Source: Candidatus Paraprochloron terpiosi LD05 | GTDB taxonomy: Bacteria > Cyanobacteriota > Cyanobacteriia > Cyanobacteriales > Prochloraceae | Direction of reading: 5' to 3' | DNA: 64,000 bases | Assembly: GCA_018141785.1 (NCBI GenBank) | Contig: CP073341.1 | Coordinates: 633,251-697,250, forward strand | Shown here: one piece after another, positions 1 through 64,000 of the stretch | Layout of the letters: every line of letters starts with the position of its first letter | Numbering within the stretch: position 1 is the first letter of the stretch | Translations under genes and position numbers: made by a program | The notes under the pieces: generated by a model | What the model was told of the DNA's origin: nothing | Seen by the model: the letters and a program-made list of their open reading frames with translations, nothing else | Database searches by the model: none

Positions 1-2
1 TG

Positions 3-890
3 ATGCGGGAAACAGAACACGAGTTGTTTCTGTTTCTCAGGAACCCGGACAAGCTAAAATTAGACTTAAAATATCGTCCCGGGGTTACCCTCTTACAGGG
101 AGATATGCAAAACATTGGACAATACCAAAGCCTCCTGGAAACTATCAATGTTGCTATTCTCACCGCTGCTGCTTGGGGAGGAGAAGAGGAAACCTATACA
201 ATTAATGTAACCAAAACAATAGAGACGATAAATTTACTCTCTCCCACAATTTGCCAGCAAGTAATTTACTTCTCCACTGCCAGCATTCTAACACAAGACA
301 ATCAATTACTCCCAGAAGCCAAAGATTTAGGAACAGATTATATTCGGACTAAGTACCAGTGTTGCGAGAAATTGGAGGAACTAACCCAGAAGTGTAAAAT
401 TACCACCGTTTTCCCCACTCTGGTATTTGGGGGGGATGAAAATAAACCCTATTCTCATCTTTCTGGAGGTTTACCTGATACAATAAAATGGATGAACCTA
501 GTGCGTTGGTTTCAAGCAGAAGGGAGCTTCCATTTTATTCACGCTCGGGATATTGCTACAGTAGTGAGACATTTGATAGACAACCCTCCTTTAGGAAATA
601 AATTAGTCCTGGGAAATGAACCTTTAACTGCTAATCAAGCCATAGAACAAATCTGTTCTTATCTAGGAAAGCAAATTTATTTTCGCCTCCCCTTATCCCA
701 GTGGTTAGCCAATATCTTTATTCAGCTATTCCGTATTCAAGTAGCTCCTTGGGATAGGTTTTGTATGAATAATCCTCATTTTACCTATCAGAATTACGTA
801 AATCCGGCAACTTTTGGTGATAAACCCTATTGTGCTACAATAACAGATTTACTCCAAATTACTGGTATTTCTACCAGAAGACGACATTGA
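3..890 (+). CDS. NAD(P)-dependent epimerase/dehydratase (extended SDR), probably 5'-truncated by the window edge
   Basis: ORF has AILTAAAWGG, YFSTAS, YxxxK (YIRTK) and FIHARDIA motifs; the N-terminal GxxGxxG is not in the window. Confidence 0.75.
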   Translation: MRETEHELFLFLRNPDKLKLDLKYRPGVTLLQGDMQNIGQYQSLLETINVAILTAAAWGGEEETYTINVTKTIETINLLSPTICQQVIYFSTASILTQDNQLLPEAKDLGTDYIRTKYQCCEKLEELTQKCKITTVFPTLVFGGDENKPYSHLSGGLPDTIKWMNLVRWFQAEGSFHFIHARDIATVVRHLIDNPPLGNKLVLGNEPLTANQAIEQICSYLGKQIYFRLPLSQWLANIFIQLFRIQVAPWDRFCMNNPHFTYQNYVNPATFGDKPYCATITDLLQITGISTRRRH

Positions 891-1880
891 AAATAAAAAA
901 TCCATATCTAACACAAAATTCTCACCACGAACCCTTGACAAAAGCAGAACTATTCAACTATAATAGAAATACAGACTCATCCTCCACTACCAAGTCCAAC
1001 CACTTAAATCTTATCCCGTCGCCTTCGGTAGTAACCCACAAGTTGGCCAAATTAGCAATCTGGAAATTTGTATCTATGAAAAAACAACTCATTATAACTA
1101 TGGCCATGGCTGCCTCTCTCCTCCATGGAGGCCCTGTTCATGCTGTTACTAATAATATCATCCAGCCAAATATTGTTGAGACAACCTTGGATCCTTTAAT
1201 CTCTGTTGAGAATTTCCTAACAGAGGAAACAAATAATATAAATGGCATCATAAATCAATTGGACAACCCCTCATGTCACCTTAGTAATAATACTCATTTG
1301 GTGGCGAATATAGGTTGTTATTTTCAAAGTGATGGAAGTTCTTCTCTCCCCGACGAAACCATAACTTTTACCTTTAATAATGTCGTCACCATCGAAAGCT
1401 TCCTGCTTTGGAGTTCAAACTCGATTGCCGCCATAAATGAATTTGAGTTATTCGCATAAAACAATAGTATGCTTGGTAATAAATATAATCTCAAACTATA
1501 TTTTATGTTAGTAAACATTTAGTATGGATACAACTTTTAGAGCAAATCAAGACACATCACCTGAAGCTCCCGCTCAGAGATTTTCTTTCTCCGCCGTTTC
1601 AACTCAATATGTTCACCTAAATATTCTCAATAATCATAGTAATAATGTTAATAATATTATCAGGATTGGGGAAATAGTCTTTGAAGAAGTACCTTTTGAA
1701 ATTAGTCCCATACCAGGAATTACTTTCCTCCTGGTAATCGCCACAATCGCACGGTTGCGTCATTACTCCCACTAGCTAAAATCTTACCATTGGGGCGGCT
1801 GAAGGCTAAACTATAGACAGTACCGGAATGTCCTGCCTAAACCGCCCAACTTAGGCACTTCCTCCACACAAATCTCTGCT
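853..1880 (+). repeat. Copy A of a ~1 kb direct duplication (intron-free allele)
   Basis: From TCCAAATTACTGG to CAAATCTCTGCT, near-identical to 2777-2953 plus 5492-6316 except for variable internal blocks. Confidence 0.9.
1076..1775 (+). pseudogene. Secreted discoidin/F5-8-like protein with PFE-CTERM (PEP-CTERM variant) tail, disrupted
   Basis: Signal peptide MKKQLIITMAMAASLLHGGPVHA; C-terminal YVHLNIL..IGEIVFE then VPFEISP + TM + basic tail; TAA at 1457-1459 and a frame change before 1524. Confidence 0.65.
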
Positions 1881-1915
1881 AAAGACAACAACTTCTGAAA
1901 AACGTCAAACATTTA

Positions 1916-2725
1916 ATGACAAAAAAGAAAGCCGATATCAGCACGAAAAGATTAATTAGTTTATCCCCAAATGAGTGGAGCCAATGGCTAATGGGAAGAG
2001 CCGAACTTGAAGTGAAAGAGATTATTTCTTCCGAATTTCAGTGGGTGAGTCGAGAAGGAGACGTTTTAGTCAAAGCATATAATTCCGATTTAGGGGAGTT
2101 TTTAATTCTCAATGAGTTACAATTGAGGTATAATAAGAAAATACCCAGAAGAATGAGAGCATATGCAGGGTTAGCAGAGGAAAAATATGAACTTCCCGTT
2201 TATCCAGTGTTGATTAATATACTGGAAGCGTCTTCAGAAACCATTGCTCATTCTTTCCAGAGTAATTTTGCTGGTTTGAAAGCGCTCCAAGAGTATCGAG
2301 TAATAAACCTGTGGGAAGTAGACGTAGATATAGTCTTCCAGCGCAACTTATCCACATTGCTGCCATTAGTACCCATTATGAAAGGAGGAGGGAAAGAAAA
2401 AGTCATCAGACGTGCTTTAGGAGAATTACGACTTCAACAACAACCCCAAGAGTTAGAATCAATATTAGGGTTCTTCGCAACCTACTTTTTAGACACTAGT
2501 TTAGTTCAAGAAATTTTGAGGTGCGATATGGCAATTTTAGAACAATCCCCTTTGTATCGGCAGATAGTCGAAAATAGCGAAAAGCGAGGTATGGAGCGTG
2601 GTATTCAGCAAGTCGCTACTAATATGCTCCGCATAGGTATATCAAGGGAGCAAGTCTCTGAGGCCACAGGACTCTCTGTTGAGCAAGTGGCTCGATTACT
2701 TGAGAAATCAGATTTATCTGAGTAA
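1916..2725 (+). CDS. Rpn/YhgA-like (recombination-promoting nuclease/putative transposase) family protein
   Basis: ADISTKRL, ELQLRY..MRAY, YRVINLWE and the C-terminal EKRGMERG..VATNML..ATGLS pattern typical of cyanobacterial Rpn paralogs. Confidence 0.75.
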   Translation: MTKKKADISTKRLISLSPNEWSQWLMGRAELEVKEIISSEFQWVSREGDVLVKAYNSDLGEFLILNELQLRYNKKIPRRMRAYAGLAEEKYELPVYPVLINILEASSETIAHSFQSNFAGLKALQEYRVINLWEVDVDIVFQRNLSTLLPLVPIMKGGGKEKVIRRALGELRLQQQPQELESILGFFATYFLDTSLVQEILRCDMAILEQSPLYRQIVENSEKRGMERGIQQVATNMLRIGISREQVSEATGLSVEQVARLLEKSDLSE

Positions 2726-2953
2726 AGGCAAAATCCCCCCCCGATATTTTGGTGGGCTGGGGGGGGGATCCAATTATCCAAATTACTGGTATTTCTACCA
2801 GAAGACGACATTGAAAATAAAAAATCCATATCTAACACAAAATTCTCACCACGAACCCTTGACAAAAGCAGAACTATTCAACTATAATAGAAATACAGAC
2901 TCATCCTCCACTACCAAGTCCAACCACTTAAATCTTATCCCGTCGCCTTCGGT

Positions 2954-5491
2954 ATTAGAGTCGAGGGAGATGTTGCCACCTCGCCCCTCTCCTACGAACT
3001 GTACGTGAGACTTTCACCTCATACAGCTCAGGTGCTGTCTATGCCTTTACGGCGCGCTTCGCGAGTCCGTCTTTAATGCGTTTCCGGTGTACCGTTTGCG
3101 CCTGATGACATTCTCGGTGGAGAGCAACCAGATTTTTACATCTCCAGTTGTTATGGTTACCATCTATGTGGTGCAACTCCACGGCTCCATCTATCTCCAT
3201 GAACTTACGATTGCAATGCGGACATACATTCTTCTGTCGCCTGAGGGCTTCAGCGGTTGGTCCATCATATAATTTGGAATTTCGACCGACCCAATAGGAG
3301 ATATTCCCATCGTAGGGTGAGGCACCACCTTCAACCATCGCGTGGCTATTGACTTTCCAGGGAACTGCTGGGAGAGCTTTCTTAATCTGCTCTGATGTGA
3401 GCGCGCGAGGCGCGCTCCTAAGGGTTTACCCTTAGTTGCCAGACGTCTTGCTTTCTCAGCTTCCTTTTGAGCCATCCTGCGTTTTTCTGCTCGAAGGTTT
3501 GCGCCATAACCATATCCGCAGTGACCATAGGGCGTGTTTACTCATATCGCAGTGCTTGTGATATTGCCTCCAACCTCGGACTTGCGACTCTATCCTTTTC
3601 AGGCGAGCCTTCGTGGTTGTGCCATTTCTCCAAGTGGCCTTTACCTTAGCCTTTATGTCCGCATAATTCTCGGAACTCGGTGTGGATTTGAAGACTCCAC
3701 GGGAATTGACACGAAAGCGCCACCCCAGGAAATCGAACCCGTCCGTAGCTTTACTCACCTTAGTCTTAGTTTCATTGATTTTTAGCCCGGAAGACTCCAG
3801 GAATTTGTCTATATCTTTCCGTAACCGCTGGATGTCAGATTCGGGTTTACAGATAAAGACCGCGTCGTCTGCGTAACGAATGCCCCTTATACCTTCTGAC
3901 CATCTGTAGTACTTTTGACCGGACTTTTTCCCGCTTTTGTGGGTGTATTCTGTCCTGACCTTCTGGTCATTTCCTAGATTCTCGAATCCATCTAGGGCGA
4001 TATTGGCCAGTAGTGGCGAGATAACCCCGCCTTGGGGCGTACCCTTAATACTGGAGGGGTATTCACCACGAACGCCAGCTTTTATTGCTATCTTGAGTCC
4101 CCTTAAGGCTTCGGTTGGTAAGACTACTTTCTTGAGCATGACCTGGTGGTCTATCTCATCGAAACATTTGCTGATGTCTGTTTCCAGTATTAGCTTATTC
4201 TTACCATTTGCCTGGCTGTTTAGATTCTGGGAGATTAGCCTTTGTGCGTCCGCAGTACAGCGTCCGGGTCTGAAGCCGTAGCTTCTTTCTCCGGCAGTCG
4301 CCTCGTAGGCAGGCTCTGCTGCTAACTTAAGCAATGCTTGCCATGCCCGGTCGGCTATCGTTGGAATGCCTAATCCCCTTGTTTTGCCGTTTGGCTTGGG
4401 GATATTTACCCTTCTCAGTTGCTGGTGTTTCCAGTGGTGCCAGTGCTTGTTGAGCCTTTGACACAACACTAGACGCTCTCTGGTAGAAAGCGCTGTTTTG
4501 CCATCAACTCCGGGGGACTTACGCCCTGTGTTTAACTGTGTTACTTGTTTGACGGCCAGTGCTTGGGCAGCACGACTCTGTAATAGGAGCCGTTGTAAAC
4601 GTTTGACCTTGGCTTTTTGACCGTTCTTTTGCGCTTTAAAGATTGCCCGCTGTAATCGAAATACCTGCCGTTGGAATTTCTTCCATGGCAAGTCCTTCCA
4701 GACATCGTCAGCCCTCCGGCCAATCTTCCCCGCCAGCAGGAATACTGCTAGGTGGAGCCTCAAGGCTTTTAGACTGCGGTATTCGATTGGAGTCTGGTTA
4801 GTGATATTCACAGTTTGACCTCATTAGTCGCTCTGATAATTACATTGGGTCTCTTCTCTGTAGAAACCATCGGGCAGTTACGCCCTCTCTTACCCTCGCT
4901 CTTCCGTTAGGCCGTTAATCAAGCGACCCCACCACTCCTGCTCCTGCGCAGCCGCGCCTGAGCAGGCATTGTTGGGATTGGACTCCCCTGTTTCCGTGGA
5001 AGTTAAGCGAGTTTTTACTCGTTCCGAACGAACTATTGTTACGAACCCTTGGGACTCATCCATTGACCTATCACCAACTCAGGAATGTAAGTAGTGTTAC
5101 TTGCCCTTACGAGTCTCTTTCGGTGTCTTTTCTGCTCTCTAGCGGCTTGGCAGTGTTCTTGATTAGGTCTTTTCTTAGATGATTCACGTTAAGTTATCCC
5201 GGTGTTCTTCCTGTTAGCGGCTTTACCATCGAACCGCTCGATAGCTCCGGTTCCGCCCTGCTGCCAGCTTCAGCCTGATGATTAATCTCACTGTGGCCAG
5301 GTAAGGTTTCACGTGATTCCTTCACGGGAGAGACTTTCACTCTCATAGTTCATTCAGTTATCAAGGTTCAGCTGGTCAGGAGTTGTTTCAGCCTGTTTCC
5401 GGGCTTAGATTTCAGCTCCAGTTTGTCTAGAACCCTGCCCTAGCTTCGTTCGGATTACTCCGCGACTTTACTTGCTAGGAACGAGCCGCAC
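2954..5491 (-). mobile_element. Group II intron 1 (family A, IIB-like), intergenic
   Basis: 5' GTGCGGCTCGTT; D5 GAGCTGTATGAGGTGAAAGTCTCACGTACAGTTC; 3' CTCTAAT; the empty site GCCTTCGGT|AGTAACCC is present at 1021-1037. Confidence 0.95.
3039..4811 (-). pseudogene. Intron-encoded RT/maturase/HNH, frameshifted after the RT domain
   Basis: PQGGVISP and YADD in 3456-4811; the X/HNH parts lie in other frames (3191-3475, 3039-3338). Confidence 0.9.
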
Positions 5492-5537
5492 AGTAACCCA
5501 CAAGTTGGCCAAATTAGCAATCTGGAAATTTGTACCT

Positions 5538-6214
5538 ATGAAAAAACAACTGATTATAACTATGGCCATGGCTGCCTCTCTCCTCCATGGAGGCCCTGTT
5601 CATGCTGTTACTAATAATATCATCCAGCCAGATATTGTTGAGACAACCTTCGATCCTTTAATCTCTGTTGAGAATTTCCTAACAGAGGAAACAAATAATA
5701 TAAATAACATTATAAATCAATTGGACAGCCCCAGATGTCTCTTTCCAGGCTTGGATGATAATTTTAATCAGGCGATAAGTTGTTATTTTATAAGTGATGA
5801 AAGTTCTTCTCTCAGCGACGAAATCATAACTTTTACCTTTAATAATGTCGTCACCATCAAAAGCTTCCTGCTTTGGAATGGAGCTATAAATCAAGGCATA
5901 AATCAATTTGAGTTATTCTTAGATAATAACTCAAATTTTAGTGATAATATCATAACTAAACTTAGTAGTAAGACAACTTTTATGGACAACAAATTACATC
6001 ATTGAATATTCCCCTTCAGAGATTTTCTTTCTCCGCCGTTTCAACTCAATATGTTCACCTAAGGATTCTCAGTAATCATGATGATGCTCATAATCATATC
6101 AGTATTACGGAAATAGCCTTTGAAGAAGTACCTTTTGAAATTAGTCCCATACCAGGAATTACTTTCCTCCTGGTAATCGCCACAATCGCACGGTTGCGTC
6201 ATTACTCCCACTAG
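5538..6214 (+). pseudogene. Paralog of the PFE-CTERM secreted protein, frameshifted near 6000
   Basis: Same signal peptide and C-terminal tail as 1076-1775; two overlapping frames. Confidence 0.65.
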
Positions 6215-6222
6215 CTAGAATC

Positions 6223-6603
6223 TTACCATCCGGGCTGAAGGCTAAACTCCAGACAGTACCGGAATGTCCTGCCTAAACCGCCCAACTTAGGCACTTCCTC
6301 AACACAAATCTCTGCTGCGGAAGCTTCTTGACTAAAAGCTCTTTCTCGCAACCGCAACCACTCTTTTAATACTCCCAAACCCCCTACATGCTCCGGTGTT
6401 TCTTGTTGGGTGTAAAACTCCAGCGATCGACTCTCCCGAATAATTTGCTTTTTCTCCTCCATGACTAAGTCGATATCCCGATCATCTAACACTCCGTTAC
6501 TCACGATCGCCTTTGCAAATACTCGTTGTCCTTGGGATGCCGTCAAACCCAAAGCAGATTGTACCAGTTTTTCTTTTCCTAAGGCAGTGAGGTTAAACTT
6601 CAC
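6223..6603 (-). pseudogene. Internal fragment of a Ycf46-like AAA ATPase
   Basis: EEKKQIIRESRSLEFY..VGGLGVLKEWL motif; breaks at the duplication boundary (~6316) before Walker A. Confidence 0.65.
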
Positions 6604-6626
6604 CCCTGGTGTTTTTCCTAACTTGT

Positions 6627-7232
6627 TCAGTGTGGTTTGATGAGGTATTTGTAACGTTTTGGTAGTGGATAGCGAAAGCTTCTGGATCCAAAAAACCTAC
6701 TGCTGGAGTAAAAACCGATAATTAGTGAAACCTTATCTAGAGAAAACAGATAGCGAATTTTTCTTCTAATAAGATGCTGCACATCAATAATTTTAATTTT
6801 GTATAAATTGACATTTGCTTTTCTCAGCAATTTCAGGTCTTCACTCCCTCCAAACAATACCATTTTTGCAATATGATACCTTTTAAATAAAGTGTGAATA
6901 TATTGACATAGCTCATACAAGGATTTATGTGAAAGCTTTTCTCCAACTGCTTTATCAGCTTTACGGATCTTGTAACTTGGATTGAAGTGCTTCTGATATT
7001 CTCCTTTTCCAACATTTGCAACCGTCTCTGATAACCCAATCGTTTTTCCTACCTGATTAATGATGTTTTTTCTTATAACAATGTCAATGTCATAGCAAAG
7101 CTTCTTACTCTCCAGAATAGGTATATCTTTTTCTGAATCAGATATAACTGCACCAATCTCTGTTGGGATAAAGTCTTTCCTGTTAGAACCATAAATTTGC
7201 CCCCATTCCATATCAAAAAATAGAGTCTTCAT
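6627..7232 (-). CDS. Hypothetical protein with DEDD exonuclease-like N-terminus
   Basis: FFDME..IPTEIGAV and GSEDLKLL motifs; low GC. Confidence 0.45.
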   Translation of the reverse strand: MKTLFFDMEWGQIYGSNRKDFIPTEIGAVISDSEKDIPILESKKLCYDIDIVIRKNIINQVGKTIGLSETVANVGKGEYQKHFNPSYKIRKADKAVGEKLSHKSLYELCQYIHTLFKRYHIAKMVLFGGSEDLKLLRKANVNLYKIKIIDVQHLIRRKIRYLFSLDKVSLIIGFYSSSRFFGSRSFRYPLPKRYKYLIKPH

Positions 7233-7686
7233 CTACTTCTAGTTAATCCAAACTGTTCTTCAGAAGCAAAGAATGCCTTTAACTGCTAGCCTAACGGCCT
7301 TGAGGCTAGCGGTGCGACACCATCTTTCGGGTAGTACCGATCGCCCCTGTCTCCCAGAGCATCTGCTACGGTGAATGGTGTGCGATTCGTTGAGCGGGTC
7401 GAAGGAGTATATTGCTATACTCCAACTCCCTGTCGTTAAACACTTAGATTGTGCAGAGGCTACATTTCCCTAGCGGGAGTTTATATGTAATGATGCTTAT
7501 TATTAAGCCACTTTCCCTCCCAACCAATCGCCCCACTTGTACAAATTTCCCCCATTGTAAATCCCAATCACCCCATTTGTCAAGACAATCCCAGATGAGT
7601 TAACATAAATTTACAATATCAAATCGAATGGTAGGGGCACCTTGAGGAAGGCTGCCCTGCCCTATAAGACCCAGGAGGCTCAAAGC

Positions 7687-9540
7687 GTGAGTAAAAATAA
7701 TAAAAAATGGCGCAATGCAGGACTATATGCACTACTAGCAATAGTAGTCATAGCCCTGGGAACCGCCTTTTTAGACGATCAACAGACCCTAAGTCGTCCC
7801 GTATTAAAGTACAGCGAATTCATCAACCAAGTCGAAAATAATCAAATCGATCTGGTCCGCCTCAGCGCTGATCGCACCCAAGCTCAAGTGCCTAACCCGG
7901 AAGGAGGTCAGCCAATACTCGTCAACCTCCCCAACGATCCTCAACTAATTAACATTCTCACCAAAAACGAGGTAGACATTGCCGTTCTCCCCCCCAGTGA
8001 CGATGGCTTCTGGTTCCGCGCCCTGAGCAGCCTGTTCTTACCTATCTTGCTGTTGGTGGGACTGTTCTTCTTGCTGCGTCGGGCTGGGAGCGGTTCTGGT
8101 TCTCAAGCGATGAACTTTGGTAAGTCTAAAGCCAGGGTGCAAATGGAACCCCAAACTCAAGTAACATTTGCCGACGTAGCTGGGATCGAGCAAGCCAAGT
8201 TAGAATTGACGGAAGTAATAGACTTTCTCAAAAACGCCGATCGCTTCACAGCTATTGGAGCGAAGATTCCCCAGGGCGTTCTTTTAGTCGGTCCTCCGGG
8301 AACGGGTAAAACCCTTTTAGCTAAAGCAGTTGCAGGGGAAGCTGGAGTACCTTTCTTCTCCATTTCCGGTTCCGAGTTTGTGGAAATGTTCGTGGGTGTG
8401 GGGGCTTCCCGAGTACGGGATCTGTTCGAGCAAGCTAAAAACAACGCTCCCTGTATCGTCTTTATCGATGAAATCGATGCAGTAGGTCGTCAGCGAGGAG
8501 CAGGTTTAGGAGGAGGTAACGACGAACGGGAGCAAACCCTGAACCAGTTACTCACAGAAATGGACGGTTTTGAAGGCAATATAGGTATCATTATAGTCGC
8601 CGCTACCAACCGTCCCGACGTTCTGGATGCCGCCCTGTTACGTCCCGGTCGTTTCGATCGCCAAGTAGTAGTGGATCGCCCGGACTATGCTGGTCGTCAG
8701 GAAATCCTCCAAGTCCACGCTCGGGGCAAAACCCTCAGTAAAGATGTAGATCTGGACAAAATTGCCCGTCGTACTCCAGGCTTTACCGGTGCAGATCTCT
8801 CCAACCTCTTGAACGAAGCCGCCATTCTGGCAGCCCGTCGCGACCTGACGGAAATATCCATGGATGAGATCAATGATGCCATCGATCGGGTGCTGGCAGG
8901 ACCGGAGAAGAAAAATCGGGTGATGAGCGAGAAGCGCAAGGAATTAGTAGCCTATCACGAAGCGGGTCACGCTTTAGTAGGTGCCCTGATGCCAGACTAT
9001 GACCCAGTGCAGAAAATCAGCATCATTCCTCGGGGTCGCGCCGGGGGTTTGACTTGGTTCACCCCCAGCGAAGACAGAATGGACTCCGGTTTGATGAGCC
9101 GCTCCTATTTACAAAATCAGATGGCGGTAGCATTAGGGGGTCGTATCGCCGAAGAAATCGTCTTCGGGGAAGAAGAAATAACCACTGGGGCTGCTAATGA
9201 CTTGCAGCAAGTAGCCAGAATAGCCCGCCAAATGGTAACTCGTTTCGGTATGAGCGATCGCCTCGGTCCCGTAGCTTTAGGACGGCAAAACGGCAATGTT
9301 TTCCTTGGACGGGATATTGCCTCTGATCGGGATTTCTCCGACGAAACCGCAGCTACTATCGACGAGGAAGTGAATAATTTAGTAGATCAAGCCTATCGTC
9401 GCGCCAAAGATGTGTTAGTGTCCAATCGTTCAGTTCTGAATCACTTGGCAGAAATGCTGGTGGAGAAAGAAACTGTCGATGCAGAGGAGTTGCAAAAGTT
9501 ACTGGCCAATAATGAAGTGAAAATGGCGGCATCTGTCTAA
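7687..9540 (+). CDS. ftsH: ATP-dependent zinc metalloprotease FtsH (FtsH3-type)
   Basis: [16 protein letters not shown] and HEAGH motifs; N-terminus [13 protein letters not shown]. Confidence 0.97.
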
Positions 9541-9611
9541 CTTGCATAGCGGTAGGGAGGCATTGAGGATGCTGTCCCTACTATCCTTCAAGTTATAATC
9601 CTGGAAAACAA

Positions 9612-10079
9612 ATGGCGGCAAGCAGAATTAGGGTGGCAAAAGACAAGGGAGACTTGGTTCAAAGTTTAGTGGAATCTAAGGAAACCACAGGACCTTTTCA
9701 GACCTATGCGGACGTAATTGCATTTGCCGCAGCATTGGGGGCTAAGTATAAAAAGCGTGTCCCTCTCAAAGAAATATCGAAAAAAGAACCAGCACCCATC
9801 GGGTTGGAAATCTTTATTTCCAGGGGCTACGATTTGGCGATTAAATTACTGGCGATCGCCGAGACTAAAGACACGAAAATTATCTCCACTTACGATGCTG
9901 CTGCGGAAGAGGAGAGAATAAAAATCTTTGAAGAGTATGCTAACGGGGGACTGGAGAAACTCCGCCAAGAGTTAAAAGGAGCAGTAGACTATTCCGAGAG
10001 AATCCTCTTAATTCTCAGTCAGGAAAGATTTAAAGAAGAATCTTCAGAAGAAGAATTCGATTTAAGTCGATTTCTTTAA
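9612..10079 (+). CDS. DNA phosphorothioation-associated protein 4 (dnd_assoc_4-like)
   Basis: RIRVAKDK..GPFQTYADVIAFAAALG..IFEEYANGGL resembles the cyanobacterial dnd-associated family (recognised from memory). Confidence 0.7.
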   Translation: MAASRIRVAKDKGDLVQSLVESKETTGPFQTYADVIAFAAALGAKYKKRVPLKEISKKEPAPIGLEIFISRGYDLAIKLLAIAETKDTKIISTYDAAAEEERIKIFEEYANGGLEKLRQELKGAVDYSERILLILSQERFKEESSEEEFDLSRFL

Positions 10080-10092
10080 TTGGGTGTCATTA

Positions 10093-11433
10093 CTATTTAA
10101 TACTTCTACCATTACCATTACCATTCCCATTACTATGGAAAACAGCCCCATTTTTGTATTCGTTTTGTTGCATTACTCTCCTCTTATCTAAGGGAATATA
10201 GGGACGATTATGCTCTCCTATATAAACTTGAGTGGGACGGTAAATGCGGCTATTCCCCAACTGTTCCTTCCAATGAGCTAGCCAACCAGCAACTCGGGCG
10301 ATGGCAAACATCGGTGTAAACAAGTCCGTGGGAATGCCTAACTTCCGATATACCAAACCGGAATAAAAATCTACATTGGCATAAATTCCCTTCTCGCTCA
10401 ATTTTTCCTCTACCACCTTTTCTAACTCAATGGCAATCTTGTAATAAGGATCTTGACCTTTCAGATAGAAGAGTTCTTCTGCCAAACCCTGCAAAATCTT
10501 CGCTCTCGGGTCTTTAACCTTATATACCCGATGTCCGAAACCCATAATTCTTTGCTTCTGCTTAATGCACTTTTCCACATAAGGACCAACATTATCCACG
10601 GAGTCAATGTTTTCCAGCATCTTCAACACTTCTTCATTAGCACCTCCATGGCGCCGACCTCCTAGGGTACCCACTGCGGAAGTAATGACGGTATATGGGT
10701 CAGTTAAAGTGGAAGCTGTCACCAAAGCGGAAAAGGTAGAAGCATTGATAGTATGTTCTGCATGGAGCATCAAACAAATATCCATGATCTGCGCTTCTAA
10801 ATTATCCGGTTTGACTCCCGTCAGCATGTACAAAAAATTAGCTGCGTAGTCCAAATCATTGTTGGGTTTAATGGAATCATTCCCCTCACGGAGTCGATGA
10901 AACCCAGCCACCATGGTAGGTATTTTAGCCAGCAGTTGCACTACTGCTTCGCGAATTTCCACTTCCGCTTCCTCATTTAAAGGATGAAGAGGATGAAACA
11001 GACTCAAAGCTCCTACAGAAGTTTGCAAAGCATGCATCGGATGACCATTGTCCGGGAAGCACCTCATCATACCCTGAATCTTATCATTGATCTCCCGCGC
11101 GTTAAGAATCTGGGTTCTGAAATAATTTAGTTCTTCTTTGATAGGCAGTTTACCCCAGATCAACAAATAAACGGTTTCTACAAAGTTACTATTCTCTTTT
11201 TTTGCCAATTCATCAATTTTAATACCCCGATACTCCAGAATTCCTTTATGTCCGTCAATATAACTAATACTCGATTCTGTAACAGCAATTCCTTCCAGAC
11301 CGGGTTTATAGGGTGGTTGTTTCCCATTAATATCATCAGTACTGGGTTTTAAAAATGATTCTTCACCATTGACCTCTTCCAAACCGTGCTTATAGGATGG
11401 TTGAGTATATTGAATATCTAACGATGATTGCAT
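10093..11433 (-). CDS. gltA: Citrate synthase
   Basis: LHAEHTINAST, HGGANE, GFGHRVYK and YANVDFYSG motifs. Confidence 0.95.
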   Translation of the reverse strand: MQSSLDIQYTQPSYKHGLEEVNGEESFLKPSTDDINGKQPPYKPGLEGIAVTESSISYIDGHKGILEYRGIKIDELAKKENSNFVETVYLLIWGKLPIKEELNYFRTQILNAREINDKIQGMMRCFPDNGHPMHALQTSVGALSLFHPLHPLNEEAEVEIREAVVQLLAKIPTMVAGFHRLREGNDSIKPNNDLDYAANFLYMLTGVKPDNLEAQIMDICLMLHAEHTINASTFSALVTASTLTDPYTVITSAVGTLGGRRHGGANEEVLKMLENIDSVDNVGPYVEKCIKQKQRIMGFGHRVYKVKDPRAKILQGLAEELFYLKGQDPYYKIAIELEKVVEEKLSEKGIYANVDFYSGLVYRKLGIPTDLFTPMFAIARVAGWLAHWKEQLGNSRIYRPTQVYIGEHNRPYIPLDKRRVMQQNEYKNGAVFHSNGNGNGNGRSIK

Positions 11434-11643
11434 ATTTTTACGAAAATAACCTTCTAATAAAGCAAAATTACCACACAACACAGCACAAAGCAATCATACC
11501 ACAAAAAGTTACCCAGGGCAACTCGTGACAATTGCAATGAGCTAAGAGGGTAAAGCTGCATTTGGCTCTATTATAGCACCATTAGAACAACTTTCCTTCT
11601 CTGTGACTCTTTGACTCTGGGTGAAACCCTTCCTAGATTATAC

Positions 11644-12141
11644 TTAAAGCCCGATCGCGTATTTACGCCACTTGTGCTCGGTATTTCCTTTTGTCTGTTT
11701 GACGATTTCAAAGTGAAGACTGCTGTGGGGTCGTCTCGGTCGGGTGAGCAACTTCATACTCGCTTCTTTCGGTGTGCGATTGCCTTTTTTTACATTACAT
11801 CGAACGCAGGCAGCCACCAAATTCTCCCAGGTATCCCCACCACCGCGAGAACGAGGAATAATGTGGTCTAGGGTTAATACCTCCCCTTGATAACGACAGT
11901 ATTGACAAGTGTGACGATCTCGTTCGAGAATATTCCGGCGGGTTAAAGTAATTTCCTTATAGGGAATTCTTACATAGTAAAGGAGGCGAATCACCGTCGG
12001 CAGAGGAAATCCGGGAAATAAATATTTCCCATTGTGTTCAAGTTGCTCGGCTTTGCCTTTGAGTAATAAAACAACTGCCCTCCGCCAACTGGTGATGTTC
12101 AGCGGTTCGTAGGAAGCGTTTAGCACCAGAACCTTGCCCAT
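11644..12141 (-). CDS. HNH endonuclease (conserved cyanobacterial type)
   Basis: VLVLNASYEPL, CQYC, DHIIPRSRGG and CVRCN motifs. Confidence 0.9.
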   Translation of the reverse strand: MGKVLVLNASYEPLNITSWRRAVVLLLKGKAEQLEHNGKYLFPGFPLPTVIRLLYYVRIPYKEITLTRRNILERDRHTCQYCRYQGEVLTLDHIIPRSRGGGDTWENLVAACVRCNVKKGNRTPKEASMKLLTRPRRPHSSLHFEIVKQTKGNTEHKWRKYAIGL

Positions 12142-12217
12142 GGGTAGCTCAGATATATAAAAAGCTCTTATACCCTATACTAGCATAGCGGGCTGAGTGG
12201 TTTTATTATAGGATAAT

Positions 12218-13360
12218 ATGGAGAAAATTCGCCAACGGGCTTGGGTAGAAATCAATCTGGAAGCTCTAGCCCAAAATACCAGGCAGATTAAAAAGATATT
12301 GTCGCCTCAAACAGAACTAATGGCAGTAGTTAAAGCAGATGCTTATGGTCACGGTGCTGTGAGGGTTGCTGAAACCGTCTTACAAGCAGGCAGCTCAAGT
12401 CTGGCTATTGCCACCCTAGCAGAAGGCATGGAATTGCGACAAGCTGGCATTGGAGCACCCATTTTGATTTTAGGAAGCTCTAATACGGTGGCAGAAATCG
12501 AAGCCATCGCCCACTGGCAATTGCAACCTACTCTCTGCAATCCGTCCACTGCTGAGATGGTTGCTGCAACTATGAGGAGACTGAACCAAACTTTACCTGT
12601 CCATCTCAAATTAGATACTGGTATGTCCCGTCTGGGAACTCCCTGGTATAAGACAGAGGAATTTGTCCGTTCTGTCAGTCAGTTGCCTAATTTGAAAATA
12701 TCAAGTATTTATTCCCATTTAGCCACTGCTGACGACCCTAATACCACCACTATGGAAGAGCAACAGAGGCGTTTTCAGGAGGCGATCGCCCAAATTAAAG
12801 ACCTCCCAATACCTCAACCCCAACTTCACCTTGCCAACTCAGCAGCGGCGATCGCAGATCCCTCTTATCACTATGACCTGGTCCGGGTGGGTTTAGCCCT
12901 TTACGGACTTTATCCCGCTCCTCACCTGCAACCTAAAGTCCCCCTCACACCAGTGCTTCAAGTATTCGCCCGAGTTACCCAAGTAAAAACCATTCCCCCT
13001 GGTACTGGTGTCAGCTATGGTCATCAATTTATTGCCCATGGCGATTTGCGTGTCGCTGTGGTGGGTATCGGTTACGCTGATGGAGTGCCTCGTAATCTCT
13101 CTAACCGCCTCCAAGTGTCCATCAGAGGTCAGTTAGTACCCCAAATTGGTGCAATTACAATGGATCAGTTGATGTTAGATGTGAGCACCATTCCCGACCT
13201 GCGAGTGGGTGAAGTAGTCACCCTGATAGGTATTGATGGTAACGTGGAAATATCCGCCGACCATTGGGCTAACGCTTTAGGTACTATTTCTTGGGAAATA
13301 CTCTGCGGCTTCAAACACCGACTCCCACGAGTTAGCATCAATCAGCCGCAGAAAAATTAG
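12218..13360 (+). CDS. alr: Alanine racemase
   Basis: AVVKADAYGHG, DTGMSRLG and GYADG motifs. Confidence 0.96.
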   Translation: MEKIRQRAWVEINLEALAQNTRQIKKILSPQTELMAVVKADAYGHGAVRVAETVLQAGSSSLAIATLAEGMELRQAGIGAPILILGSSNTVAEIEAIAHWQLQPTLCNPSTAEMVAATMRRLNQTLPVHLKLDTGMSRLGTPWYKTEEFVRSVSQLPNLKISSIYSHLATADDPNTTTMEEQQRRFQEAIAQIKDLPIPQPQLHLANSAAAIADPSYHYDLVRVGLALYGLYPAPHLQPKVPLTPVLQVFARVTQVKTIPPGTGVSYGHQFIAHGDLRVAVVGIGYADGVPRNLSNRLQVSIRGQLVPQIGAITMDQLMLDVSTIPDLRVGEVVTLIGIDGNVEISADHWANALGTISWEILCGFKHRLPRVSINQPQKN

Positions 13361-13376
13361 TCAACCATGGTACGTG

Positions 13377-13640
13377 TTAAAGAGCGCCAGCACTTGCCAG
13401 TCCTAAAATGGTACCCAGACCGATTATATGACCCAAGCTTGTGGTTGCCAGTAATGCTGGAAAACCCATGCCGCCAAACATTGCTGGCATTGGTAAAGCC
13501 GGTCCTTCGCTTGCGTTTTTAATTGTAGCTTTGCCGAAAGCAATAGCAATGATATTGCAGACAATCATCACCATGGCAACCTTCGGGCTCCATGCTACCG
13601 TGTTAGGAATGGACGCAGCTAATAGTAAAGTCGAGTACAT
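13377..13640 (-). CDS. psaK: Photosystem I subunit PsaK
   Basis: WSPKVAMVMIVCN..LLATTSLGHIIG. Confidence 0.92.
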   Translation of the reverse strand: MYSTLLLAASIPNTVAWSPKVAMVMIVCNIIAIAFGKATIKNASEGPALPMPAMFGGMGFPALLATTSLGHIIGLGTILGLASAGAL

Positions 13641-13875
13641 TTAATTGTTTCTCCTCTCTAGTTATGAAAACTGATCTCGATTAAACACCTAATCTTAAGC
13701 TTTTATCAAGATTTTCCTTAGTATATTTTACAATCCTTATACTTTCTATAAAGTTTTGTTAAGATTATTTCATTTTTCCCGGTCTCATATTTATTGTGTT
13801 AAATTTTTGGAACTAATTATTAAATTTTATCACATATTCTCATATTATATGGTATAATACGTCAATCTATGAATA

Positions 13876-14685
13876 CTAATTACTTTCTTTCCACTGGGTG
13901 ATGGCTTTTTGCGCTGTTTCATAAAAAGGAGTATTCTCAGGGATTAAAGCTGCGGTATCAATAGCCAGTTGCAGATCTCCTTGAGCCGCGAGATCCATAG
14001 CCATCAGATAAATTGCTTCGCTCCACTGACGAATTAGTTCCATCGCTTCTTCATAGCCCGGTTGCTGGGGATTAATTTGACCCAGAATAGCTATACTCCG
14101 ATGATAAGAGGAAGCCAGTTGGGGATTGATTAGTCCTTTTGCTGCTGCGAGAAGAGCGGAATTAATTTTCTCCCTGCCAATTTGAATTTTCCATTGCTCG
14201 ATTAACTGTTGTGCTCTCACGTAAGCACTGGGATCGTCTTCAGGAACCAATTGAGCAGTTCCGATAGCGTCGATCTGATTGCCGTCGGCTGCTCGCCCGA
14301 GAGCAATATCCAAAATCGTCTCACTCCAGCGGGTAATATCCTCCCTTGCTTCGGAATAAAGGGGAGCATTGGGTTCCACCTGCCCCGCTTCTGCAATAGC
14401 CCGATTAAAACCATAGGCTTGTAAGAATTGAAGGGAAACTCTAGCATTCTTTAAAATAGCTTCATTCCCTGCTACAGTTTGCTCGGAAGGGGTTGATTGT
14501 GGTCCAGGAGTAGGTGTAGTACTGATCGTTGGTTCAGGTTCTAGATTGGCGAACCCCTTGCGAATCTTACTCAACCCCACCACCTCATCAAAAATCATTG
14601 TCACTACCAGAGTAGAAGCTGCTCCCCACAAAAACCACTGCCACTTCCCGCTGGTAGTTTTAGTGGTTGTGTCTTTGTTGCTCAT
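13876..14685 (-). CDS. Hypothetical membrane-anchored protein with helical repeats
   Basis: One TM segment, a Pro/Thr linker, and repeated Y..A...I.QWS units. Confidence 0.6.
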
Positions 14686-14886
14686 CTTTTTAACATTAAT
14701 GCTGAATCGGATTTGAGCTGGGTTATTATAGCAGTGACCACGTACCATACCAGTTACCGTACACATACCATGCAAATGAATTGCAGTCAGAAAGAGGGTG
14801 AGAGCATTTCTCGCCTGCGCTATAGCCAACTCACTTGGAGCTTTATGATATTACAATGGGGAAGTTGTATACAAAGTGGTCAAAAT

Positions 14887-15063
14887 ATGGCTGTCCCCAA
14901 GAAGAAAACTTCAAAATCGAAACGCAATCATCGCAGAGCACATTGGGAAAGAAAAGCTGCAACCGAGGCGCAATTTGCCCTCTCTCTGGGAAAATCAGTT
15001 CTGACTGGACGTTCCAATAGTTTTGTTTATCCCACTCAAGAAGAGGAAGAGGAGGAAGAATAA
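14887..15063 (+). CDS. rpmF: 50S ribosomal protein L32
   Basis: [17 protein letters not shown]. Confidence 0.95.
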
Positions 15064-15110
15064 GATGGGGAGATGGGGAGCTGGAGAGATGGGGAGATTG
15101 GGAGATTGGA
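15063..15110 (+). repeat. Short tandem repeats (GGGAGAT[G/T], STRR-like)
   Basis: About six imperfect 8-nt units. Confidence 0.7.
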
Positions 15111-15195
15111 AAATCGTTCAGTCTTGCTCCCAACAACTTTTGTATCTCACAGATTCACCCTATCCCCCTATCTTCCCTTTGGTGTATAAGTAGGC

Positions 15196-15981
15196 ATGGA
15201 GAAGTTGAAAATCAAGGGTTTTATGCCGACACTCGATTTGCTGCCTCAGAGTACTTCTAACCTGGAATTAACCCGAAGGAGTCGCATTCTCCTAGTGGAG
15301 GATGAAGATTTGATTCGGGATACCATCGCTTTAGCCCTAGAAGAGGAAGGTTACGAGGTGATTACAGCCAGAGACGGACGTGCAGCGTTAACATTGCTGC
15401 AAAATGCCTACTCCTCTTCCAGTTCCCCTCTGGAGCTGATTGTCTTAGATATCATGTTACCTGAGGTTAACGGTTTAGATGTGTGTCGCTTGCTGCGTTA
15501 TCAAGGCAATATGCTCCCCATTTTAATTCTCAGTGCTAAAAGTAGCGAAACCGATCGGGTCTTGGGTTTAGAGGTAGGGGCTGATGATTACCTCACCAAA
15601 CCTTTTAGTATGCGAGAGTTAGTTGCTCGAACTCGGGCTTTACTCCGTCGTCAGCGCTTTAGTTCTTTACCGCAGGAGCCAACCCCGGTAAGACAGTATA
15701 AGGATGTGATGCTGTTTTCCCAAGAGTGCCGTGTAGTGGTTCGGGAAAAAGAAGTAAATCTTTCTCCTAAAGAGTTTCGCTTGCTGGATTTATTCATGAG
15801 TTATCCTCGCCGAGTTTGGTCTCGGGAGCAATTGATCCAACAGGTTTGGGGACATGATTTCTTGGGAGATATGAAAACTGTAGATGTCCATATTCGTTGG
15901 TTACGAGAAAAATTAGAGCAAGACCCCTCTCAGCCAGAATATATAATTACGGTGCGGGGTTTTGGTTATCGTTTTGGCTAG
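15196..15981 (+). CDS. sphR: PhoB-type response regulator (SphR)
   Basis: REC plus winged-helix domains (GADDYLTKPF, TVDVHIRWLREK); lies upstream of a kinase and phoU. Confidence 0.8.
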   Translation: MEKLKIKGFMPTLDLLPQSTSNLELTRRSRILLVEDEDLIRDTIALALEEEGYEVITARDGRAALTLLQNAYSSSSSPLELIVLDIMLPEVNGLDVCRLLRYQGNMLPILILSAKSSETDRVLGLEVGADDYLTKPFSMRELVARTRALLRRQRFSSLPQEPTPVRQYKDVMLFSQECRVVVREKEVNLSPKEFRLLDLFMSYPRRVWSREQLIQQVWGHDFLGDMKTVDVHIRWLREKLEQDPSQPEYIITVRGFGYRFG

Positions 15982-16041
15982 ATCAGTGCTAATTTAGAGC
16001 AGAGGTGGAACCAACACCCAAAACATTGCCACCAACAACTC

Positions 16042-17283
16042 ATGCCTTTGATTACATTTATCCTGGGATTATGTCTGGGAGTTGGTTTTGGCTTCTGGAA
16101 ACAACACCAGGTAAATCAGCAGTTGAGGCGAATATTAGATTTATTCCACCATGGAACAGGTGCAGAGTTGACGTCTTTGCCCGTACTTTCTCTAGTGCGC
16201 CGTGAGATTTTCCGTATCCTTCAAACTAGCCAACAATTGGCCGGAGAATTGCAAACCTGGCAGCAGTTATGGGAAATAGCTCCCATAGGCTATTTGCACG
16301 TCGATGAAGAAAACCAACTCCTATGGTGCAACCAACGGGCACGAGAACTGTTAAATATTGACCGTTGGCAACCAGGAAAGGTACGTTTGCTCTTGGAGTT
16401 GGTTCTTTCCTACGAACTGGATCGCTCTATCGAACGAACTCGCCAATGCCAACAACTGCAAGTGATAGAATGGGAATTCTACACCAATAATAAATCCCCC
16501 CTCCTTTTGAAAGCCTCTTGTTTTCCTCAACCTTCAGGAACTGTTGCTGTTTTTATCGAAAACCAACAACCTTTGGTGGAACTTTCTCGCTCCCGCGATC
16601 GCGCTTTTGCAGATCTCACCCACGAACTTAGAACCCCACTCACCTCTATCTCCCTGGTAACAGAACTGTTACTTCAGCGTCTGGAAAATTCTGAACGCCA
16701 CTGGGTTGAGCGCATGTCCAAGGAAATTCATCGCCTGATTGATTTAGTGCAACAATGGCTCGATATCAGTCGCTTACAGGAAAATCCTAGCCAACATCTT
16801 CAGTATGAGTCTATCCTATTGGGGGATTTAATTGTTGCTACCTGGGAAACTCTCTCTCCTCTAGCCGGGCAAAAAGAAGTAGAGCTGACTTATAATGGTT
16901 CCTCCTCTATCCAACTGGAAGGGGATCCTCATCGCCTAACTCAAGTATTTCTCAATTTATTCCATAATGCCATTAAACATAGCTACCCCCAAGGAGAAAT
17001 AAGGGTGGAAGTCCAAAGGGGATCGGGTGTTACTATTAATATTATAGATTCCGGCTCCGGTTTTCAGGCGTCAGACTTACCCCATATATTCGAGCGACTA
17101 TATCGAGGAGATCCTTCCCGCACCAGACAACAATCAAAAGAACATGAAGGTAGCGGTTTGGGACTGGCGATCGTCCAGGAAATTATCCAAGCTCATGGTG
17201 GTTCCATTGAAGCTCAAAATCATCCAGAAACTGGCGGTGCATGGCTGCAAATTATTCTACCCCAGAGCTCGGTACAGGTGTAG
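16042..17283 (+). CDS. sphS: PhoR-type sensor histidine kinase (SphS)
   Basis: HELRTPLT, NAIKH, DSGSG and GSGLGL motifs; Pho gene context. Confidence 0.8.
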   Translation: MPLITFILGLCLGVGFGFWKQHQVNQQLRRILDLFHHGTGAELTSLPVLSLVRREIFRILQTSQQLAGELQTWQQLWEIAPIGYLHVDEENQLLWCNQRARELLNIDRWQPGKVRLLLELVLSYELDRSIERTRQCQQLQVIEWEFYTNNKSPLLLKASCFPQPSGTVAVFIENQQPLVELSRSRDRAFADLTHELRTPLTSISLVTELLLQRLENSERHWVERMSKEIHRLIDLVQQWLDISRLQENPSQHLQYESILLGDLIVATWETLSPLAGQKEVELTYNGSSSIQLEGDPHRLTQVFLNLFHNAIKHSYPQGEIRVEVQRGSGVTINIIDSGSGFQASDLPHIFERLYRGDPSRTRQQSKEHEGSGLGLAIVQEIIQAHGGSIEAQNHPETGGAWLQIILPQSSVQV

Positions 17284-17416
17284 GTTTTTAATATTTCGGT
17301 TGAGGCGCTTCGGGCTGAGCGTCTGGATTCGCCTTCCCCTTCTATTATCCCTGACTAATTGCTACAAACCGGAGTCTCTGTGAATAGTTACAAGATCTCA
17401 AACGCGAAATTATAGA

Positions 17417-18253
17417 ATGACTGTAGTAATTTACGAACATGGTAAGCCTCAAATCAAAAGAGTGGAGGCTTTTTGCATCTTAAGGGATAAAAAACTACTA
17501 AGTAATGATGAGCTGTTCTCAGAGACATTAAATCATTTAGACAAGATGATCAAAGAAGGACATCCAAAGGTAACACAGAATGCTTTAAACAATTGTCATG
17601 GTGACTGGTATGAATGGATGTTAGCATGTAGCGCTTGGAATTTAAGGATCAACAGTAATAAAAAAGCAATAGCATTATTACTCCTTAATATAAGCCGTTT
17701 TGATGTGGTTAGCCTTTATACCGACAATTTATATAATCACATCAGTGATTTACGCCAAAAGGTGAAAAGTATTACAAATGTTCACCTCATCACCTCTAAT
17801 CCCGATTTCGTTATTATTGATCCCGATGGGATAGAACTCGATCAGTCATTTGACCATCTCATTACCGAATTTACTACTGATACAATTCAGATATTAGAAG
17901 AATCATACAGATACTTTATCGGTAAATGTCTGTTTGAGAATATTATTGGTTATTTATCGATTAAAACAAGTTTAAGACCTGATAGGAGATTGCAAATTGC
18001 CCATGAGGGAAGTTTGATGAAAGCGACTTATATTCATTTGCAGACGCGAGAATGGATAATTAATCCAAGAGGTCTAAAATATTATGCAGCTTCAACAGAA
18101 GTTGGTGATGCAGATAGAAATGCTTTGAAAACTGTAGCGACACATTCTATAACAAATGTTCAAAGCCTGCCACAAGCAGCAGTTGATGAGGTTTTTGTAA
18201 TAAACTCTTTAATACAAGCCAATCAAGCCTTTGATAAAATTTTATCAGTTTAA
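17417..18253 (+). CDS. Cfr10I/Bse634I-family type II restriction endonuclease
   Basis: GDWYE, SNPD and KTSLRPDRRLQ..HEGS motifs. Confidence 0.8.
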   Translation: MTVVIYEHGKPQIKRVEAFCILRDKKLLSNDELFSETLNHLDKMIKEGHPKVTQNALNNCHGDWYEWMLACSAWNLRINSNKKAIALLLLNISRFDVVSLYTDNLYNHISDLRQKVKSITNVHLITSNPDFVIIDPDGIELDQSFDHLITEFTTDTIQILEESYRYFIGKCLFENIIGYLSIKTSLRPDRRLQIAHEGSLMKATYIHLQTREWIINPRGLKYYAASTEVGDADRNALKTVATHSITNVQSLPQAAVDEVFVINSLIQANQAFDKILSV

Positions 18254-19387
18254 TCATAAATCGTATAAGAGCCTATTCAAGAAATCACTCACTGTATTGG
18301 CAATCCCTAAAGATGCCAAGTAGGGTATCCCATTACCAATAGTTTTAAACATATTGGATAAAGACATGTTCTCAGGCAAATAAAACTCTTTTGGCATTGA
18401 TTGTATTGCTAAAGCTTCTGCTGCTGAGAGTCTCCTATTTTTATAAGGATGTAAGTGAACCTCATTATTCCCATAAGCTGCGGTAGGTGAGTACCGCCAT
18501 CGATGTAAACGTTTATATGACTTCTTTCTATCATCACCTTCACCAATGATTTTCATCTTTGCCAACCCCGCCCTAGGTACAAAATGGTGAGATGCATTAG
18601 GATGATTTTCAACATCATTCTTCTCAAACCAATGTTGAATAGTAAGCTTAGATAGATTGAGTAAATGTTTAGGCATAGGCTTATAGCTTCCCTCCTGGTA
18701 ATCTTCTACAGAAGGCCATATAGACTTATCCAAAACTTTCTCCTTATCATATTTAATATATTTTTCCCAGTTAAAGGCCATATTCTTAAAAGTGAGTTGA
18801 CTGGAATATGGGATATATTTTTTCCTTATGCCAAACATGATAATTCGATCTCGATCTTGTGGCGCTCCAAATTCAATACAATTTGTTAGCCTTTCAGTAA
18901 TAAGATAATCCTCATTCATCAGTCCCTGCTTTATCTCTTCATAAAACTCTCTGTGGCGTTTAGTTCTCCATAATCCTTTTACATTCTCAAAAACAAAGAA
19001 ATCCGGTTTATTGTTGATAACAAGATCAATATAGATTTTAGTCAGCTTACCATTCTTACCATCTTTCCCTTTATTTTTACCACCCACCGAAAAATCGGGA
19101 CAGGGTGGGCCACCAATAAAACCGAAGAGATAATATTTGGTTCTCACATCCTCTATTAGCTTTTTAAGATATAATTTGCCAGCCCCTTGCATAAAATATT
19201 CTATGCTGTTAGAGCTGTAACCATATTCAGGGGGAATAATCTTTAATTGGTTTCTTGTGTATTTATAGGCATCTAGGAAAGGCAAATGATTTTCATTAAC
19301 AAACTTTATATCGAAATCGCTATGTTCAAATCCTAAATCGAGGAAACCACTTCCAGAGAAAAATGAGAAAACTGCTAATTTTTCCAT
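18254..19387 (-). CDS. C5 cytosine DNA methyltransferase
   Basis: FSGSG, GGPPCPDFS, ENVKG, QDRDR and IGNGIP motifs; convergent with the REase. Confidence 0.93.
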   Translation of the reverse strand: MEKLAVFSFFSGSGFLDLGFEHSDFDIKFVNENHLPFLDAYKYTRNQLKIIPPEYGYSSNSIEYFMQGAGKLYLKKLIEDVRTKYYLFGFIGGPPCPDFSVGGKNKGKDGKNGKLTKIYIDLVINNKPDFFVFENVKGLWRTKRHREFYEEIKQGLMNEDYLITERLTNCIEFGAPQDRDRIIMFGIRKKYIPYSSQLTFKNMAFNWEKYIKYDKEKVLDKSIWPSVEDYQEGSYKPMPKHLLNLSKLTIQHWFEKNDVENHPNASHHFVPRAGLAKMKIIGEGDDRKKSYKRLHRWRYSPTAAYGNNEVHLHPYKNRRLSAAEALAIQSMPKEFYLPENMSLSNMFKTIGNGIPYLASLGIANTVSDFLNRLLYDL

Positions 19388-19755
19388 ACTGAGAATCAAG
19401 TAATCTTTGATGATACTTGGCCATCTAAGGTTTACTAATATTATACGCACTCAGTGCCTATAGTCAAGTACGAATTCAGGTTTTGTGTATTTATTTATAA
19501 GTTTAGGAGAGGGGAGGGCGGAATTAATGTTATAGTTATGGAATGGACAACAAAGAAGAGATAGAGAGGTGAGAAGTTGAGAGGAGAAGACCCGCATCCC
19601 AAGCGGCATCAGTTCATTCAAGCTTGACGCACCAGCTTTGGGTCTCAGTCCCAGGCTGGCTGTGAGTTTGTGGCACGGATGTTGACGGTGGCTACTTCCC
19701 ACAAGCGGCGATACCGTTCTGTTCTCGACTTTTCCCACTTGTGAATAGTTACAAT

Positions 19756-20403
19756 ATGTTAGAGGGAACAACTCACTTTCAGCGATGTCTACGGCGATTA
19801 AAGCAAGATGTTTTGCGCATGGGAGCTTTGGTGGAAGAATCCTTTCGCCTCAGCCATCAATGTTTATTTACGGGCAATCTGGAAGTAGCCAAAGAATTTA
19901 GCTTGCGGGATAAGCGCATCGACAAATATTATCGCAAAATCGAGGAAGATTGCGCTACTATTATAACCCTGCAAGCACCTGTAGCCAAGGAATTGCGTAT
20001 TTTGAGTGCCTTTATGCAATTGGTACGAGACTTGGAGCGCATTGGGGATTATGCTCAAAATTTGACGGAAACAGCAGTCAAGCTCTTTCCTTATCCCCCT
20101 CATCCTGTTATGAAGGAAATGGAGCAAATGTCTAATTACGCTCAGGGAATGTTGCTTTATAGTCTCCAAGCATTGGGGGAATTAGATGGGACCGCAGGGC
20201 AAATTGTACATCGTCTAGATGATGAAGTAGATGCTGCCCACGATAGAATATATCAAACTTTGGCGGCTGATCGCGATATTCAAGAGGTAGTCGAACCAAT
20301 TTTACTTTTAGCTCTAATAAATCGGGATTTGGAAAGAATGGCGGATCATGCTACGAATATTGCCCAAAGAGTCTCTTATATTGTGAACGGCTATCGAGAA
20401 TAA
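19756..20403 (+). CDS. phoU: Phosphate signalling protein PhoU
   Basis: Two DLERxxD repeats; QAPVAKELR. Confidence 0.93.
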   Translation: MLEGTTHFQRCLRRLKQDVLRMGALVEESFRLSHQCLFTGNLEVAKEFSLRDKRIDKYYRKIEEDCATIITLQAPVAKELRILSAFMQLVRDLERIGDYAQNLTETAVKLFPYPPHPVMKEMEQMSNYAQGMLLYSLQALGELDGTAGQIVHRLDDEVDAAHDRIYQTLAADRDIQEVVEPILLLALINRDLERMADHATNIAQRVSYIVNGYRE

Positions 20404-20423
20404 TTTATAGCAGGGCACAAAAG

Positions 20424-20462
20424 TTTCGCGCAAAGCCGCAAAGTAGCCGCTCGAAAGACTCG
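20424..20462 (+). repeat. Dispersed repeat CGCAAAGTAGCCGCTCGAAAGACTCG
   Basis: Its reverse complement recurs at 28612-28650. Confidence 0.75.
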
Positions 20463-20499
20463 CAGAGAGCGCAAAGTGGTTGCACCTCTAATCTCAAAA

Positions 20500-20529
20500 T
20501 TTAACCTAATTTTAACTTTAAGTTAACTT
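20500..20529 (+). promoter_or_regulatory. Cyanobacterial Pho box (SphR binding site)
   Basis: TTTAACCT-aat-TTTAACTT-taa-GTTAACTT: three YTTAAYYW-like units with 11-bp period upstream of the porin. Confidence 0.75.
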
Positions 20530-20809
20530 TGTTATTACCTATAAATAAACTAGCTGGTTTACCAAAGGTAAAGTGTAGCCATGTTAATATCTCTTGACCC
20601 AACAAATACTTATTTAATGCTATAAACTTGATTTGATGTTATGTGATACAAGCAAGCATGAACATGCCTAAAGGTAAGAATTGTCAATAAAAGGTTTTTA
20701 TTTTGATAATTTTAAAAACTTATTGACAAAAGCTATTATCTATATTATCATGGCAATAGTATTGACAAATGGTGAACACAGACATCTAAATCGAGGTGTG
20801 AGGAAAAAA

Positions 20810-22429
20810 ATGTTCTCGAAATTACTGAAAATAACACCTGCCGTATTGGCAGCTTCTTTGTTGGTAGCCAACAGCTCCCTGGCACAAACACCCAGCTCCG
20901 ATAGGGATCTATTAGAGCAGCTCAACCGCTACAGCGGGGAAATGGATCAAGTGAATAGCGTCCGGGAGTTAAGGGACGTTGCTCCGGGACATTGGGCTTA
21001 TGATGCGCTGCGCAACTTAATCGAACGCTACGGCTGCATGCGGGGCTACCCAGACAGAACCTTTCGGGGCAATCAAGGAGTAACCCGCTATGAATTTGCC
21101 GCCGCTCTCAATCAATGTTTGCAAAGCATCGAGCGGTTAATTGTAGCCAGCGAAAGCCAACGCCCTGGTTCTTCCCCCGTCAGCAGTGGAGATTTACGTG
21201 GCATTCAACGGCTAACCGCAGAGTTTGAAGCAGAATTAGCAATTCTGAGCGCTCGGGTAGATGATTTGGAAGGAAAGGTTGATTTTCTCGAAGACCATCA
21301 ATTTTCCACCACTACTAAGCTGAAAGGGGAAGTAATCTTTACCCTAGCTGGTGCTTTTGGGGATGAACAGGCTAATAGTACAGATCCAATTGACGACAAT
21401 ATTACTTTCAGCGATCGCGTTCGTTTGAACTTCGATACCAGCTTCACCGGAAAAGATCGCCTGCGTACTCGCTTATCCGCAGGAAACTTTACCTCTCTTG
21501 CTAGTGCTACAAACACTGACTCTGCTCGTTTGGGGCATGATCAACAGGGTACACGAAGTGATGATGGACGACTAAATAACAATATAGAACTGGATGAGTT
21601 GATTTATCGTTTCCCCGTGGGGGATAAAACCCGCATTTATGTGGGGGCAAACGATTTTTCAATTAATGATGTTTTCCCTGTCTTGAATCCCTATTTAGCC
21701 AGTAGTGGGGGCGGCGCTCTTGCTCGGTTCGGACGGCGGAACCCCTTGGTACATCGTGCTCCTGGGGGAGCTGGTGCAGCAGTCCAGCATAAATTCAGCA
21801 AGCAATTCAAAGTATCCGCTCTCTATCTAACTACTAGCAATGATGCTGCTAATCCTGCCTCTGGTGAAGGATTGTTCAATGGCACTTATAGCGCTGGGGT
21901 TCAGTTAGATATTGCCCCCACTGAGAACTGGGATCTGAGTTTGACTTATCTCCGTAGCTTTGAAACCGGCGACGATGTCAACTTGACAGGGAGTACGGGA
22001 AGTGGTAATGCCAAGCGACCTTTTGGTCGTGCTGATACGGAGGCCAATCATTTTGGCATCAACACTAATTATAAAGTGAGCGATCGCTTCAATGTAGGTG
22101 GCTGGTTCGGTTTAGTAGATGCTCAACAAGCTGGGGCAAATAATAGCGCCACTATCATTAACTGGTCCGTCAATTTAGCCTTCCCCGATTTGGGTAAAGA
22201 GGGGAATGTGGGGGGGATAATTTTCGGTCAGCCTGCCACCGTTACCTCAGCAGATGGTACAGCAGTAGAAGATCCTGATACTGCCTTCCATGTTGAAGCC
22301 CTCTACAAATATAAGGTGAGCAAGAACATCTCAGTAACTCCTGGAGTGTACGTGATTTTCAACCCAGAGAGCAATTCCGACAACGATACCATCGTGGTAG
22401 GAGCAGTAAGAACTACCTTTAAGTTCTAG
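20810..22429 (+). CDS. SLH-domain/OprB-type outer membrane porin
   Basis: Signal peptide, SLH (HWAYDAL..GYPDRTFRG..RYEFAA), FSTTTKL, C-terminal RTTFKF. Confidence 0.92.
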   Translation: MFSKLLKITPAVLAASLLVANSSLAQTPSSDRDLLEQLNRYSGEMDQVNSVRELRDVAPGHWAYDALRNLIERYGCMRGYPDRTFRGNQGVTRYEFAAALNQCLQSIERLIVASESQRPGSSPVSSGDLRGIQRLTAEFEAELAILSARVDDLEGKVDFLEDHQFSTTTKLKGEVIFTLAGAFGDEQANSTDPIDDNITFSDRVRLNFDTSFTGKDRLRTRLSAGNFTSLASATNTDSARLGHDQQGTRSDDGRLNNNIELDELIYRFPVGDKTRIYVGANDFSINDVFPVLNPYLASSGGGALARFGRRNPLVHRAPGGAGAAVQHKFSKQFKVSALYLTTSNDAANPASGEGLFNGTYSAGVQLDIAPTENWDLSLTYLRSFETGDDVNLTGSTGSGNAKRPFGRADTEANHFGINTNYKVSDRFNVGGWFGLVDAQQAGANNSATIINWSVNLAFPDLGKEGNVGGIIFGQPATVTSADGTAVEDPDTAFHVEALYKYKVSKNISVTPGVYVIFNPESNSDNDTIVVGAVRTTFKF

Positions 22430-22434
22430 GTATT

Positions 22435-22455
22435 GTAGGGTGGGCATTGCCCACC
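22435..22455 (+). repeat. REP-like palindrome GTAGGGTGGGCATTGCCCACC
   Basis: GTAG plus hairpin; inverted copy at 61710-61729. Confidence 0.7.
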
Positions 22456-22525
22456 TTGCCAGTAACATTGCCCATCTTGCCAGTAACAATACTTACGAAA
22501 AGCGCACCAAGTCAATAACATTGTC

Positions 22526-22792
22526 GTGCCACGCTTCGGTACCTTGACACTCACCGTTACCCTGCCAGATAAAGTTTACCAAGAGTGCAACGACACAACT
22601 GGAAATGCCACAGCAAATCAAGACGATCGCCTCAGTTTGTTACTAGATAACCAACAGGGGGGAACTCTCTCAAAAAGGGAGCGCGGTGAACTATCAGCCT
22701 TAATGGAACTCTATCAAGAAGGGTTGCTGCGTAAAGCACAAGGCTTAAGAGAAGCAGTCAAACGAGGACTTATAAAACCATTAGCACCATGA
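22526..22792 (+). CDS. Small hypothetical protein (possibly truncated) preceding an HNH fragment
   Basis: RLSLLLD.QQ.G.L...ERGEL..L...Y..G.LRKAQ pattern. Confidence 0.45.
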   Translation: MPRFGTLTLTVTLPDKVYQECNDTTGNATANQDDRLSLLLDNQQGGTLSKRERGELSALMELYQEGLLRKAQGLREAVKRGLIKPLAP

Positions 22793-22920
22793 GTTCTGGT
22801 AGAATATCATCAGAACTGCGGGGACGTATTCGAGAACAAGCAGGGGATCGCTGTGGTTATTGCCGCAGTTTGCAGAAATATGTTTTGGGAAGATTAAAGA
22901 TTGAATATATTATTTCTACA
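22789..22920 (+). pseudogene. N-terminal fragment of an HNH endonuclease
   Basis: Reads MSSGRISSELRGRIREQAGDRCGYCRS..IEYII and then runs into the next porin's upstream region. Confidence 0.6.
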
Positions 22921-22940
22921 GTAAGTGGAAGAAAGAAAAA

Positions 22941-24614
22941 ATGTCAAAGTTATTCTGGCAACTAAGTAAAACAGCTACAGCAGTAATCGCCGCTTCCATA
23001 TTAGTGGCTAATGGTAACGTAGCAGCCCAAACCACGTCAGGAGAAAAGAACGTCTTAGAACTAATAGATCAAGAGCAAGACTCTATGGGGCAAATAAATA
23101 ACGTCTTTCAGTTGCGGGATCTCAGTCCAGATCACTGGTCATTTGACGCCCTGCGAAACTTAGTAGAGAAGTATCAGTGTCTGAGTGGATTTGAAGACGG
23201 CACCTTCCGAGGGGAACTGATGTTGAACCGCTATCAGTTCGCCGCAGCTTTAAATAAATGTCTAGCATCCATTGAGCGCTTAATCCAAACCAGCGCTCAA
23301 TCCAATCCCAGAAGCGAGGAACGGGTTAGACTTGGAAATCGGGAATTGCGTCAAATCAAAAGGTTAACAGAGGAGTTTGAAGCAGAATTAGCAGTTCTGG
23401 GGGCTCGGGTAGACGACTTAGAAGGAAAGGTGGATTTCCTAGAAGAACATCAGTTTTCTACAACCACCAAGCTACAAGGGAAAGTAATATTTACTCTAGC
23501 AGGTGCTTTTGGGGATGAACAGGCAGTTCCAAGTGGCACAAGAGCAACTACCGCACCACCAATTAATGACAATATTACCTTCAGCGATCGCGTTCGTTTA
23601 AATTTCCAGACTAGCTTCACTGGAAAGGATTTACTGCTCACCCGCCTCCAAGTTGGAAACTTCGTAAGGTTGGACACAGGTGTAACTGGGACAGATATGA
23701 CTCGCTTGGAGGATGACACAGTCGGAGACAACAATGTTCAATTAGACGATTTGTGGTATCGTTTCCCGGTGGGAGATCAAACCCGCATCCATATTGGGAC
23801 AAGTTCCCTGGACTTTGATGATATTTTCAATGTCTTGAATCCCTACTTTGCCAGCAATGAAACAGGCGCACTTTCTCGGTTTGGACGACTGCACCCATTG
23901 GTACATCGTGGTTCAGAGGGTACAGGAATTGGTGTTAATCACAAAATTAGCGACCAATTTAAAATATCTGCACTCTATTTAGCAGATACTAGCTTGGCTT
24001 CTAACCCCAGTCAATCACAGGGATTGTTTAACGGTGCTTATAGTACTGGTGTCCAGCTAGACTACGCCCCAACAGAAGATCTAGATTTGGCTTTCATCTA
24101 TTTACACAGCTATCAACCAGATGGCTCGGTTAATGTTTCCGGTGGTACTGGGAGTCAGTTTGCTAGCGCTCCCTTCATAAACCCCGACCAAACGTCAGCA
24201 GCAACTTCAACAGATCGCTTTGGCATAGGGGCAAATTGGAAGGCGAGCGATCGGATTAATATTGGTGGTTGGTTCGGTTTAGCACTGGCTAATTTGGAAA
24301 CGCAAGTTCAGGACGCGCCATCAGATTCCAGTGCTACAATCATTAGCTGGTCAATCAACGTTGCTTTCCCAGATCTAGGTGGGGAGGGAAATGTAGGGGG
24401 ACTAATATTTGGCATGCCGCCCAAAGTAACTGACAGCGATCTGAATTCGCGAGTAGATAACGACTCTTCCTTCCACATCGAAGCCCTGTATCGTTACCAA
24501 GTCAACGAAAATATCCACGTCACTCCAGGACTTTATGTTATCCTAAATCCAGAACACAATGAAGATAATGGGACAATATTTGTAGGGGCGCTTCGGACCA
24601 CCTTTAAGTTCTAG
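22941..24614 (+). CDS. Second SLH-domain/OprB-type porin
   Basis: Paralog of 20810-22429. Confidence 0.92.
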   Translation: MSKLFWQLSKTATAVIAASILVANGNVAAQTTSGEKNVLELIDQEQDSMGQINNVFQLRDLSPDHWSFDALRNLVEKYQCLSGFEDGTFRGELMLNRYQFAAALNKCLASIERLIQTSAQSNPRSEERVRLGNRELRQIKRLTEEFEAELAVLGARVDDLEGKVDFLEEHQFSTTTKLQGKVIFTLAGAFGDEQAVPSGTRATTAPPINDNITFSDRVRLNFQTSFTGKDLLLTRLQVGNFVRLDTGVTGTDMTRLEDDTVGDNNVQLDDLWYRFPVGDQTRIHIGTSSLDFDDIFNVLNPYFASNETGALSRFGRLHPLVHRGSEGTGIGVNHKISDQFKISALYLADTSLASNPSQSQGLFNGAYSTGVQLDYAPTEDLDLAFIYLHSYQPDGSVNVSGGTGSQFASAPFINPDQTSAATSTDRFGIGANWKASDRINIGGWFGLALANLETQVQDAPSDSSATIISWSINVAFPDLGGEGNVGGLIFGMPPKVTDSDLNSRVDNDSSFHIEALYRYQVNENIHVTPGLYVILNPEHNEDNGTIFVGALRTTFKF

Positions 24615-24697
24615 CTCAAAACCCTCAAAAAATGCCCGTACAGCTGACCCGGATAGCTATATAATGGGAAATTGTGACTAAATAAGGGGAAAGAGCA

Positions 24698-25060
24698 ATG
24701 AATGCAGAAGCGATTATTCGCTCCATCGAAGCAGAACACCTAAAAAATGACTTGCCGCAAATCTACGTCGGCGATACAGTGCGGGTAGGGGTGAAAATTA
24801 AAGAAGGGAACAAAGAAAGAGTTCAACCCTATGAAGGCACAGTAATCGCCATGCGAAACGGGGGGATAAATGAAACAATTACCGTGCGGAAGATATTCCA
24901 GGGTGTTGGTGTAGAAAGAGTATTTCTGCTCCACTCCCCCATCGTAGATAAGATAAAGGTGGTTCGGAGTGGTAAAGTAAGAAGAGCGAAGCTTTATTAC
25001 CTGCGGGATCGCGTTGGCAAAGCTGCTCGGATCAAGCAAAGGTTCGAGCGCCCTATTTAA
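24698..25060 (+). CDS. rplS: 50S ribosomal protein L19
   Basis: [14 protein letters not shown]. Confidence 0.97.
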
Positions 25061-25134
25061 TCCAGACTCCGGCAGCGCAAGGAAAAAATAAAACTTGCGC
25101 TATAATCTAAACTAAGATAGAATAAAAGTGAAGT

Positions 25135-25207
25135 GCGCTCTTAGTTCAGTTGGTAGAACGCTGGTCTCCAAAACCAGATGTCAGGGGTTCGAGTCCTCTA
25201 GAGCGCG
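25135..25207 (+). tRNA. trnW: tRNA-Trp(CCA)
   Basis: GCGCTCT/AGAGCGC acceptor stem, anticodon arm CTGGT-CTCCAAA-ACCAG, GTTCGA T-loop. Confidence 0.96.
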
Positions 25208-25286
25208 TAGTCCTTGCCATGAGAAAAGTTAATTTTTAATTTAATTGTGTTATAATAGAGAACAGACTAGGGAGAGGGGACTGAAG

Positions 25287-25511
25287 GTGGCCAAAAAAGA
25301 AAGTACCGAGACCAAAAAAAAAACCAATGATTTTAACCTAGCTAAATTTGTCGGTGAAACAAAAGAAGAACTGAATAAAGTAGTTTGGCCTTCTCGCCAG
25401 CAGTTATTCAGCGAGTCAGCCGCTGTCATCTTAATGGTAATTTTGGTGGCAACAACCATTTCTCTAGTGGATAAATTATTTGCATGGGGATCGGGGATTG
25501 TATTTGGATGA
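25287..25511 (+). CDS. secE: Preprotein translocase SecE
   Basis: ELNKVVWPSRQQL motif; gene order. Confidence 0.94.
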   Translation: MAKKESTETKKKTNDFNLAKFVGETKEELNKVVWPSRQQLFSESAAVILMVILVATTISLVDKLFAWGSGIVFG

Positions 25512-26125
25512 GTTTTGCTACTGATGGAATGGACGAACAAGGACAGGAACTTGATTTTGAGCAAAAGCCTCGCTGGTATGCAGTGCAAGTAGCCTCTGGC
25601 TGCGAAAAACAGGTCAAAATAAACCTGGAACAGCGTATTCATAATCTGGATGTAGCAGATCGCATATTGCAGGTGCAAATTCCCAAAACCTCCATCGTCA
25701 AAATCAAGAAAGATGGCTCCCGGCAACAGGTAAAAGAAAAAGTCTTCCCAGGCTACATCCTCATCGAAATGATGCTGGATGATGAAGCGTGGCAGGTGGT
25801 GAAAAGCACCCCTCACATCATTAACTTTGTCGGGGCAGAGCAAAAACCTCGCTATGGTAGGGGCAGAGGTCACGTAAAACCACTACCCCTATGTAATGCA
25901 GAAGTAGAGCGAATCTTTAAACAAGCAGAAGCTGAAGAGGTCCCAGTCCAAATCGATCAACAAGTGGGAGACAAAATTTTGGTACTATCCGGTCCCTTTA
26001 AAGATTTTGAAGGGGAAGTGGTGGAAGTGTTCCCAGAAAGGAACAAATTAAGAGCACTGCTGTCAATTTTTGGGCGAGATACTCCAGTAGAATTGGAAAT
26101 CAATCAGATTGAGAAACAAAATTAA
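25508..26125 (+). CDS. nusG: Transcription factor NusG
   Basis: [18 protein letters not shown] domain, [10 protein letters not shown]. Confidence 0.96.
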
Positions 26126-26547
26126 TGGCCAAGAAAGTCGTAGCACTGATAAAATTGGCGTTGCCTGCCGGAAAAGCTAATCCAGCACCCCCCGTGGGGC
26201 CAGCATTGGGTCAGCACGGCGTCAATATCATGGCGTTTTGTAAAGAATACAACGCCAGCACTGCTAACCAAGCAGGGATGGTAATTCCAGTCGAAATTTC
26301 TGTCTATGAAGACCGGAGTTTTACCTTTGTCCTCAAAACCCCCCCAGCATCGGTACTGATCCGCAAAGCAGCAAGGATAGAAAAAGGCGCCAGCGAACCC
26401 AACAAACAAACAGTTGGCACTATTACTAGGGCCCAATTACAGGAAATAGCCCAGACGAAAATGCCCGATCTCAACGCTAATGATATTGAGGCAGCAATGA
26501 AAATTGTGGCCGGAACCGCCCGCAATATGGGTGTAGCTATACAGTGA
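26125..26547 (+). CDS. rplK: 50S ribosomal protein L11
   Basis: [14 protein letters not shown]. Confidence 0.97.
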
Positions 26548-26562
26548 CCAGTAATTAATTGT

Positions 26563-26600
26563 TTTTGCCTAACATACTAATATTATTTAGTTAGGCAAAA
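26563..26600 (+). terminator. Inverted repeat between rplK and rplA
   Basis: TTTTGCCTAAC...GTTAGGCAAAA; may instead be an RNA-stabilising hairpin. Confidence 0.4.
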
Positions 26601-26678
26601 TAAAAATAAGCGTAAATCGCTTTGTAAAGAAATAATGGGGAGAGGCATTAGCTTCGTTAACCACCCAAGGAGAAAAAA

Positions 26679-27392
26679 ATGGCAAAAAAATTGTCACGCC
26701 GACTGAGAGAAGCTTTAGCAAAAGTTGAACAAGATAAAGCCTACGAGCCTTTGGAGAGCCTTTCGCTGCTCAAAGAGACCGCTACAGCTAAATTTAACGA
26801 AACAGCAGAAGTTCACGTCCGTTTAGGTATCGACCCAAAATATACTGACCAGCAGTTGCGCACTACGGTAAGTTTCCCCAAAGGAACAGGTCAAACAGTA
26901 AGAGTAGCAGTAATTACCCAGGGGGAGAAAGTAACTGATGCAAATAACGCAGGAGCAGATATAGTTGGTTCCGAAGAACTGATTGAAGAAATCCAAAAAG
27001 GAAGAATGGATTTTGACCTGGTGATTGCCACCCCGGATATGATGCCCAAAGTAGCAAAATTGGGACGGTTGCTGGGTCCAAGGGGTTTAATGCCCTCTCC
27101 TAAAGGAGGCACCGTGACTAACGATCTAACAGGAGCGATCGCCGACTTTAAAGGGGGTAAACAAGAATTTCGAGCCGACAGAACCGGGATAGTTCACGTC
27201 ATGTTCGGCAAAGCTTCTTTCCCAGCAGAAGACCTCCTGGTCAACTTAAAAGCCTTGCAGGAAACCATTGACCGAAATCGTCCCAGCGGTGCAAAAGGTC
27301 GCTATTGGCGCAGCGTGTATGTCTCAGCTTCCATGGGACCGTCAATCCAGGTGGATGTTAGTGCTTTGCGAGATTTGAAGTTGACTGAATAA
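26679..27392 (+). CDS. rplA: 50S ribosomal protein L1
   Basis: [14 protein letters not shown]. Confidence 0.97.
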
Positions 27393-27439
27393 GGATAATT
27401 TTGATACAATTTGCCAACAACAATCAAAAACCAACAATC

Positions 27440-27550
27440 AACCCAAGACAGCAGGTGCCAAAAGCTTAATTTCCTGCCGAGGTGGATACCAATACTCCCA
27501 TAGTCAACCATGGGAGGCGAGTAAAACCCCGGCGAAATGCTAGGGGTTTA
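27440..27550 (+). promoter_or_regulatory. Ribosomal protein L10 leader RNA
   Basis: CCAAGACAGCAGG..CTTAA..CCTGCCGAGG consensus upstream of rplJ. Confidence 0.75.
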
Positions 27551-27589
27551 ATTTTGTCTGCGCTCCCCCAAAAGGAGGTGAGAAGAGAA

Positions 27590-28150
27590 ATGGGAAAAAG
27601 TCGGAAAGAGAAACAAGCCTTGGTGGCGGATATCAAAGAAACGTTGAGTAATTCTCAACTAGCCGTGGTTATTGACTACAAAGGGCTATCGGTGGCAGAA
27701 ATCACCGATTTGCGCGATCGCCTGCGCCCCACAGGTGCCATTTGTCAGGTGACCAAAAACACCTTCATGCGCAAGGCGTGTGAAGAGGATGAAAACTGGC
27801 AGCCAATGACCCAATTTCTGGCAGGTTCATCAGCCTTTCTGCTGGTCAAAGACGATATTGGCGGTGCAGTTAGGGCTTATCAAGCATTCCAAAAAGACAC
27901 CAAGAAAACAGAATTTCGCGGTGGCGTAATGCAGGGTCAAGCCTTAAACGAAGAGCAAGTAAAGGCGATCGCCGACTTGCCTTCTAAGGAAGAACTGATT
28001 GCCCAAATTGCTGGCGCCCTCAATTCTATTGGCACGAAACTGGCACGGGGTATCAACGAAGTGCCTACATCCCTGGCACGGGGTATCAACGAAGTGCCTG
28101 CATCTCTTGGTCGCGTTGTGGGAGCCATTTCCACCACTGATAAAGAGTAA
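27590..28150 (+). CDS. rplJ: 50S ribosomal protein L10
   Basis: DYKGLSVAEITDLR, KNT and LPSKEEL motifs; GGAGG RBS. Confidence 0.96.
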   Translation: MGKSRKEKQALVADIKETLSNSQLAVVIDYKGLSVAEITDLRDRLRPTGAICQVTKNTFMRKACEEDENWQPMTQFLAGSSAFLLVKDDIGGAVRAYQAFQKDTKKTEFRGGVMQGQALNEEQVKAIADLPSKEELIAQIAGALNSIGTKLARGINEVPTSLARGINEVPASLGRVVGAISTTDKE

Positions 28151-28184
28151 ACATTGTTTTTAATTTCAAAGGAGGAATCTATTG

Positions 28185-28583
28185 ATGTCTGCCACAACTG
28201 ACGAAATCTTGGAAAAGCTCAAATCCCTAACTCTGCTAGAAGCATCAGAATTAGTCAAGCAAATTGAAGAAGCATTTGGCGTCAGCGCTGCTGCTCCTGC
28301 TGGTGGGATGATGATGATGACACAAGGTGGTGCTGGTGGTGCTCCTGCTGAAGAAGAGAAAGAAGAGCAAACCGAATTCGACGTTATTCTCGACGAAGTT
28401 CCCAGCGACAAGAAGATTGCCATTCTCAAGGTAGTCCGGGCCATTACTGGTTTAGGTCTGAAAGAAGCCAAAGAAATGGTAGAATCAGCTCCCAAGGCAA
28501 TTAAAGAAGCAATTGCTAAAGAAGAAGCCGAGGAAATCAAGAAAAAGCTCGAAGATGCTGGTGCCAAAGTCACCATGAAATAA
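28185..28583 (+). CDS. rplL: 50S ribosomal protein L7/L12
   Basis: [13 protein letters not shown]. Confidence 0.97.
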
Positions 28584-28663
28584 ACTTACTACAACTCGAT
28601 CCACGATGGATCGAGTCTTTCGAGCGGCTACTTTGCGCCTTTGCGCGAGACATCCTCAAAGAA

Positions 28664-31600
28664 TCATTCCCTAAAGAACGTCCCATTCACTTGCAATAAT
28701 CGTCCTGTCCTAGAATCTTGGAATCCGGGACTCAGGTGATATAAAGCAAACCCCATTTCTTTGAGTTTATTTAACATCTCCTCAAAGAGCATTTGTCCCT
28801 CATAAAGAGGAACAATAGAGAGTTCTAAGTGAATTCCCTTGATTTTCGAGATAATCTCATTTGCTCCTTTGAGAACTTGCTCCTCATAACCTTGGGTATC
28901 TATCTTGAGCAAAATTCCTGCCATACCATCCATATATTGAGCTGCTGCATCTGAAAGCTTCATCAATTAGAGTCGAGGGAGACGTTACCGCCTCGCCCCT
29001 CTCCTACGAACTGTACATGAGACTTTCACCTCATACAGCTCAGGTGCTTCTATACCTTTACGGCGCGCTTTACGAGTCCGTCTTTAATGCGCTTGCGGTG
29101 TATCGCTTGCGCCTGGTGACATTCCCGATGGAGAGCAACTAAATTCTTACGTTTCCAGTTGTTATGGTTGCCGTCAATGTGGTGCAACTCCACGACACCA
29201 TCCATCTCCATGAACTTACGGTTGCAATGCGGACACTTACCCTTCTGTCGTTTAATGGCTTTGGCGGTTGGCCCACTATATAGATTGGAATTCCGGCCAA
29301 CCCAATAGGGAATATTCCCATCGTAGGGTGAGGCATCACCTTTGACCATTACGTGGCCATTGACTTTCCAGGGAATTGCAGGGAAAGCTTTCTTAATCTG
29401 CTCTGATGTGAGCTGGCGTTTAGCCGCTCCTAAGGGTTTACCCTTGGTAGCCAGACGTCTTGCTTTCTCTGCTTCCTTAATTGCCATCCTGCGTTTTTCT
29501 GCTCTTAGTTTGCGCCATAACCATATCCGCAGTGACCATAGGGCGTGTTTATTCATATCGCAGCTTTTATGGTATTGCCTCCAACCTCGGACTTGTGACT
29601 CAATCCTTTTTAGGCGAGCTTCCGTGGTTGCACCATTTCTCCAAGTGGCTTTAACCTTGGCCTTTATGTCCGCATAATTCTCGGAGCTCGGTGTGGACTT
29701 AAAGACTCCACGGGAATTGACACGAAAGCGCCACCCCAGGAAATCGAATCCTTCCGTAGCTTTACTCACCTTAGTCTTGGTTTCGTTAATTCGTAGCCCT
29801 CTGGACTTTAGAAATTCGTCGATATCTTCCCGTAGCTTCTTGGTGTCGGCTCCGGGTTTACAGATAAAGACCGCATCATCTGCGTAACGTATACCCCTTA
29901 TGAGAGTGCCATCTCGGCGTCTCTTTTTCCATTGGTCAGACCCTAGGTTCTCGAATCCATCTAGGGCGATATTGGCCAGTAGGGGTGAGATAACCCCGCC
30001 TTGGGGGGTACCCTTCATACTGGAGGGATATTCACCACGAACGCCTGCTTTTACAGCTCTCTTTAATCCCTTTAAGGCTTCGATTGGTAGGACTACTCCA
30101 TCGAGCATGACCTGGTGGTCAATTTCGTCAAAGCACTTACTGATGTCTGTTTCCAGTATCAGCTTGTCCTTGCCGTTACACGTCTTCTTAAGTTGGTCAA
30201 AGATGAGCTTTTGTGCGTCCGCAGTACAGCGACCGGGTCGGAAGCCGTAGCTTCTTTCTCCGGCAGTTGCCTCGTAAGCTGGCTCGGCTGCTAACTTTAG
30301 TAGTGCCTGCCACGCCCTGTCAGCTATTGTTGGGATGCCTAATCCACGAGTTTTGCCGTTAGGCTTGGGGATATTTACCCTTCTCAGTTGTTGGTGTTTC
30401 CAGTGGTACCAGTGCTTATTCAGCCTTTGGCATAACACTAGACGCTCATTGGTAGAAAGCGCTGTTTTTCCATCAACTCCGGGGGACTTACGCCCTGTGT
30501 TCAGCTGTGTTACTTGTTTGACGGCCAGAGCTTGAGCTGCACGACTCTGTAATAGGAGCCGTTGTAAACGTTTGACTTTGGCTTTGTGCTTGTCCTTTTG
30601 CGCTTTGAAGATACACCGCTGTAACCGAAATACCTGACCTCGGAATCTCTTCCATGGCACGTCTTTCCAGACATCGTCAGCCCTCCGGCCAATCTTCCCC
30701 GCCAGCAGGAATGCTGCTAAGTGGAGCCTCAAGGCTTTTAGACTGCGGTATTCGATTGAAGTCGGGTTAGTGATATTCACAATTTGACCTCGTTAGTCGC
30801 TCTGATAATTACGTTGGGTATCTTCTCTGTAGAAACCATCGGGCAGTTACGCCCTCTCTTACCCTCGCTTTTCCGATAGGCCGTTAATCAGGCGACCCCA
30901 CCACTCCTGCTCCTGCGCACACGGCAGTCAGGCATTGTTGGGTTTGGAACCCCCTGTTTCCGTGGAAGTTGAGCGAGTTTTTACTCGTTCCGAATGAACT
31001 ATTGTTACGAACCCTTGGGAACTCATCCATTGACCTATCACCAACTCAGGAATGTAAGTGCTTTGTAGTTGCCTTACGAGTTTCTTTCGGTGTTTCTTCT
31101 GTCGTAGGTAACGGTCTTCCGACAGTGTCGAAACTTAGGTCTTTTCTCAGATGATTCACGTTAAGTTATCCCGGTGTTCTCCCTGTTAGCGGAAGTGTCT
31201 CTGCCTAACCGTTTGGCCGCACTTTACCGCCCTGCTGCCAGCTTCAGCCTGATGATTAATCTCACTGTGGCCAGGTAAGGATTCACATGATTCCTTCATG
31301 GGAGAGGCTTGGTTGCACAATTTCTGACTGTGTCCTCACTCTCATAGTTCATTCAGTTGTCAAGGTTCGGTAATCCTGGATAAGAATCGTTTATCCGTTT
31401 TCAGCCCCTTTCGTTGGCTTAGATTATCGGAGACGGTGTCCCGGAACCTTGCTCCTGTTTATGTTTGGCTTACGCCGCGACCTTCACAGGAAACGAGCCG
31501 CACCCTTAACTGTTTCTGAATCAACATAGGTTGAATTCGGTTCAGCATCTATATGGGCCTGTAACATGGGTAAAATAGAACTACTGTGGGAATTCTTGGC

Positions 31601-31957
31601 TATATTAATCTGGATTTCTCCATTTTCATCCCCAAGAGCACATCTTTCAGCTATCTGCCATCTCTTATTACCTTTGCTATTTTCAATTAATTTTTCATAA
31701 GCAGAAGATAAAGGTTCAAAGGAAACGATATTACCTCCATAACCAATCTCGAATATTCGTTGAGCAAATTGTCCTGCATTAGCTCCCACATCAAGGATTA
31801 AATCGATGTTTTGGTAAGTTAGCCTTTTGAGAGCATATGCCCCTTTTTGTTTAGAGTTAATTGCCCTTGCTCGTTCCAATTCCATTGGAACGCGATAATA
31901 TTTAACAATATCTAACCCTAGGGAATGAATAAATTTTTTGATTGATTTCTTCAACAT
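28664..31957 (-). CDS. FkbM-family methyltransferase split by intron 2 (exons 31957-31504 and 28965-28664; 251 aa spliced)
   Basis: LDVGANAGQF and SFEP in exon 1; LKIDTQGYE in exon 2; the junction AAG G|TG ATG is in frame. Confidence 0.9.
28966..31503 (-). mobile_element. Group II intron 2 (family A)
   Basis: GTGCG...CTCTAAT ends, D5/D6, intact ORF. Confidence 0.95.
29050..30780 (-). CDS. Intron-encoded RT/maturase/HNH endonuclease
   Basis: SYGFRPGR, PQGG, YADD, CPHC..HHIDG..N..HRECH. Confidence 0.95.
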   Translation of the reverse strand: MNITNPTSIEYRSLKALRLHLAAFLLAGKIGRRADDVWKDVPWKRFRGQVFRLQRCIFKAQKDKHKAKVKRLQRLLLQSRAAQALAVKQVTQLNTGRKSPGVDGKTALSTNERLVLCQRLNKHWYHWKHQQLRRVNIPKPNGKTRGLGIPTIADRAWQALLKLAAEPAYEATAGERSYGFRPGRCTADAQKLIFDQLKKTCNGKDKLILETDISKCFDEIDHQVMLDGVVLPIEALKGLKRAVKAGVRGEYPSSMKGTPQGGVISPLLANIALDGFENLGSDQWKKRRRDGTLIRGIRYADDAVFICKPGADTKKLREDIDEFLKSRGLRINETKTKVSKATEGFDFLGWRFRVNSRGVFKSTPSSENYADIKAKVKATWRNGATTEARLKRIESQVRGWRQYHKSCDMNKHALWSLRIWLWRKLRAEKRRMAIKEAEKARRLATKGKPLGAAKRQLTSEQIKKAFPAIPWKVNGHVMVKGDASPYDGNIPYWVGRNSNLYSGPTAKAIKRQKGKCPHCNRKFMEMDGVVELHHIDGNHNNWKRKNLVALHRECHQAQAIHRKRIKDGLVKRAVKV

Positions 31958-32157
31958 AGTTCTCTAGAATTCTTTTTAACTAATATAGCAGATTTTGGTA
32001 ATAATTATCTTCCTTTGACATCTGAATCTCCAGCAGTATTGGGGGTAATGACCAAGGGAGGCACGGTACAAAATGCTCTCAAGCGCCGATAATGGAAGAT
32101 ATAGACAAATTCTTAAAGTCCAGAGGGCTAAGGATAAATGAAGCTTCGTAGTCTTCT

Positions 32158-34738
32158 ATTAGAGTCGAGGGGGATGTTACCACCCCGCCCCTCTCCTACG
32201 AACTGTACGTGAGACTTTCACCTCATACAGCTCAGGTGCTTCTATACCTTTACGGCGCGCTTTACGAGTCCGTCTTTAATGCGCTTGCGGTGTATCGCTT
32301 GCGCCTGGTGACATTCCCGATGGAGAGCAACTAAATTCTTACGTTTCCAGTTGTTATGGTTGCCGTCAATGTGGTGCAACTCCACGGCACCATCCATCTC
32401 CATGAACGGTCGGTTGCAATGCTGACACTTACCCTTCTGTCGCTTAATGGCGTCAGCGGTTGGGCCACTGTATAATTTGGAGTTCCGACCAACCCAATAG
32501 GAAACATTCCCATCGTAGGGTGAGGCATTACCTTTGACCATTACGTGACGGTTCACTTCCCCAGAAACTGATGGGAACGCCTTATCCACCTGCATTTTCG
32601 TTAGCTGGCGTTTTGCTGCTCCCTTCTTCATCACCTTGCCTTTGATGGCTTGGCGACGAGCTTTTTCGGCTTCCTTTTTGGCCATTTTGCGTTTGTCTGC
32701 TCTTAGTTTGTGCCATAACCAATGGCTCAGTGACCATAGGGCGTGTTTCGACATATCGCAGTGTTTATGGTAATTCCTCCAGCCTCGGACTTGTGACTCT
32801 ATCCTTTTCAGGCGAGCATCCGTGGTTGTTCCGTTTTTCCAAGTGGCTTTAACCTTGGCCTTTATGTCTGCATAATTCTCCCAACTCGGTGTGGATTTGA
32901 AGACTCCACGGGAATTGACACGGAAGCGCCACCCCAGAAAGTCGAATCCATCCGTAGCTCTACTCACCTTAGTCTTAGCTTCGTTAATTTGTAGCCCTCT
33001 GGACTTTAAGAATTCGTCGATATCTTCCCGTAGTTTCCTGGTATCGGCTCCGGGTTTACAGATAAAGACCGCGTCATCTGCGTAACGTATACCCCTTATT
33101 AACGGTCTTCGCCGTTCTCTTTTCCATTGGTCTGTCCCTAGGTTCTCGAATCCATCTAGGGCAATATTGGCCAGTAATGGTGATATGACACCACCTTGGG
33201 GAGTACCCTTTGTACTGGAGGGGTATTCACCACGAACGCCTGCTTTTACAGCTTTCTTTAACCCTTTTAAAGCTTCGATTGGTAGGACTACTCCATCGAG
33301 CATGACCTTGTGGTCAATTTCGTCAAAGCATTTACTGATATCTGTTTCCAGAATCAGCTTGTCTTTACCATTTGCATTGCTTTTGAGATTGCTAAAGATG
33401 AGCTTTTGTGCGTCCGCAGTACAGCGACCGGGTCGGAAGCCGTAGCTTCTTTCTCCGGCAGTTGCCTCGTAGGCAGGCTCGGCTGCTAACTTGAGCAGCG
33501 CTTGCCACGCCCGGTCGGCTATTGTGGGGATGCCTAATCCACGAGTTTTGCCGTTTGGCTTCGGGATGTTTACCCTTCTCAGTTGTTGGTGTTTCCAGTG
33601 GTACCAGTGCTTGTTCAGCTTTTGGCAGAGTGTCAGACGCTCCTTGGTAGAAAGCGCGGTTTTGCCATCAACTCCGGGGGACTTACGCCCTGTGTTTAAC
33701 TGTGTTACTTGTTTGACGGCCAGTGCTTGGGCTGCACGACTCCGAAGTAGGAGCCGTTGTAAACGTTTGACCTTAGCTTTTGATTGTTCTTTTTGCGCTT
33801 TGAAGATACCCCGCTGTAACCGAAATACTTGCCGCCGGAATTGCTTCCATGGCAGGTCTTTCCAGACGTCGTCAGCCTTCCGACCTATCCTCCCCACCAT
33901 TAGCAGGACTGCTAAGTGGAGTCTCAAGGCTTTCAGGCTGCGGTATTCGGTTGAAGTCTGGTTAGTGATGTTCACAGTTTTGACCTCGTCAGTCACTCTG
34001 ATAGTTACATTGGGTCTCTTCTCTGTAGAAACCATCGGGCAGTTACGCCCTCTCTTACCCTCACCCTTCCGATAGGCCGTTAATCAGGCGACCCCACCAC
34101 TCCTGCTCCTGCGCACACGGCAGTCAGGCATTGTTGGGTTTGGAACCCCCTGTTTCCGTGGAAGTTGAGCGAGTTTTTACTCGTTGGGAACGAACTATTG
34201 TTACGAACCCTTGGGACTCATCCATTGACCTATCACCAACTCAGGAATGTAAGTGCTTGAAATTTGCCTTACGAGTTTCTTTCGGTGTTTCTTCTGTCGT
34301 AGGTAACGGTCTTCCGACAGTGTCGGATGTTAGGTCAATTCTTCAGATGATTCACGTTAAGTTATCCCGGTGTTCTCCCTGTTAGCGGAAGTATCTCTGC
34401 CTAACCGTTTGGCCGCACTTTACCGCCCTGCTGCCAGCTTCAGCCTGATGATTAATCTCACTGTGGCCAGATAAGGATTCACGTGATTCCCCTGCTCCTG
34501 CGCAGCCGCGCCTGAGCAGGCGGGAGAGACTTGGTTGCACGATTTCTAACCGTGGCCTCACTCTCATAGTTCATTCAGTTGTCCAGGTTCGGTAACCCCC
34601 GGCATCGCGGATGGCGAGGGAACGTTTTTCCGTTTTCAGCCCCTTTCAGGACTTATATGCTCGGAGACGCTGTCCCTAAAACCCTGCTCCTGCTTATGTT
34701 TGGCTTACGCCGCGACTTTCACAGGAAACGAGCCGCAC
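32158..34738 (-). mobile_element. Group II intron 3 (family A), in the ankyrin gene
   Basis: GTGCG...CTCTAAT ends; nearly identical to the intron at 51223-53777. Confidence 0.95.
32242..34035 (-). CDS. Intron-encoded RT/maturase/HNH endonuclease
   Basis: YADD and HNH motifs. Confidence 0.95.
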   Translation of the reverse strand: MVSTEKRPNVTIRVTDEVKTVNITNQTSTEYRSLKALRLHLAVLLMVGRIGRKADDVWKDLPWKQFRRQVFRLQRGIFKAQKEQSKAKVKRLQRLLLRSRAAQALAVKQVTQLNTGRKSPGVDGKTALSTKERLTLCQKLNKHWYHWKHQQLRRVNIPKPNGKTRGLGIPTIADRAWQALLKLAAEPAYEATAGERSYGFRPGRCTADAQKLIFSNLKSNANGKDKLILETDISKCFDEIDHKVMLDGVVLPIEALKGLKKAVKAGVRGEYPSSTKGTPQGGVISPLLANIALDGFENLGTDQWKRERRRPLIRGIRYADDAVFICKPGADTRKLREDIDEFLKSRGLQINEAKTKVSRATDGFDFLGWRFRVNSRGVFKSTPSWENYADIKAKVKATWKNGTTTDARLKRIESQVRGWRNYHKHCDMSKHALWSLSHWLWHKLRADKRKMAKKEAEKARRQAIKGKVMKKGAAKRQLTKMQVDKAFPSVSGEVNRHVMVKGNASPYDGNVSYWVGRNSKLYSGPTADAIKRQKGKCQHCNRPFMEMDGAVELHHIDGNHNNWKRKNLVALHRECHQAQAIHRKRIKDGLVKRAVKV

Positions 34739-35142
34739 TCTTCATCATCCTCTTCTACCATCAATTGCTCTTTTTCAGTCATCTCCTCATCTGTTTCATC
34801 CTCAGATAAAGCATCCACAACAGACATAAAGCGAGCATAGAAGTTTTTTACTTCTTCAGAAGCTTCCCCAGTGGCTTGAGCAATGAGATCGCCAAGATTC
34901 TGCCCACCAGGAAGTTTTGGACTACTAATACGAGGGTTTAAAACCAATGGCTCTGGCTCTACATTGACTTTAGCGCCTGCTGAGATGAGCAGATTGATGA
35001 TTTCTGAGTTACCAATGCTGGAAGCTAAAGTCAAGGCAGTTTGCCCATTGCCATCTTTTTGATCCAGATCGATACCTGATGCTAGGAGTTGTTTAACTTG
35101 TTCAACATCAGATTTTTGAATTGCTGCAAATAGTTTTTCCAT
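34739..35142 (-). pseudogene. Ankyrin-repeat protein, exon 1; exon 2 (from 32157) is short and corrupted
   Basis: GQTALTLAS..GN.EIINLLI.AGA.VN; spliced exon 2 reads EEDYEA, then antisense RT sequence and a stop. Confidence 0.7.
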
Positions 35143-35192
35143 ATTCTCAACTATAAAGATGGATACAAGCCCATTTAGCTAATTTTTGTTAA

Positions 35193-36356
35193 TCACTTTG
35201 GCGAATGAATAGAAATGACTTTAGTCTCATTACTTTCCCGAGTAACTCGAATAAGTAAAGCGGCCAAGAATAAACTAGCAATAATGGAACTACCACCGTA
35301 ACTTAAGAGGGGAAAAGGCAAACCAGTAGTAGGCAATCCTCCCGCAGCCACGCCAATATTGAGCAGGGATTGTCCCACCAAAAAAACCATACTGCCCATG
35401 GCTACCAATCGCTTAACGGGATGAAGGCACTTCATGGCTACCAGGAGGGCGATGGTACCATAAGCAATCAAGAGTAGCAATAAAGTTGCACTGCCGACGA
35501 AACCGAATTCTTCGGCAAATACAGAAAAGATAAAATCGGTGTACTGAATAGGCAAGAAAAATTGTTTCTGTTGGGATAAACCGTAGCCAGCACCCCAGGT
35601 GCCCCCAGAACCGATGGCTAACAAACTTTGAATCAGTTGATAGCCGTCTCCCCAAGGATCTGCCCAGGGATCGAGAAAGCTAGTAATGCGACGCTGCTGA
35701 TATTCGTTAATGGTAATACTGAGAGTCCCAACCAGCAAACCTGCGATCGCCGTTGTGCCCAAATCAGCCAAAGGCAATCCCCCAGCGAGAGCAATGAGCC
35801 ACAGACTCATACCGCATAAAGCAGTAGTACTTAAATTGGGCTGGAGCAAAATTGAAGCCAGCACTGCCCCAAAAAGGAGCAGCCAACCCAATCTTACCCA
35901 CCAACTCAATCGCTCCCATTGTCCGAAAAGTCGAGCGCTTTGCAGCACTAGGAAAGGTTTAATTAACTCAGAAGGTTGAATCACAGATGGTCCTACCTTC
36001 AGCCAGCGAGTAGCCCCATTAATGGTAATGCCCAAACCAGGAACGTGAGTCAAGATAATCAACCCAAGAACAATGAAAAAAACCCAGTGGCTGATTTTCC
36101 AGAGATTGTCTAAAGGGGATTTAGTGACAATATTAAAGCCGATAAATCCTAGCAGCGCCCAAGCTAATTGTCGTTTAAAATAATATAAACCATCTCCGTA
36201 ACCCACATCCCCCACAGGATAGGAGGCAGAATATAAAGCTACCAAACCAATAGATAGCCACAGGAAAGTCAACCACCGCAGTATTCTTGCACTCAGCCCC
36301 CAATGACGCACTGAGGTGTCAATAAAAGGAATTATATATCGTAGAACTTTTACCAT
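35193..36356 (-). CDS. ftsW: FtsW/RodA SEDS protein
   Basis: GATRW, QPSE, TDFIFS..EEFGF and PLLSYGGS motifs. Confidence 0.88.
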   Translation of the reverse strand: MVKVLRYIIPFIDTSVRHWGLSARILRWLTFLWLSIGLVALYSASYPVGDVGYGDGLYYFKRQLAWALLGFIGFNIVTKSPLDNLWKISHWVFFIVLGLIILTHVPGLGITINGATRWLKVGPSVIQPSELIKPFLVLQSARLFGQWERLSWWVRLGWLLLFGAVLASILLQPNLSTTALCGMSLWLIALAGGLPLADLGTTAIAGLLVGTLSITINEYQQRRITSFLDPWADPWGDGYQLIQSLLAIGSGGTWGAGYGLSQQKQFFLPIQYTDFIFSVFAEEFGFVGSATLLLLLIAYGTIALLVAMKCLHPVKRLVAMGSMVFLVGQSLLNIGVAAGGLPTTGLPFPLLSYGGSSIIASLFLAALLIRVTRESNETKVISIHSPK

Positions 36357-36380
36357 GCAGAGTGCGCTTAATTTTATATC

Positions 36381-36771
36381 CTATTGCTCTAGAAAAGCTT
36401 TGAGTGCAGCTTTGTAGTTATTTCTTAACCGTGAGGAAACCAAACCACCCTGCTGAATCCTTTCAAGAATAGTAGCTGAACATGAGCCTTTCGGGATGGG
36501 GCTACCAGCCGTAATCAAGTTAGCTAGCTCTGTGGCATTCATTTCACGGGCAAATCGATAGGCAACAACAGACTCATGAACGATAAAATTTGGTACATCT
36601 GCGCCAGGTGAAAGAATACATGTAGTTTCGGAACTATTTCTTCTAGTCGTTACGTTAACAAACAAATAATTGCTCTGAGAGGTTTGTGCAATTGCAATAT
36701 TAAAGATGCTGACCATTGGGAGGTGTATCTATCAAAAATGCATCTCCCAAATTAATAGTTATTAGCCCCAT
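36381..36771 (-). pseudogene. Putative toxin (possibly PemK/MazF-like) downstream of Panacea gene, +1 frameshift
   Basis: MGLITINLGDAFLIDTPPNGQHL, an extra A near 36700, then IAIAQ..FVNVTT; span is 391 nt. Confidence 0.55.
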
Positions 36772-37330
36772 GCAAAGCCTCATCTAAGTAAGCTTCCCGA
36801 CTAGCTTCTTGCCTAATCTCTTCTATCTCTTCATCAGTTTTACCCATATGGCGCAAAATATCTTCCACTAAAATTGGAATAGCTGAACCGTGAGGATTTT
36901 GCCATTCCGGAAGACTGTGAGTCCATTGGGCAACATCAAATGGATCAAGGTGTCCGAACTTTTGATAGACTTGATTCAGAATTTGTTCTTCTTCTTGACA
37001 GAGTTCTCCATCTCCCGGATCACTTCGTAGTGAAATGTTGTAATTTGAGTCACGGGGGTAAATAAATTTGGATCAAAGAGGTAGGGCGTCACCAACACGG
37101 ACCCCCTTGATCAGATCATAAACACTGCTAAGAACAGGACCATAATCCATGGACACGTAGTGGTCACCAGTAATTGGTTGCTCTATGCGTTCCAGGGCAA
37201 TACGATCAGCAACGTACAGCATTTTAAGCAAACCCAAGTACTTAATAGGCTTACTGTGCAGCTTCAAGAGTACCGCTGCCGCTTCAACAGCTTTTTCTGG
37301 ATGAAACCGGAACTGGATTGATGTAACCAT
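36752..37330 (-). pseudogene. Panacea/DUF4065 (SocA-like) antitoxin with an internal TGA
   Basis: LLKMLYVADR..ITGD..YGPV; the frame continues after TGA at 37073-37075 to WTHSLPEW and a stop at 36752. Confidence 0.75.
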
Positions 37331-37515
37331 CTAAACGACCTCCATCATCTATATGAGAGTGCAACGTATTGAGAAATGCCAAAGCAATATACCAGAACAG
37401 ACCTCTAAATTATAACATATCGACCCGGTTGATTGTGTTAGAGCCAGGAATTGCCATTGAACTCCATTACTCACACTGCCGTAAATCGTCGAAATCGGAT
37501 ATTCTTTTGCTGCGA

Positions 37516-37712
37516 TGAACTACGCCGAGCCGCTACGCTGATCTCGGCGTTTCTGACGCTTCAACGCCCCTAGTTGCCTCATGCTTCCACAATTGGTAGA
37601 GCTAGGCGGATCCACATCTAAAGGGGGGGTGGGTTTGACCTCTAGCCCAAGCCAACATTACTTGAGCTGCATTGATATCTCTATCCTCTTGATGCCCGCA
37701 ATGCTGACAAAC
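37516..37712 (-). mobile_element. IS200/IS605 tnpB 3' remnant with right-end hairpin
   Basis: Minus frame VCQHCGHQEDRDINAAQVMLAWARG; ends in a GCCGAG..CTCGGC hairpin and GTAGTTCA. Confidence 0.75.
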
Positions 37713-37784
37713 TTAAAAGCAGATTTAACGCTGGCAATTGTTTTGAACTGGCTGTAGGGCATAGATGAAACTGAGAGAATAAAA

Positions 37785-37988
37785 CTATAGCAATCCGGTA
37801 TTCGTGCCCTGCTTCCCAGAGGCCAATTCTACCTTAACAATTGTACCGCCCATTTTCATGATGCGCTGCTGTTCCCGGAACCAGTTATCATAGGGAACCA
37901 GCTTGGTAAAGTAAGTATTTTGCAATTCTCGCTGGGTGCGGATTCTAGTTTGACTAGGCACGCAAGCAGTTATCTTAAACATGCGCAT
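37785..37988 (-). CDS. apcC: Phycobilisome core linker ApcC
   Basis: QRELQNTYFTKLVPYDNWFREQQRI. Confidence 0.96.
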   Translation of the reverse strand: MRMFKITACVPSQTRIRTQRELQNTYFTKLVPYDNWFREQQRIMKMGGTIVKVELASGKQGTNTGLL

Positions 37989-38148
37989 TGGTCGATTTAT
38001 CCTTGTATTTTCTTATGTATTAAAATTTTATTATTAAACCAAACTACACAAAGTGAAGGTTGGAACTCTCCAGCTATAACTCACTCTCGAGGAACCCAAC
38101 CCCCACCAAACTAAAGAAAGCGCCACAAGCAAGGCTTTGCTCAAGTTA

Positions 38149-38634
38149 TTAGCTCAAGCCAGAGCTGATGTAGTCGAAATAGACACCCATTTCCTTGTCG
38201 GCACCAGGACCAACTAGAGCAGCAGTGACTTCCTTCATAGCCTGGATAGCTTGAACGGTGGAGCTGATGGGAACGCCCAGAGAATTGTAGGTTTCCTTCA
38301 GACCGTTGAGTACCCGCTCATCCAAGATAGAAGGGTCGCCAGCTAACATAGCATAAGTGGCATAGCGGAGAAAATAGTCCAAGTCGCGGATACAAGCAGC
38401 ATAGCGACGAGTGGTGTACATATTGCCACCGGGACGAGTGACATCAGAATAAAGTAATGCTTTAGCCACAGCGTCCCTGACGATGGCCGCTGCGTTAGCG
38501 CTGATTACGCTCGCAGCCCGAACTCGGAGTTCCCCTGTTTCAAAATAGCCTTTCAGCTTGTCCATAGCAGAACCATCCAGGTACTTGCCCTGGACATCGG
38601 CGGAATTAATAACAGCGGTAATTGCGTCTTGCAT
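38149..38634 (-). CDS. apcB: Allophycocyanin beta
   Basis: [20 protein letters not shown]; RRYAACIRD. Confidence 0.98.
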
Positions 38635-38781
38635 AGTCTTGTTTCCTTATCTTACCTAGTGCAGCTTTTAAAACGGAGGCTGCCCTCAAAGCTTTGCCAA
38701 TCGACAAAGCGCATTTGTCTTAAAATCCTGTTTTTCTTTGGAGTTAGGCGCTCTTAACCCGTCTCTTAGAGTAGAATTTCC

Positions 38782-39267
38782 CTACTCCATGGCGCCAATT
38801 ACATAGTCGAAGTAAGAAGCTGCTTCGGCAGCATCTTCAGCAGACATCAAAGAACCCGCAATATCTTTCATTTCGCGAACGCTTTGAGCAACTGCACCTA
38901 TGTCAGTGCCTAAAGACTTGTACATTTCCCGCACGCCCACCAAACCGATTTCGTCAATCGGGGTTACATCGCCGGAAACAACTCCATAGGTAATAAGACG
39001 CAGATAGTAATCCATGTCCCGCAGGCAAGTAGCAGTCATTTCTTCGCCGTAAGCGTTACCACCAGGAGAAACAACATCAGGACGCTTTTGGAACAGCCGG
39101 TCCCCTGCTTCTTTAACAATGCGCTCGCGAGACTCTGTCATAATTTGGGCAATCCGCAAGCGGCTTTCACCACCAGTGACAAAAGCTTTAATTCTATCTA
39201 GTTCCCCAGGACTGAGATAGCGGGCTTCAGCATCCGCATTGACGATTGACTTCGTGACTATACTCAT
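38782..39267 (-). CDS. apcA: Allophycocyanin alpha
   Basis: [27 protein letters not shown]. Confidence 0.98.
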
Positions 39268-39733
39268 CGATATCCTCCAATGAGACCAAAAAAAAATTAG
39301 ACCAGATCTAGTTAAACTGGCATCTTAAAACTGGTTGCCGCTTTATGATTTCACAAATCGCCGCCTCAATCAACAGTCACAATAAAAAAAAATGCGACTT
39401 TGTTTTGGGTGCTTGGGGCCATCAAGCCAGCTTATTACCAGTTGGGTTGAATAGTTAGCCCACGGCAACCTAACCCCAATTATTCTGGGGCATTAAGAAG
39501 ACCTATGAGGTAACTTCTTAATATTTTGTAACATTTTGACTCAGACCGCGCGGGGAAAAGGGAAAGAAGGGGTAAAGGGGAAAACTGGTCTTCCGATAGA
39601 TTTTAGCTAACAAATGTTAACACTTGCTAACCAATGCACTACTGAAATAAGCCAGTAGAGGGGCTATCTCCCAATGCAGTCACTTAGAAAGTAACTGCTC
39701 TTTATTCTATTTTGTCAGCTTGGTTATCGCTGT

Positions 39734-40734
39734 GTTTCGGTACACCCGAAGGAGCAAATTACTCTGCCCCAGCTCCTTGAGTAACCGTGCAAGCAACTTT
39801 CACCGCACACGGCTCCTACGAGCTATGGCCCCTTGGTAGCAGTTTGCTATCTAAGCCCTTGACTATTTTTCCACTTATTTCGGTTCTCTTTCGAGCTCAA
39901 GCTTCCTGAATAGTCTTCCACTTTTTTTTTTTTCTCCCTTACTTTGCCTGCCTTTCATCGTCGCCCATTCAGGCGCGGTATTTAATTGTTACACGACAAC
40001 AAGCGGCTTTTCAGGTCTCAAAGTTTCTCGCTCATTTTATTAACCTTGAGGGCCTGAAGGGCCAGAAAGTTAAATCAATGTGGGCAGTGTTTGGGCTGTT
40101 ACCAGTTGTCGTTTCGTTCCCACGTCCTACCCGTAGTTCTACCCACCCCCGTCCCCTCCTAGCTACCAACCTAGGTGGTTACCTACGTTTCTCTTCGTTC
40201 CAAGTCCAAGATTGTGATCAGTTCTTTAGGTGCCATCAGTTCACCCACTGGCCCCCTGGGGAAGTCTTTCTCATAGCCAAAAGTAGACAGGGTTTTGATT
40301 ACCAGTTCAAAAGCCCATTAAGGATGTCCCCATCCAGACTTTTCGCTGTACTCCTTTAGGTTAGATGCTTTTTACGACGGTTCACTTACCACCCCGGCAT
40401 TGATTAATGGCGGGGGCTTCTGTTCACCATGGACTCTCCCTATTAGCGGCAGGGTCACTTTCGTCTCTGGTTCCGCCCCCCCGGCATTGATTAATGGCGG
40501 GGGCTTCATCTCCCGGAGACTATCCCGGCAATGGCTGCTTGATTTCACAGCTAGATGTGGTCAGATTAGGAGTCTGCAATCCCCGGCATTGATTAATGGC
40601 GGGGGCGGGACTTGATTTCTCTCACCCGCATCAAGCGACTTAGTTATCCTAGTTCAATTCCCTTCTCAGGGTTATATCCCCAGGCCCTGATTTATTCAAA
40701 GGCTAGCCGCGATTTCCTCAGGAACGAATCGCCT
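39734..40734 (-). mobile_element. ORF-less group II intron between apcE and apcA (ends approximate)
   Basis: D5 GAGCCGTGTGCGGTGAAAGTTGCTTGCACGGTT plus D6; 5' end AGGCGATTCGTTCC resembles GTGCGATTCGTT; no RT ORF. Confidence 0.75.
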
Positions 40735-40914
40735 CCATATACCTAATTAAAAGCCTTTTGGCAATAGGTATTTACTACTAATGTCCAAGGCCGTTTTTAG
40801 ATTATCTGTGAGCGAATGCAGCTTTTTGTTAGCAAATCAACCACGGTGTGTCAACCTCCAGTTAATTGTTCTGTCTTCCTTGTTACTTCCTTCCAAGCCC
40901 TATACCACTAAGCT

Positions 40915-43596
<2,682 letters not shown>

Positions 43597-43754
43597 TTAT
43601 ATTAGACAGGATCTAGATTAAAGCTTTGAGTGCATCTTTTTGGATCTTTGTTAAGAATTGTATCTTTTTTGTTGGTGGTGAGCGGAAGTGTGGAGGTTGG
43701 GCGATCGGGGCGCAGAATAGGAGGCGCAGGATAGGAGTCAAAAGCCTAAAGACG

Positions 43755-46173
43755 GTCGGGTAAGGTTCAGGAATCGCTTCCTTCCCCTCCCCTAAGAACC
43801 GGACGTGACAGTTTCCTATCATCCGGCTCAAGCCTCACTTCAAGCCCTACTTGCTTGGATTTCTTGGAATGCACCTGCTTGTGACATGCTGTGTGCAAGT
43901 GCTGAAGATTGTCGCACTCATCTGAACCTCCATCCTTCACAGGTGCTATGTGATGGGTTTGAATTTCCTCACCGTTGAAGAGGTGCTCATGGCAGATTGG
44001 GCATTTCCAGTTCTGGTTGATGGCTATTTTCTCATATTTTGAGTTTTTAGCCCACCATTTTTTTCCAGACTGCGTTCGCCGCTTTGACCAATATTCCACC
44101 TGTTCGGGGTCGTCTGGGGAATAAGCTCCCTTAACTTTGATATGTCTTTCAATCGGGACACTTTTTATATTATACAAATCGTGTATTATTCTTTTGCCCC
44201 TCCGGTCTTTGCCTTCGTAGAAAAACACCCAATTTCTTTTGCCCCTTGTTCGGAAGTACTTTCCTTTGACCCATTTTCGTGATTTTTTGGGGTGTCGTCT
44301 TTTTGCCCAACGCCAGAGGTACCACCATACTCGGTTGTGTATATATGAAAAGGTTTCTTTGCTACATACTCCTCTGTAGTAATTCGCAAAACCTCTGAGA
44401 AGTGGTTCTATCTTACGGATGACCTGTTCTGGGGTTTTTGTTTTCATGCTGTCGATGGTTGCACCGACTTTCTTGCAGAGCTCTAATACCTTCGACTTCT
44501 GTGGCTTAATGATTAGTTTATCCCGTAGGATTCCATCATTTCCTTTAACCTCATAATGCCGTAGGTTAAACCCCAGGAAATCAAATCCGTCTCTTATATG
44601 TACTATCCGCGTCTTCTCATCACTAATCTCAAGACCTCGTTCTGACAGCCATTGATTTATCTGGATTTTCAATTCCTCCAAGGATTCCTTGTCCTTTGCA
44701 GTGACTACGAAATCGTCTGCATACCTGATGACGCCTACCTTTGGGTTACATTTGTTGATATATGTTTCTAACCCGTGGAGTCCGATATTTGCTAACAAAG
44801 GACTTATTACGCCACCCTGTGGAGTTCCTTTTTCAGTTGGGCTATATCCCTTCTTACTCTCGATAGATCCAGCTTTTAACCATCCATCAACCAAGGTATT
44901 TTCCCTGACTGCTGTCTGGATGGATTTATGGTCAATGTTGTCAAAGAAGCCTTTGATATCAGCGTCCAAAACCCATTTATCGTGCTTTCGCCATGTTCCG
45001 GTCTTCGTTTTATAGTCGCCGCGTAGTCTACTGAAACATTGTCCAATAGCATCTAGGCAACTTCGACCGGGTCTGAAGCCATAGGAGTTAGCTTCAAACT
45101 TGGCCTCCCATTCGGGTTCCAGTGCATTTTTGACTATTGCCTGAGCGACTCTATCTCTGATGGTTGGGATTCCAAGAGGACGTTTCTTACCATTCGCTTT
45201 AGGAATGTATACCCGTCTGGCAGGTTTTGCCTTGGGCATTTCCCAGTTATTGGCAAGTTTCACACGCTGTGCTGGGGTGTCTATGACCTCCTTATCTACC
45301 CCCGCTGTTCGTTTTCCGGTATTTACCTGTGTGATTTGTCTGATGCTCAGTAATAGGTTCGACCGACATCTTTTCATCAGTTTCTGTAAAGACAGTAATC
45401 GTCTCCACAGTCCAAGCTTTTGGGCACGAAATATCCGACCGCGTAAATTCCTAACAATCTTCTTTGTGCGACGCCAGTTAATGTCGCCCCACTCGGTAGA
45501 TTGTCCGTTCAGTCCATTTGCCAGAATTTCTTCCGTCATCTAACTTTTCCGTTCGTTTGGTTTCTAGTTGTCTTCAATTTTCGTATGAGACCCAAGTGAA
45601 GTCTGCTATTCCTTTCGGTCAGGGACAAATCTTGAATCCCTATCTCTCTCATTACAAGGGAGCATTCGCTTTTTCACTCATCCTTTACCCTCCAAGGAAT
45701 TCCGTCGCCGTTACCTTTGACCTACTAAGAAGAATCGACCCTTTCTTAGACCTTGTAGGGCTTATCCTGTTGTTTCGCTTAGTTTTCTTAACTGGTTAGG
45801 CTGGTTCCTATCCCCCGGCAGAGCTTTGGTTCCCCGAGCTGATAAATTTGCAGTATCAGTTCCTGTCTGCTTGCCATTTTGGCTAAGGCGCAGGAATAAT
45901 TTCGCCTTTCGTGGTTTACGAGGTTTAAACGGAGGGATTCGTTGATGGCGAATCCTTTTACTTCACTTTCGTTCAGCCTTCCAGCTATTTCCCTCTTGCT
46001 CCTCACCCTTTAATCCTAAGAGCTTCGGCTACTTTCGGGGTCTGCATTCCAGCGGTTTTATTACTTACTCCCGCCGTGACCGGACTCGTAGAGTCTTTTC
46101 CGTGAGGGCTAGGGGTGGAACTCCCTAGAGGACTCGATGTCCCGTACTAAGCGACCATTGTCAGGTCGCGCAC
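43755..46173 (-). mobile_element. Group II intron (family B, unrelated to family A)
   Basis: 5' GTGCGCGACC; D5 GAGCCGGATGATAGGAAACTGTCACGTCCGGTTC; 3' CCCGAC. Confidence 0.9.
43767..45539 (-). CDS. Intron-encoded RT/maturase/HNH endonuclease
   Basis: YADD, GFANYY, CPIC..HH....GG....NL...H..CH; the ORF runs into D5/D6. Confidence 0.94.
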   Translation of the reverse strand: MTEEILANGLNGQSTEWGDINWRRTKKIVRNLRGRIFRAQKLGLWRRLLSLQKLMKRCRSNLLLSIRQITQVNTGKRTAGVDKEVIDTPAQRVKLANNWEMPKAKPARRVYIPKANGKKRPLGIPTIRDRVAQAIVKNALEPEWEAKFEANSYGFRPGRSCLDAIGQCFSRLRGDYKTKTGTWRKHDKWVLDADIKGFFDNIDHKSIQTAVRENTLVDGWLKAGSIESKKGYSPTEKGTPQGGVISPLLANIGLHGLETYINKCNPKVGVIRYADDFVVTAKDKESLEELKIQINQWLSERGLEISDEKTRIVHIRDGFDFLGFNLRHYEVKGNDGILRDKLIIKPQKSKVLELCKKVGATIDSMKTKTPEQVIRKIEPLLRGFANYYRGVCSKETFSYIHNRVWWYLWRWAKRRHPKKSRKWVKGKYFRTRGKRNWVFFYEGKDRRGKRIIHDLYNIKSVPIERHIKVKGAYSPDDPEQVEYWSKRRTQSGKKWWAKNSKYEKIAINQNWKCPICHEHLFNGEEIQTHHIAPVKDGGSDECDNLQHLHTACHKQVHSKKSKQVGLEVRLEPDDRKLSRPVLRGGEGSDS

Positions 46174-46290
46174 AAATGAACCCCATTTGTGTAAAATGAT
46201 GATCGAAGGTAAAAACTTCCCTAATTCCTCTTTGTTTCATAACGACGTAGGAAACACAGTCGGTAAAAGACCAAAATAACCCCAAAGTTT
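46174..46290 (-). pseudogene. C-terminal fragment of a PIN/VapC toxin
   Basis: WSFTDCVSYVVMKQRGIREVFTFDHHFTQMGF. Confidence 0.7.
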
Positions 46291-46871
46291 TGTTCAAAAG
46301 CGAGAATAAGCATATCTAGTTGTTCGAAAGTTGCTTTTATTTGTGCAGCTAAACGCAATTTTCGCCAGTCAATGTCGGAACTTTTATACACGATATCGTG
46401 GGTTGAAACTAACCATGCGTGTTCAAAAGCACTTTGGATTTGAATTTCAAAGATTATTTTATAAATGCTTAATTCATTATCTGGAACTATATCCTCATTA
46501 TTTCTGAGTTGAGCGTAAATTCTAGTTGAGTCAAATCTAAATATGTCAGGAGATTTTTGATTTTGTCCTCTTTTTACTATACGGGTAATCTTAAATGCTT
46601 TTTGGCAAAATTCTTTAACTACTTTTTCGTGAGATAAAGTAGGTATTATCACTGTACAAGCAAATAAATCATCTAAATCTGACCATTTTGCAAATCTTCC
46701 TGTTTCAATTTTTTCAGCCAAAGATTCAATAGTTTTGATGCGAGAAATAAACGCATATTTTGGTCGATCCTCACAAAACTTGGATAGTGTTTGCTTGACT
46801 TTTTTCGCAACCTTTTCAACCAAAGGTTTATATTCGTCATATTTGCGCTTTAGTACAGATGGATAAAGCAT
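46221..46871 (-). CDS. RelA/SpoT-domain (small alarmone synthetase-like) protein, probably 3'-truncated
   Basis: RIKTIESLAEK, DDLFACT and FEIQIQSAFEHAW..HDIVYK motifs. Confidence 0.7.
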   Translation of the reverse strand: MLYPSVLKRKYDEYKPLVEKVAKKVKQTLSKFCEDRPKYAFISRIKTIESLAEKIETGRFAKWSDLDDLFACTVIIPTLSHEKVVKEFCQKAFKITRIVKRGQNQKSPDIFRFDSTRIYAQLRNNEDIVPDNELSIYKIIFEIQIQSAFEHAWLVSTHDIVYKSSDIDWRKLRLAAQIKATFEQLDMLILAFEQNFGVILVFYRLCFLRRYETKRN

Positions 46872-46875
46872 AAAT

Positions 46876-50568
<3,693 letters not shown>

Positions 50569-50708
50569 TGGTTTTCCTTAATTGGCTTGAGTTATTTATT
50601 TACTTCAATCTGATGGATAGAGGGCGGAGCAAGAAAAGATACGCTAATCTCATTATAGCAATTTCTGCCCCTCCGCGCCTATGTGCCTCTGCGTGAAACA
50701 TTATCCCA

Positions 50709-53700
50709 TTATAACACCTTTGGAAGCCCTACCTCTTTCGGTTCCACAAAATTACCATCAAAACCGATGGCCCTATCTTCGATAGTTCTCGCCTTAGCCA
50801 AATCTTTGAGCAAATTACCACGTTCCATATCATCTGATGTCCCGGCGACGAGATAGACCATTAATTTGGCGGCTAAATCCCGTCTCGAAGTCAGCACCCG
50901 CTTCTTATTAGGGTCGTAAAGCACCCCATACCACAGGGATTTGGGTTCGGACACGGACGCAAAACCTCCCCCTAAATCGTAGGTGCGTAATTTATCGAAA
51001 ATATCTGCTAATAACCTCTTTTTCTTAAATACCAAGATTCCCAAAGCTTGAGCTAAAGCAATTTGTCCTATGGGGCGGAAGAGAATATTTGCTTCTCCAC
51101 CAGGCTTCTCGTGACTGAAGCGACGCAGCATGGGGGTTTGGGTTCCTTGTTCCAACCGCTGGTAACTGGGCAGACTCCCTAAATGGTCCCATAACTCCTT
51201 AAAATCCGCCACTCCCTCTTCTATTAGAGTCGAGGGGGATGTTACCACCCCGCCCCTCTCCTACGAACTGTACGTGAGACTTTCACCTCATACAGCTCAG
51301 GTGCTTCTATACCTTTACGGCGCGCTTTACGAGTCCGTCTTTAATGCGCTTGCGGTGTATCGCTTGCGCCTGGTGACATTCCCGATGGAGAGCAACTAAA
51401 TTCTTACGTTTCCAGTTGTTATGGTTGCCGTCAATGTGGTGCAACTCCACGGCACCATCCATCTCCATGAACGGTCGGTTGCAATGCTGACACTTACCCT
51501 TCTGTCGCTTAATGGCGTCAGCGGTTGGGCCACTGTATAATTTGGAGTTCCGACCAACCCAATAGGAAACATTCCCATCGTAGGGTGAGGCATTACCTTT
51601 GACCATTACGTGACGGTTCACTTCCCCAGAAACTGATGGGAACGCCTTATCCACCTGCATTTTCGTTAGCTGGCGTTTTGCTGCTCCCTTCTTCATCACC
51701 TTGCCTTTGATGGCTTGGCGACGAGCTTTTTCGGCTTCCTTTTTGGCCATTTTGCGTTTGTCTGCTCTTAGTTTGTGCCATAACCAATGGCTCAGTGACC
51801 ATAGGGCGTGTTTCGACATATCGCAGTGTTTATGGTAATTCCTCCAGCCTCGGACTTGTGACTCTATCCTTTTCAGGCGAGCATCCGTGGTTGTTCCGTT
51901 TTTCCAAGTGGCTTTAACCTTGGCCTTTATGTCTGCATAATTCTCCCAACTCGGTGTGGATTTGAAGACTCCACGGGAATTGACACGGAAGCGCCACCCC
52001 AGAAAGTCGAATCCATCCGTAGCTCTACTCACCTTAGTCTTAGCTTCGTTAATTTGTAGCCCTCTGGACTTTAAGAATTCGTCGATATCTTCCCGTAGTT
52101 TCCTGGTATCGGCTCCGGGTTTACAGATAAAGACCGCGTCATCTGCGTAACGTATACCCCTTATTAACGGTCTTCGCCGTTCTCTTTTCCATTGGTCTGT
52201 CCCTAGGTTCTCGAATCCATCTAGGGCAATATTGGCCAGTAATGGTGATATGACACCACCTTGGGGAGTACCCTTTGTACTGGAGGGGTATTCACCACGA
52301 ACGCCTGCTTTTACAGCTTTCTTTAACCCTTTTAAAGCTTCGATTGGTAGGACTACTCCATCGAGCATGACCTTGTGGTCAATTTCGTCAAAGCATTTAC
52401 TGATATCTGTTTCCAGAATCAGCTTGTCTTTACCATTTGCATTGCTTTTGAGATTGCTAAAGATGAGCTTTTGTGCGTCCGCAGTACAGCGTCCGGGTCT
52501 GAAGCCGTAGCTTCTTTCTCCGGCAGTTGCCTCGTAGGCAGGCTCGGCTGCTAACTTAAGCAACGCTTGCCATGCCCTGTCGGCTATTGTCGGGATGCCT
52601 AATCCCCGTGTTTTGCCATTCGGCTTGGGGATATTTACCCTTCTCAGTTGTTGGTGTTTCCAGTGGTACCAGTGCTTGTTCAGCTTTTGGCAGAGTGTCA
52701 GACGCTCCTTGGTGGAGAGTGCTGTTTTACCGTCAACTCCAGGGGACTTACGCCCTGTGTTCAGCTGTGTTACTTGTTTGACGGCCAGAGCTTGGGCTGC
52801 ACGGCTTTGTAATAGGAGCCGTTGTAAACGTTTGACCTTGGCTTTTGATTGTTCTTTTTGCGCTTTGAAGATACCCCGCTGTAACCGAAATACTTGCCGC
52901 CGGAATTGCTTCCATGGCAGGTCTTTCCAGACGTCGTCAGCCTTCCGACCTATCCTCCCCACCATTAGCAGGACTGCTAAGTGGAGTCTCAAGGCTTTCA
53001 GGCTGCGGTATTCGGTTGAAGTCTGGTTAGTGATGTTCACAGTTTTGACCTCGTCAGTCACTCTGATAGTTACATTGGGTCTCTTCTCTGTAGAAACCAT
53101 CGGGCAGTTACGCCCTCTCTTACCCTCACCCTTCCGATAGGCCGTTAATCAGGCGACCCCACCACTCCTGCTCCTGCGCACACGGCAGTCAGGCATTGTT
53201 GGGTTTGGAACCCCCTGTTTCCGTGGAAGTTGAGCGAGTTTTTACTCGTTCCGAACGAACTATTGTTACGAACCCTTGGGACTCATCCATTGACCTATCA
53301 CCAACTCAGGAATGTAAGTGCTTGAAATTTGCCTTACGAGTTTCTTTCGGTGTTTCTTCTGTCGTAGGTAACGGTCTTCCGACAGTGTCGGATGTTAGGT
53401 CAATTCTTCAGATGATTCACGTTAAGTTATCCCGGTGTTCTCCCTGTTAGCGGAAGTATCTCTGCCTAACCGTTTGGCCGCACTTTACCGCCCTGCTGCC
53501 AGCTTCAGCCTGATGATTAATCTCACTGTGGCCAGATAAGGATTCACGTGATTCCTTCACGGGAGAGACTTGGTTGCACGATTTCTAACCGTGGCCTCAC
53601 TCTCATAGTTCATTCAGTTGTCCAGGTTCGGTAACCCCCGGCATCGCGGATGGCGAGGGAACGTTTTTCCGTTTTCAGCCCCTTTCAGGACTTATATGCT

Positions 53701-56700
53701 CGGAGACGCTGTCCCTAAAACCCTGCTCCTGCTTATGTTTGGCTTACGCCGCGACTTTCACAGGAAACGAGCCGCACATTTCATCATCCTCTGGGCGCAT
53801 GGGAATCAAACCCCTATCCTGGGATTTCCACGTGCAGAATGGGAATTCTAAATAGCGCTCACACATATCTTGGAGCGCCTGAAGAGTAGTCAGGACGGTA
53901 GATTTAGCGGCTACAGTGGCGCTATCGAAATTGACTCGATCCTCCCGTCCCTCCTTTTTCTTCAATAGAGGATGGGTGACGGCAATAGTACGGGCGACGA
54001 TGGCAAAACCATTATCTTCGTTCAGAGAAGCTAACTGTCCTTTGCTCAACCGCACTACTGTTAAATTGACGTGGACGAAGATGGAACGGACTCGGCGCCT
54101 TGCTTCTTCCCTAGTTTCCCCTGGAGCCACGGCGGGAATAAACTCAATGCCGATTTTTTCCTTGGCTAAATTTTGCAGATAACCTGATTGGATGTTGAAT
54201 CCTTCCTCCAGTTTTTCCATGGGAATGGGGGATCCTATGGTCTTCTTGCTTTTATTATATTTGGGCAACATGCCTGTTTTTAGCAGTATTAGAGTCGAGG
54301 GAGATGTTGCCACCTCGCCCCTCTCCTACGAACTGTACGTGAGACTTTCACCTCATACAGCTCAGATGCTTCTATGCCTTTATGGCGCGCTTGTCGAGTC
54401 CGTCCTTGATGCGCTTACTATGCACTTCTTGGTGACATTCCCGATGGAGAGCAACCAGATTCAAGCGAAACCAGTTGTTATGGTTGCCGTCAATGTGGTG
54501 CAACTCCACGACACCATCCATCTCCATGAACTTACGGTTGCAATGCGGACACTTACCCTTCTGTCGTTTAATGGCTTTGGCGGTTGGCCCACTATATAGA
54601 TTGGAATTCCGGCCAACCCAATAGGGAATATTCCCATCGTAGGGTGAGGCATCACCTTTGACCATTACGTGGCCATTGACTTTCCAGGGAATTGCAGGGA
54701 AAGCTTTCTTAATCTGCTCTGATGTGAGCTGGCGTTTAGCCGCTCCTAAGGGTTTACCCTTGGTAGCCAGACGTCTTGCTTTCTCTGCTTCCTTAATTGC
54801 CATCCTGCGTTTTTCTGCTCTTAGTTTGCGCCATAACCATATCCGCAGTGACCATAGGGCGTGTTTATTCATATCGCAGCTTTTATGGTATTGCCTCCAA
54901 CCTCGGACTTGTGACTCAATCCTTTTTAGGCGAGCTTCCGTGGTTGCACCATTTCTCCAAGTGGCTTTAACCTTGGCCTTTATGTCCGCATAATTCTCGG
55001 AGCTCGGTGTGGACTTAAAGACTCCACGGGAATTGACACGAAAGCGCCACCCCAGGAAATCGAATCCTTCCGTAGCTTTACTCACCTTAGTCTTGGTTTC
55101 GTTAATTCGTAGCCCTCTGGACTTTAGAAATTCGTCGATATCTTCCCGTAGCTTCTTGGTGTCGGCTCCGGGTTTACAGATAAAGACCGCATCATCTGCG
55201 TAACGTATACCCCTTATGAGAGTGCCATCTCGGCGTCTCTTTTTCCATTGGTCAGACCCTAGGTTCTCGAATCCATCTAGGGCGATATTGGCCAGTAGGG
55301 GTGAGATAACCCCGCCTTGGGGGGTACCCTTCATACTGGAGGGATATTCACCACGAACGCCTGCTTTTACAGCTCTCTTTAATCCCTTTAAGGCTTCGAT
55401 TGGTAGGACTACTCCATCGAGCATGACCTGGTGGTCAATTTCGTCAAAGCACTTACTGATGTCTGTTTCCAGTATCAGCTTGTCCTTGCCGTTACACGTC
55501 TTCTTAAGTTGGTCAAAGATGAGCTTTTGTGCGTCCGCAGTACAGCGACCGGGTCGGAAGCCGTAGCTTCTTTCTCCGGCAGTTGCCTCGTAAGCTGGCT
55601 CGGCTGCTAACTTTAGTAGTGCCTGCCACGCCCTGTCAGCTATTGTTGGGATGCCTAATCCACGAGTTTTGCCGTTAGGCTTGGGGATATTTACCCTTCT
55701 CAGTTGTTGGTGTTTCCAGTGGTACCAGTGCTTATTCAGCCTTTGGCATAACACTAGACGCTCATTGGTAGAAAGCGCTGTTTTTCCATCAACTCCGGGG
55801 GACTTACGCCCTGTGTTCAGCTGTGTTACTTGTTTGACGGCCAGAGCTTGAGCTGCACGACTCTGTAATAGGAGCCGTTGTAAACGTTTGACTTTGGCTT
55901 TGTGCTTGTCCTTTTGCGCTTTGAAGATACACCGCTGTAACCGAAATACCTGACCTCGGAATCTCTTCCATGGCACGTCTTTCCAGACATCGTCAGCCCT
56001 CCGGCCAATCTTCCCCGCCAGCAGGAATGCTGCTAAGTGGAGCCTCAAGGCTTTTAGACTGCGGTATTCGATTGAAGTCGGGTTAGTGATATTCACAATT
56101 TGACCTCGTTAGTCGCTCTGATAATTACGTTGGGTATCTTCTCTGTAGAAACCATCGGGCAGTTACGCCCTCTCTTACCCTCGCTTTTCCGATAGGCCGT
56201 TAATCAGGCGACCCCACCACTCCTGCTCCTGCGCACACGGCAGTCAGGCATTGTTGGGTTTGGAACCCCCTGTTTCCGTGGAAGTTGAGCGAGTTTTTAC
56301 TCGTTCCGAATGAACTATTGTTACGAACCCTTGGGAACTCATCCATTGACCTATCACCAACTCAGGAATGTAAGTGCTGATGGACTGGCCTTACGAGTTT
56401 CTTTCGGTGTCTCTTCTGTCGTCTGTAACGGTCTTCCGGCAGTGTCAGGTTTTAGGTCTTTTCGTCGATGATTCACATTAAGTTATCCCGGTGTTCTCCC
56501 TGTTAGCGGAAGTATCTCTGCCTAACCGTTGGCCGTACTTTACCGCCCTGTTGCCAGCTTCCGCCTGGTGATTAACCTCACGGTGGCCAGGTAAGGATTC
56601 ACGTGATTCCTTCACGGGAGAGGCTTGGTTGCACGATTTCTGACCGTGACCTCACTCTCATAGTTCATTCAGTTGTCAAGGTTCGGTAATCCTAGTTAGG

Positions 56701-59700
56701 AATCGTTTGTCCGTTTTCCGCCCCTTTCGGTGGCTTAGATTATCGGAGACGTTGTCCCGGAAACCCTGCTCCTGCTTATGTTTGGCTTACGCCGCGACCT
56801 TCACAGGAAACGAGCCGCACTCCATCAAACCTTGAATCCCCATGAGGCGATGCTGACCGTCTAGAGCGAAAATGGAGAATTTTTCATTAGAGTCGAGGGA
56901 GACGTTGCCGCCTCGCCCCTCTCCTACGAACTGTACGTGAGACTTTCACCTCATACAGCTCAGGTGCTTCTATGTCTTTACGACGCGCGAACGGAGTCCA
57001 TCCTTAATACGCTTACGATGCATCGCTTGCGCCTGGTGGCATTCCCGATGGAGAGCAACTAAATTCTTACGTTTCCAGTTGTTATGGTTACCATCTATGT
57101 GGTGCAATTCCACAGCACCATCCATCTCCATGAACAATCGATTGCAATGCTGACATTTGCCCTTCTGTCGCTTAATGGCATCAGCGGTTGGCCCACTATA
57201 TAGTTTGGAATTCCGGCCAACCCAATAGGAAATATTCCCATCGTAGGGTGAGGCATCACCTTTGACCATTACGTGGCCATTGACTTTCCAGGGAATTGCA
57301 GGGAAAGCTTTCTTAATCTGCTCTGATGTGAGCTGGCGTTTAGCCGCTCCTAAGGGTTTACCCTTGGTAGCCAGACGTCTTGCTTTCTCTGCTTCCTTAA
57401 TTGCCATCCTGCGTTTTTCAGCCCTCAGCTTACGCCAAACCCATTTATTGAGTGACCATAGCGAGTGCTTGTTCATGTCGCAGTTTGAGTGATATTGCCT
57501 CCAGCCTCGGACTTGTGACTCAATCCTTTTCAGGCGAGCTTCCGTGGTTGCACCATTTCTCCAAGTTGCTTTAACCTTGGCCTTTATGTCTGCATAATTC
57601 TCCCAACTCGGTGTGGATTTAAAGACTCCACGGGAATTGACACGGAAGCGCCACCCCAAAAAGTCAAATCCTTCCGTGGTTTTACTCACCTTAGTCTTAG
57701 CTTCGTTGATTCTTAGCCCTCTGGACTTTAAGAATTCGTCGATATCCTTCCTTAGCCTTTTGGTGTCGGCTTCGGGTTTACAGATAAAGACCGCGTCATC
57801 CGCGTAACGAATACCCCTTATGAGAGTGCCGTCCCGACGGCTCCTTTTCCATTGGTCTGACCCTAGGTTCTCGAATCCATCTAGGGCGATATTAGCCAGT
57901 AGTGGCGAGATGACCCCGCCTTGGGGTGTGCCCTTTATACTGGAGGGATATTCACCGCGAACGCCTGCTTTTACAGCCCACTTCAGACCCCTGATAGCCT
58001 CTTTTGGTAAGACCACTCCTTTGAGAATGACCTGGTGGTCGATTTCATCGAAGCATCTGCTGATGTCTGTTTCTAAAACCAGCTTGTTCTTACCGTTTGT
58101 CTGGCTGTTTAGATTCTGGAAGATTAGCTTTTGTGCGTCCGCAGTACAGCGACCGGGTCGGAAGCCGTAGCTTCTTTCTCCGGCAGTTGCCTCGTAGGCA
58201 GGCTCGGCTGCTAACTTGAGCAGCGCTTGCCACGCCCGGTCGGCTATTGTGGGGATGCCTAATCCACGAGTTTTGCCGTTTGGCTTCGGGATGTTTACCC
58301 TTCTCAGTTGTTGGTGTTTCCAGTGGTGCCAGTGCTTGTTGAGCCTTTGACACAGCACCAGACGCTCTCTGGTAGAAAGCGCGGTTTTGCCATCAACTCC
58401 GGGGGACTTACGCCCTGTGTTTAACTGTGTTACTTGTTTGACGGCCAGTGCTTGGGCTGCACGACTCCGAAGTAGGAGCCGTTGTAAACGTTTGACCTTA
58501 GCTTTTGATTGTTCTTTTTGCGCTTTGAAGATTCCCCGCTGTAACCGAAATACGTGCCGCCGGAATTGCTTCCATGGCAGGTCTTTCCAGACATCGTCAG
58601 CCCTCCGACCTATCTTCCCCGCCAGCAGGAATGCTGCTAGGTGGAGTCTTAAGGCTTTCAGACTGCGGTATTCGATTGGAGTCTGGTTAGTGATATTCAC
58701 AGTTTGACCTCATTAGTCGCTCTGATAATTACATTGGGTCTCTTCTCTGTAGAAACCATCGGGCAGTTACGCCCTCTCTTACCCTCGCCCTTCCGTTAGG
58801 TCGTTAATCAGGCGACCCCACCACTCCTGCTCCTGCGCAGCCGCGCCTGAGCAGGCATTGTTGGGTTTGGACTCCCCTGTTTCCGTGGAAGTTGAGCGAG
58901 TTTTTACTCGTTCCAAATGAACTATTATTTTGAACCCTTGGGACTCACCCGTTGACCCATCACCAACTCAGGAATGCAAGTGCTGTTTCTTGGCCTTGCG
59001 AGTTTCTTTCGGTGTCTTTTCTGCTCTCTAGCGGCTTGGCAGTGTTCTAGATTAGGTCTTTTTGTAGATGATTCACGTTAAGTTATCCCGGTGTTCTCCC
59101 TGTTAGCGGCTTTACCATCGAACCGCTCGATAGCTCCGGTTCCGCCCTGCTGCCAGCTTCAGCCTGATGATTAATCTCACTGTGGCCAGGTAAGGATTCA
59201 CGTGATTCCTTCACGGGAGGGACTTTCACCCTCATAGTTCATTCAGTTATCAAGGTTCAGCTGGTCAGGAACTGTTTCAGCCTGTTACCGGGCTTAGATT
59301 GCAGCTCCAGTTTGTCTAGAACCCTGCCCTAGCTTCGTTCGCCCGGCATCCTCGATGGCGGGCGCGACTTTACTTGCTAGGAACGAGCCGCACCGAAACA
59401 TCTAGTAGTCCCACAGTTTCGTTTTGGTCTAGAGGGTCAAAATTGGCAGCCAATTTTGAGCAGCGTCCCTCCTCATCCCACTCCAGAGCCTGGGGATCAT
59501 CTACCCACTTGGGGCTGATCACTGCTAGGATGGCGGGAAACTTATGGAATTTGCGGGCGGCGAGATACTGGGCTAGAACTGCTTGCCGGGACCAATCTAG
59601 GGGACGCTGTAGCATTTCTTCCACCGTTTCCCCATCTTTGATGAGGTTGTTGGTTCCTGAGTCTAATTTTTGCCGAAACAGGGGCAACTGGGAAGCAAAA

Positions 59701-59888
59701 CAGAGACGGTTGGCGAGCCATTCCAGGGTGACGGAACCGATGAATGCTTCTGTCGTCCCCATTTGGGTTTTCTGCACTAAAATGCGATCGCGATCCCGAA
59801 GATATTTGTCCAGCAGGAGGGCAAGGGCTTGTCTGTCTTCTTTCTCTTGTTCCAGTATTTTGCGGGCAATGCTATCGGTTTCGTTCAT
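50709..59888 (-). CDS. DGQHR-domain (DndB-like) protein split by three group II introns (exons 59888-59394, 56885-56821, 54287-53778, 51222-50709; 527 aa)
   Basis: All three junctions are in frame; QRPLD in exon 1, ALDGQHRL in the 65-nt exon 2, FVHVN in exon 3. Confidence 0.92.
51223..53777 (-). mobile_element. Group II intron (family A), third intron of the DGQHR gene
   Basis: GTGCG...CTCTAAT ends. Confidence 0.95.
51307..53100 (-). CDS. Intron-encoded RT/maturase/HNH endonuclease
   Basis: YADD and HNH motifs; near-identical to 32242-34035. Confidence 0.95.
   Translation of the reverse strand: MVSTEKRPNVTIRVTDEVKTVNITNQTSTEYRSLKALRLHLAVLLMVGRIGRKADDVWKDLPWKQFRRQVFRLQRGIFKAQKEQSKAKVKRLQRLLLQSRAAQALAVKQVTQLNTGRKSPGVDGKTALSTKERLTLCQKLNKHWYHWKHQQLRRVNIPKPNGKTRGLGIPTIADRAWQALLKLAAEPAYEATAGERSYGFRPGRCTADAQKLIFSNLKSNANGKDKLILETDISKCFDEIDHKVMLDGVVLPIEALKGLKKAVKAGVRGEYPSSTKGTPQGGVISPLLANIALDGFENLGTDQWKRERRRPLIRGIRYADDAVFICKPGADTRKLREDIDEFLKSRGLQINEAKTKVSRATDGFDFLGWRFRVNSRGVFKSTPSWENYADIKAKVKATWKNGTTTDARLKRIESQVRGWRNYHKHCDMSKHALWSLSHWLWHKLRADKRKMAKKEAEKARRQAIKGKVMKKGAAKRQLTKMQVDKAFPSVSGEVNRHVMVKGNASPYDGNVSYWVGRNSKLYSGPTADAIKRQKGKCQHCNRPFMEMDGAVELHHIDGNHNNWKRKNLVALHRECHQAQAIHRKRIKDGLVKRAVKV
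54288..56820 (-). mobile_element. Group II intron (family A), second intron of the DGQHR gene
   Basis: GTGCG...CTCTAAT ends. Confidence 0.95.
54372..56096 (-). CDS. Intron-encoded RT/maturase/HNH endonuclease
   Basis: Identical to 29050-30780 except for the C-terminal ~30 aa. Confidence 0.95.
   Translation of the reverse strand: MNITNPTSIEYRSLKALRLHLAAFLLAGKIGRRADDVWKDVPWKRFRGQVFRLQRCIFKAQKDKHKAKVKRLQRLLLQSRAAQALAVKQVTQLNTGRKSPGVDGKTALSTNERLVLCQRLNKHWYHWKHQQLRRVNIPKPNGKTRGLGIPTIADRAWQALLKLAAEPAYEATAGERSYGFRPGRCTADAQKLIFDQLKKTCNGKDKLILETDISKCFDEIDHQVMLDGVVLPIEALKGLKRAVKAGVRGEYPSSMKGTPQGGVISPLLANIALDGFENLGSDQWKKRRRDGTLIRGIRYADDAVFICKPGADTKKLREDIDEFLKSRGLRINETKTKVSKATEGFDFLGWRFRVNSRGVFKSTPSSENYADIKAKVKATWRNGATTEARLKRIESQVRGWRQYHKSCDMNKHALWSLRIWLWRKLRAEKRRMAIKEAEKARRLATKGKPLGAAKRQLTSEQIKKAFPAIPWKVNGHVMVKGDASPYDGNIPYWVGRNSNLYSGPTAKAIKRQKGKCPHCNRKFMEMDGVVELHHIDGNHNNWFRLNLVALHRECHQEVHSKRIKDGLDKRAIKA
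56886..59393 (-). mobile_element. Group II intron (family A), first intron of the DGQHR gene
   Basis: GTGCG...CTCTAAT ends. Confidence 0.95.
56970..58700 (-). CDS. Intron-encoded RT/maturase/HNH endonuclease
   Basis: YADD and HNH motifs. Confidence 0.95.
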   Translation of the reverse strand: MNITNQTPIEYRSLKALRLHLAAFLLAGKIGRRADDVWKDLPWKQFRRHVFRLQRGIFKAQKEQSKAKVKRLQRLLLRSRAAQALAVKQVTQLNTGRKSPGVDGKTALSTRERLVLCQRLNKHWHHWKHQQLRRVNIPKPNGKTRGLGIPTIADRAWQALLKLAAEPAYEATAGERSYGFRPGRCTADAQKLIFQNLNSQTNGKNKLVLETDISRCFDEIDHQVILKGVVLPKEAIRGLKWAVKAGVRGEYPSSIKGTPQGGVISPLLANIALDGFENLGSDQWKRSRRDGTLIRGIRYADDAVFICKPEADTKRLRKDIDEFLKSRGLRINEAKTKVSKTTEGFDFLGWRFRVNSRGVFKSTPSWENYADIKAKVKATWRNGATTEARLKRIESQVRGWRQYHSNCDMNKHSLWSLNKWVWRKLRAEKRRMAIKEAEKARRLATKGKPLGAAKRQLTSEQIKKAFPAIPWKVNGHVMVKGDASPYDGNISYWVGRNSKLYSGPTADAIKRQKGKCQHCNRLFMEMDGAVELHHIDGNHNNWKRKNLVALHRECHQAQAMHRKRIKDGLRSRVVKT

Positions 59889-60078
59889 TATACTCTGATA
59901 GTTTTTTTAAATTATATTGCAGTTTTCGCAAACTACATAGTAGAATTTGTTTAATATCTTGGGGTTTACAAAAATATAACGGTTCTGGACTGTTGCCTTA
60001 AGATTCTTGGGTATATTTATCTACTTTGTATTAGGATAAATGTTATTAATTATAAAAAGTAATACAGGATTTTTAGGT

Positions 60079-61641
60079 ATGAGAGAAACACAGATATCAT
60101 TATTTCCAAGTCGGACTGTAACTGAGTTAGTAAAAGATATCCAAAAGTTAACGGTAGAAATTCAAGATTTGTACTGTCTGGATGAGATACCCTGGGTTAT
60201 AGGCTATAGTGGGGGTAAAGATAGTACAGCAGTACTACAGCTAATTTGGAATGGGATCGCCCAGCTTCCACCAGAAAAGCGCACTAAGACAATTTATGTT
60301 ATCACCACAGATACTCGGGTGGAAAACCCTATTGTTTCTGCTTGGGTAAATAAATCTATCGCCAAAATTAGGACTGCTGCGAAAGAACAGCAAATTCCCA
60401 TGGAACCTCATTTGTTGCAACCAGAAATTAAACAAACCTACTGGGTTGGATTAATTGGTAAAGGGTACCCAGCACCCCGCAATAAATTCCGCTGGTGTAC
60501 TTCCAGGTTGAAAATAGATCCATCTAATCGTTTTGTTCGAGATATAGTGCGAACCTGTGGGGAAACAATTCTTGCCTTAGGAATTCGCAAGACTGAAAGT
60601 GCTAACCGGGCTGCCATAATGACTAAACGGGAAGTGGAAAGAGTACGCGTTCGCCTCTCTCCAAATCCTAGTCTACCTAATTCCTTAATTTATAGTCCCA
60701 TCGAAGACTGGCGCACCGATGAAGTTTGGCTTTATTTAATGCAGTGGGAAAACCCTTGGGGAAACAACAACAAAGACTTACTCGCCATGTATCAAGGGGC
60801 AACAGCGGATAATGAATGCCCCTTAGTAATAGATACTTCTACTCCTAGCTGTGGTGACTCTCGTTTTGGTTGCTGGGTTTGTACACTGGTCACAGCTGAT
60901 AAATCTCTCAAAGCTCAGATCCAGAATGATGAAGAGAAAGAGTGGTTGCAACCTCTAATGGATCTCCGTGAAGAACTAGATATTAACAATGACCACGACA
61001 AGCGAGACTTTCGCCGCATCTACGGTAAAGTGGAGTTATTCGAGCGCAATACGGACGAAGGTACCTCGGTAGTACCCATTCCCGGTCCCTATACTAAAAA
61101 ATGGCGGGAATACTATTTGCGCCGAGTCTTGGAAGCACAAGTGCAAATCCGTAACACTGCACCAGAAGAGTTTCGCGACACTACTCTCATCTCCACCGAG
61201 GAACTAAGCGAAATTCGCCGCATTTGGTTGGAGGAAAAACACGAATTCGACGACAGTTTACCCCGCATTTACAAAGAAGTCACTGGGGAAGATTTCCAGG
61301 ATAGCCGTCTCAGTGCTGGTAGTAGTCTCCTGGGTAGCGATGAATGGAATGTGTTGGAAGAAATTTGCGTAGAGCCTATGCATTTGGAATTGATGGCTAA
61401 ACTCCTGGATACGGAACGGCAATACTATACCAAGTCTCGTCGCTTGGGTATTTACGACAGCCTGGAAAAATGCTTTGAAACTAGTTCCCGCTCTAAAGAA
61501 GAGGCGATCGCTCATGCTCATCGCAAAAGGGATGTGAAAACTGCTATTGAGAAAGGAAATGTGAAAACGGTTAAACAGCTAACTTGGTCCGATATTAAAT
61601 TCTCCAAAGCATCGCCCACCAACTCACTAAGGATTCTATAG
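60079..61641 (+). CDS. dndC: DNA phosphorothioation sulfurtransferase DndC
   Basis: WVIGYSGGKDS, RWCTSRLKIDP, CGDSRFGCWVCT and PGPYT motifs. Confidence 0.94.
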   Translation: MRETQISLFPSRTVTELVKDIQKLTVEIQDLYCLDEIPWVIGYSGGKDSTAVLQLIWNGIAQLPPEKRTKTIYVITTDTRVENPIVSAWVNKSIAKIRTAAKEQQIPMEPHLLQPEIKQTYWVGLIGKGYPAPRNKFRWCTSRLKIDPSNRFVRDIVRTCGETILALGIRKTESANRAAIMTKREVERVRVRLSPNPSLPNSLIYSPIEDWRTDEVWLYLMQWENPWGNNNKDLLAMYQGATADNECPLVIDTSTPSCGDSRFGCWVCTLVTADKSLKAQIQNDEEKEWLQPLMDLREELDINNDHDKRDFRRIYGKVELFERNTDEGTSVVPIPGPYTKKWREYYLRRVLEAQVQIRNTAPEEFRDTTLISTEELSEIRRIWLEEKHEFDDSLPRIYKEVTGEDFQDSRLSAGSSLLGSDEWNVLEEICVEPMHLELMAKLLDTERQYYTKSRRLGIYDSLEKCFETSSRSKEEAIAHAHRKRDVKTAIEKGNVKTVKQLTWSDIKFSKASPTNSLRIL

Positions 61642-61733
61642 CACGTACCATGACTATATCCAACTCACTTTCAATAGCACAGTTGCTGTGCTGACCAATT
61701 CAATCCCCAGTGGGCAATGCCCACCCTACGAGC

Positions 61734-63725
61734 ATGATTTTTACAGAACTGATTCTAGAAAACTTCGGACCTTATCGTCAGCGCCACAAGATTAATCTCT
61801 GTCCCGAAAGGGGAGAAAATACTGGCCCTATCATTCTTTTTGGGGGCATGAATGGAGGGGGTAAAACTACCCTCATGGACGCTATTCGCCTCACTTTATA
61901 TGGACAAAGAGCACAATGTTCCACTCGGGGTAATTTAAGCTATAGTGACTTTCTCACCCAATGCGTTAATACTCAAACTCCCTTAAATGAACCTGCTCGC
62001 ATTGAATTAGCTTTTGAAATTATTCGCGAGGACAGACCTGAACCTGTCCAGTTGAGAATTGTCCGCCACTGGACTAGAAACCCGAAAGATGGGAAAGATA
62101 ATTTGGGCATTTTGGACGGAGAATGGCCCGATACTGCTTTGGCGAATACTTGGGACGAATATATAGAGAAGATCCTTCCTATCGGTATTTCTAATCTCTT
62201 TCTTTTTGACAGCAAACAGGTTGAGGAACTGGCGGAACGAGATATCCCTATTCTTACGGTGGTGGAAGCAATTAAGTCTTTGTTAGGCTTAGAATTAGCG
62301 GAAAAGTTAGGGGTAGATTTAGATGTTATTGTCAGTCGCAAGCGCAAAGCTTTGGCTAATCCGACTCGATGGGCTGATTTAGAAGCAATTGAAGCTAAAC
62401 TCCATGGTCTCAATACAACTAAGGCGGAAATTGAGGCGAAATTAGAGGCGGAAAAAAGTAATCTGGAGCGGGCTGAGAAACTCTATCGCCGGGCTTATAA
62501 TAAATATCGCTTGGAAGGGGGTAAAATAGCAGCAGTAAGGAGTAAATTGGAAGGGAAAATAAGCAATTTGGAGGAGGAAAAAAGACAGCAACGAGAAGCA
62601 ATGGTTCTTTTGGCGGCTGGGGTACTTCCTTTGAATTTAATTTTACCCCTCCTAAAAGAAGCCAGAACTCAAGGGGAACATGAGTTAAAATACCAAGAGG
62701 TCAGAACGGCAAGACAAGTATTAGTAGGGAGAGATAGTCGTTTGTTAGCTTATCTGGAAGCATTATCTCCTCCTTTTCAGCAAGTTGAAAAGATTAAATC
62801 CTTTTTGGAGGGAGAAAATCAAGCTTTGGAGCTGGAGACAGAAAGGGTACGACCTTTCTTGGCCATAGAAGGAGAAGATGTAAAGCGGTTAATTAATATA
62901 TTAGAGTATGAACTTCCCCATGCCATGGAAGTAGCAAGAGAAAGAAGGGAAAAGCTGGCAAGTCAGGAACTGGAAATTGACACCCTGCAACGAGAATTAG
63001 CTATGGCAGCTTCTCCAGAAGCCTATCAAGAATTGGATCATGCTGTCAAGGAAGCTGAGAGCTTTAAGATTGACTGCAAGGTGAATTTAGAGATGCAAGT
63101 GAGGAAATTTAATAAAATCGAAAAGGAAATTGGGGTAACGAAAAAGGAACTGGAGACCTATAGTGAAGAGAGTCTGACTTACGAGAACAACCAGCATATT
63201 ATTGCTTCGGTGAAGAAAGTCAAAGAAACCCTGGAATCATTCCGGGAAAAGTTAACTCTAAAGAAGTTAAATAAACTGGAAGGGGAAGTATCAGAGTGTT
63301 TTCGTTATCTGCTGCACAAGTCGGACTTAGTAAATAGTGTTACTATAGATAAGGATACTTTTCGCCTTTCTCTCTATAACTCAGAGGGAGAAGTTCCCAA
63401 ACACCGACTCTCAGCAGGAGAAAAACAATTACTCGCTATTGCTTTTCTTTGGGGACTAGCCCGGGTGTCGGGGCGAAATTTACCTGTAGTCATTGATAAT
63501 CCTTTAGAAAAACTAGATTCTGAGCATCGTCATAACCTGGTGGAACGGTATTTTCCCGCCGCTTCCCATCAAGTAATCCTCCTCTCTACGGACACGGACA
63601 TTGGTCAAGTGGAAGTAGCACAATTGCGAGAACTGGGGGCGATCGGGAGGGAATATCTCCTCCAATATGATTCACAGGAACGGCAAACTACTATTTCTCC
63701 GGGTTATTTTTGGAACCGCAGATGA
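61734..63725 (+). CDS. dndD: DNA sulfur modification ATPase DndD
   Basis: LENFGPY, GGMNGGGKTT, coiled coil, LSAGEKQ, QVILLSTD. Confidence 0.92.
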   Translation: MIFTELILENFGPYRQRHKINLCPERGENTGPIILFGGMNGGGKTTLMDAIRLTLYGQRAQCSTRGNLSYSDFLTQCVNTQTPLNEPARIELAFEIIREDRPEPVQLRIVRHWTRNPKDGKDNLGILDGEWPDTALANTWDEYIEKILPIGISNLFLFDSKQVEELAERDIPILTVVEAIKSLLGLELAEKLGVDLDVIVSRKRKALANPTRWADLEAIEAKLHGLNTTKAEIEAKLEAEKSNLERAEKLYRRAYNKYRLEGGKIAAVRSKLEGKISNLEEEKRQQREAMVLLAAGVLPLNLILPLLKEARTQGEHELKYQEVRTARQVLVGRDSRLLAYLEALSPPFQQVEKIKSFLEGENQALELETERVRPFLAIEGEDVKRLINILEYELPHAMEVARERREKLASQELEIDTLQRELAMAASPEAYQELDHAVKEAESFKIDCKVNLEMQVRKFNKIEKEIGVTKKELETYSEESLTYENNQHIIASVKKVKETLESFREKLTLKKLNKLEGEVSECFRYLLHKSDLVNSVTIDKDTFRLSLYNSEGEVPKHRLSAGEKQLLAIAFLWGLARVSGRNLPVVIDNPLEKLDSEHRHNLVERYFPAASHQVILLSTDTDIGQVEVAQLRELGAIGREYLLQYDSQERQTTISPGYFWNRR

Positions 63726-63968
63726 ACGCAGATTGAGCATTGGTATAACTATTAACTGGTAACTGGTAACTGCTATGGAAAAACCAATAGAGCGGATTCG
63801 TCTTTCCCAAACAGCGAAAGACCAATTAACTAAACTCAGATGAACGCAGATTGAGCATTGGTATAACTATTAACTACTAACTACTAACTGGTAACTGGTA
63901 ACTGCTATGGAAAAACCAATAGAACGGATTCGTCTTTCCCAAACAGCGAAAGACCAACTGACAAGACT
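63719..63968 (+). repeat. Tandem duplication (~118 and ~132 bp) of the dndD end and dndE start, with 7-nt TAACTGG/TAACTAC repeats
   Basis: Units 63719-63836 and 63837-63968. Confidence 0.9.
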
Positions 63969-64000
63969 CAAACGCAACACAAAGATAGATCAATGGAATA
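63907..64000 (+). CDS. dndE: DndE, partial (runs off the window)
   Basis: MEKPIERIRLSQTAKDQLTRLKRNTKIDQWN after dndD. Confidence 0.85.
   Translation, partial: MEKPIERIRLSQTAKDQLTRLKRNTKIDQWN

Follow-up and report, generated by a model that had tools for sequence, protein, structure and literature searches.

Site-matched guide sequences in a high-copy group II intron family of a symbiotic cyanobacterium

How do closely related introns within one bacterial genome come to carry different guide sequences, most of which match the sites at which the introns reside? This question is raised by a 64-kb stretch of DNA (64,000 nt, hereafter the window) from Candidatus Paraprochloron terpiosi LD05, a symbiotic cyanobacterium whose genome we denote G000. 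The window contains eight group II domain-5/6 matches (Rfam RF00029), all on the minus strand, and the introns score 59.4-61.3 bits (8/8), against a gathering score of 40. Seven of these introns (A-G) belong to one family, while intron X belongs to a different one. The introns and the genes considered here are as follows.

Intron A: 2954-5491, minus strand, 2538 nt; EBS2 5158-5162, EBS1 5096-5101, EBS3 5062; ORF truncated
Intron B: 28966-31503, minus strand, 2538 nt; EBS2 31130-31134, EBS1 31063-31068, EBS3 31029
Intron C: 32158-34738, minus strand, 2581 nt; EBS2 34325-34329, EBS1 34258-34263, EBS3 34224
Intron X: 43755-46173, minus strand; group II, of another family than A-G
DUF262/GmrSD_N gene: 46876-50568, minus strand; exon 1 50557-50568 (12 nt), exon 2 46876-47952
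Intron D: 47953-50556, minus strand, 2604 nt; EBS2 50182-50186, EBS1 50114-50119, EBS3 50080
dndB-like (DGQHR) gene: 50709-59888, minus strand; four exons, 59394-59888, 56821-56885, 53778-54287 and 50709-51222
Intron E: 51223-53777, minus strand, 2555 nt; EBS2 53390-53394, EBS1 53323-53328, EBS3 53289; intron 3 of the dndB-like gene
Intron F: 54288-56820, minus strand, 2533 nt; EBS2 56447-56451, EBS1 56379-56384, EBS3 56345; intron 2 of the dndB-like gene
Intron G: 56886-59393, minus strand, 2508 nt; EBS2 59047-59051, EBS1 58985-58990, EBS3 58951; intron 1 of the dndB-like gene
dndC: 60040-61641, plus strand; PADLOC DndC, E=2.1e-195; divergent from the dndB-like gene (context only)
dndD: 61710-63725, plus strand; PADLOC DndD, E=4.1e-215, or PbeC, E=3.1e-259; divergent from the dndB-like gene (context only)

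All seven copies of the family in the window begin with GTGCGGCTCGTT and end with CTCGACTCTAAT, and have the form GTGCG...AAT, in line with the GUGYG 5′ / AY 3′ rule for group II introns. Removal of the introns in silico restores the host frame in 6 of 7 cases, yielding frames of 533, 365, 172 and 253 codons; intron A lacks a sense frame around it. The joined exons of the dndB-like gene, one of them only 65 nt long (56821-56885) and carrying the DGQHR motif, form a frame that starts at 59888 and stays open up to its stop codon at 50709-50711. In a second genome of the genus, G003, an uninterrupted 528-aa gene is colinear with this spliced gene (91.7% identity over 1549 nt) and itself matches Pfam DndB (56.1 bits versus a cut-off of 29.1); an uninterrupted gene of G001 is likewise colinear (75.5%). 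The empty junction of intron E is also present in a further congener, G002, where the site is identical, and the identical site of intron F is empty in G003. A search of DNA contigs for a clean empty-site joint yielded none. In the DUF262/GmrSD_N gene, intron D follows codon 4; its IBS2 includes the start codon, and the spliced frame (365 codons) matches Pfam GmrSD_N (67.4 bits) and PADLOC NsnA (E=1.2e-34). Intron B interrupts the 253-codon frame, and intron C lies in the acidic tail of the 172-codon frame.

An earlier note on this DNA had claimed that two short variable loops of domain I, read on the plus strand, equal the last bases of the 5′ exon. All nine of the motifs that it quoted are present on that strand: AGAAGA at 50114, ATGAC at 50182, TGAAAT at 53323, GGATG at 53390, GATGGA at 56379, AGGTT at 56447, GTTTCT at 58985, CTAGA at 59047 and GTTACT at 5096. 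The loops do correspond to the exon ends in introns D (ATGACcAGAAGA), E (GGATGaTGAAAT), F (AGGTTtGATGGA) and A (GTTACT), and in G (CTAGAtGTTTCG) with one mismatch at -1. Six guide sets were proposed for the window and six are found, among seven copies, because C and E have identical loops. These two introns are 97.7% identical over 2602 nt and reside at different sites, GGATGaTGAAGA/A for C versus GGATGaTGAAAT/A for E (the slash marks the insertion point). Folding, which covered the ID subdomain alone, places the loops where EBS1 and EBS2 belong, the former in the terminal loop of a hairpin and the latter in an unpaired strand ∼60 nt upstream of that hairpin. Entropy in this otherwise conserved subdomain is highest in the columns of these two elements, and the flanking stems contain compensatory pairs (e.g. 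UA in 47 and CG in 11, or CG in 29 and UA in 27, of 58 sequences). The Rfam D1-D4 models gave no match to the family.

A third guide element could be located by covariation. The column at position 489 of intron E shares 0.92 bit of mutual information with exon position +1, compared to 0.34 for the next best column, and is Watson–Crick complementary to +1 in 45 of 58 copies. In IIA introns, exon +1 is paired by the delta position adjoining EBS1 instead of a separate EBS3; here, the columns adjoining EBS1 reach at most 0.28 bit. Because EBS3 pairs the first base of the 3′ exon, the family is IIB-like. EBS3, like copies B and C, was absent from the earlier note.

To quantify the match between guides and sites, we scored Watson–Crick pairs in a 7×7 table of the guides and sites in the window. 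Own guides on own sites give 64 of 77 pairs, compared to a permutation mean of 28.1 (sd 8.2), and just two of the 5040 permutations do as well, namely the identity and the exchange of C with E. In fixed register, D, E and F pair at 11/11 positions, G at 10/11 (with A·G at -1), C at 9/11, A at 7/11 and B at 5/11; EBS3 is also paired in D, E and F, and in G as C with the +1 G. In intron A, EBS1 is fully paired (6/6), and EBS2 pairs at 4/5 only with a 1-nt shift. Intron B has the worst fit in the window, with 3/6 Watson–Crick pairs in EBS1, a mismatched EBS3, and an IBS2 that matches 5/5 only when the register is off by one base.

The same covariation, which the earlier note had proposed to check, is present across the genome and in G003. 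Among 75 parsed copies in G000, we found 53 guide sets. Own guides on own sites give 658 of 803 Watson–Crick pairs, whereas shuffling gives 336 on average (sd 11.9) and 376 at most, and 43 of 73 copies combine EBS1 ≥5/6 with EBS2 ≥4/5. In G003, other guide sets match the flanks of their own copies, EBS1 being paired at 6/6 in L023, L037 and L038, for example. Could such matches be a by-product of chance or base composition? Motifs of 5-6 nt do recur often, and 245 of 5190 cross-comparisons of EBS1 reach 5-6/6. However, the observed total lies ∼27 sd above the shuffle mean and is reached in 0 of 2000 shuffles, and the effect is replicated in G003. Together with the window permutations, the shuffles refute chance matching, to which we assign a negligible probability.

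Matching guides are not sufficient for occupancy, however. Several sites with 11/11 IBS1 plus IBS2 matches are empty, one of them within apcE, and hence guides alone do not decide which sites are occupied. Occupied sites also show fixed positions in a logo, namely A at -13 (54/73), T at -7 (43/73) and A at +2 (39/67). Our guess, from this logo, is that the intron protein may read these three positions. The best guide fits had been ascribed to defence genes. Within the window this is so (introns D, E, F and G), but it does not extend to the genome: 12 of 73 copies there fit perfectly, and a perfect fit is hence no peculiarity of defence genes.

The intron protein matches Pfam RVT_N (96.9 bits), RVT_1 (111.5 bits) and GIIM (37 bits), all above cut-off. 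The HNH region scores 18.3 bits, below the Pfam cut-off of 21.4; despite this, a CxxC...HH...N...H..CH motif is present in 15/15 intact-looking ORFs, as is YADD. The nearest solved chain is 6me0_C (E=4.2e-84, residues 41-581), which we take to be the TeI4h protein of the Thermosynechococcus TeI3/TeI4 family. In intron A, Pfam detects RVT_N, RVT_1 and a partial GIIM but no HNH. That almost every copy retains its ORF, as had been claimed, is true of the window (6/7) but fails for the genome, where ORFs look intact in 15 of the 75 parsed copies, six of these 15 being in the window; in 38 full-length copies the ORF is broken, and 5 copies are short. Three 1.34-kb ORF-deleted copies share one guide set at three different sites, and one pair of copies carries the same 214-codon ORF remnant at two sites. 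The occurrence of such copies at several sites suggests that they may have been helped in trans.

The genome as a whole (3.84 Mb) contains at least 150 RF00029 domain-5 matches, or 158 matches by nhmmer, and intron DNA makes up at least 7.6% of it, with tandem and nested copies (introns inside introns) present. This load is among the highest reported for a bacterium; the maximum given in the part of a 2022 survey considered here is 101 introns per genome (PMC8919778). The named relatives of the lineage are animal symbionts.

These data indicate that the copies very probably represent one mobile group IIB-type intron (chloroplast-like class) with site-matched guides. Each copy would consist of a ribozyme with a reverse transcriptase-maturase-HNH gene in domain IV. 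Of the predicted domain I guides, EBS2 (5 nt) would pair with -12 to -8, EBS1 (6 nt) with -6 to -1, and EBS3 (1 nt) with +1. Splicing from the RNA and reverse splicing into DNA would both rely on these pairings, so the guides would set both a copy's residence and its destination. Spread would occur via reverse splicing and target-primed reverse transcription, judging from known group II intron biology. From the sequences, we infer that the family has been retargeted naturally.

Comparison of copies bears on how guides and sites came to match. Among the 17 closest pairs (domain I divergence ≤0.017), guides are all identical and sites are all non-identical and mostly imperfect. Among 18 pairs with 2-5% divergence, 54.5% of guide positions differ. 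Introns B and F share an identical tract of 1908 nt (positions 443-2350) but have different bases at 11/11 guide positions, and the copies are mosaics, with long identical tracts shared between copies with different guides. One caveat here is that the contrast between guide and core rates is confounded, both by purifying selection on the core and by the mosaic make-up of the copies. Copies with unique guide sets fit no better than members of multi-copy sets (9.17 versus 9.39 of 11; Mann–Whitney P = 0.50), a comparison that lends no support to adaptation of guides after insertion.

One explanation is that the guides change first: the EBS of a resident copy mutates, after which the mutant retrohomes to a new, well-matched site, in which case new guide sets would be born matched. 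A model of this kind has been published for Thermosynechococcus (in the part of PMC2882425 considered here). It would account for introns D, E and F, which pair at 11/11 positions at sites that are empty in congeners, as expected of fresh retrohoming, and for the ∼8 of 18 multi-copy guide sets in which one member is perfect and another imperfect. We regard it as a serious contender with a less than even chance, since 35 guide sets occur only once, leaving no other copy in the genome that could have been the donor, and the guide contexts of E and F are found elsewhere in G000-G003 (G002 being 71% complete) only in C. The shared guides and imperfect sites of the youngest pairs also run counter to it, as does one guide set in G003 that occupies five sites with EBS1 matching only 3-4 of 6 where scorable. 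Alternatively, guide sets may have been imported by horizontal transfer, alone or with host genes, rather than diversified within the lineage. The family is present in 3/3 other genomes of the genus, and empty sites are reciprocal: three dndB intron sites of G000 are empty in G003, and 3/3 G003 sites with a counterpart in G000 are empty there, so copies were not inherited in place. Import is nonetheless improbable, given that a search of 27 other genomes of the order gave DNA-level matches in none (0/27), and that protein identity to the best relatives outside the genus does not exceed 53%. Moreover, the long identical tracts common to copies with different guides imply that these copies coexist and recombine in one genome.

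As for the dynamics of the site-matched family itself, we give roughly an even chance to an order of four steps. Recent moves would retain their guides and land at near-cognate sites. Over longer times, turnover would be much more rapid at the 12 guide positions than in the ribozyme core, with the guides still matching the resident site. Gene conversion among copies would reshuffle the ORF module without regard to the guide segment. Finally, proteins from the few intact copies would carry those with broken or deleted ORFs.

The closest precedent is the TeI3/TeI4 family of Thermosynechococcus elongatus (Mohr, Ghanem and Lambowitz 2010, PMC2882425), whose EBS diversification the earlier note rightly took as known; the part of that account considered here describes 28 copies in six EBS families. 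Both are CL/IIB-type ribozymes using EBS1, EBS2 and EBS3, with many related copies per cyanobacterial genome and EBS families that match their own sites. Both also include some ill-matched copies, ORF-less or degenerate copies, and insertions into other introns. They differ in scale (at least 150 domain-5 matches here, with 53 guide sets among 75 copies), and the youngest copies here share guides at imperfect sites, whereas that account, in the same part, argues for retrohoming after EBS divergence (PMC2882425). Mobility of the TeI type is aided by high temperature, and no thermophily is known here. The long identical tracts across guide sets point to gene conversion in the present family, and the mosaic copies suggest that it may keep a few protein genes alive while guides diverge; such conversion is not described in the part of the Thermosynechococcus account considered here (PMC2882425). 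As with EcI5 targetrons (same source, same part), target choice would combine EBS–IBS pairing with a few positions read by the protein. A CL-type intron expansion in a cyanobacterium is also seen in Arthrospira platensis (Miura et al. 2022, in the part of PMC8919778 considered here), a paper in which the word 'EBS' occurs 0 times. Thus, the principle is already known; the scale is unusual, making this a very large new case of a Thermosynechococcus-type family.

Ll.LtrB targetrons, whose target choice likewise combines EBS–IBS pairing with a few protein-read positions, are retargeted in the laboratory by rewriting the EBS loops, and the question of how far a ribozyme can be re-aimed is usually approached with engineered targetrons. 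In contrast to these and to EcI5, retargeting here would be natural, as read from sequence. Genes with several group II introns are also found in Trichodesmium erythraeum; here, three related introns with three guide sets occupy a 1.6-kb dndB-like gene with a 65-nt exon.

The family thus offers a large natural data set on the range over which 12 bases can re-aim a group II ribozyme, and on what else a site needs, with 53 guide sets and their sites in one genome and further ones in a congener. Its load, in a lineage related to animal symbionts, bears on intron spread under relaxed selection. A bolder reading, possible but on balance unlikely, is that the copies make up a natural library in which a single IIB scaffold bears over 50 working pairs of guide and target, and that the family is still active and evolves in modules. 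If so, a short 5′ guide segment would be tied to its site, whereas the ORF module would be spread and repaired between copies by gene conversion, and the protein would recognize very little of the site (A at -13, T at -7, A at +2). Life restricted to a host would have permitted about one domain-5 match per 25 kb, and the same permissive setting would cover the multi-intron genes and the 65-nt exon. Such a genome would then provide a living model for early intron spread in the ancestors of eukaryotes.

The Rfam models returned eight group II domain-5/6 matches in the window, on the minus strand only. Boundaries of the window copies were set by pairwise BLAST and end motifs, which delimit seven introns of one family, A–G, and one intron, X, of another.

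Group II introns of the window
2954-5491, minus strand: intron A, same family as B–G
28966-31503, minus strand: intron B, same family as A and C–G
32158-34738, minus strand: intron C, same family as A, B and D–G
43755-46173, minus strand: intron X, separate family from A–G
47953-50556, minus strand: intron D, same family as A–C and E–G
51223-53777, minus strand: intron E, same family as A–D, F and G
54288-56820, minus strand: intron F, same family as A–E and G
56886-59393, minus strand: intron G, same family as A–F

A 5' end of GTGCGGCTCGTT and a 3' end of CTCGACTCTAAT are common to all A–G copies. Joining the flanks in silico yields open frames: the one interrupted by G, F and E is 533 codons long, and those interrupted by D, C and B have 365, 172 and 253 codons, respectively; no sense frame resulted across the junction of A. 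This intron may disrupt a gene from which its splicing would be impossible. It lies antisense to a low-complexity, stop-free plus-strand frame of 276 codons. Intron X has a strong HNH match (33.5 bits), lies upstream of an apcE-like ORF of 889 aa (40915-43584) and is represented in the genome by four near-identical copies, each 3' of a flank ending in ATTT. The window also carries a tRNA gene (25135-25207, plus strand) and a ribosomal protein L10 leader (27424-27561, plus strand).

The earlier note had proposed that two variable loops of domain I serve as the guides EBS1 and EBS2, which pair with the 5'-exon segments IBS1 and IBS2. All nine motifs that it quoted were found where it had placed them and equal the last exon bases. 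There are six guide sets among the seven copies, since the loops of C do not differ from those of E. When 58 distinct copies are aligned, variability is highest in the five columns of EBS2 and the six of EBS1, and the rest of the subdomain is nearly invariant. The RNAalifold consensus puts EBS1 at the tip of a hairpin, in its terminal loop, and the stem below carries compensatory changes (UA 47/CG 11; GC 39/AU 8/UA 2; CG 24/UA 10/GC 8); EBS2 is placed on an unpaired strand immediately 5' of a further hairpin, which likewise covaries (CG 29/UA 27). Within the window, 64 of 77 own-guide/own-site positions pair, against a permutation mean of 28.1, and only 2 of 5040 permutations reached 64. Fold, alignment and guide/site covariation thus agree that the variable loops act as EBS1 and EBS2.

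A third guide, EBS3, had been overlooked. It is the column at position 489 of E (GGTCAA[T]GG), whose mutual information (MI) with the first 3'-exon base is 0.92 bit, compared to 0.34 for the next best column. EBS3 forms a Watson-Crick pair with that base in 45 of the 58 copies and in six of the seven from the window. In the IIB arrangement, as here, this pairing is made by a separate EBS3 and not by a position adjacent to EBS1; a IIA-type delta pairing was ruled out, the columns adjacent to EBS1 having MI values of at most 0.28. Class and structure were derived from alignments because the Rfam D1–D4 models, run against intron E, gave no match up to E=1.

The window belongs to a single-contig genome of 3.84 Mb. 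In this genome, Infernal gave at least 150 matches to RF00029 above the cut-off (150 of 495 candidates scored), nhmmer gave 158 domain-5/6 matches, and DNA of the A–G family plus X, at ≥75% identity, occupies at least 290,717 bases, or 7.57% of the total. We parsed 75 copies for the 5' end, EBS2 and the EBS1 loop and found 53 distinct guide sets. Pairing between guides and their own sites covers 658 of 803 positions; shuffled sites gave a mean of 336 (sd 11.9, maximum 376), and none of 2000 shuffles reached 658. Among 73 distinct copy/site combinations, 43 match at five or more of six EBS1 positions and four or more of five EBS2 positions, and 12 are perfect. At the DNA level, the family is present in all three other genomes of the genus (G001, G002 and G003) and in none of 27 other genomes of the order that were searched. 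The loci of G003, parsed by alignment and a strict pattern, carry different guide sets that pair with their own flanks; one set is found at five sites, to which its EBS1 matches weakly. For three G003 sites a counterpart exists in the genome studied here (G000), and it is empty in each case, which indicates that the two genomes were colonised independently. Tandem or nested introns occur in both (G000:C1:3208271 and 3330900; G003 loci L007/L029 and L024), some copies have the 3'-terminal bases of another intron as their 5' flank, and in G003 an X-family intron contains one copy.

Outside the guides, sites are enriched for A at -13 (54/73), T at -7 (43/73) and A at +2 (39/67), positions that may be read by the intron protein. 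Perfect IBS1+IBS2 sites exist without an intron, one of them in apcE. This vacant site (GGATGaTGAAAT followed by T), at about 40943 of the window (genome 674193, minus strand) inside the apcE-like ORF, is perfect to EBS1 and EBS2 of E, not to its EBS3. Copies inside long open frames are more often sense (33/58) than antisense (11/58), an excess to be expected if selection favours copies that splicing can remove.

Introns G, F and E interrupt a dndB-like (DGQHR) gene and D a DUF262/GmrSD_N gene; exons and a neighbouring ORF are as follows.

Features of the host genes and their surroundings
46221-46871, minus strand: RelA_SpoT-domain ORF (34.2 bits; PADLOC PDC-S33, E=1.5e-6), following the DUF262 gene
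50557-50568, minus strand: exon 5' of intron D, which sits 12 nt into the GmrSD_N/NsnA-like gene, after codon 4
56821-56885, minus strand: 65-nt exon between introns G and F, encoding the DGQHR motif itself

The ATG start codon of the gene hosting D falls within IBS2. Uninterrupted genes colinear with the spliced G/F/E gene are present in G001 (75.5% identity), G002 (96.3% over the portion present on its contig) and G003 (91.7% over 1549 nt). The E site is empty in G002, with an identical 12-base target, and the F target is empty and identical in sequence in G003. The G003 counterpart matches Pfam DndB (56.1 bits, cut-off 29.1), and dndC and dndD are divergent from the spliced gene in the window. 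Together with the GmrSD_N/NsnA-like gene, this context assigns the hosts of D–G to a DNA-modification/defence neighbourhood, in line with the defence setting proposed for them earlier. DNA contigs of four runs were compared with 50557-59900; as the source of the assembly may be among these runs, the comparison is not counted as evidence. Exon 3 of the dndB-like gene with both its intron junctions is present in contigs of all four (53750-54303 or 53750-54314); the joints listed included none across an empty site and were cross-matches between intron copies.

The ORF of intron E matches RVT_N, RVT_1 and GIIM above their cut-offs, and HNH at 18.3 bits, below the cut-off of 21.4; the closest solved chain to the intron protein is 6me0_C (E=4.2e-84). 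That nearly all copies keep their ORF, as had been suggested, holds for the window, where six of seven do so and A is truncated, but not for the genome. There, 15 of 75 copies have an intact-looking ORF (six of these in the window), 38 are full-length copies whose ORF is broken and 5 are short copies; a further 9, nested or misjoined, exceed 2.8 kb, and for 8 no 3' end lies within 7 kb. YADD and the En motif are retained in all 15 intact-looking ORFs.

How guides change was approached through pairs of related copies. The 17 closest pairs among the 58 copies (domain I divergence ≤0.017) have the same guides at sites that are all non-identical and mostly imperfect. One example is C, which has 97.7% identity to E and the same guides in an unrelated host gene, at a site (GGATGaTGAAGA followed by A) that encodes an acidic stretch resembling that of E. 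At 2–5% divergence, 54.5% of guide positions have changed (18 pairs), which suggests that guide turnover far exceeds that of the ribozyme core, a contrast confounded by purifying selection on the core and by the mosaic make-up of the copies. Beyond 5%, 67–78% have changed, which is near random. The fit to sites is not better for unique guide sets than for multi-copy ones (p=0.50), a result that favours neither side on guide adaptation after insertion. In a search of G000–G003 for donors of the E and F guides, no copies other than E, C and F came up.

B and F share an identical stretch of 1908 nt that spans the whole ORF core (intron positions 443-2350); 41 of their 67 differences fall in positions 46-442 and 26 in 2351-2516, and they differ at all 11 guide positions. 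They form a clear mosaic; the two copies lie 25 kb apart, and gene conversion between them is the probable cause. Similarly, E and C show 35 differences, 27 of which lie in positions 938-1286, a cluster that looks like a converted patch within the ORF. In the multiple alignment, 66 of 1315 pairs share improbably long identical tracts, 65 of them between copies with unlike guides; the P values assume uniform rates and the count is inflated by conserved parts of the ribozyme, an assumption of which the 1908-nt tract of B and F is independent. We conclude from these sequence comparisons that recent moves would have been near-cognate insertions with the guides kept unchanged, and that gene conversion would have uncoupled the ORF from the guides.

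Our literature search found no published account of the A–G family or its guide diversity. For a related sponge symbiont, 50 RNA-directed DNA polymerase genes are reported, and the word 'intron' occurs 0 times in that article (PMC9298193). The highest intron number per genome given in a 2022 survey is 101 (PMC8919778), a maximum on which its supplementary tables of the top 25 genomes could bear. The Thermosynechococcus family comprises 28 copies of class CL/IIB1 in six EBS families (a count on which the supplementary tables could bear); some of its copies are degenerate, and some have inserted into other introns (PMC2882425). The same features recur here on a larger scale; the A–G family differs in the pattern shown by its youngest copies and in its mosaic structure. 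The match of guides to sites is confirmed, and the reading of the earlier note is supported. As judged from its sequences, the A–G family is a new, very large case of an already known type of intron family, and is of real interest to intron specialists.

Follow-up and report, generated by a model that had tools for sequence, protein, structure and literature searches.

A putative small dispersed hairpin repeat of Candidatus Paraprochloron terpiosi and its sister genomes, carried here in group II introns

A 30-nucleotide hairpin that recurs in group II introns of Candidatus Paraprochloron terpiosi LD05 probably represents the core of a small, dispersed and gene-less repeat of the genus. The account we favor, with a probability of about 0.55, is that it was inserted by templated events at the DNA level and then amplified passively with its host introns. 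An earlier note on this DNA had called it a minimal mobile element, and we agree: it is gene-less, occupies nine sites in this genome and about 20 clusters of flanks in a sister genome, and can be compared at filled and empty sites, all of which supports mobility in the sense of being copied into new DNA sites. We read it as a repeat resembling the small dispersed repeats (SDRs) of Nostoc, which appears to have multiplied here mainly by hitchhiking on mobile introns. We compared this genome (G000) with three relatives, the sister genomes G002 and G003 and a genome of the same genus, G001.

Copies in the window and their host introns

The window, the 64,000-nucleotide stretch that we analyzed, contains the 30-mer at 4937-4966, 34491-34520 and 58826-58855 (+ strand), and its exact reverse complement at 49955-49984 (- strand). 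These are the copies listed in the earlier note; 100 shuffles of the window gave a chance expectation of 0.00, and no further window copies were found with up to three mismatches. As also noted before, the element has 7-bp terminal inverted repeats (CCTGCTC/GAGCAGG) and no target duplication, with direct repeats flanking none of the window copies. In the predicted fold, a 2x2 internal loop separates a 7-bp stem from a 4-bp stem capped by a tetraloop, with predicted RNA folding energies of -19.1 kcal/mol for the + strand form and -21.2 kcal/mol for the other form.

The hosts of all four copies are minus-strand group II introns. RF00029 matched domains 5/6 of eight window introns (59-61 bits), the intron 5' end (GTGCGGCT) agrees with the expected group II start GUGYG, and RVT_N, RVT_1 and GIIM domains were detected in the intron RT-maturase ORF. 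The four hosts belong to one family, which we call family 1: the intron at 2954-5491 (-), whose RT ORF is broken at 451 aa, carries copy 4937; that at 32158-34738 (-) carries copy 34491; that at 47953-50556 (-), within a GmrSD_N (DUF262) gene, carries the inverted copy; and that at 56886-59393 (-), which encodes a 576-aa IEP with RVT_N, RVT_1 and GIIM, carries copy 58826. The orthologous GmrSD-like gene lacks the 47953-50556 intron in both G003 and G002, and the orthologous GmrSD-like gene for the 56886-59393 intron lacks it in G003.

Copies 4937, 49955 and 58826 occupy the same intron position, site A, as the earlier note had held and as their shared flanks (..ccccaccact / cattgttggg..) confirm. 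In the intron sense, copy 4937 reads CCTGCTCAGG...GAGCAGG (form R). In the assembled sequence of copy 49955, the central 16 bases alone are inverted between the 7-bp arms, which fits a flip of that 16-base center. It is the only one of 14 site-A copies in the genome with an inverted center, and its host and the intron at 56886-59393 have the site-A haplotype of the 12 other copies.

Copy 34491 is at a different position, site B, where it replaces TGAA (intron sense) of the empty copies. Six window introns read GATTCC-TTCA-CGGGAG there (53550-53565, + strand; also 5315, 31289, 50341, 56605 and 59204), which bears out the earlier observation of a TTCA replacement. The earlier description of copies with the left half only is likewise borne out, by a 27-nt variant whose first 14 bases are the element's; it is found at 30906-30932 (+), at site A, and at 34102-34128 (in the intron that carries copy 34491), 53167-53193 and 56222-56248. 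At site C, near the intron 5' end, the native sequence already contains the element's first 11 bases. This site is empty at 56765-56780 (+), its native sequence occurs again in the window at 34683 and 53722, and elsewhere in the genome it is filled by a T/A variant of the element. A second family of mini-hairpins, E2 (CCCGCCATCGAGGATGCCGGG), is represented at 49742-49762 (+) and 59342-59362 (-).

Distribution in the genome and its relatives

The genome-wide search proposed in the earlier note yielded 35 exact copies, 47 with up to two mismatches and 49 with up to five. All 49 are inside group II introns, in both orientations: 47 in family 1, one in or next to domain 5 of a second family, and a half-copy in a third. 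They fall at nine distinct sites, A (14 copies), A' (9), B (11), C (6), D (2), E (3), Fs (2) and two singles. At seven of the nine the element has the same form in the intron sense, and at sites D and Fs it is opposite within the intron. The genome holds roughly 100 intron copies, family 1 making up 6.3% of it. Since introns are only part of the genome, the confinement of all 49 copies to them counts against the account we favor, and some link to intron biology has to be kept in view.

Copies at the same site are identical, in host introns whose flanks are 84-100% alike. Among 13 copies at site A, none of the 30 element positions is polymorphic, versus 17 of 60 flanking positions; for 11 copies at site B the corresponding figures are 0 of 30 and 24 of 60, the latter inflated on the left by an indel region. 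Selection on the hairpin, instead of recent copying, could account for this low polymorphism. Filled site-A copies have in common a flanking haplotype, AACAATG..A, that differs from that of empty copies. On a whole-intron tree the filled states are scattered, as expected with recombination or conversion. The element itself divides into sequence subfamilies, each present at several sites. One of them, the T/A variant, has a compensatory change in the inner stem and contains the 8-mer found at the intron 5' end, possibly by chance.

The sister genomes differ in where the element resides. G003 has 52 copies, and none of 51 examined is in a family-1 intron (none within 150 nt of a family-1 match). 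Their flanks form about 20 clusters, with at least 35 distinct sites, and the hosts include other introns (some in domain 5), tnpB genes, a hairpin loop, a cbiG-cobJ-type gene, an FtsX-like gene and intergenic hairpins. In the tnpB genes, which we identified by their OrfB_IS605 and TNB domains, open frames span the element. In the cbiG-cobJ-type gene it forms an exact 30-nt in-frame insertion that adds 10 residues (646 aa, versus 636 aa in G000). Relative to the host transcripts, the tnpB copy at locus L030 is opposite in orientation to the cbiG copy at locus L026; at a further G003 locus, L031, the element is flipped relative to the flank signature described below. G002 has seven matches at six places, among them a variant that is a perfect palindrome. 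All three family-1-like introns examined in these two genomes have unfilled sites A, B and C. G001 has no copies despite 21 matches to group II intron domain 5. A search of 185,579 species genomes gave exact matches in only two records, Prochloron sp. and Ca. Paraprochloron terpiosi; there were none in Nostocaceae, and 37 other genera of the same order lacked the element.

Insertion junctions and candidate routes

Filled and empty sites, a comparison that the earlier note had also called for, could be paired within the intron family. Sister genomes also supplied clean pairs, orthologous or paralogous; those between G003 and G000 are at a hairpin repeat, in introns, in tnpB genes and at the cbiG-cobJ gene. 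At about 20 compared sites we found no target duplication. Between 0 and 6 target bases are replaced, usually 3-6 and sometimes none, for a net gain of +25 to +30 per insertion. GGT directly follows the element in 36 of 51 G003 copies or, when each distinct flank is counted once, in 22 of 35 (background, 1.6% per position), and a G precedes it in 42 of the 51. The GG(T) beside the junction is native in most empty sites; that of the cbiG pair reads GGA.

The earlier suggestion that the element targets stem-loops is only partly borne out. Some insertions are at loop apices: at A', CCGA at a predicted apex is replaced, and other copies lie in the GAAA-type loop of an ORF-less intron and in the 13-nt loop of an 8-bp hairpin. 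At 34491, the TTCA is not a loop: the hexamers on either side are not complementary, and the bases replaced at site B include three nucleotides of a small stem in which two pairs covary from one intron copy to another (GTGA/TCAC, ATGA/TCAT, GCGA/TCGC). The sites in the intron ORF, tnpB and cbiG have no evident hairpin, and some insertions destroy intron domain 5.

In the account we favor, a replication or repair polymerase would switch templates, with the 2-3-base GG(T)/ACC microhomology suggested by the junctions serving as primer, copy the stable hairpin from a donor and rejoin the target a few bases further on. Strand switching inside the hairpin would explain both the inverted center at 49955 and the perfect palindrome in G002. 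In this genome the element would have entered group II introns about nine times, and its rise to 49 copies would be mainly passive, through retrohoming of filled introns and recombination or gene conversion among the intron copies. The low cost to the host of insertions in selfish DNA may be why it persists there. Several observations sit uneasily with templated insertion: microhomology of 1-3 bases would give little guidance to the 35 or more distinct G003 sites, the fairly constant replaced length (3-6 nt) hints at a measuring enzyme, and a fixed ACC/GGT flank in the absence of duplication would also suit an IS200/IS605-like rule of insertion 3' of a short motif.

IS608, for example, inserts 3' of TTAC. 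A Y1 HUH enzyme (IS200/IS605 TnpA or a RAYT-like relative) could thus be imagined to recognize the hairpin and mobilize it in trans as single-stranded DNA, inserting it 3' of ACC on the strand reading CCTGCTCCTG.... Precise ends, the lack of duplication, the GGT that follows most G003 copies, the spread of each subfamily to several sites and the presence of three full-length genes of PF01797 (carrying DHVH and a tyrosine motif of the YINSQ/YIKSQ type) all speak for such a route, as does the abundance of such genes in cyanobacteria that passages in PMC6006769 describe. To our knowledge, however, HUH transposition does not replace target bases, as happened at most sites here despite the frequent ACC/GGT flank, and the cbiG empty site offers GGA rather than GGT. 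The Y1 genes of this genome look like ordinary IS200-type TnpA genes beside tnpB rather than RAYTs; each intact one is at least 34.9 kb from the nearest copy, and no larger unit ends in a copy, all 49 being internal to introns. We therefore regard this route as unlikely. Somewhat more doubtful still is a 'hairpin graft', in which a candidate activity would, on either strand and without duplication, put the entire hairpin in place of the 3-6 bases immediately 5' of GG(T), and would be coupled in this genome to the single-stranded nucleic acids (RNA or cDNA) of intron retromobility. Such coupling would explain why all copies here are intronic and identical; the rule, if true, has not been described for any mobile DNA.

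The earlier note had suggested that template switching of the intron RT may spread the element. On such a model it would move through RNA, the group II intron RT changing templates as cDNA is made, and would accumulate in intron RNA loops. The exclusively intronic copies of G000, their common form at seven of nine sites, the identity of same-site copies and, unless it is due to chance, the GTGCGGCT 8-mer within the T/A variant all point in this direction, and these RTs do switch templates (PMC8363836). Against it, the 51 G003 copies examined are all outside family 1 and lie in such hosts as tnpB, the cbiG-cobJ and FtsX-like genes and intergenic hairpins; both orientations relative to host transcripts occur (sites D and Fs; L030 versus L026); insertions in domain 5 would kill the ribozyme; and G001 has many domain 5 matches and no element. 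The proposal is not supported, and we consider it improbable. That the hairpin is instead a native structural part of the intron, multiplied by intron copying and shuffled by recombination, can scarcely be credited. The single site-A haplotype does fit one origin there, and native site C already has 10-11 element bases; however, the identical 30-mer occurs at nine non-homologous sites and in unrelated genes of G003 and G002, the related introns of those genomes do not carry it at A, B or C, and the insertion at site B deletes a portion of a covarying stem. We rejected an immobile intron hairpin on the basis of the non-intron copies in the sister genomes.

Comparison with known repeats

How repeats too small to encode anything are copied has been an open question since the Nostoc SDRs, the Rickettsia palindromic elements (RPEs) and the yeast mitochondrial GC clusters. 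As a natural data set this genus is unusually clean, offering a single 30-mer with subfamilies, dozens of filled and empty pairs, a clear junction signature, center flips and a perfected palindrome. Specific predictions follow from these features and tell apart polymerase template switching, HUH-type single-stranded DNA transposition and RT-mediated routes. The repeat can also reshape ribozymes, through insertions that hit a covarying domain I stem, domain 5 or the intron ORF, and can add 10 residues to a housekeeping enzyme.

Two classes of mobile sequence were considered and set aside. The 7-bp terminal inverted repeats recall a MITE, but there is no duplication and no larger element shares the ends. 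Like REP/REPIN-RAYT sequences, as described in portions of PMC3116915 and PMC6006769, the element is a short imperfect palindrome present in tens of copies, possibly processed as single-stranded DNA hairpins, in a genome with Y1 genes. Its copies, however, are singlets inside introns, ORFs and tnpB rather than extragenic inverted doublets, the flank is GGT/ACC and not of the GTAG type, and no RAYT gene is flanked by the repeat, the PF01797 genes being of IS200 type (DHVH..), beside tnpB and remote from any copy.

RPEs are about 100-150 bp long and sit in frame in protein genes and in RNA genes. Their palindromic structure and their insertion without destroying the host gene are paralleled by the 10-residue insert of the G003 cbiG-cobJ gene and by the tnpB frames that remain open across the element, which differs in being only 30 nt long and in having most of its copies in selfish DNA. 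The GC clusters (GC42 and relatives) are likewise short, GC-rich hairpins set in a genome richer in AT. Some of them lie in introns, and they undergo rapid turnover in which units merge and shuffle, by a mechanism that is unsettled. In the passages of PMC4478555 that deal with them, the authors discuss involvement of an intron-encoded endonuclease or RT and give a putative AG target-site duplication. The element here lacks a duplication, replaces a few bases and is hosted by a bacterial chromosome rather than an organelle.

The best comparison, as the earlier note had recognized, is with SDR1-8 of Nostoc punctiforme. SDRs are 21-27 nt long, and Elhai and colleagues are said to have described in 2008 that they insert with no target-site duplication and often within hairpins or other repeats. 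The element differs in length (30 nt, or 33 with the GGT flank), in coming from another lineage and, in this genome, in being confined to group II introns. SDRs of N. punctiforme and its relatives are cited in parts of PMC5861425 and PMC3116915, and a passage in the former reports no SDR-like repeats found outside Nostocaceae. Compared by description, the two share a cyanobacterial host, the lack of genes, a length of a few tens of bases, a hairpin fold and a high degree of uniformity. Both are scattered over many sites and nested within other repeats, and both are apparently mobile, although no enzyme is known for either. The element is a very short, near-identical repeat that is present or absent at matching sites and leaves no duplication, and its residence in introns, IS genes and a hairpin repeat recalls the nesting of SDRs.

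The hairpin element and its host introns

A search of the window for the 30-mer CCTGCTCCTGCGCAGCCGCGCCTGAGCAGG returned exact plus-strand copies at 4937, 34491, and 58826 and an exact reverse complement at 49955. No additional matches with up to three mismatches were found in the window, and 100 shuffles gave 0 matches; the repeat is real and exceeds chance expectation. Its hairpin fold comprises a 7-bp stem, a 2 × 2 internal loop, a 4-bp stem, and a tetraloop, and the predicted RNA energies of its two strands are −19.1 and −21.2 kcal/mol.

The window contains eight matches to group II intron domain 5/6, all on the minus strand. Seven of these introns belong to one family (family 1), which has the 5′ end GTGCGGCT and whose members start, on the minus strand, at 5491, 31503, 34738, 50556, 53777, 56820, and 59393. 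Their open reading frames (ORFs) encode RVT_N, RVT_1, and GIIM domains. The four element copies lie in four separate family-1 introns. Three occupy a common site, A, among them the copy at 49955, in which the inversion is limited to the central 16 bases. The 34491 copy occupies a second site, B, where six other window introns carry GATTCC-TTCA-CGGGAG, and four further window introns have at site A a 27-nt variant whose first 14 bases are those of the element. The earlier note had described the four copies (one of them the reverse complement), the filled and empty forms of site B, and the left-half variants, and it was correct wherever we checked it.

We examined the inversion using four public runs (of 21, all as assembled contigs) placed on 49600-50900. 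Read contigs within the repeated intron were ~80–120 nt long; longer records of 455–725 nt (X1-X3) covered unique exon only. Two runs contained an "opposite strands" joint at 49952/49987, and the 13 paralogous copies, which have the usual orientation, would produce the same joint. Because contigs in the repeated intron are short, the reads do not tie the inverted copy to the 49955 locus.

Intron sites and amplification across the genome

At least 150 matches to group II intron domain 5/6 (150 of 495 candidates scored) occur in the 3.84-Mb single-contig genome. Family-1 introns form 146 blast chains that total 243,675 bases, 6.3% of the genome; an IS200/IS605 unit near 3,334,000 sits wedged between intron copies. 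The element is present in 35 exact copies, 47 at ≤2 mismatches, and 49 at ≤5 mismatches. Using an alignment of 71 near-full-length introns, with orientation R defined as CCTGCTCAGG... in the intron sense and F as its complement, we assigned 47 copies to seven sites in family-1 introns. Site A holds 14 copies (13 R, 1 F); site A′, a few bases away in the same stem-loop, nine (R); and site B, 11 (R). Six copies, all of a subfamily we call the T/A variant, lie at site C, ~50 nt from the intron 5′ end. Two F copies lie at the start of the ORF region (site Fs), and the ORF itself contains three R copies at site E and two F copies at site D. Other intron families host the two remaining copies: one adjoins or lies in domain 5, and the other is a half-copy in an intron starting GTGCGAC. 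Half-element 14-mers fell inside family-1 chains in 62 of 63 cases.

Several variants were distinguishable. One beginning CTTGCTC is restricted to site A′. The T/A variant carries a double change that converts an inner-stem C-G pair to T-A, and is represented by seven copies in this genome and 11–12 in G003, a genome of the same genus. All of these copies may descend from one ancestor, so we count them as a single compensatory event. In a further variant, CTCCGGG comes after the first 22 element bases; this form stands in place of CTTAT, ~20 nt downstream from site B (alignment site G; genome positions 77247, 698173, 1295269, 2600559, 2876593, and 3498127), and four other introns have a deletion form in which site B and this variant are joined across a short direct repeat. 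Where some family-1 introns have the short loop GGGTGAAAGTCCC, many others have ~25 additional bases (..cacggtcagaaatcgtgcaaccaag..), an apparent loop expansion (window 34491-34700 region, alignment columns 545-575).

A second mini-hairpin family, E2 (CCCGCCATCGNGGATGCCGGG), has 122 matches at ≤3 mismatches genome-wide, with palindromic forms counted on both strands. Copies in the window lie at 49742-49762 (plus strand) and 59342-59362 (minus strand). Family-1 chains contain 81 of the 122 matches, at no fewer than nine intron sites where loops are replaced, and E2 also occurs outside introns, one example being the terminator-like hairpin at genome position 2951191. E2 has in places overwritten one half of the 30-mer.

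One host locus bears on when the introns arrived. The GmrSD_N/DUF262 gene (window 46876-59888, minus strand) is broken by four tandem family-1 introns, with its DGQHR motif in a 61-nt exon (56821-56885). The orthologue lacks introns at all four positions in G003 and at both covered positions in G002, another genome of the genus. Given this lack of introns at the matching positions, the introns at 47953-50556, which carries the inverted copy, and at 56886-59393 were acquired after the split. Both have a site-A haplotype common to 12 other copies. The simplest reading is that element-bearing introns spread by retrohoming with the element already aboard. A ~35-nt exon stretch of the same GmrSD-like gene (window about 50668-50705, around TTCACGCAGAGGCACATAGGCGCGGAGG) has dozens of matches in G002 and G003 at 84–94% identity and only four loose matches in this genome; this stretch may represent a further dispersed repeat.

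Decay is common among the intron copies: the longest open frame has a median of 481 aa, versus about 575–620 aa in intact copies. An exact element nevertheless occupies a non-coding site (A, A′, B, or C) in seven of the 21 copies whose frames reach ≥540 aa, and two others in this group have a 5-mismatch A′ copy or a 27-nt site-A variant. Insertions into the ORF, which add 25 or 29 bases, are found in intron copies with shortened frames.

Filled states at sites A and B are scattered over the whole-intron tree. As the introns are probably mosaic, the tree cannot tell repeated insertion from recombination. We compared element and flanks by counts of polymorphic positions, since identity as a function of distance from the element is confounded by indels. 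Among 13 copies at site A, 0 of 30 element positions vary versus 17 of 60 flank positions; mean flank identity among site-A copies is 89%. At site B (11 copies), the element is likewise invariant and 24 of 60 flank positions vary, with a left flank that includes an indel region. The invariant element could reflect recombination or short-patch conversion among introns, selection on the hairpin, or both.

We also considered an origin of the element at intron site C or A, where there are native half-matches and an 8-mer common with the intron 5′ end. This origin is contradicted by related introns from G003 and G002, from which the half-matches are missing, and by the wide occurrence of the element outside introns in these sister genomes.

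Copies in sister genomes and outside introns

We surveyed 41 genomes: this one, three congeners, and 37 from other genera in the order. In addition to this genome, the element was present in G003 (52 copies) and G002 (seven matches at six places), and was not found in the third congener, G001, or in any of the 37 genomes of other genera. An exact scan of 185,579 species genomes returned two records only, titled as a Prochloron sp. MAG chromosome and a Ca. Paraprochloron terpiosi MAG.

Flanks were analyzed for 51 of the 52 G003 copies and form about 20 clusters, and several insertion sites are common to G002 copies. Introns related to family 1 do occur in G003, at 76–79% identity; none of the 51 copies lay within 150 nt of a blastn match to a family-1 intron, and the element was absent from sites A, B, and C of three related introns from G003 and G002. 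An element inside a family-1-related intron of G002 (G002:C276:3222-3251) is a perfect palindrome, with fully complementary arms and an energy of −28.0 kcal/mol.

The G003 hosts include other group II intron families, with two copies just upstream of domain 5 and seven in its 3′ strand (L033, L034, L039, L049, L053, L054, and L057); one copy in this genome, at position 765320, interrupts the 5′ strand. Insertion inside domain 5 should inactivate the ribozyme. The interrupted G003 form is nonetheless present in seven copies.

Other G003 copies lie in genes. In tnpB genes, which encode OrfB_IS605 and Cas12f1-like TNB domains, three open frames of 403–461 aa read through the element and another is truncated. 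A cbiG-cobJ-type gene gained exactly 30 bases in frame, encoding LPAQARQRRS-like residues between CbiG_N and CbiG_mid, such that the protein is 646 aa in G003 versus 636 aa in this genome. Further copies were found in an FtsX-like frame, upstream of a gamma-glutamyltranspeptidase gene and of an IMPDH-like gene, and, on both strands, in the 13-nt loop of an 8-bp hairpin (CCCCACCC/GGGTGGGG). The element is not intron-specific.

Insertion junctions, proposed mechanism, and related repeats

Comparison of filled and empty sites, as the earlier note had suggested, revealed no target duplication in about 20 pairs, which also form the basis of our junction rule. Each insertion yields a net gain of 25 to 30 bases, replacing 0–6 target bases, mostly 3–6. 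When the element is written as R, its right junction falls immediately before GG(T), which in most cases the empty site already possesses. Of the 51 G003 copies, 36 have GGT after R and 42 have G before it; counted by distinct flank pairs, GGT occurs there in 22 of 35, and its background frequency is 1.6% per position. In this genome, GG follows R in 22 of 47 copies. Several targets resemble one element end: the last 10 bases at site C, CCTGC at site D, and AGCAGG at site E. 

Targeting of stem-loops held in part. It describes A′, where the insertion takes the place of CCGA at the predicted apex, and two other targets, a GAAA-type loop and the loop of the 8-bp hairpin; the ORF, tnpB, and cbiG sites do not conform. 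Nor does site B, where three bases of the replaced TGAA belong to a stem that covaries at two pairs among intron copies (GTGA/TCAC, ATGA/TCAT, GCGA/TCGC). Empty sites might be read as excision footprints, given that CTGTA is present at two unrelated ones; empty site B is ancestral and covarying.

Together, these data establish copying to many unrelated sites, a junction signature, and the spread of subfamilies. We infer that the element moves by DNA-level templated insertion, in which a polymerase would switch to a donor copy at GG(T)/ACC microhomology, copy the hairpin, and then return to the target a few bases downstream. Centre flips were present at 49955 (from the assembly) and at G003 locus L031, where the flip is judged against the flank signature. 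Strand switching within quasi-palindromes is well known to yield such flips and to perfect palindromes.

The main rival is movement by an IS200/IS605-like single-stranded DNA route. The lack of target duplication and the short fixed flank are compatible with this route, and this genome has three intact IS200-type TnpA genes; however, target bases are replaced, the nearest element copy is 34.9 kb or more from these genes, and we found no larger unit with the element as its ends. Spread by template switching of the intron reverse transcriptase (RT), as the earlier note proposed, would account for the restriction to introns in this genome, but fits poorly with copies outside introns, the occurrence of both orientations relative to transcripts, insertions into domain 5 that would be lethal to the ribozyme, and the presence of introns with zero element copies in G001.

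Our literature search found no description of the element in the journals it covered. The Paraprochloron genome paper mentions 50 RT genes, and a term search of it gave no hit for "intron" or "palindrom" (PMC9298193). For this 30-nt family, our analysis adds a genus-wide distribution with non-intron sites in sister genomes, a junction rule, centre flips, and the lineage-specific arrival of element-bearing introns.

The closest known kind is the small dispersed repeats (SDRs) of Nostoc, reportedly described by Elhai et al. in 2008. RPEs of Rickettsia resemble the 30-nt element in having in-frame insertions. The element lacked the REP/RAYT features for which it was tested. SDR-like repeats had not been seen outside Nostocaceae, according to one report (PMC5861425). 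Yeast mitochondrial GC clusters resemble the element in being GC-rich hairpins that are present in introns and have an unsettled mechanism, and differ from it in their AG duplication (PMC4478555).

What the first reader, a model, noticed from the sequence alone, without database searches (positions are those of the whole stretch)
50709..59888. Hidden four-exon bacterial gene: a DGQHR/DndB-like protein beside dndCDE that needs three group II splicing events
Seen: removing introns 56886-59393, 54288-56820 and 51223-53777 gives one 1584-nt ORF (495+65+510+514 nt). The junctions are TCG|GAA, GA|A and AT|A, with no stops. The signature DGQHR motif sits in a 65-nt exon between two 2.5-kb introns and is invisible in the ORF track. 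Established: DGQHR proteins such as DndB accompany and regulate dnd phosphorothioation operons. Inference: the gene is intact, and the PT system's partner protein is under splicing control, with possible exon-skipped forms. This is an unusually intron-dense architecture for a bacterial gene.
Basis: partly seen in the sequence, partly recalled or inferred. Interest (0 to 1): 0.88.

Follow-up and report, generated by a model that had tools for sequence, protein, structure and literature searches.

The report
Three-intron DGQHR gene beside dndCDE
A bacterial gene next to the DNA-sulfur-modification genes is cut into four pieces by three self-splicing mobile introns; it looks intact once they are removed, in a genome that carries about a hundred such introns.

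Summary
Removing 56886-59393, 54288-56820 and 51223-53777 (minus strand) joins four exons into a 1584-nt frame of 527 codons plus stop. DGQHR lies in the 65-nt exon 2. Each gap is a full group II intron: GTGCG start, Rfam D5/D6 at the exact 3' end, intact RT-maturase-HNH protein, and EBS1/2/3 matching its own exon flanks. Uninterrupted ~530-aa orthologues align without gaps across all junctions. A same-genus contig shows the empty site of intron 3. dN/dS is about 0.25-0.3 and is not raised on the intron-bearing branch.

The protein carries a DGQHR domain (TIGR03187) and is linked to dndC in 21 of 27 relatives. It is not DndB: it scores 17.8 bits against a cut-off of 328, and canonical dndB sits beside it in 6 relatives. 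Splicing itself is unshown because no RNA run was listed. Splicing control and exon skipping are speculation.

Multi-intron bacterial genes are known in Trichodesmium. The wider point is the genome: about 100 intron copies in 3.84 Mb, with about half of the clean copies inside sense-strand frames.

The parts
59394..59888 (-). Exon 1 (495 nt, aa 1-165) of the DGQHR-domain gene; ATG at 59888
   Evidence: TIGR03187 profile positions 1-92, 56.9 bits. Aligns to the orthologue N-termini.
56886..59393 (-). Group II intron 1 (2508 nt). IEP ORF 58700-56970 (576 aa). EBS2 59052-59047, EBS1 58990-58985, EBS3 58951
   Evidence: GTGCG start. RF00029 59.5 bits at 56886-56963. IEP has RVT_N+RVT_1+GIIM, YADD and an HNH-like C-terminus. 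EBS2/IBS2 6/6, EBS1/IBS1 5/6, EBS3 C with exon G.
56821..56885 (-). Exon 2 (65 nt, aa 166-187) carrying the DGQHR motif
   Evidence: In the orthologue model this stretch is a strand-loop-helix in the ParB/Srx-like core.
54288..56820 (-). Group II intron 2 (2533 nt). IEP ORF 56096-54372 (574 aa). EBS2 about 56452-56447, EBS1 56384-56379, EBS3 56345
   Evidence: EBS1 TCCATC with IBS1 GATGGA 6/6. EBS2 AAACCT with IBS2 AGGTTT 6/6 (register read by eye; picked the neighbouring constant AGACCT). EBS3 T with exon A.
53778..54287 (-). Exon 3 (510 nt, aa 188-356), includes the FxxxN motif (FVHVN)
   Evidence: TIGR03187 profile 120-223, 61.2 bits..
51223..53777 (-). Group II intron 3 (2555 nt). IEP ORF 53100-51307 (597 aa). 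EBS2 53395-53390, EBS1 53328-53323, EBS3 53289
   Evidence: EBS1 ATTTCA with IBS1 TGAAAT 6/6; EBS2 5/6; EBS3 T with A. Absent from the same-genus contig L003.
50709..51222 (-). Exon 4 (514 nt including the stop, aa 357-527): helical C-terminal domain with no family match
   Evidence: pLDDT is mostly 85-97 in the orthologue model.
60040..61641 (+). dndC, divergent from the split gene across a 151-nt spacer
   Evidence: TIGR03183, 683.1 bits, cut-off 290.4.
61710..63725 (+). dndD
   Evidence: TIGR03185, 600.6 bits, cut-off 245.85. The best PADLOC model is PbeC, 860 bits.
63907..64000 (+). Start of dndE (continues beyond the window to about 64296)
   Evidence: L011 907-1296: TIGR03184 136.6 bits, PF08870 152.6 bits.
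46876..50568 (-). Next gene downstream, GmrSD_N/DUF262-type. It is also split: exon 1 is 4 codons (50568-50557), the intron is 47953-50556, and exon 2 is 47952-46876
   Evidence: G003's 362-aa orthologue matches from aa 5 at 47952. The N-terminus MTRR|INFQ is continuous. The intron is absent from L003. PF03235.

Best explanation
The region holds one intact gene for a 527-aa DGQHR-domain (ParB/Srx-like) protein. It is the conserved divergent neighbour of the dnd phosphorothioation genes in this cyanobacterial order, and three mobile group II introns of one IIB-type family have invaded it in the sense orientation. Each intron keeps what splicing needs: a GUGCG 5' end, a domain V with the AGC triad, a domain VI with the bulged A, its own intact RT-maturase-endonuclease protein, and exon-binding sites that pair with its own flanking exons. 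The most likely mechanism is as follows. The roughly 9.2-kb primary transcript is spliced three times, each time helped by the intron-encoded maturase, and this yields a 1584-nt mRNA and a normal protein. The introns arrived by retrohoming after their EBS sequences diverged. They are part of a genome-wide expansion of about 100 copies. At least intron 3 arrived after the split from the nearest sequenced relative.

Shown here: the anatomy, the boundaries, the EBS-IBS fit, the orthologue continuity, the empty site, and the lack of relaxed selection.

Inferred: that splicing happens in vivo, and what the protein does. My guess for the protein is a DNA- or nucleotide-binding partner of the Dnd modification genes, either a DndB-like regulator or a sensor of phosphorothioate.
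For: Anatomy.

Orthologues: 27 of 40 relatives have the gene. In 26 of these the frame is open for 505-559 aa, and the 27th is cut by a contig end. All 24 of 24 fetched loci have uninterrupted DGQHR frames of 500-545 aa. The alignment has no gaps at the junctions.

Empty site: L003 joins window 51225 to 53778, and also 47952 to 50557.

EBS-IBS over 67 clean copies in the genome: EBS1/IBS1 averages 5.57 of 6 pairs, with 64 of 67 copies at 5 or more. In 500 permutations of flanks among copies the mean was 3.99 (maximum 4.27) and the count at 5 or more averaged 18.2 (maximum 28). EBS2 averages 5.15 against 4.08 (maximum 4.30). The EBS3 column pairs with exon position +1 in 91% of copies. The three introns here score 5-6/6, 5-6/6 and 1/1.

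Intron integrity: the three IEPs are 574-597 aa with YADD, a maturase domain and an HNH-like end. Only 19 of the 67 copies keep a frame of 560 aa or more. The three introns deviate at 1-2 of 308 conserved 5' columns; the median over copies is 3.

Selection: dN/dS is 0.288 against G003 and 0.245 against the G002 part. Polarised counts are 11 synonymous and 9 non-synonymous on the G000 branch, against 8 and 8 on the intron-3-free G002 branch.

The family very likely splices in vivo. The only folC match above cut-off in G000 is split by a sense-oriented copy, with profile positions 1-49 on one side and 47-398 on the other. Excising copies restores a sense frame of 150 aa or more at 32 of 67 junctions; a larger antisense frame appears at 10.

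This is the only DGQHR-domain gene in G000.

Linkage to dndC: same contig, opposite strand, within about 7 kb in 21 of 27 relatives.
Against: There is no RNA evidence at all. No RNA run was listed, so no junction read exists.

Intron 1 has an A opposite G at IBS1 position -1.

The neighbourhood shows erosion. The RelA_SpoT-like gene two genes downstream keeps only aa 1-195 of 333, and the RTX-repeat gene beyond dndE is broken.

Introns 2 and 3 have 97-98% identical twins. Their insertion may therefore be recent, and the selection test, based on 20 substitutions on the G000 branch, has little power for the time since insertion.

The relatives named are symbionts, so the organism is probably a host-associated symbiont in which defence-type genes could be dispensable.

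The DNA contigs of four runs reach only 27-29 nt into the introns, below the tool's 31-nt rule for bridging.
Confidence: 0.75

Rival explanations
1. The gene is on its way to being a pseudogene. The introns inserted into a dispensable gene of a genome under weak selection. One or more of them splices poorly, little or no full-length protein is made, and the open frame survives only because the insertions are recent.
For: Introns 2 and 3 have twins at 97.2% and 97.8% identity, and intron 3 is absent from the close relative L003, so the insertions are young. The third gene of the operon is truncated. In the genome, 48 of 67 intron copies have already lost their IEP frame. Intron 1 has one EBS1 mismatch. 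Related genomes carry symbiont titles.
Against: There is no stop or frameshift in 1584 nt. dN/dS on the G000 branch is no higher than on the G002 branch. All three introns keep intact IEPs, whereas only 19 of 67 copies do, and they have near-perfect EBS-IBS pairing. The same intron family sits in the only folC gene. This is the only DGQHR gene in the genome, next to intact dndCDE.
Confidence: 0.15
2. One reading: splicing of the three introns is rate-limiting and regulated, or gives exon-skipped isoforms, so that the level of the DGQHR protein, and through it phosphorothioation, is tuned by intron activity.
For: Three serial splicing events must all succeed. The DGQHR motif lies in the middle 65-nt exon. 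In Salmonella, loss of the paralogue DndB doubles PT frequency (PMC4507180, passages). A product without exon 3 would stay in frame, at 357 codons plus stop.
Against: Nothing measured here speaks to regulation. Each 5' exon is held by its own intron's EBS1/EBS2. EBS3 differs between intron 1 (C) and introns 2 and 3 (T), which disfavours cross-intron exon joining. Skipping exon 2, or exons 2 and 3, gives stops at codons 176 and 173. The protein is not DndB. About half of the clean intron copies lie in unrelated genes, which fits plain invasion.
Confidence: 0.07
3. Assembly artefact: repeated intron copies were wrongly placed inside the gene.
For: The genome has about 100 related copies. Short-read contigs break at the intron edges.
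Against: The three introns are only about 87% alike, and each has EBS sequences fitted to its own flanks. G000 is a single 3.84-Mb contig. Contigs of four runs from four studies carry exon 3 with 27-28 nt of intron on both sides and no differences.
Confidence: 0.02

Closest known systems
Multi-intron genes of Trichodesmium erythraeum (dnaN, nrdJ, phage-type lysozyme)
   Same: A cyanobacterial protein gene interrupted by several group II introns. PMC4143802 lists four intron rows for dnaN and three for the lysozyme gene (passages). [quoted passage not shown]
   Different: The host gene here is a dnd-linked DGQHR protein, not a replication or nucleotide-metabolism gene. All three introns carry their own intact IEP. 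There is no RNA evidence here, whereas that organism has transcriptome data.
Thermosynechococcus elongatus group II intron expansion (Mohr, Ghanem and Lambowitz 2010, PMC2882425)
   Same: One IIB-type family multiplied in the genome by divergence of EBS1/2/3 and retrohoming into new sites. Good EBS-IBS fit is taken there as a sign of retrohoming and efficient splicing (passages). The same pattern is seen over 67 copies here.
   Different: That genome has 28 copies, about 1.3% of the genome, and few lie within genes. Here there are 117 D5/D6 ends in 3.84 Mb, and 32 of 67 clean copies lie in sense-strand frames of 150 aa or more.
DndB (TIGR03233), regulator of dndBCDE
   Same: It has the DGQHR domain (TIGR03187, PF14072) and sits at the head of the dnd cluster. 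DndB binds the dnd promoter and limits PT frequency (PMC4507180, passages).
   Different: It is about 170 aa longer, with a helical C-terminal domain. It scores 17.8 bits against a cut-off of 328. It is transcribed divergently and coexists with canonical dndB in 6 relatives. It is a paralogue, and its function is untested.
DUF262/GmrSD-type ParB-like proteins (BrxU, SspE)
   Same: The model of the orthologue (mean pLDDT 82.8) has its best, though weak, structural matches to these over residues about 45-270. BrxU: Z 5.8, rmsd 3.7, 134 aligned. SspE: Z 5.4, rmsd 4.1, 150 aligned. ParB-like PadC, KorB and sulfiredoxin follow. PMC4619093 relates DGQHR to the DGQQR motif and the ParB/Srx fold (passages).
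   Different: All Z values are under 8, which the tool says may reflect only a common arrangement. Foldseek found nothing at E <= 0.001. No HNH/DUF1524 nuclease domain was detected.

Membership tests
Mobile group II intron (IIB-type, with RT-X-En protein) | Conserved 5' GUGYG and 3' AY ends | tested here: met
   All three start GTGCG and end AAT. The same holds in 67 of 67 clean genome copies.
Mobile group II intron (IIB-type, with RT-X-En protein) | Domain V with the AGC triad and domain VI with a bulged A, at the 3' end | tested here: met
   RF00029 over the full model 1-77, 59.4-60.4 bits against gathering 40. The alignments show GAGC...GAAA...GUUC and the bulged A in D6.
Mobile group II intron (IIB-type, with RT-X-En protein) | Intron-encoded protein with RT, maturase and endonuclease domains, intact | tested here: met
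   RVT_N, RVT_1 and GIIM. YADD and a C-terminal CxxC...HH..N..H block are invariant in 4 aligned IEPs of 569-597 aa. Pfam HNH itself did not score on the one IEP of these three that was scanned (56970-58700).
Mobile group II intron (IIB-type, with RT-X-En protein) | EBS1-IBS1, EBS2-IBS2 and EBS3-IBS3 pairing with its own exons | tested here: met
   Covariation over 67 copies with a permutation control. The three introns score 5-6/6, 5-6/6 and 1/1.
Mobile group II intron (IIB-type, with RT-X-En protein) | Complete six-domain secondary structure (D1-D4) | not tested
   Only conservation of the 5' 620 nt was measured: 1-2 deviations at 308 conserved columns. No Rfam D1-D4 model matched at E <= 0.01.
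Mobile group II intron (IIB-type, with RT-X-En protein) | Splicing demonstrated | not testable with these tools
   No RNA holder was listed.
DGQHR-domain family (TIGR03187 / PF14072) | HMM score above the curated cut-off | tested here: met
   Exon 3 alone scores 61.2 bits against 58.85, and exon 1 scores 56.9. The uninterrupted G003 orthologue (about 87% identical) scores 173.9 bits on TIGR03187 and 56.1 on PF14072 (cut-off 29.1). The joined product itself could not be sent to the tool.
DGQHR-domain family (TIGR03187 / PF14072) | QR pair, DGQHR pentapeptide and FxxxN motif (as listed in PMC4619093) | tested here: met
   DGQHR in exon 2. Q95-R96, D175-R179 and F258...N262 are invariant in 24 orthologues. 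They fall in exons 1, 2 and 3.
DndB (TIGR03233 equivalog) | Score above the equivalog cut-off of 328 bits | tested here: not met
   17.8 bits for the orthologue. There is no TIGR03233 match at E <= 1e-20 in G000. Canonical DndB proteins of relatives score 408-464 bits.
DndB (TIGR03233 equivalog) | Encoded at the head of the dnd cluster | tested here: met
   It is divergent from dndC across 151 nt here. It is on the same contig as dndC in 21 of 27 relatives.
DndB (TIGR03233 equivalog) | Binds the dnd promoter and represses dndCDE | not testable with these tools
   Known for Salmonella DndB only (PMC4507180).
dndCDE phosphorothioation genes | DndC, DndD and DndE equivalog scores above cut-off, in a row | tested here: met
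   683.1, 600.6 and 136.6 bits.

The most novel reading that the evidence does not exclude
This genome is a living bacterial example of intron-rich, eukaryote-like gene structure. It has about 100 group II introns in 3.84 Mb, and about half of the clean copies sit inside protein genes in the sense orientation. It has multi-intron genes and very short exons (65 nt here; 8 nt at another locus). The cell would then depend on efficient splicing for dozens of genes, including its only folC and the only DGQHR partner of its DNA phosphorothioation system. Output of a DNA-modification or defence module would be coupled to the activity of the retroelements that invaded it.
Probability: 0.35. Interest if true: 0.8.

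Novelty: new member of a known kind. Interest (0 to 1): 0.6.

Why it matters
1. Annotation. A conserved gene is invisible to ORF callers, because its signature motif lies in a 65-nt exon. Automated annotation would report this genome as lacking any DGQHR partner of dndCDE. Going by the 32 sense-frame junctions, dozens of other genes in this genome are probably fragmented in the same way.

2. Biology of introns. Bacteria usually keep group II introns out of genes. A genome with about twice the intron density of the reported record holder is different. Here three introns sit in one gene, each with re-targeted EBS sequences. This offers a natural system for asking how introns spread into coding sequence when selection is weak, a question tied to ideas on the origin of spliceosomal introns.

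3. Phosphorothioation. The split gene belongs to an uncharacterised long DGQHR family that accompanies dnd clusters across an order of cyanobacteria and is distinct from DndB.

Tried and rejected
RNA evidence: the look-up of sequencing runs listed no RNA holder, so expression and splicing could not be examined.

DNA runs X1-X4: contigs cover exon 3 plus 27-28 nt of both introns, and exon 4 plus 29 nt of intron 3. These are below the tool's 31-nt bridging rule, so I count them only as weak support for the assembly. The many short 'joints' are repeat-induced and uninformative. No intron-less joint was among the rows shown; 17 rows were not shown.

Rfam at E <= 0.01 found no D1-D4 model, only D5/D6 and a plastid D5 model below its threshold.

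The promoter and terminator scan of the 59800-60100 spacer found nothing.

PDB by sequence gave 0 hits at E <= 1. Foldseek against the PDB gave 0 hits at E <= 0.001.

I considered a conserved three-gene module (DGQHR, DUF262, RelA_SpoT-like) and rejected it. Close orthologues of the DUF262 gene lie beside the DGQHR gene only within the genus. In G038 and G019 they are on other contigs.

In one search my ORF picker took the wrong strand for L003 and L006. Those two rows are not orthologue rows. L003 was redone by blastn, and L006's neighbour proved to be canonical dndB.

One search's automatic EBS2 register for intron 2 picked the constant AGACCT. I use the variable-loop register AAACCT, read by eye.

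Supplements of PMC9298193 and PMC8919778 were not seen and may list these retroelements.

Searches for prior description: 'group II intron' + dndB gave 1 paper, unrelated by title. Prochloron + 'group II intron' gave 1 general review. Paraprochloron gave 5 papers. In the main text of PMC9298193 the word 'intron' occurs 0 times, and 50 RNA-directed DNA polymerase genes are reported for a genome of this genus.

Full report
1. THE OBSERVATION

On the minus strand, the four stretches 59888-59394, 56885-56821, 54287-53778 and 51222-50709 join to 1584 nt with a single, terminal stop, giving 527 aa. The junctions are TCG|GAA, GA|A and AT|A. DGQHR is at aa 174-178, inside the 65-nt exon 2.

The three removed stretches are 2508, 2533 and 2555 nt. 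Each begins GTGCGGCTCG and ends CTCTAAT.

Rfam finds eight group II domain V/VI matches in the window, all on the minus strand. Three of them (56886-56963, 54288-54365, 51223-51300; 59.4-60.4 bits against gathering 40) end exactly at the proposed 3' splice sites. The alignments show the AGC triad, the GAAA loop and the bulged A of domain VI.

Each intron holds an ORF of 574-597 aa with RVT_N, RVT_1 and GIIM. In all of them YADD and a C-terminal HNH-like block are invariant.

2. THE BOUNDARIES ARE RIGHT

The exon-3 peptide finds a relative in 27 of 40 related genomes. In 26 of these it lies in an open frame of 505-559 aa. The 27th (G002) is cut by a contig end. All 24 of 24 fetched orthologue loci have an uninterrupted DGQHR frame of 500-545 aa.

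The joined product aligns with seven of these orthologues without a gap at any of the three junctions. Two further rows in that call, L003 and L006, were mis-picked ORFs and do not count.

The same-genus contig L003 matches window 47110-47952, then 50557-51225, then 53778-54186 (93-98% identity). It therefore shows the empty site of intron 3, and also of a fourth intron (47953-50556) in the next gene. Its contig ends before the sites of introns 1 and 2.

G000 is one contig of 3.84 Mb. Short-read contigs of four runs carry exon 3 with 27-28 nt of intron on each side. This is weak support only.

3. THE INTRONS LOOK SPLICING-COMPETENT

The genome holds 117 D5/D6 3' ends and 101 matching 5' ends of this family. 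I extracted 67 clean full-length copies of 2315-2703 nt, each with a different flank.

Across these copies three short variable patches of domain I covary with the exons:
- One patch pairs with exon positions -1 to -6 (EBS1).
- One pairs with -8 to -12 (EBS2).
- A single column pairs with +1 (EBS3, 91% paired).

With a sliding-register score, EBS1/IBS1 averages 5.57 of 6 pairs, and 64 of 67 copies have 5 or more. When flanks are permuted among copies 500 times, the mean is 3.99 (maximum 4.27) and 18.2 copies (maximum 28) reach 5 or more. EBS2/IBS2 averages 5.15 against 4.08 (maximum 4.30).

For the three introns of this gene:
- Intron 1: EBS2 6/6, EBS1 5/6 (A opposite G at -1), EBS3 C with G.
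- Intron 2: 6/6, 6/6, T with A.
- Intron 3: EBS2 5/6, EBS1 6/6, T with A.

This is the IIB pattern, and it matches the mode of spread described for Thermosynechococcus, where good EBS-IBS fit is taken to predict efficient splicing (PMC2882425, passages).

Only 19 of 67 copies keep an IEP frame of 560 aa or more. All three introns here do, and so does the fourth next door. They deviate at only 1-2 of 308 conserved 5' columns, against a median of 3.

4. THE GENE LOOKS ALIVE

dN/dS is 0.288 against G003 over the whole gene, and 0.245 against the 306-codon part available from G002. With G003 as outgroup, the G000 branch has 11 synonymous and 9 non-synonymous changes. The G002 branch, which lacks intron 3, has 8 and 8. 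There is no sign of relaxation, but the counts are small.

It is the only DGQHR-domain gene in G000.

The family very probably splices in vivo. The only folC match above cut-off in G000 is split by a sense-oriented copy, with profile positions 1-49 on one side and 47-398 on the other. After excising the 67 copies, a sense-strand frame of 150 aa or more spans the junction at 32 of them. At 10 junctions the antisense frame is larger and at least 150 aa. Interrupted genes include gamma-glutamyltransferase, an NRPS, an SNF2 helicase and TnpB.

Against this, no RNA run was listed, so splicing is inferred. The locus also shows some erosion. The RelA_SpoT-like gene two genes downstream keeps only aa 1-195 of 333, and the rest is nowhere in the genome.

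5. WHAT THE PROTEIN IS

Exon 1 matches TIGR03187 (DGQHR domain) positions 1-92, and exon 3 matches positions 120-223. The missing stretch corresponds to exon 2.

The uninterrupted G003 orthologue scores 173.9 bits on TIGR03187 (cut-off 58.85) and 56.1 on Pfam DndB PF14072 (cut-off 29.1). It scores only 17.8 on the DndB equivalog TIGR03233, whose cut-off is 328.

The three motifs that define the domain (QR, DGQHR, FxxxN; PMC4619093) are invariant in 24 orthologues. They lie in exons 1, 2 and 3.

A model of the orthologue (24-sequence alignment, mean pLDDT 82.8, pTM 0.68) gives weak but thematically coherent matches over residues about 45-270. These are to ParB/Srx-like proteins: BrxU (Z 5.8), SspE (5.4), PadC (5.2), KorB (5.2), ParB-N (4.5), sulfiredoxin (4.5) and a DndBCDE-DndI entry (4.3). 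Foldseek found nothing at E <= 0.001. The C-terminal part, which is mostly exon 4, is helical and confidently modelled. It has no family match.

6. CONTEXT

Synteny with G003 is complete: mnmE, RTX-repeat gene, a small ORF, dndE, dndD and dndC on one strand, and divergently the DGQHR gene, a GmrSD_N/DUF262 gene (362 aa) and a RelA_SpoT-like gene (333 aa). None of these is interrupted in G003.

Among the 27 relatives with the gene, dndC lies on the same contig, on the opposite strand and within about 7 kb in 21. It is on another contig in 4 (G001, G012, G024, G030), and it was not found in 2 incomplete genomes (G002, G028).

Canonical dndB (408-464 bits) is present in 6 relatives: G017, G021, G022, G027, G034 and G038. 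Each time it lies between this gene and dndC. It was not found in G000-G003.

The split gene is therefore a separate, longer DGQHR paralogue that accompanies dnd clusters, not DndB. Whether it regulates dndCDE like DndB (PMC4507180) or acts as a PT-related sensor like the DUF262 proteins is open.

The DUF262 neighbour is a genus-level neighbour only.

7. HISTORY OF THE INTRONS

The three introns are about 87% identical to one another, so none is a recent copy of another.

The closest relative of intron 3 (97.8%) is the copy at window 32158-34738. It sits in a very similar target sequence with the same EBS1 and EBS2. The closest relative of intron 2 (97.2%) is the copy at 28966-31503, whose EBS1 and EBS2 differ. 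The closest relative of intron 1 is 91.5% identical over 1533 nt.

G003 and G002 carry the family at about 70-82% identity, and G001 barely carries it. The expansion is therefore lineage-specific, and at least intron 3 postdates the split from G002.

8. SPLICING CONTROL AND EXON SKIPPING

Nothing here tests regulation. Mechanistically, each 5' exon is held by its own intron. EBS3 differs between intron 1 and introns 2 and 3. Products lacking exon 2, or exons 2 and 3, stop at codons 176 and 173, and the unspliced transcript stops at codon 173. Only a form lacking exon 3 stays in frame. I rate this layer as unlikely but not excluded.

9. WHAT IS KNOWN, AND NOVELTY

Bacterial genes with several group II introns are documented in Trichodesmium: four rows for dnaN and three for a lysozyme gene in the intron table of PMC4143802, and a general statement in PMC4649490. 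The architecture is therefore a new member of a known kind.

I found no paper linking group II introns with dndB or DGQHR genes, or with this genus. A genome paper on the genus reports 50 RNA-directed DNA polymerase genes, and the word 'intron' does not occur in its main text (PMC9298193; supplements not seen).

The largest number reported in a survey of representative genomes is 101, in Arthrospira platensis (PMC8919778). G000 has a similar number in a much smaller genome.

10. VERDICT

- Confidence that the architecture is real: about 0.97.
- Confidence that the gene is functional through three splicing events: about 0.75.
- Interest: 0.6.

Noticed in passing
G000 whole genome (window = G000:C1:633251-697250): The genome has 117 D5/D6 3' ends and 101 5' ends of one group II family in 3.84 Mb. 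There are 67 clean full-length copies, and only 19 of them have an IEP frame of 560 aa or more. The median nearest-neighbour identity is 97%, and the median over all pairs is 85%. The number rivals the reported maximum of 101 per genome (PMC8919778).
   Followed up: partly
window 46876-50568 (-): The next gene, of GmrSD_N/DUF262 type (PADLOC NsnA-like), is also split. An intron at 47953-50556 follows codon 4 (MTRR|INFQ...). It has an intact 569-aa IEP and EBS1 pairing 6/6, and it is absent from the same-genus contig L003.
   Followed up: yes
window 46221-46871 (-): The RelA_SpoT-like nucleotidyltransferase gene is truncated. It matches aa 1-195 of the 333-aa G003 orthologue, and then the sequence diverges. 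The missing part is not found anywhere in G000.
   Followed up: partly
window 28966-31503 and 32158-34738 (-): These are the closest relatives of introns 2 and 3 (97.2% and 97.8%), about 20 kb away. The first splits an FkbM-type methyltransferase (PF05050 positions 1-85 | 116-171) and has EBS1 and EBS2 different from intron 2. The second lies after an ankyrin-repeat ORF, in a target sequence very like that of intron 3.
   Followed up: partly
window 43755-45539 (-): This is a group II intron of a second, divergent family. Its IEP (590 aa) scores on Pfam HNH, and its ORF runs into the D5/D6 match. It was not picked up as a copy of the main family. Its 5' end and host gene were not determined.
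   Followed up: no
G000:C1:3328353-3333473 (-): Two full-length introns lie only 8 nt apart. Removing both restores a 470-aa sense frame. The IBS2 of the downstream intron would then lie in the upstream exon, which would imply an obligatory order of splicing. This was not examined.
   Followed up: no
G000:C1:461647-465423 (-): The only folC match above cut-off in the genome is split by a sense-oriented intron, with profile positions 1-49 on one side and 47-398 on the other.
   Followed up: partly
L045 (G022:C3:120900-123700) and L046 (G021:C13:178400-183600): In these relatives a canonical dndB (about 455 bits) lies between the long DGQHR gene and dndC. In G022 it is followed by a gene like the phosphorothioated-DNA-binding restriction endonuclease (NF045808, 108.9 bits, below cut-off). 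In G021 it is followed by another DGQHR/DpdB-like 578-aa gene.
   Followed up: partly
L011 1331-4407 (G000:C1:697581-700657): The calcium-binding RTX-repeat gene beyond dndE is one 365-aa ORF in G003. In G000 it is two overlapping short ORFs (114 and 144 aa). It is followed by another intron copy whose IEP frame is only 460 aa.
   Followed up: no
window 61710-63725 (+): The best PADLOC model for DndD is PbeC (860 bits), ahead of DndD (715 bits). No dndFGH-type restriction genes were seen next to the cluster in the stretch examined.
   Followed up: no
window 1-64000: All eight group II D5/D6 matches in the window are on the minus strand, and five of them lie within 16 kb (43755-59393).
   Followed up: no
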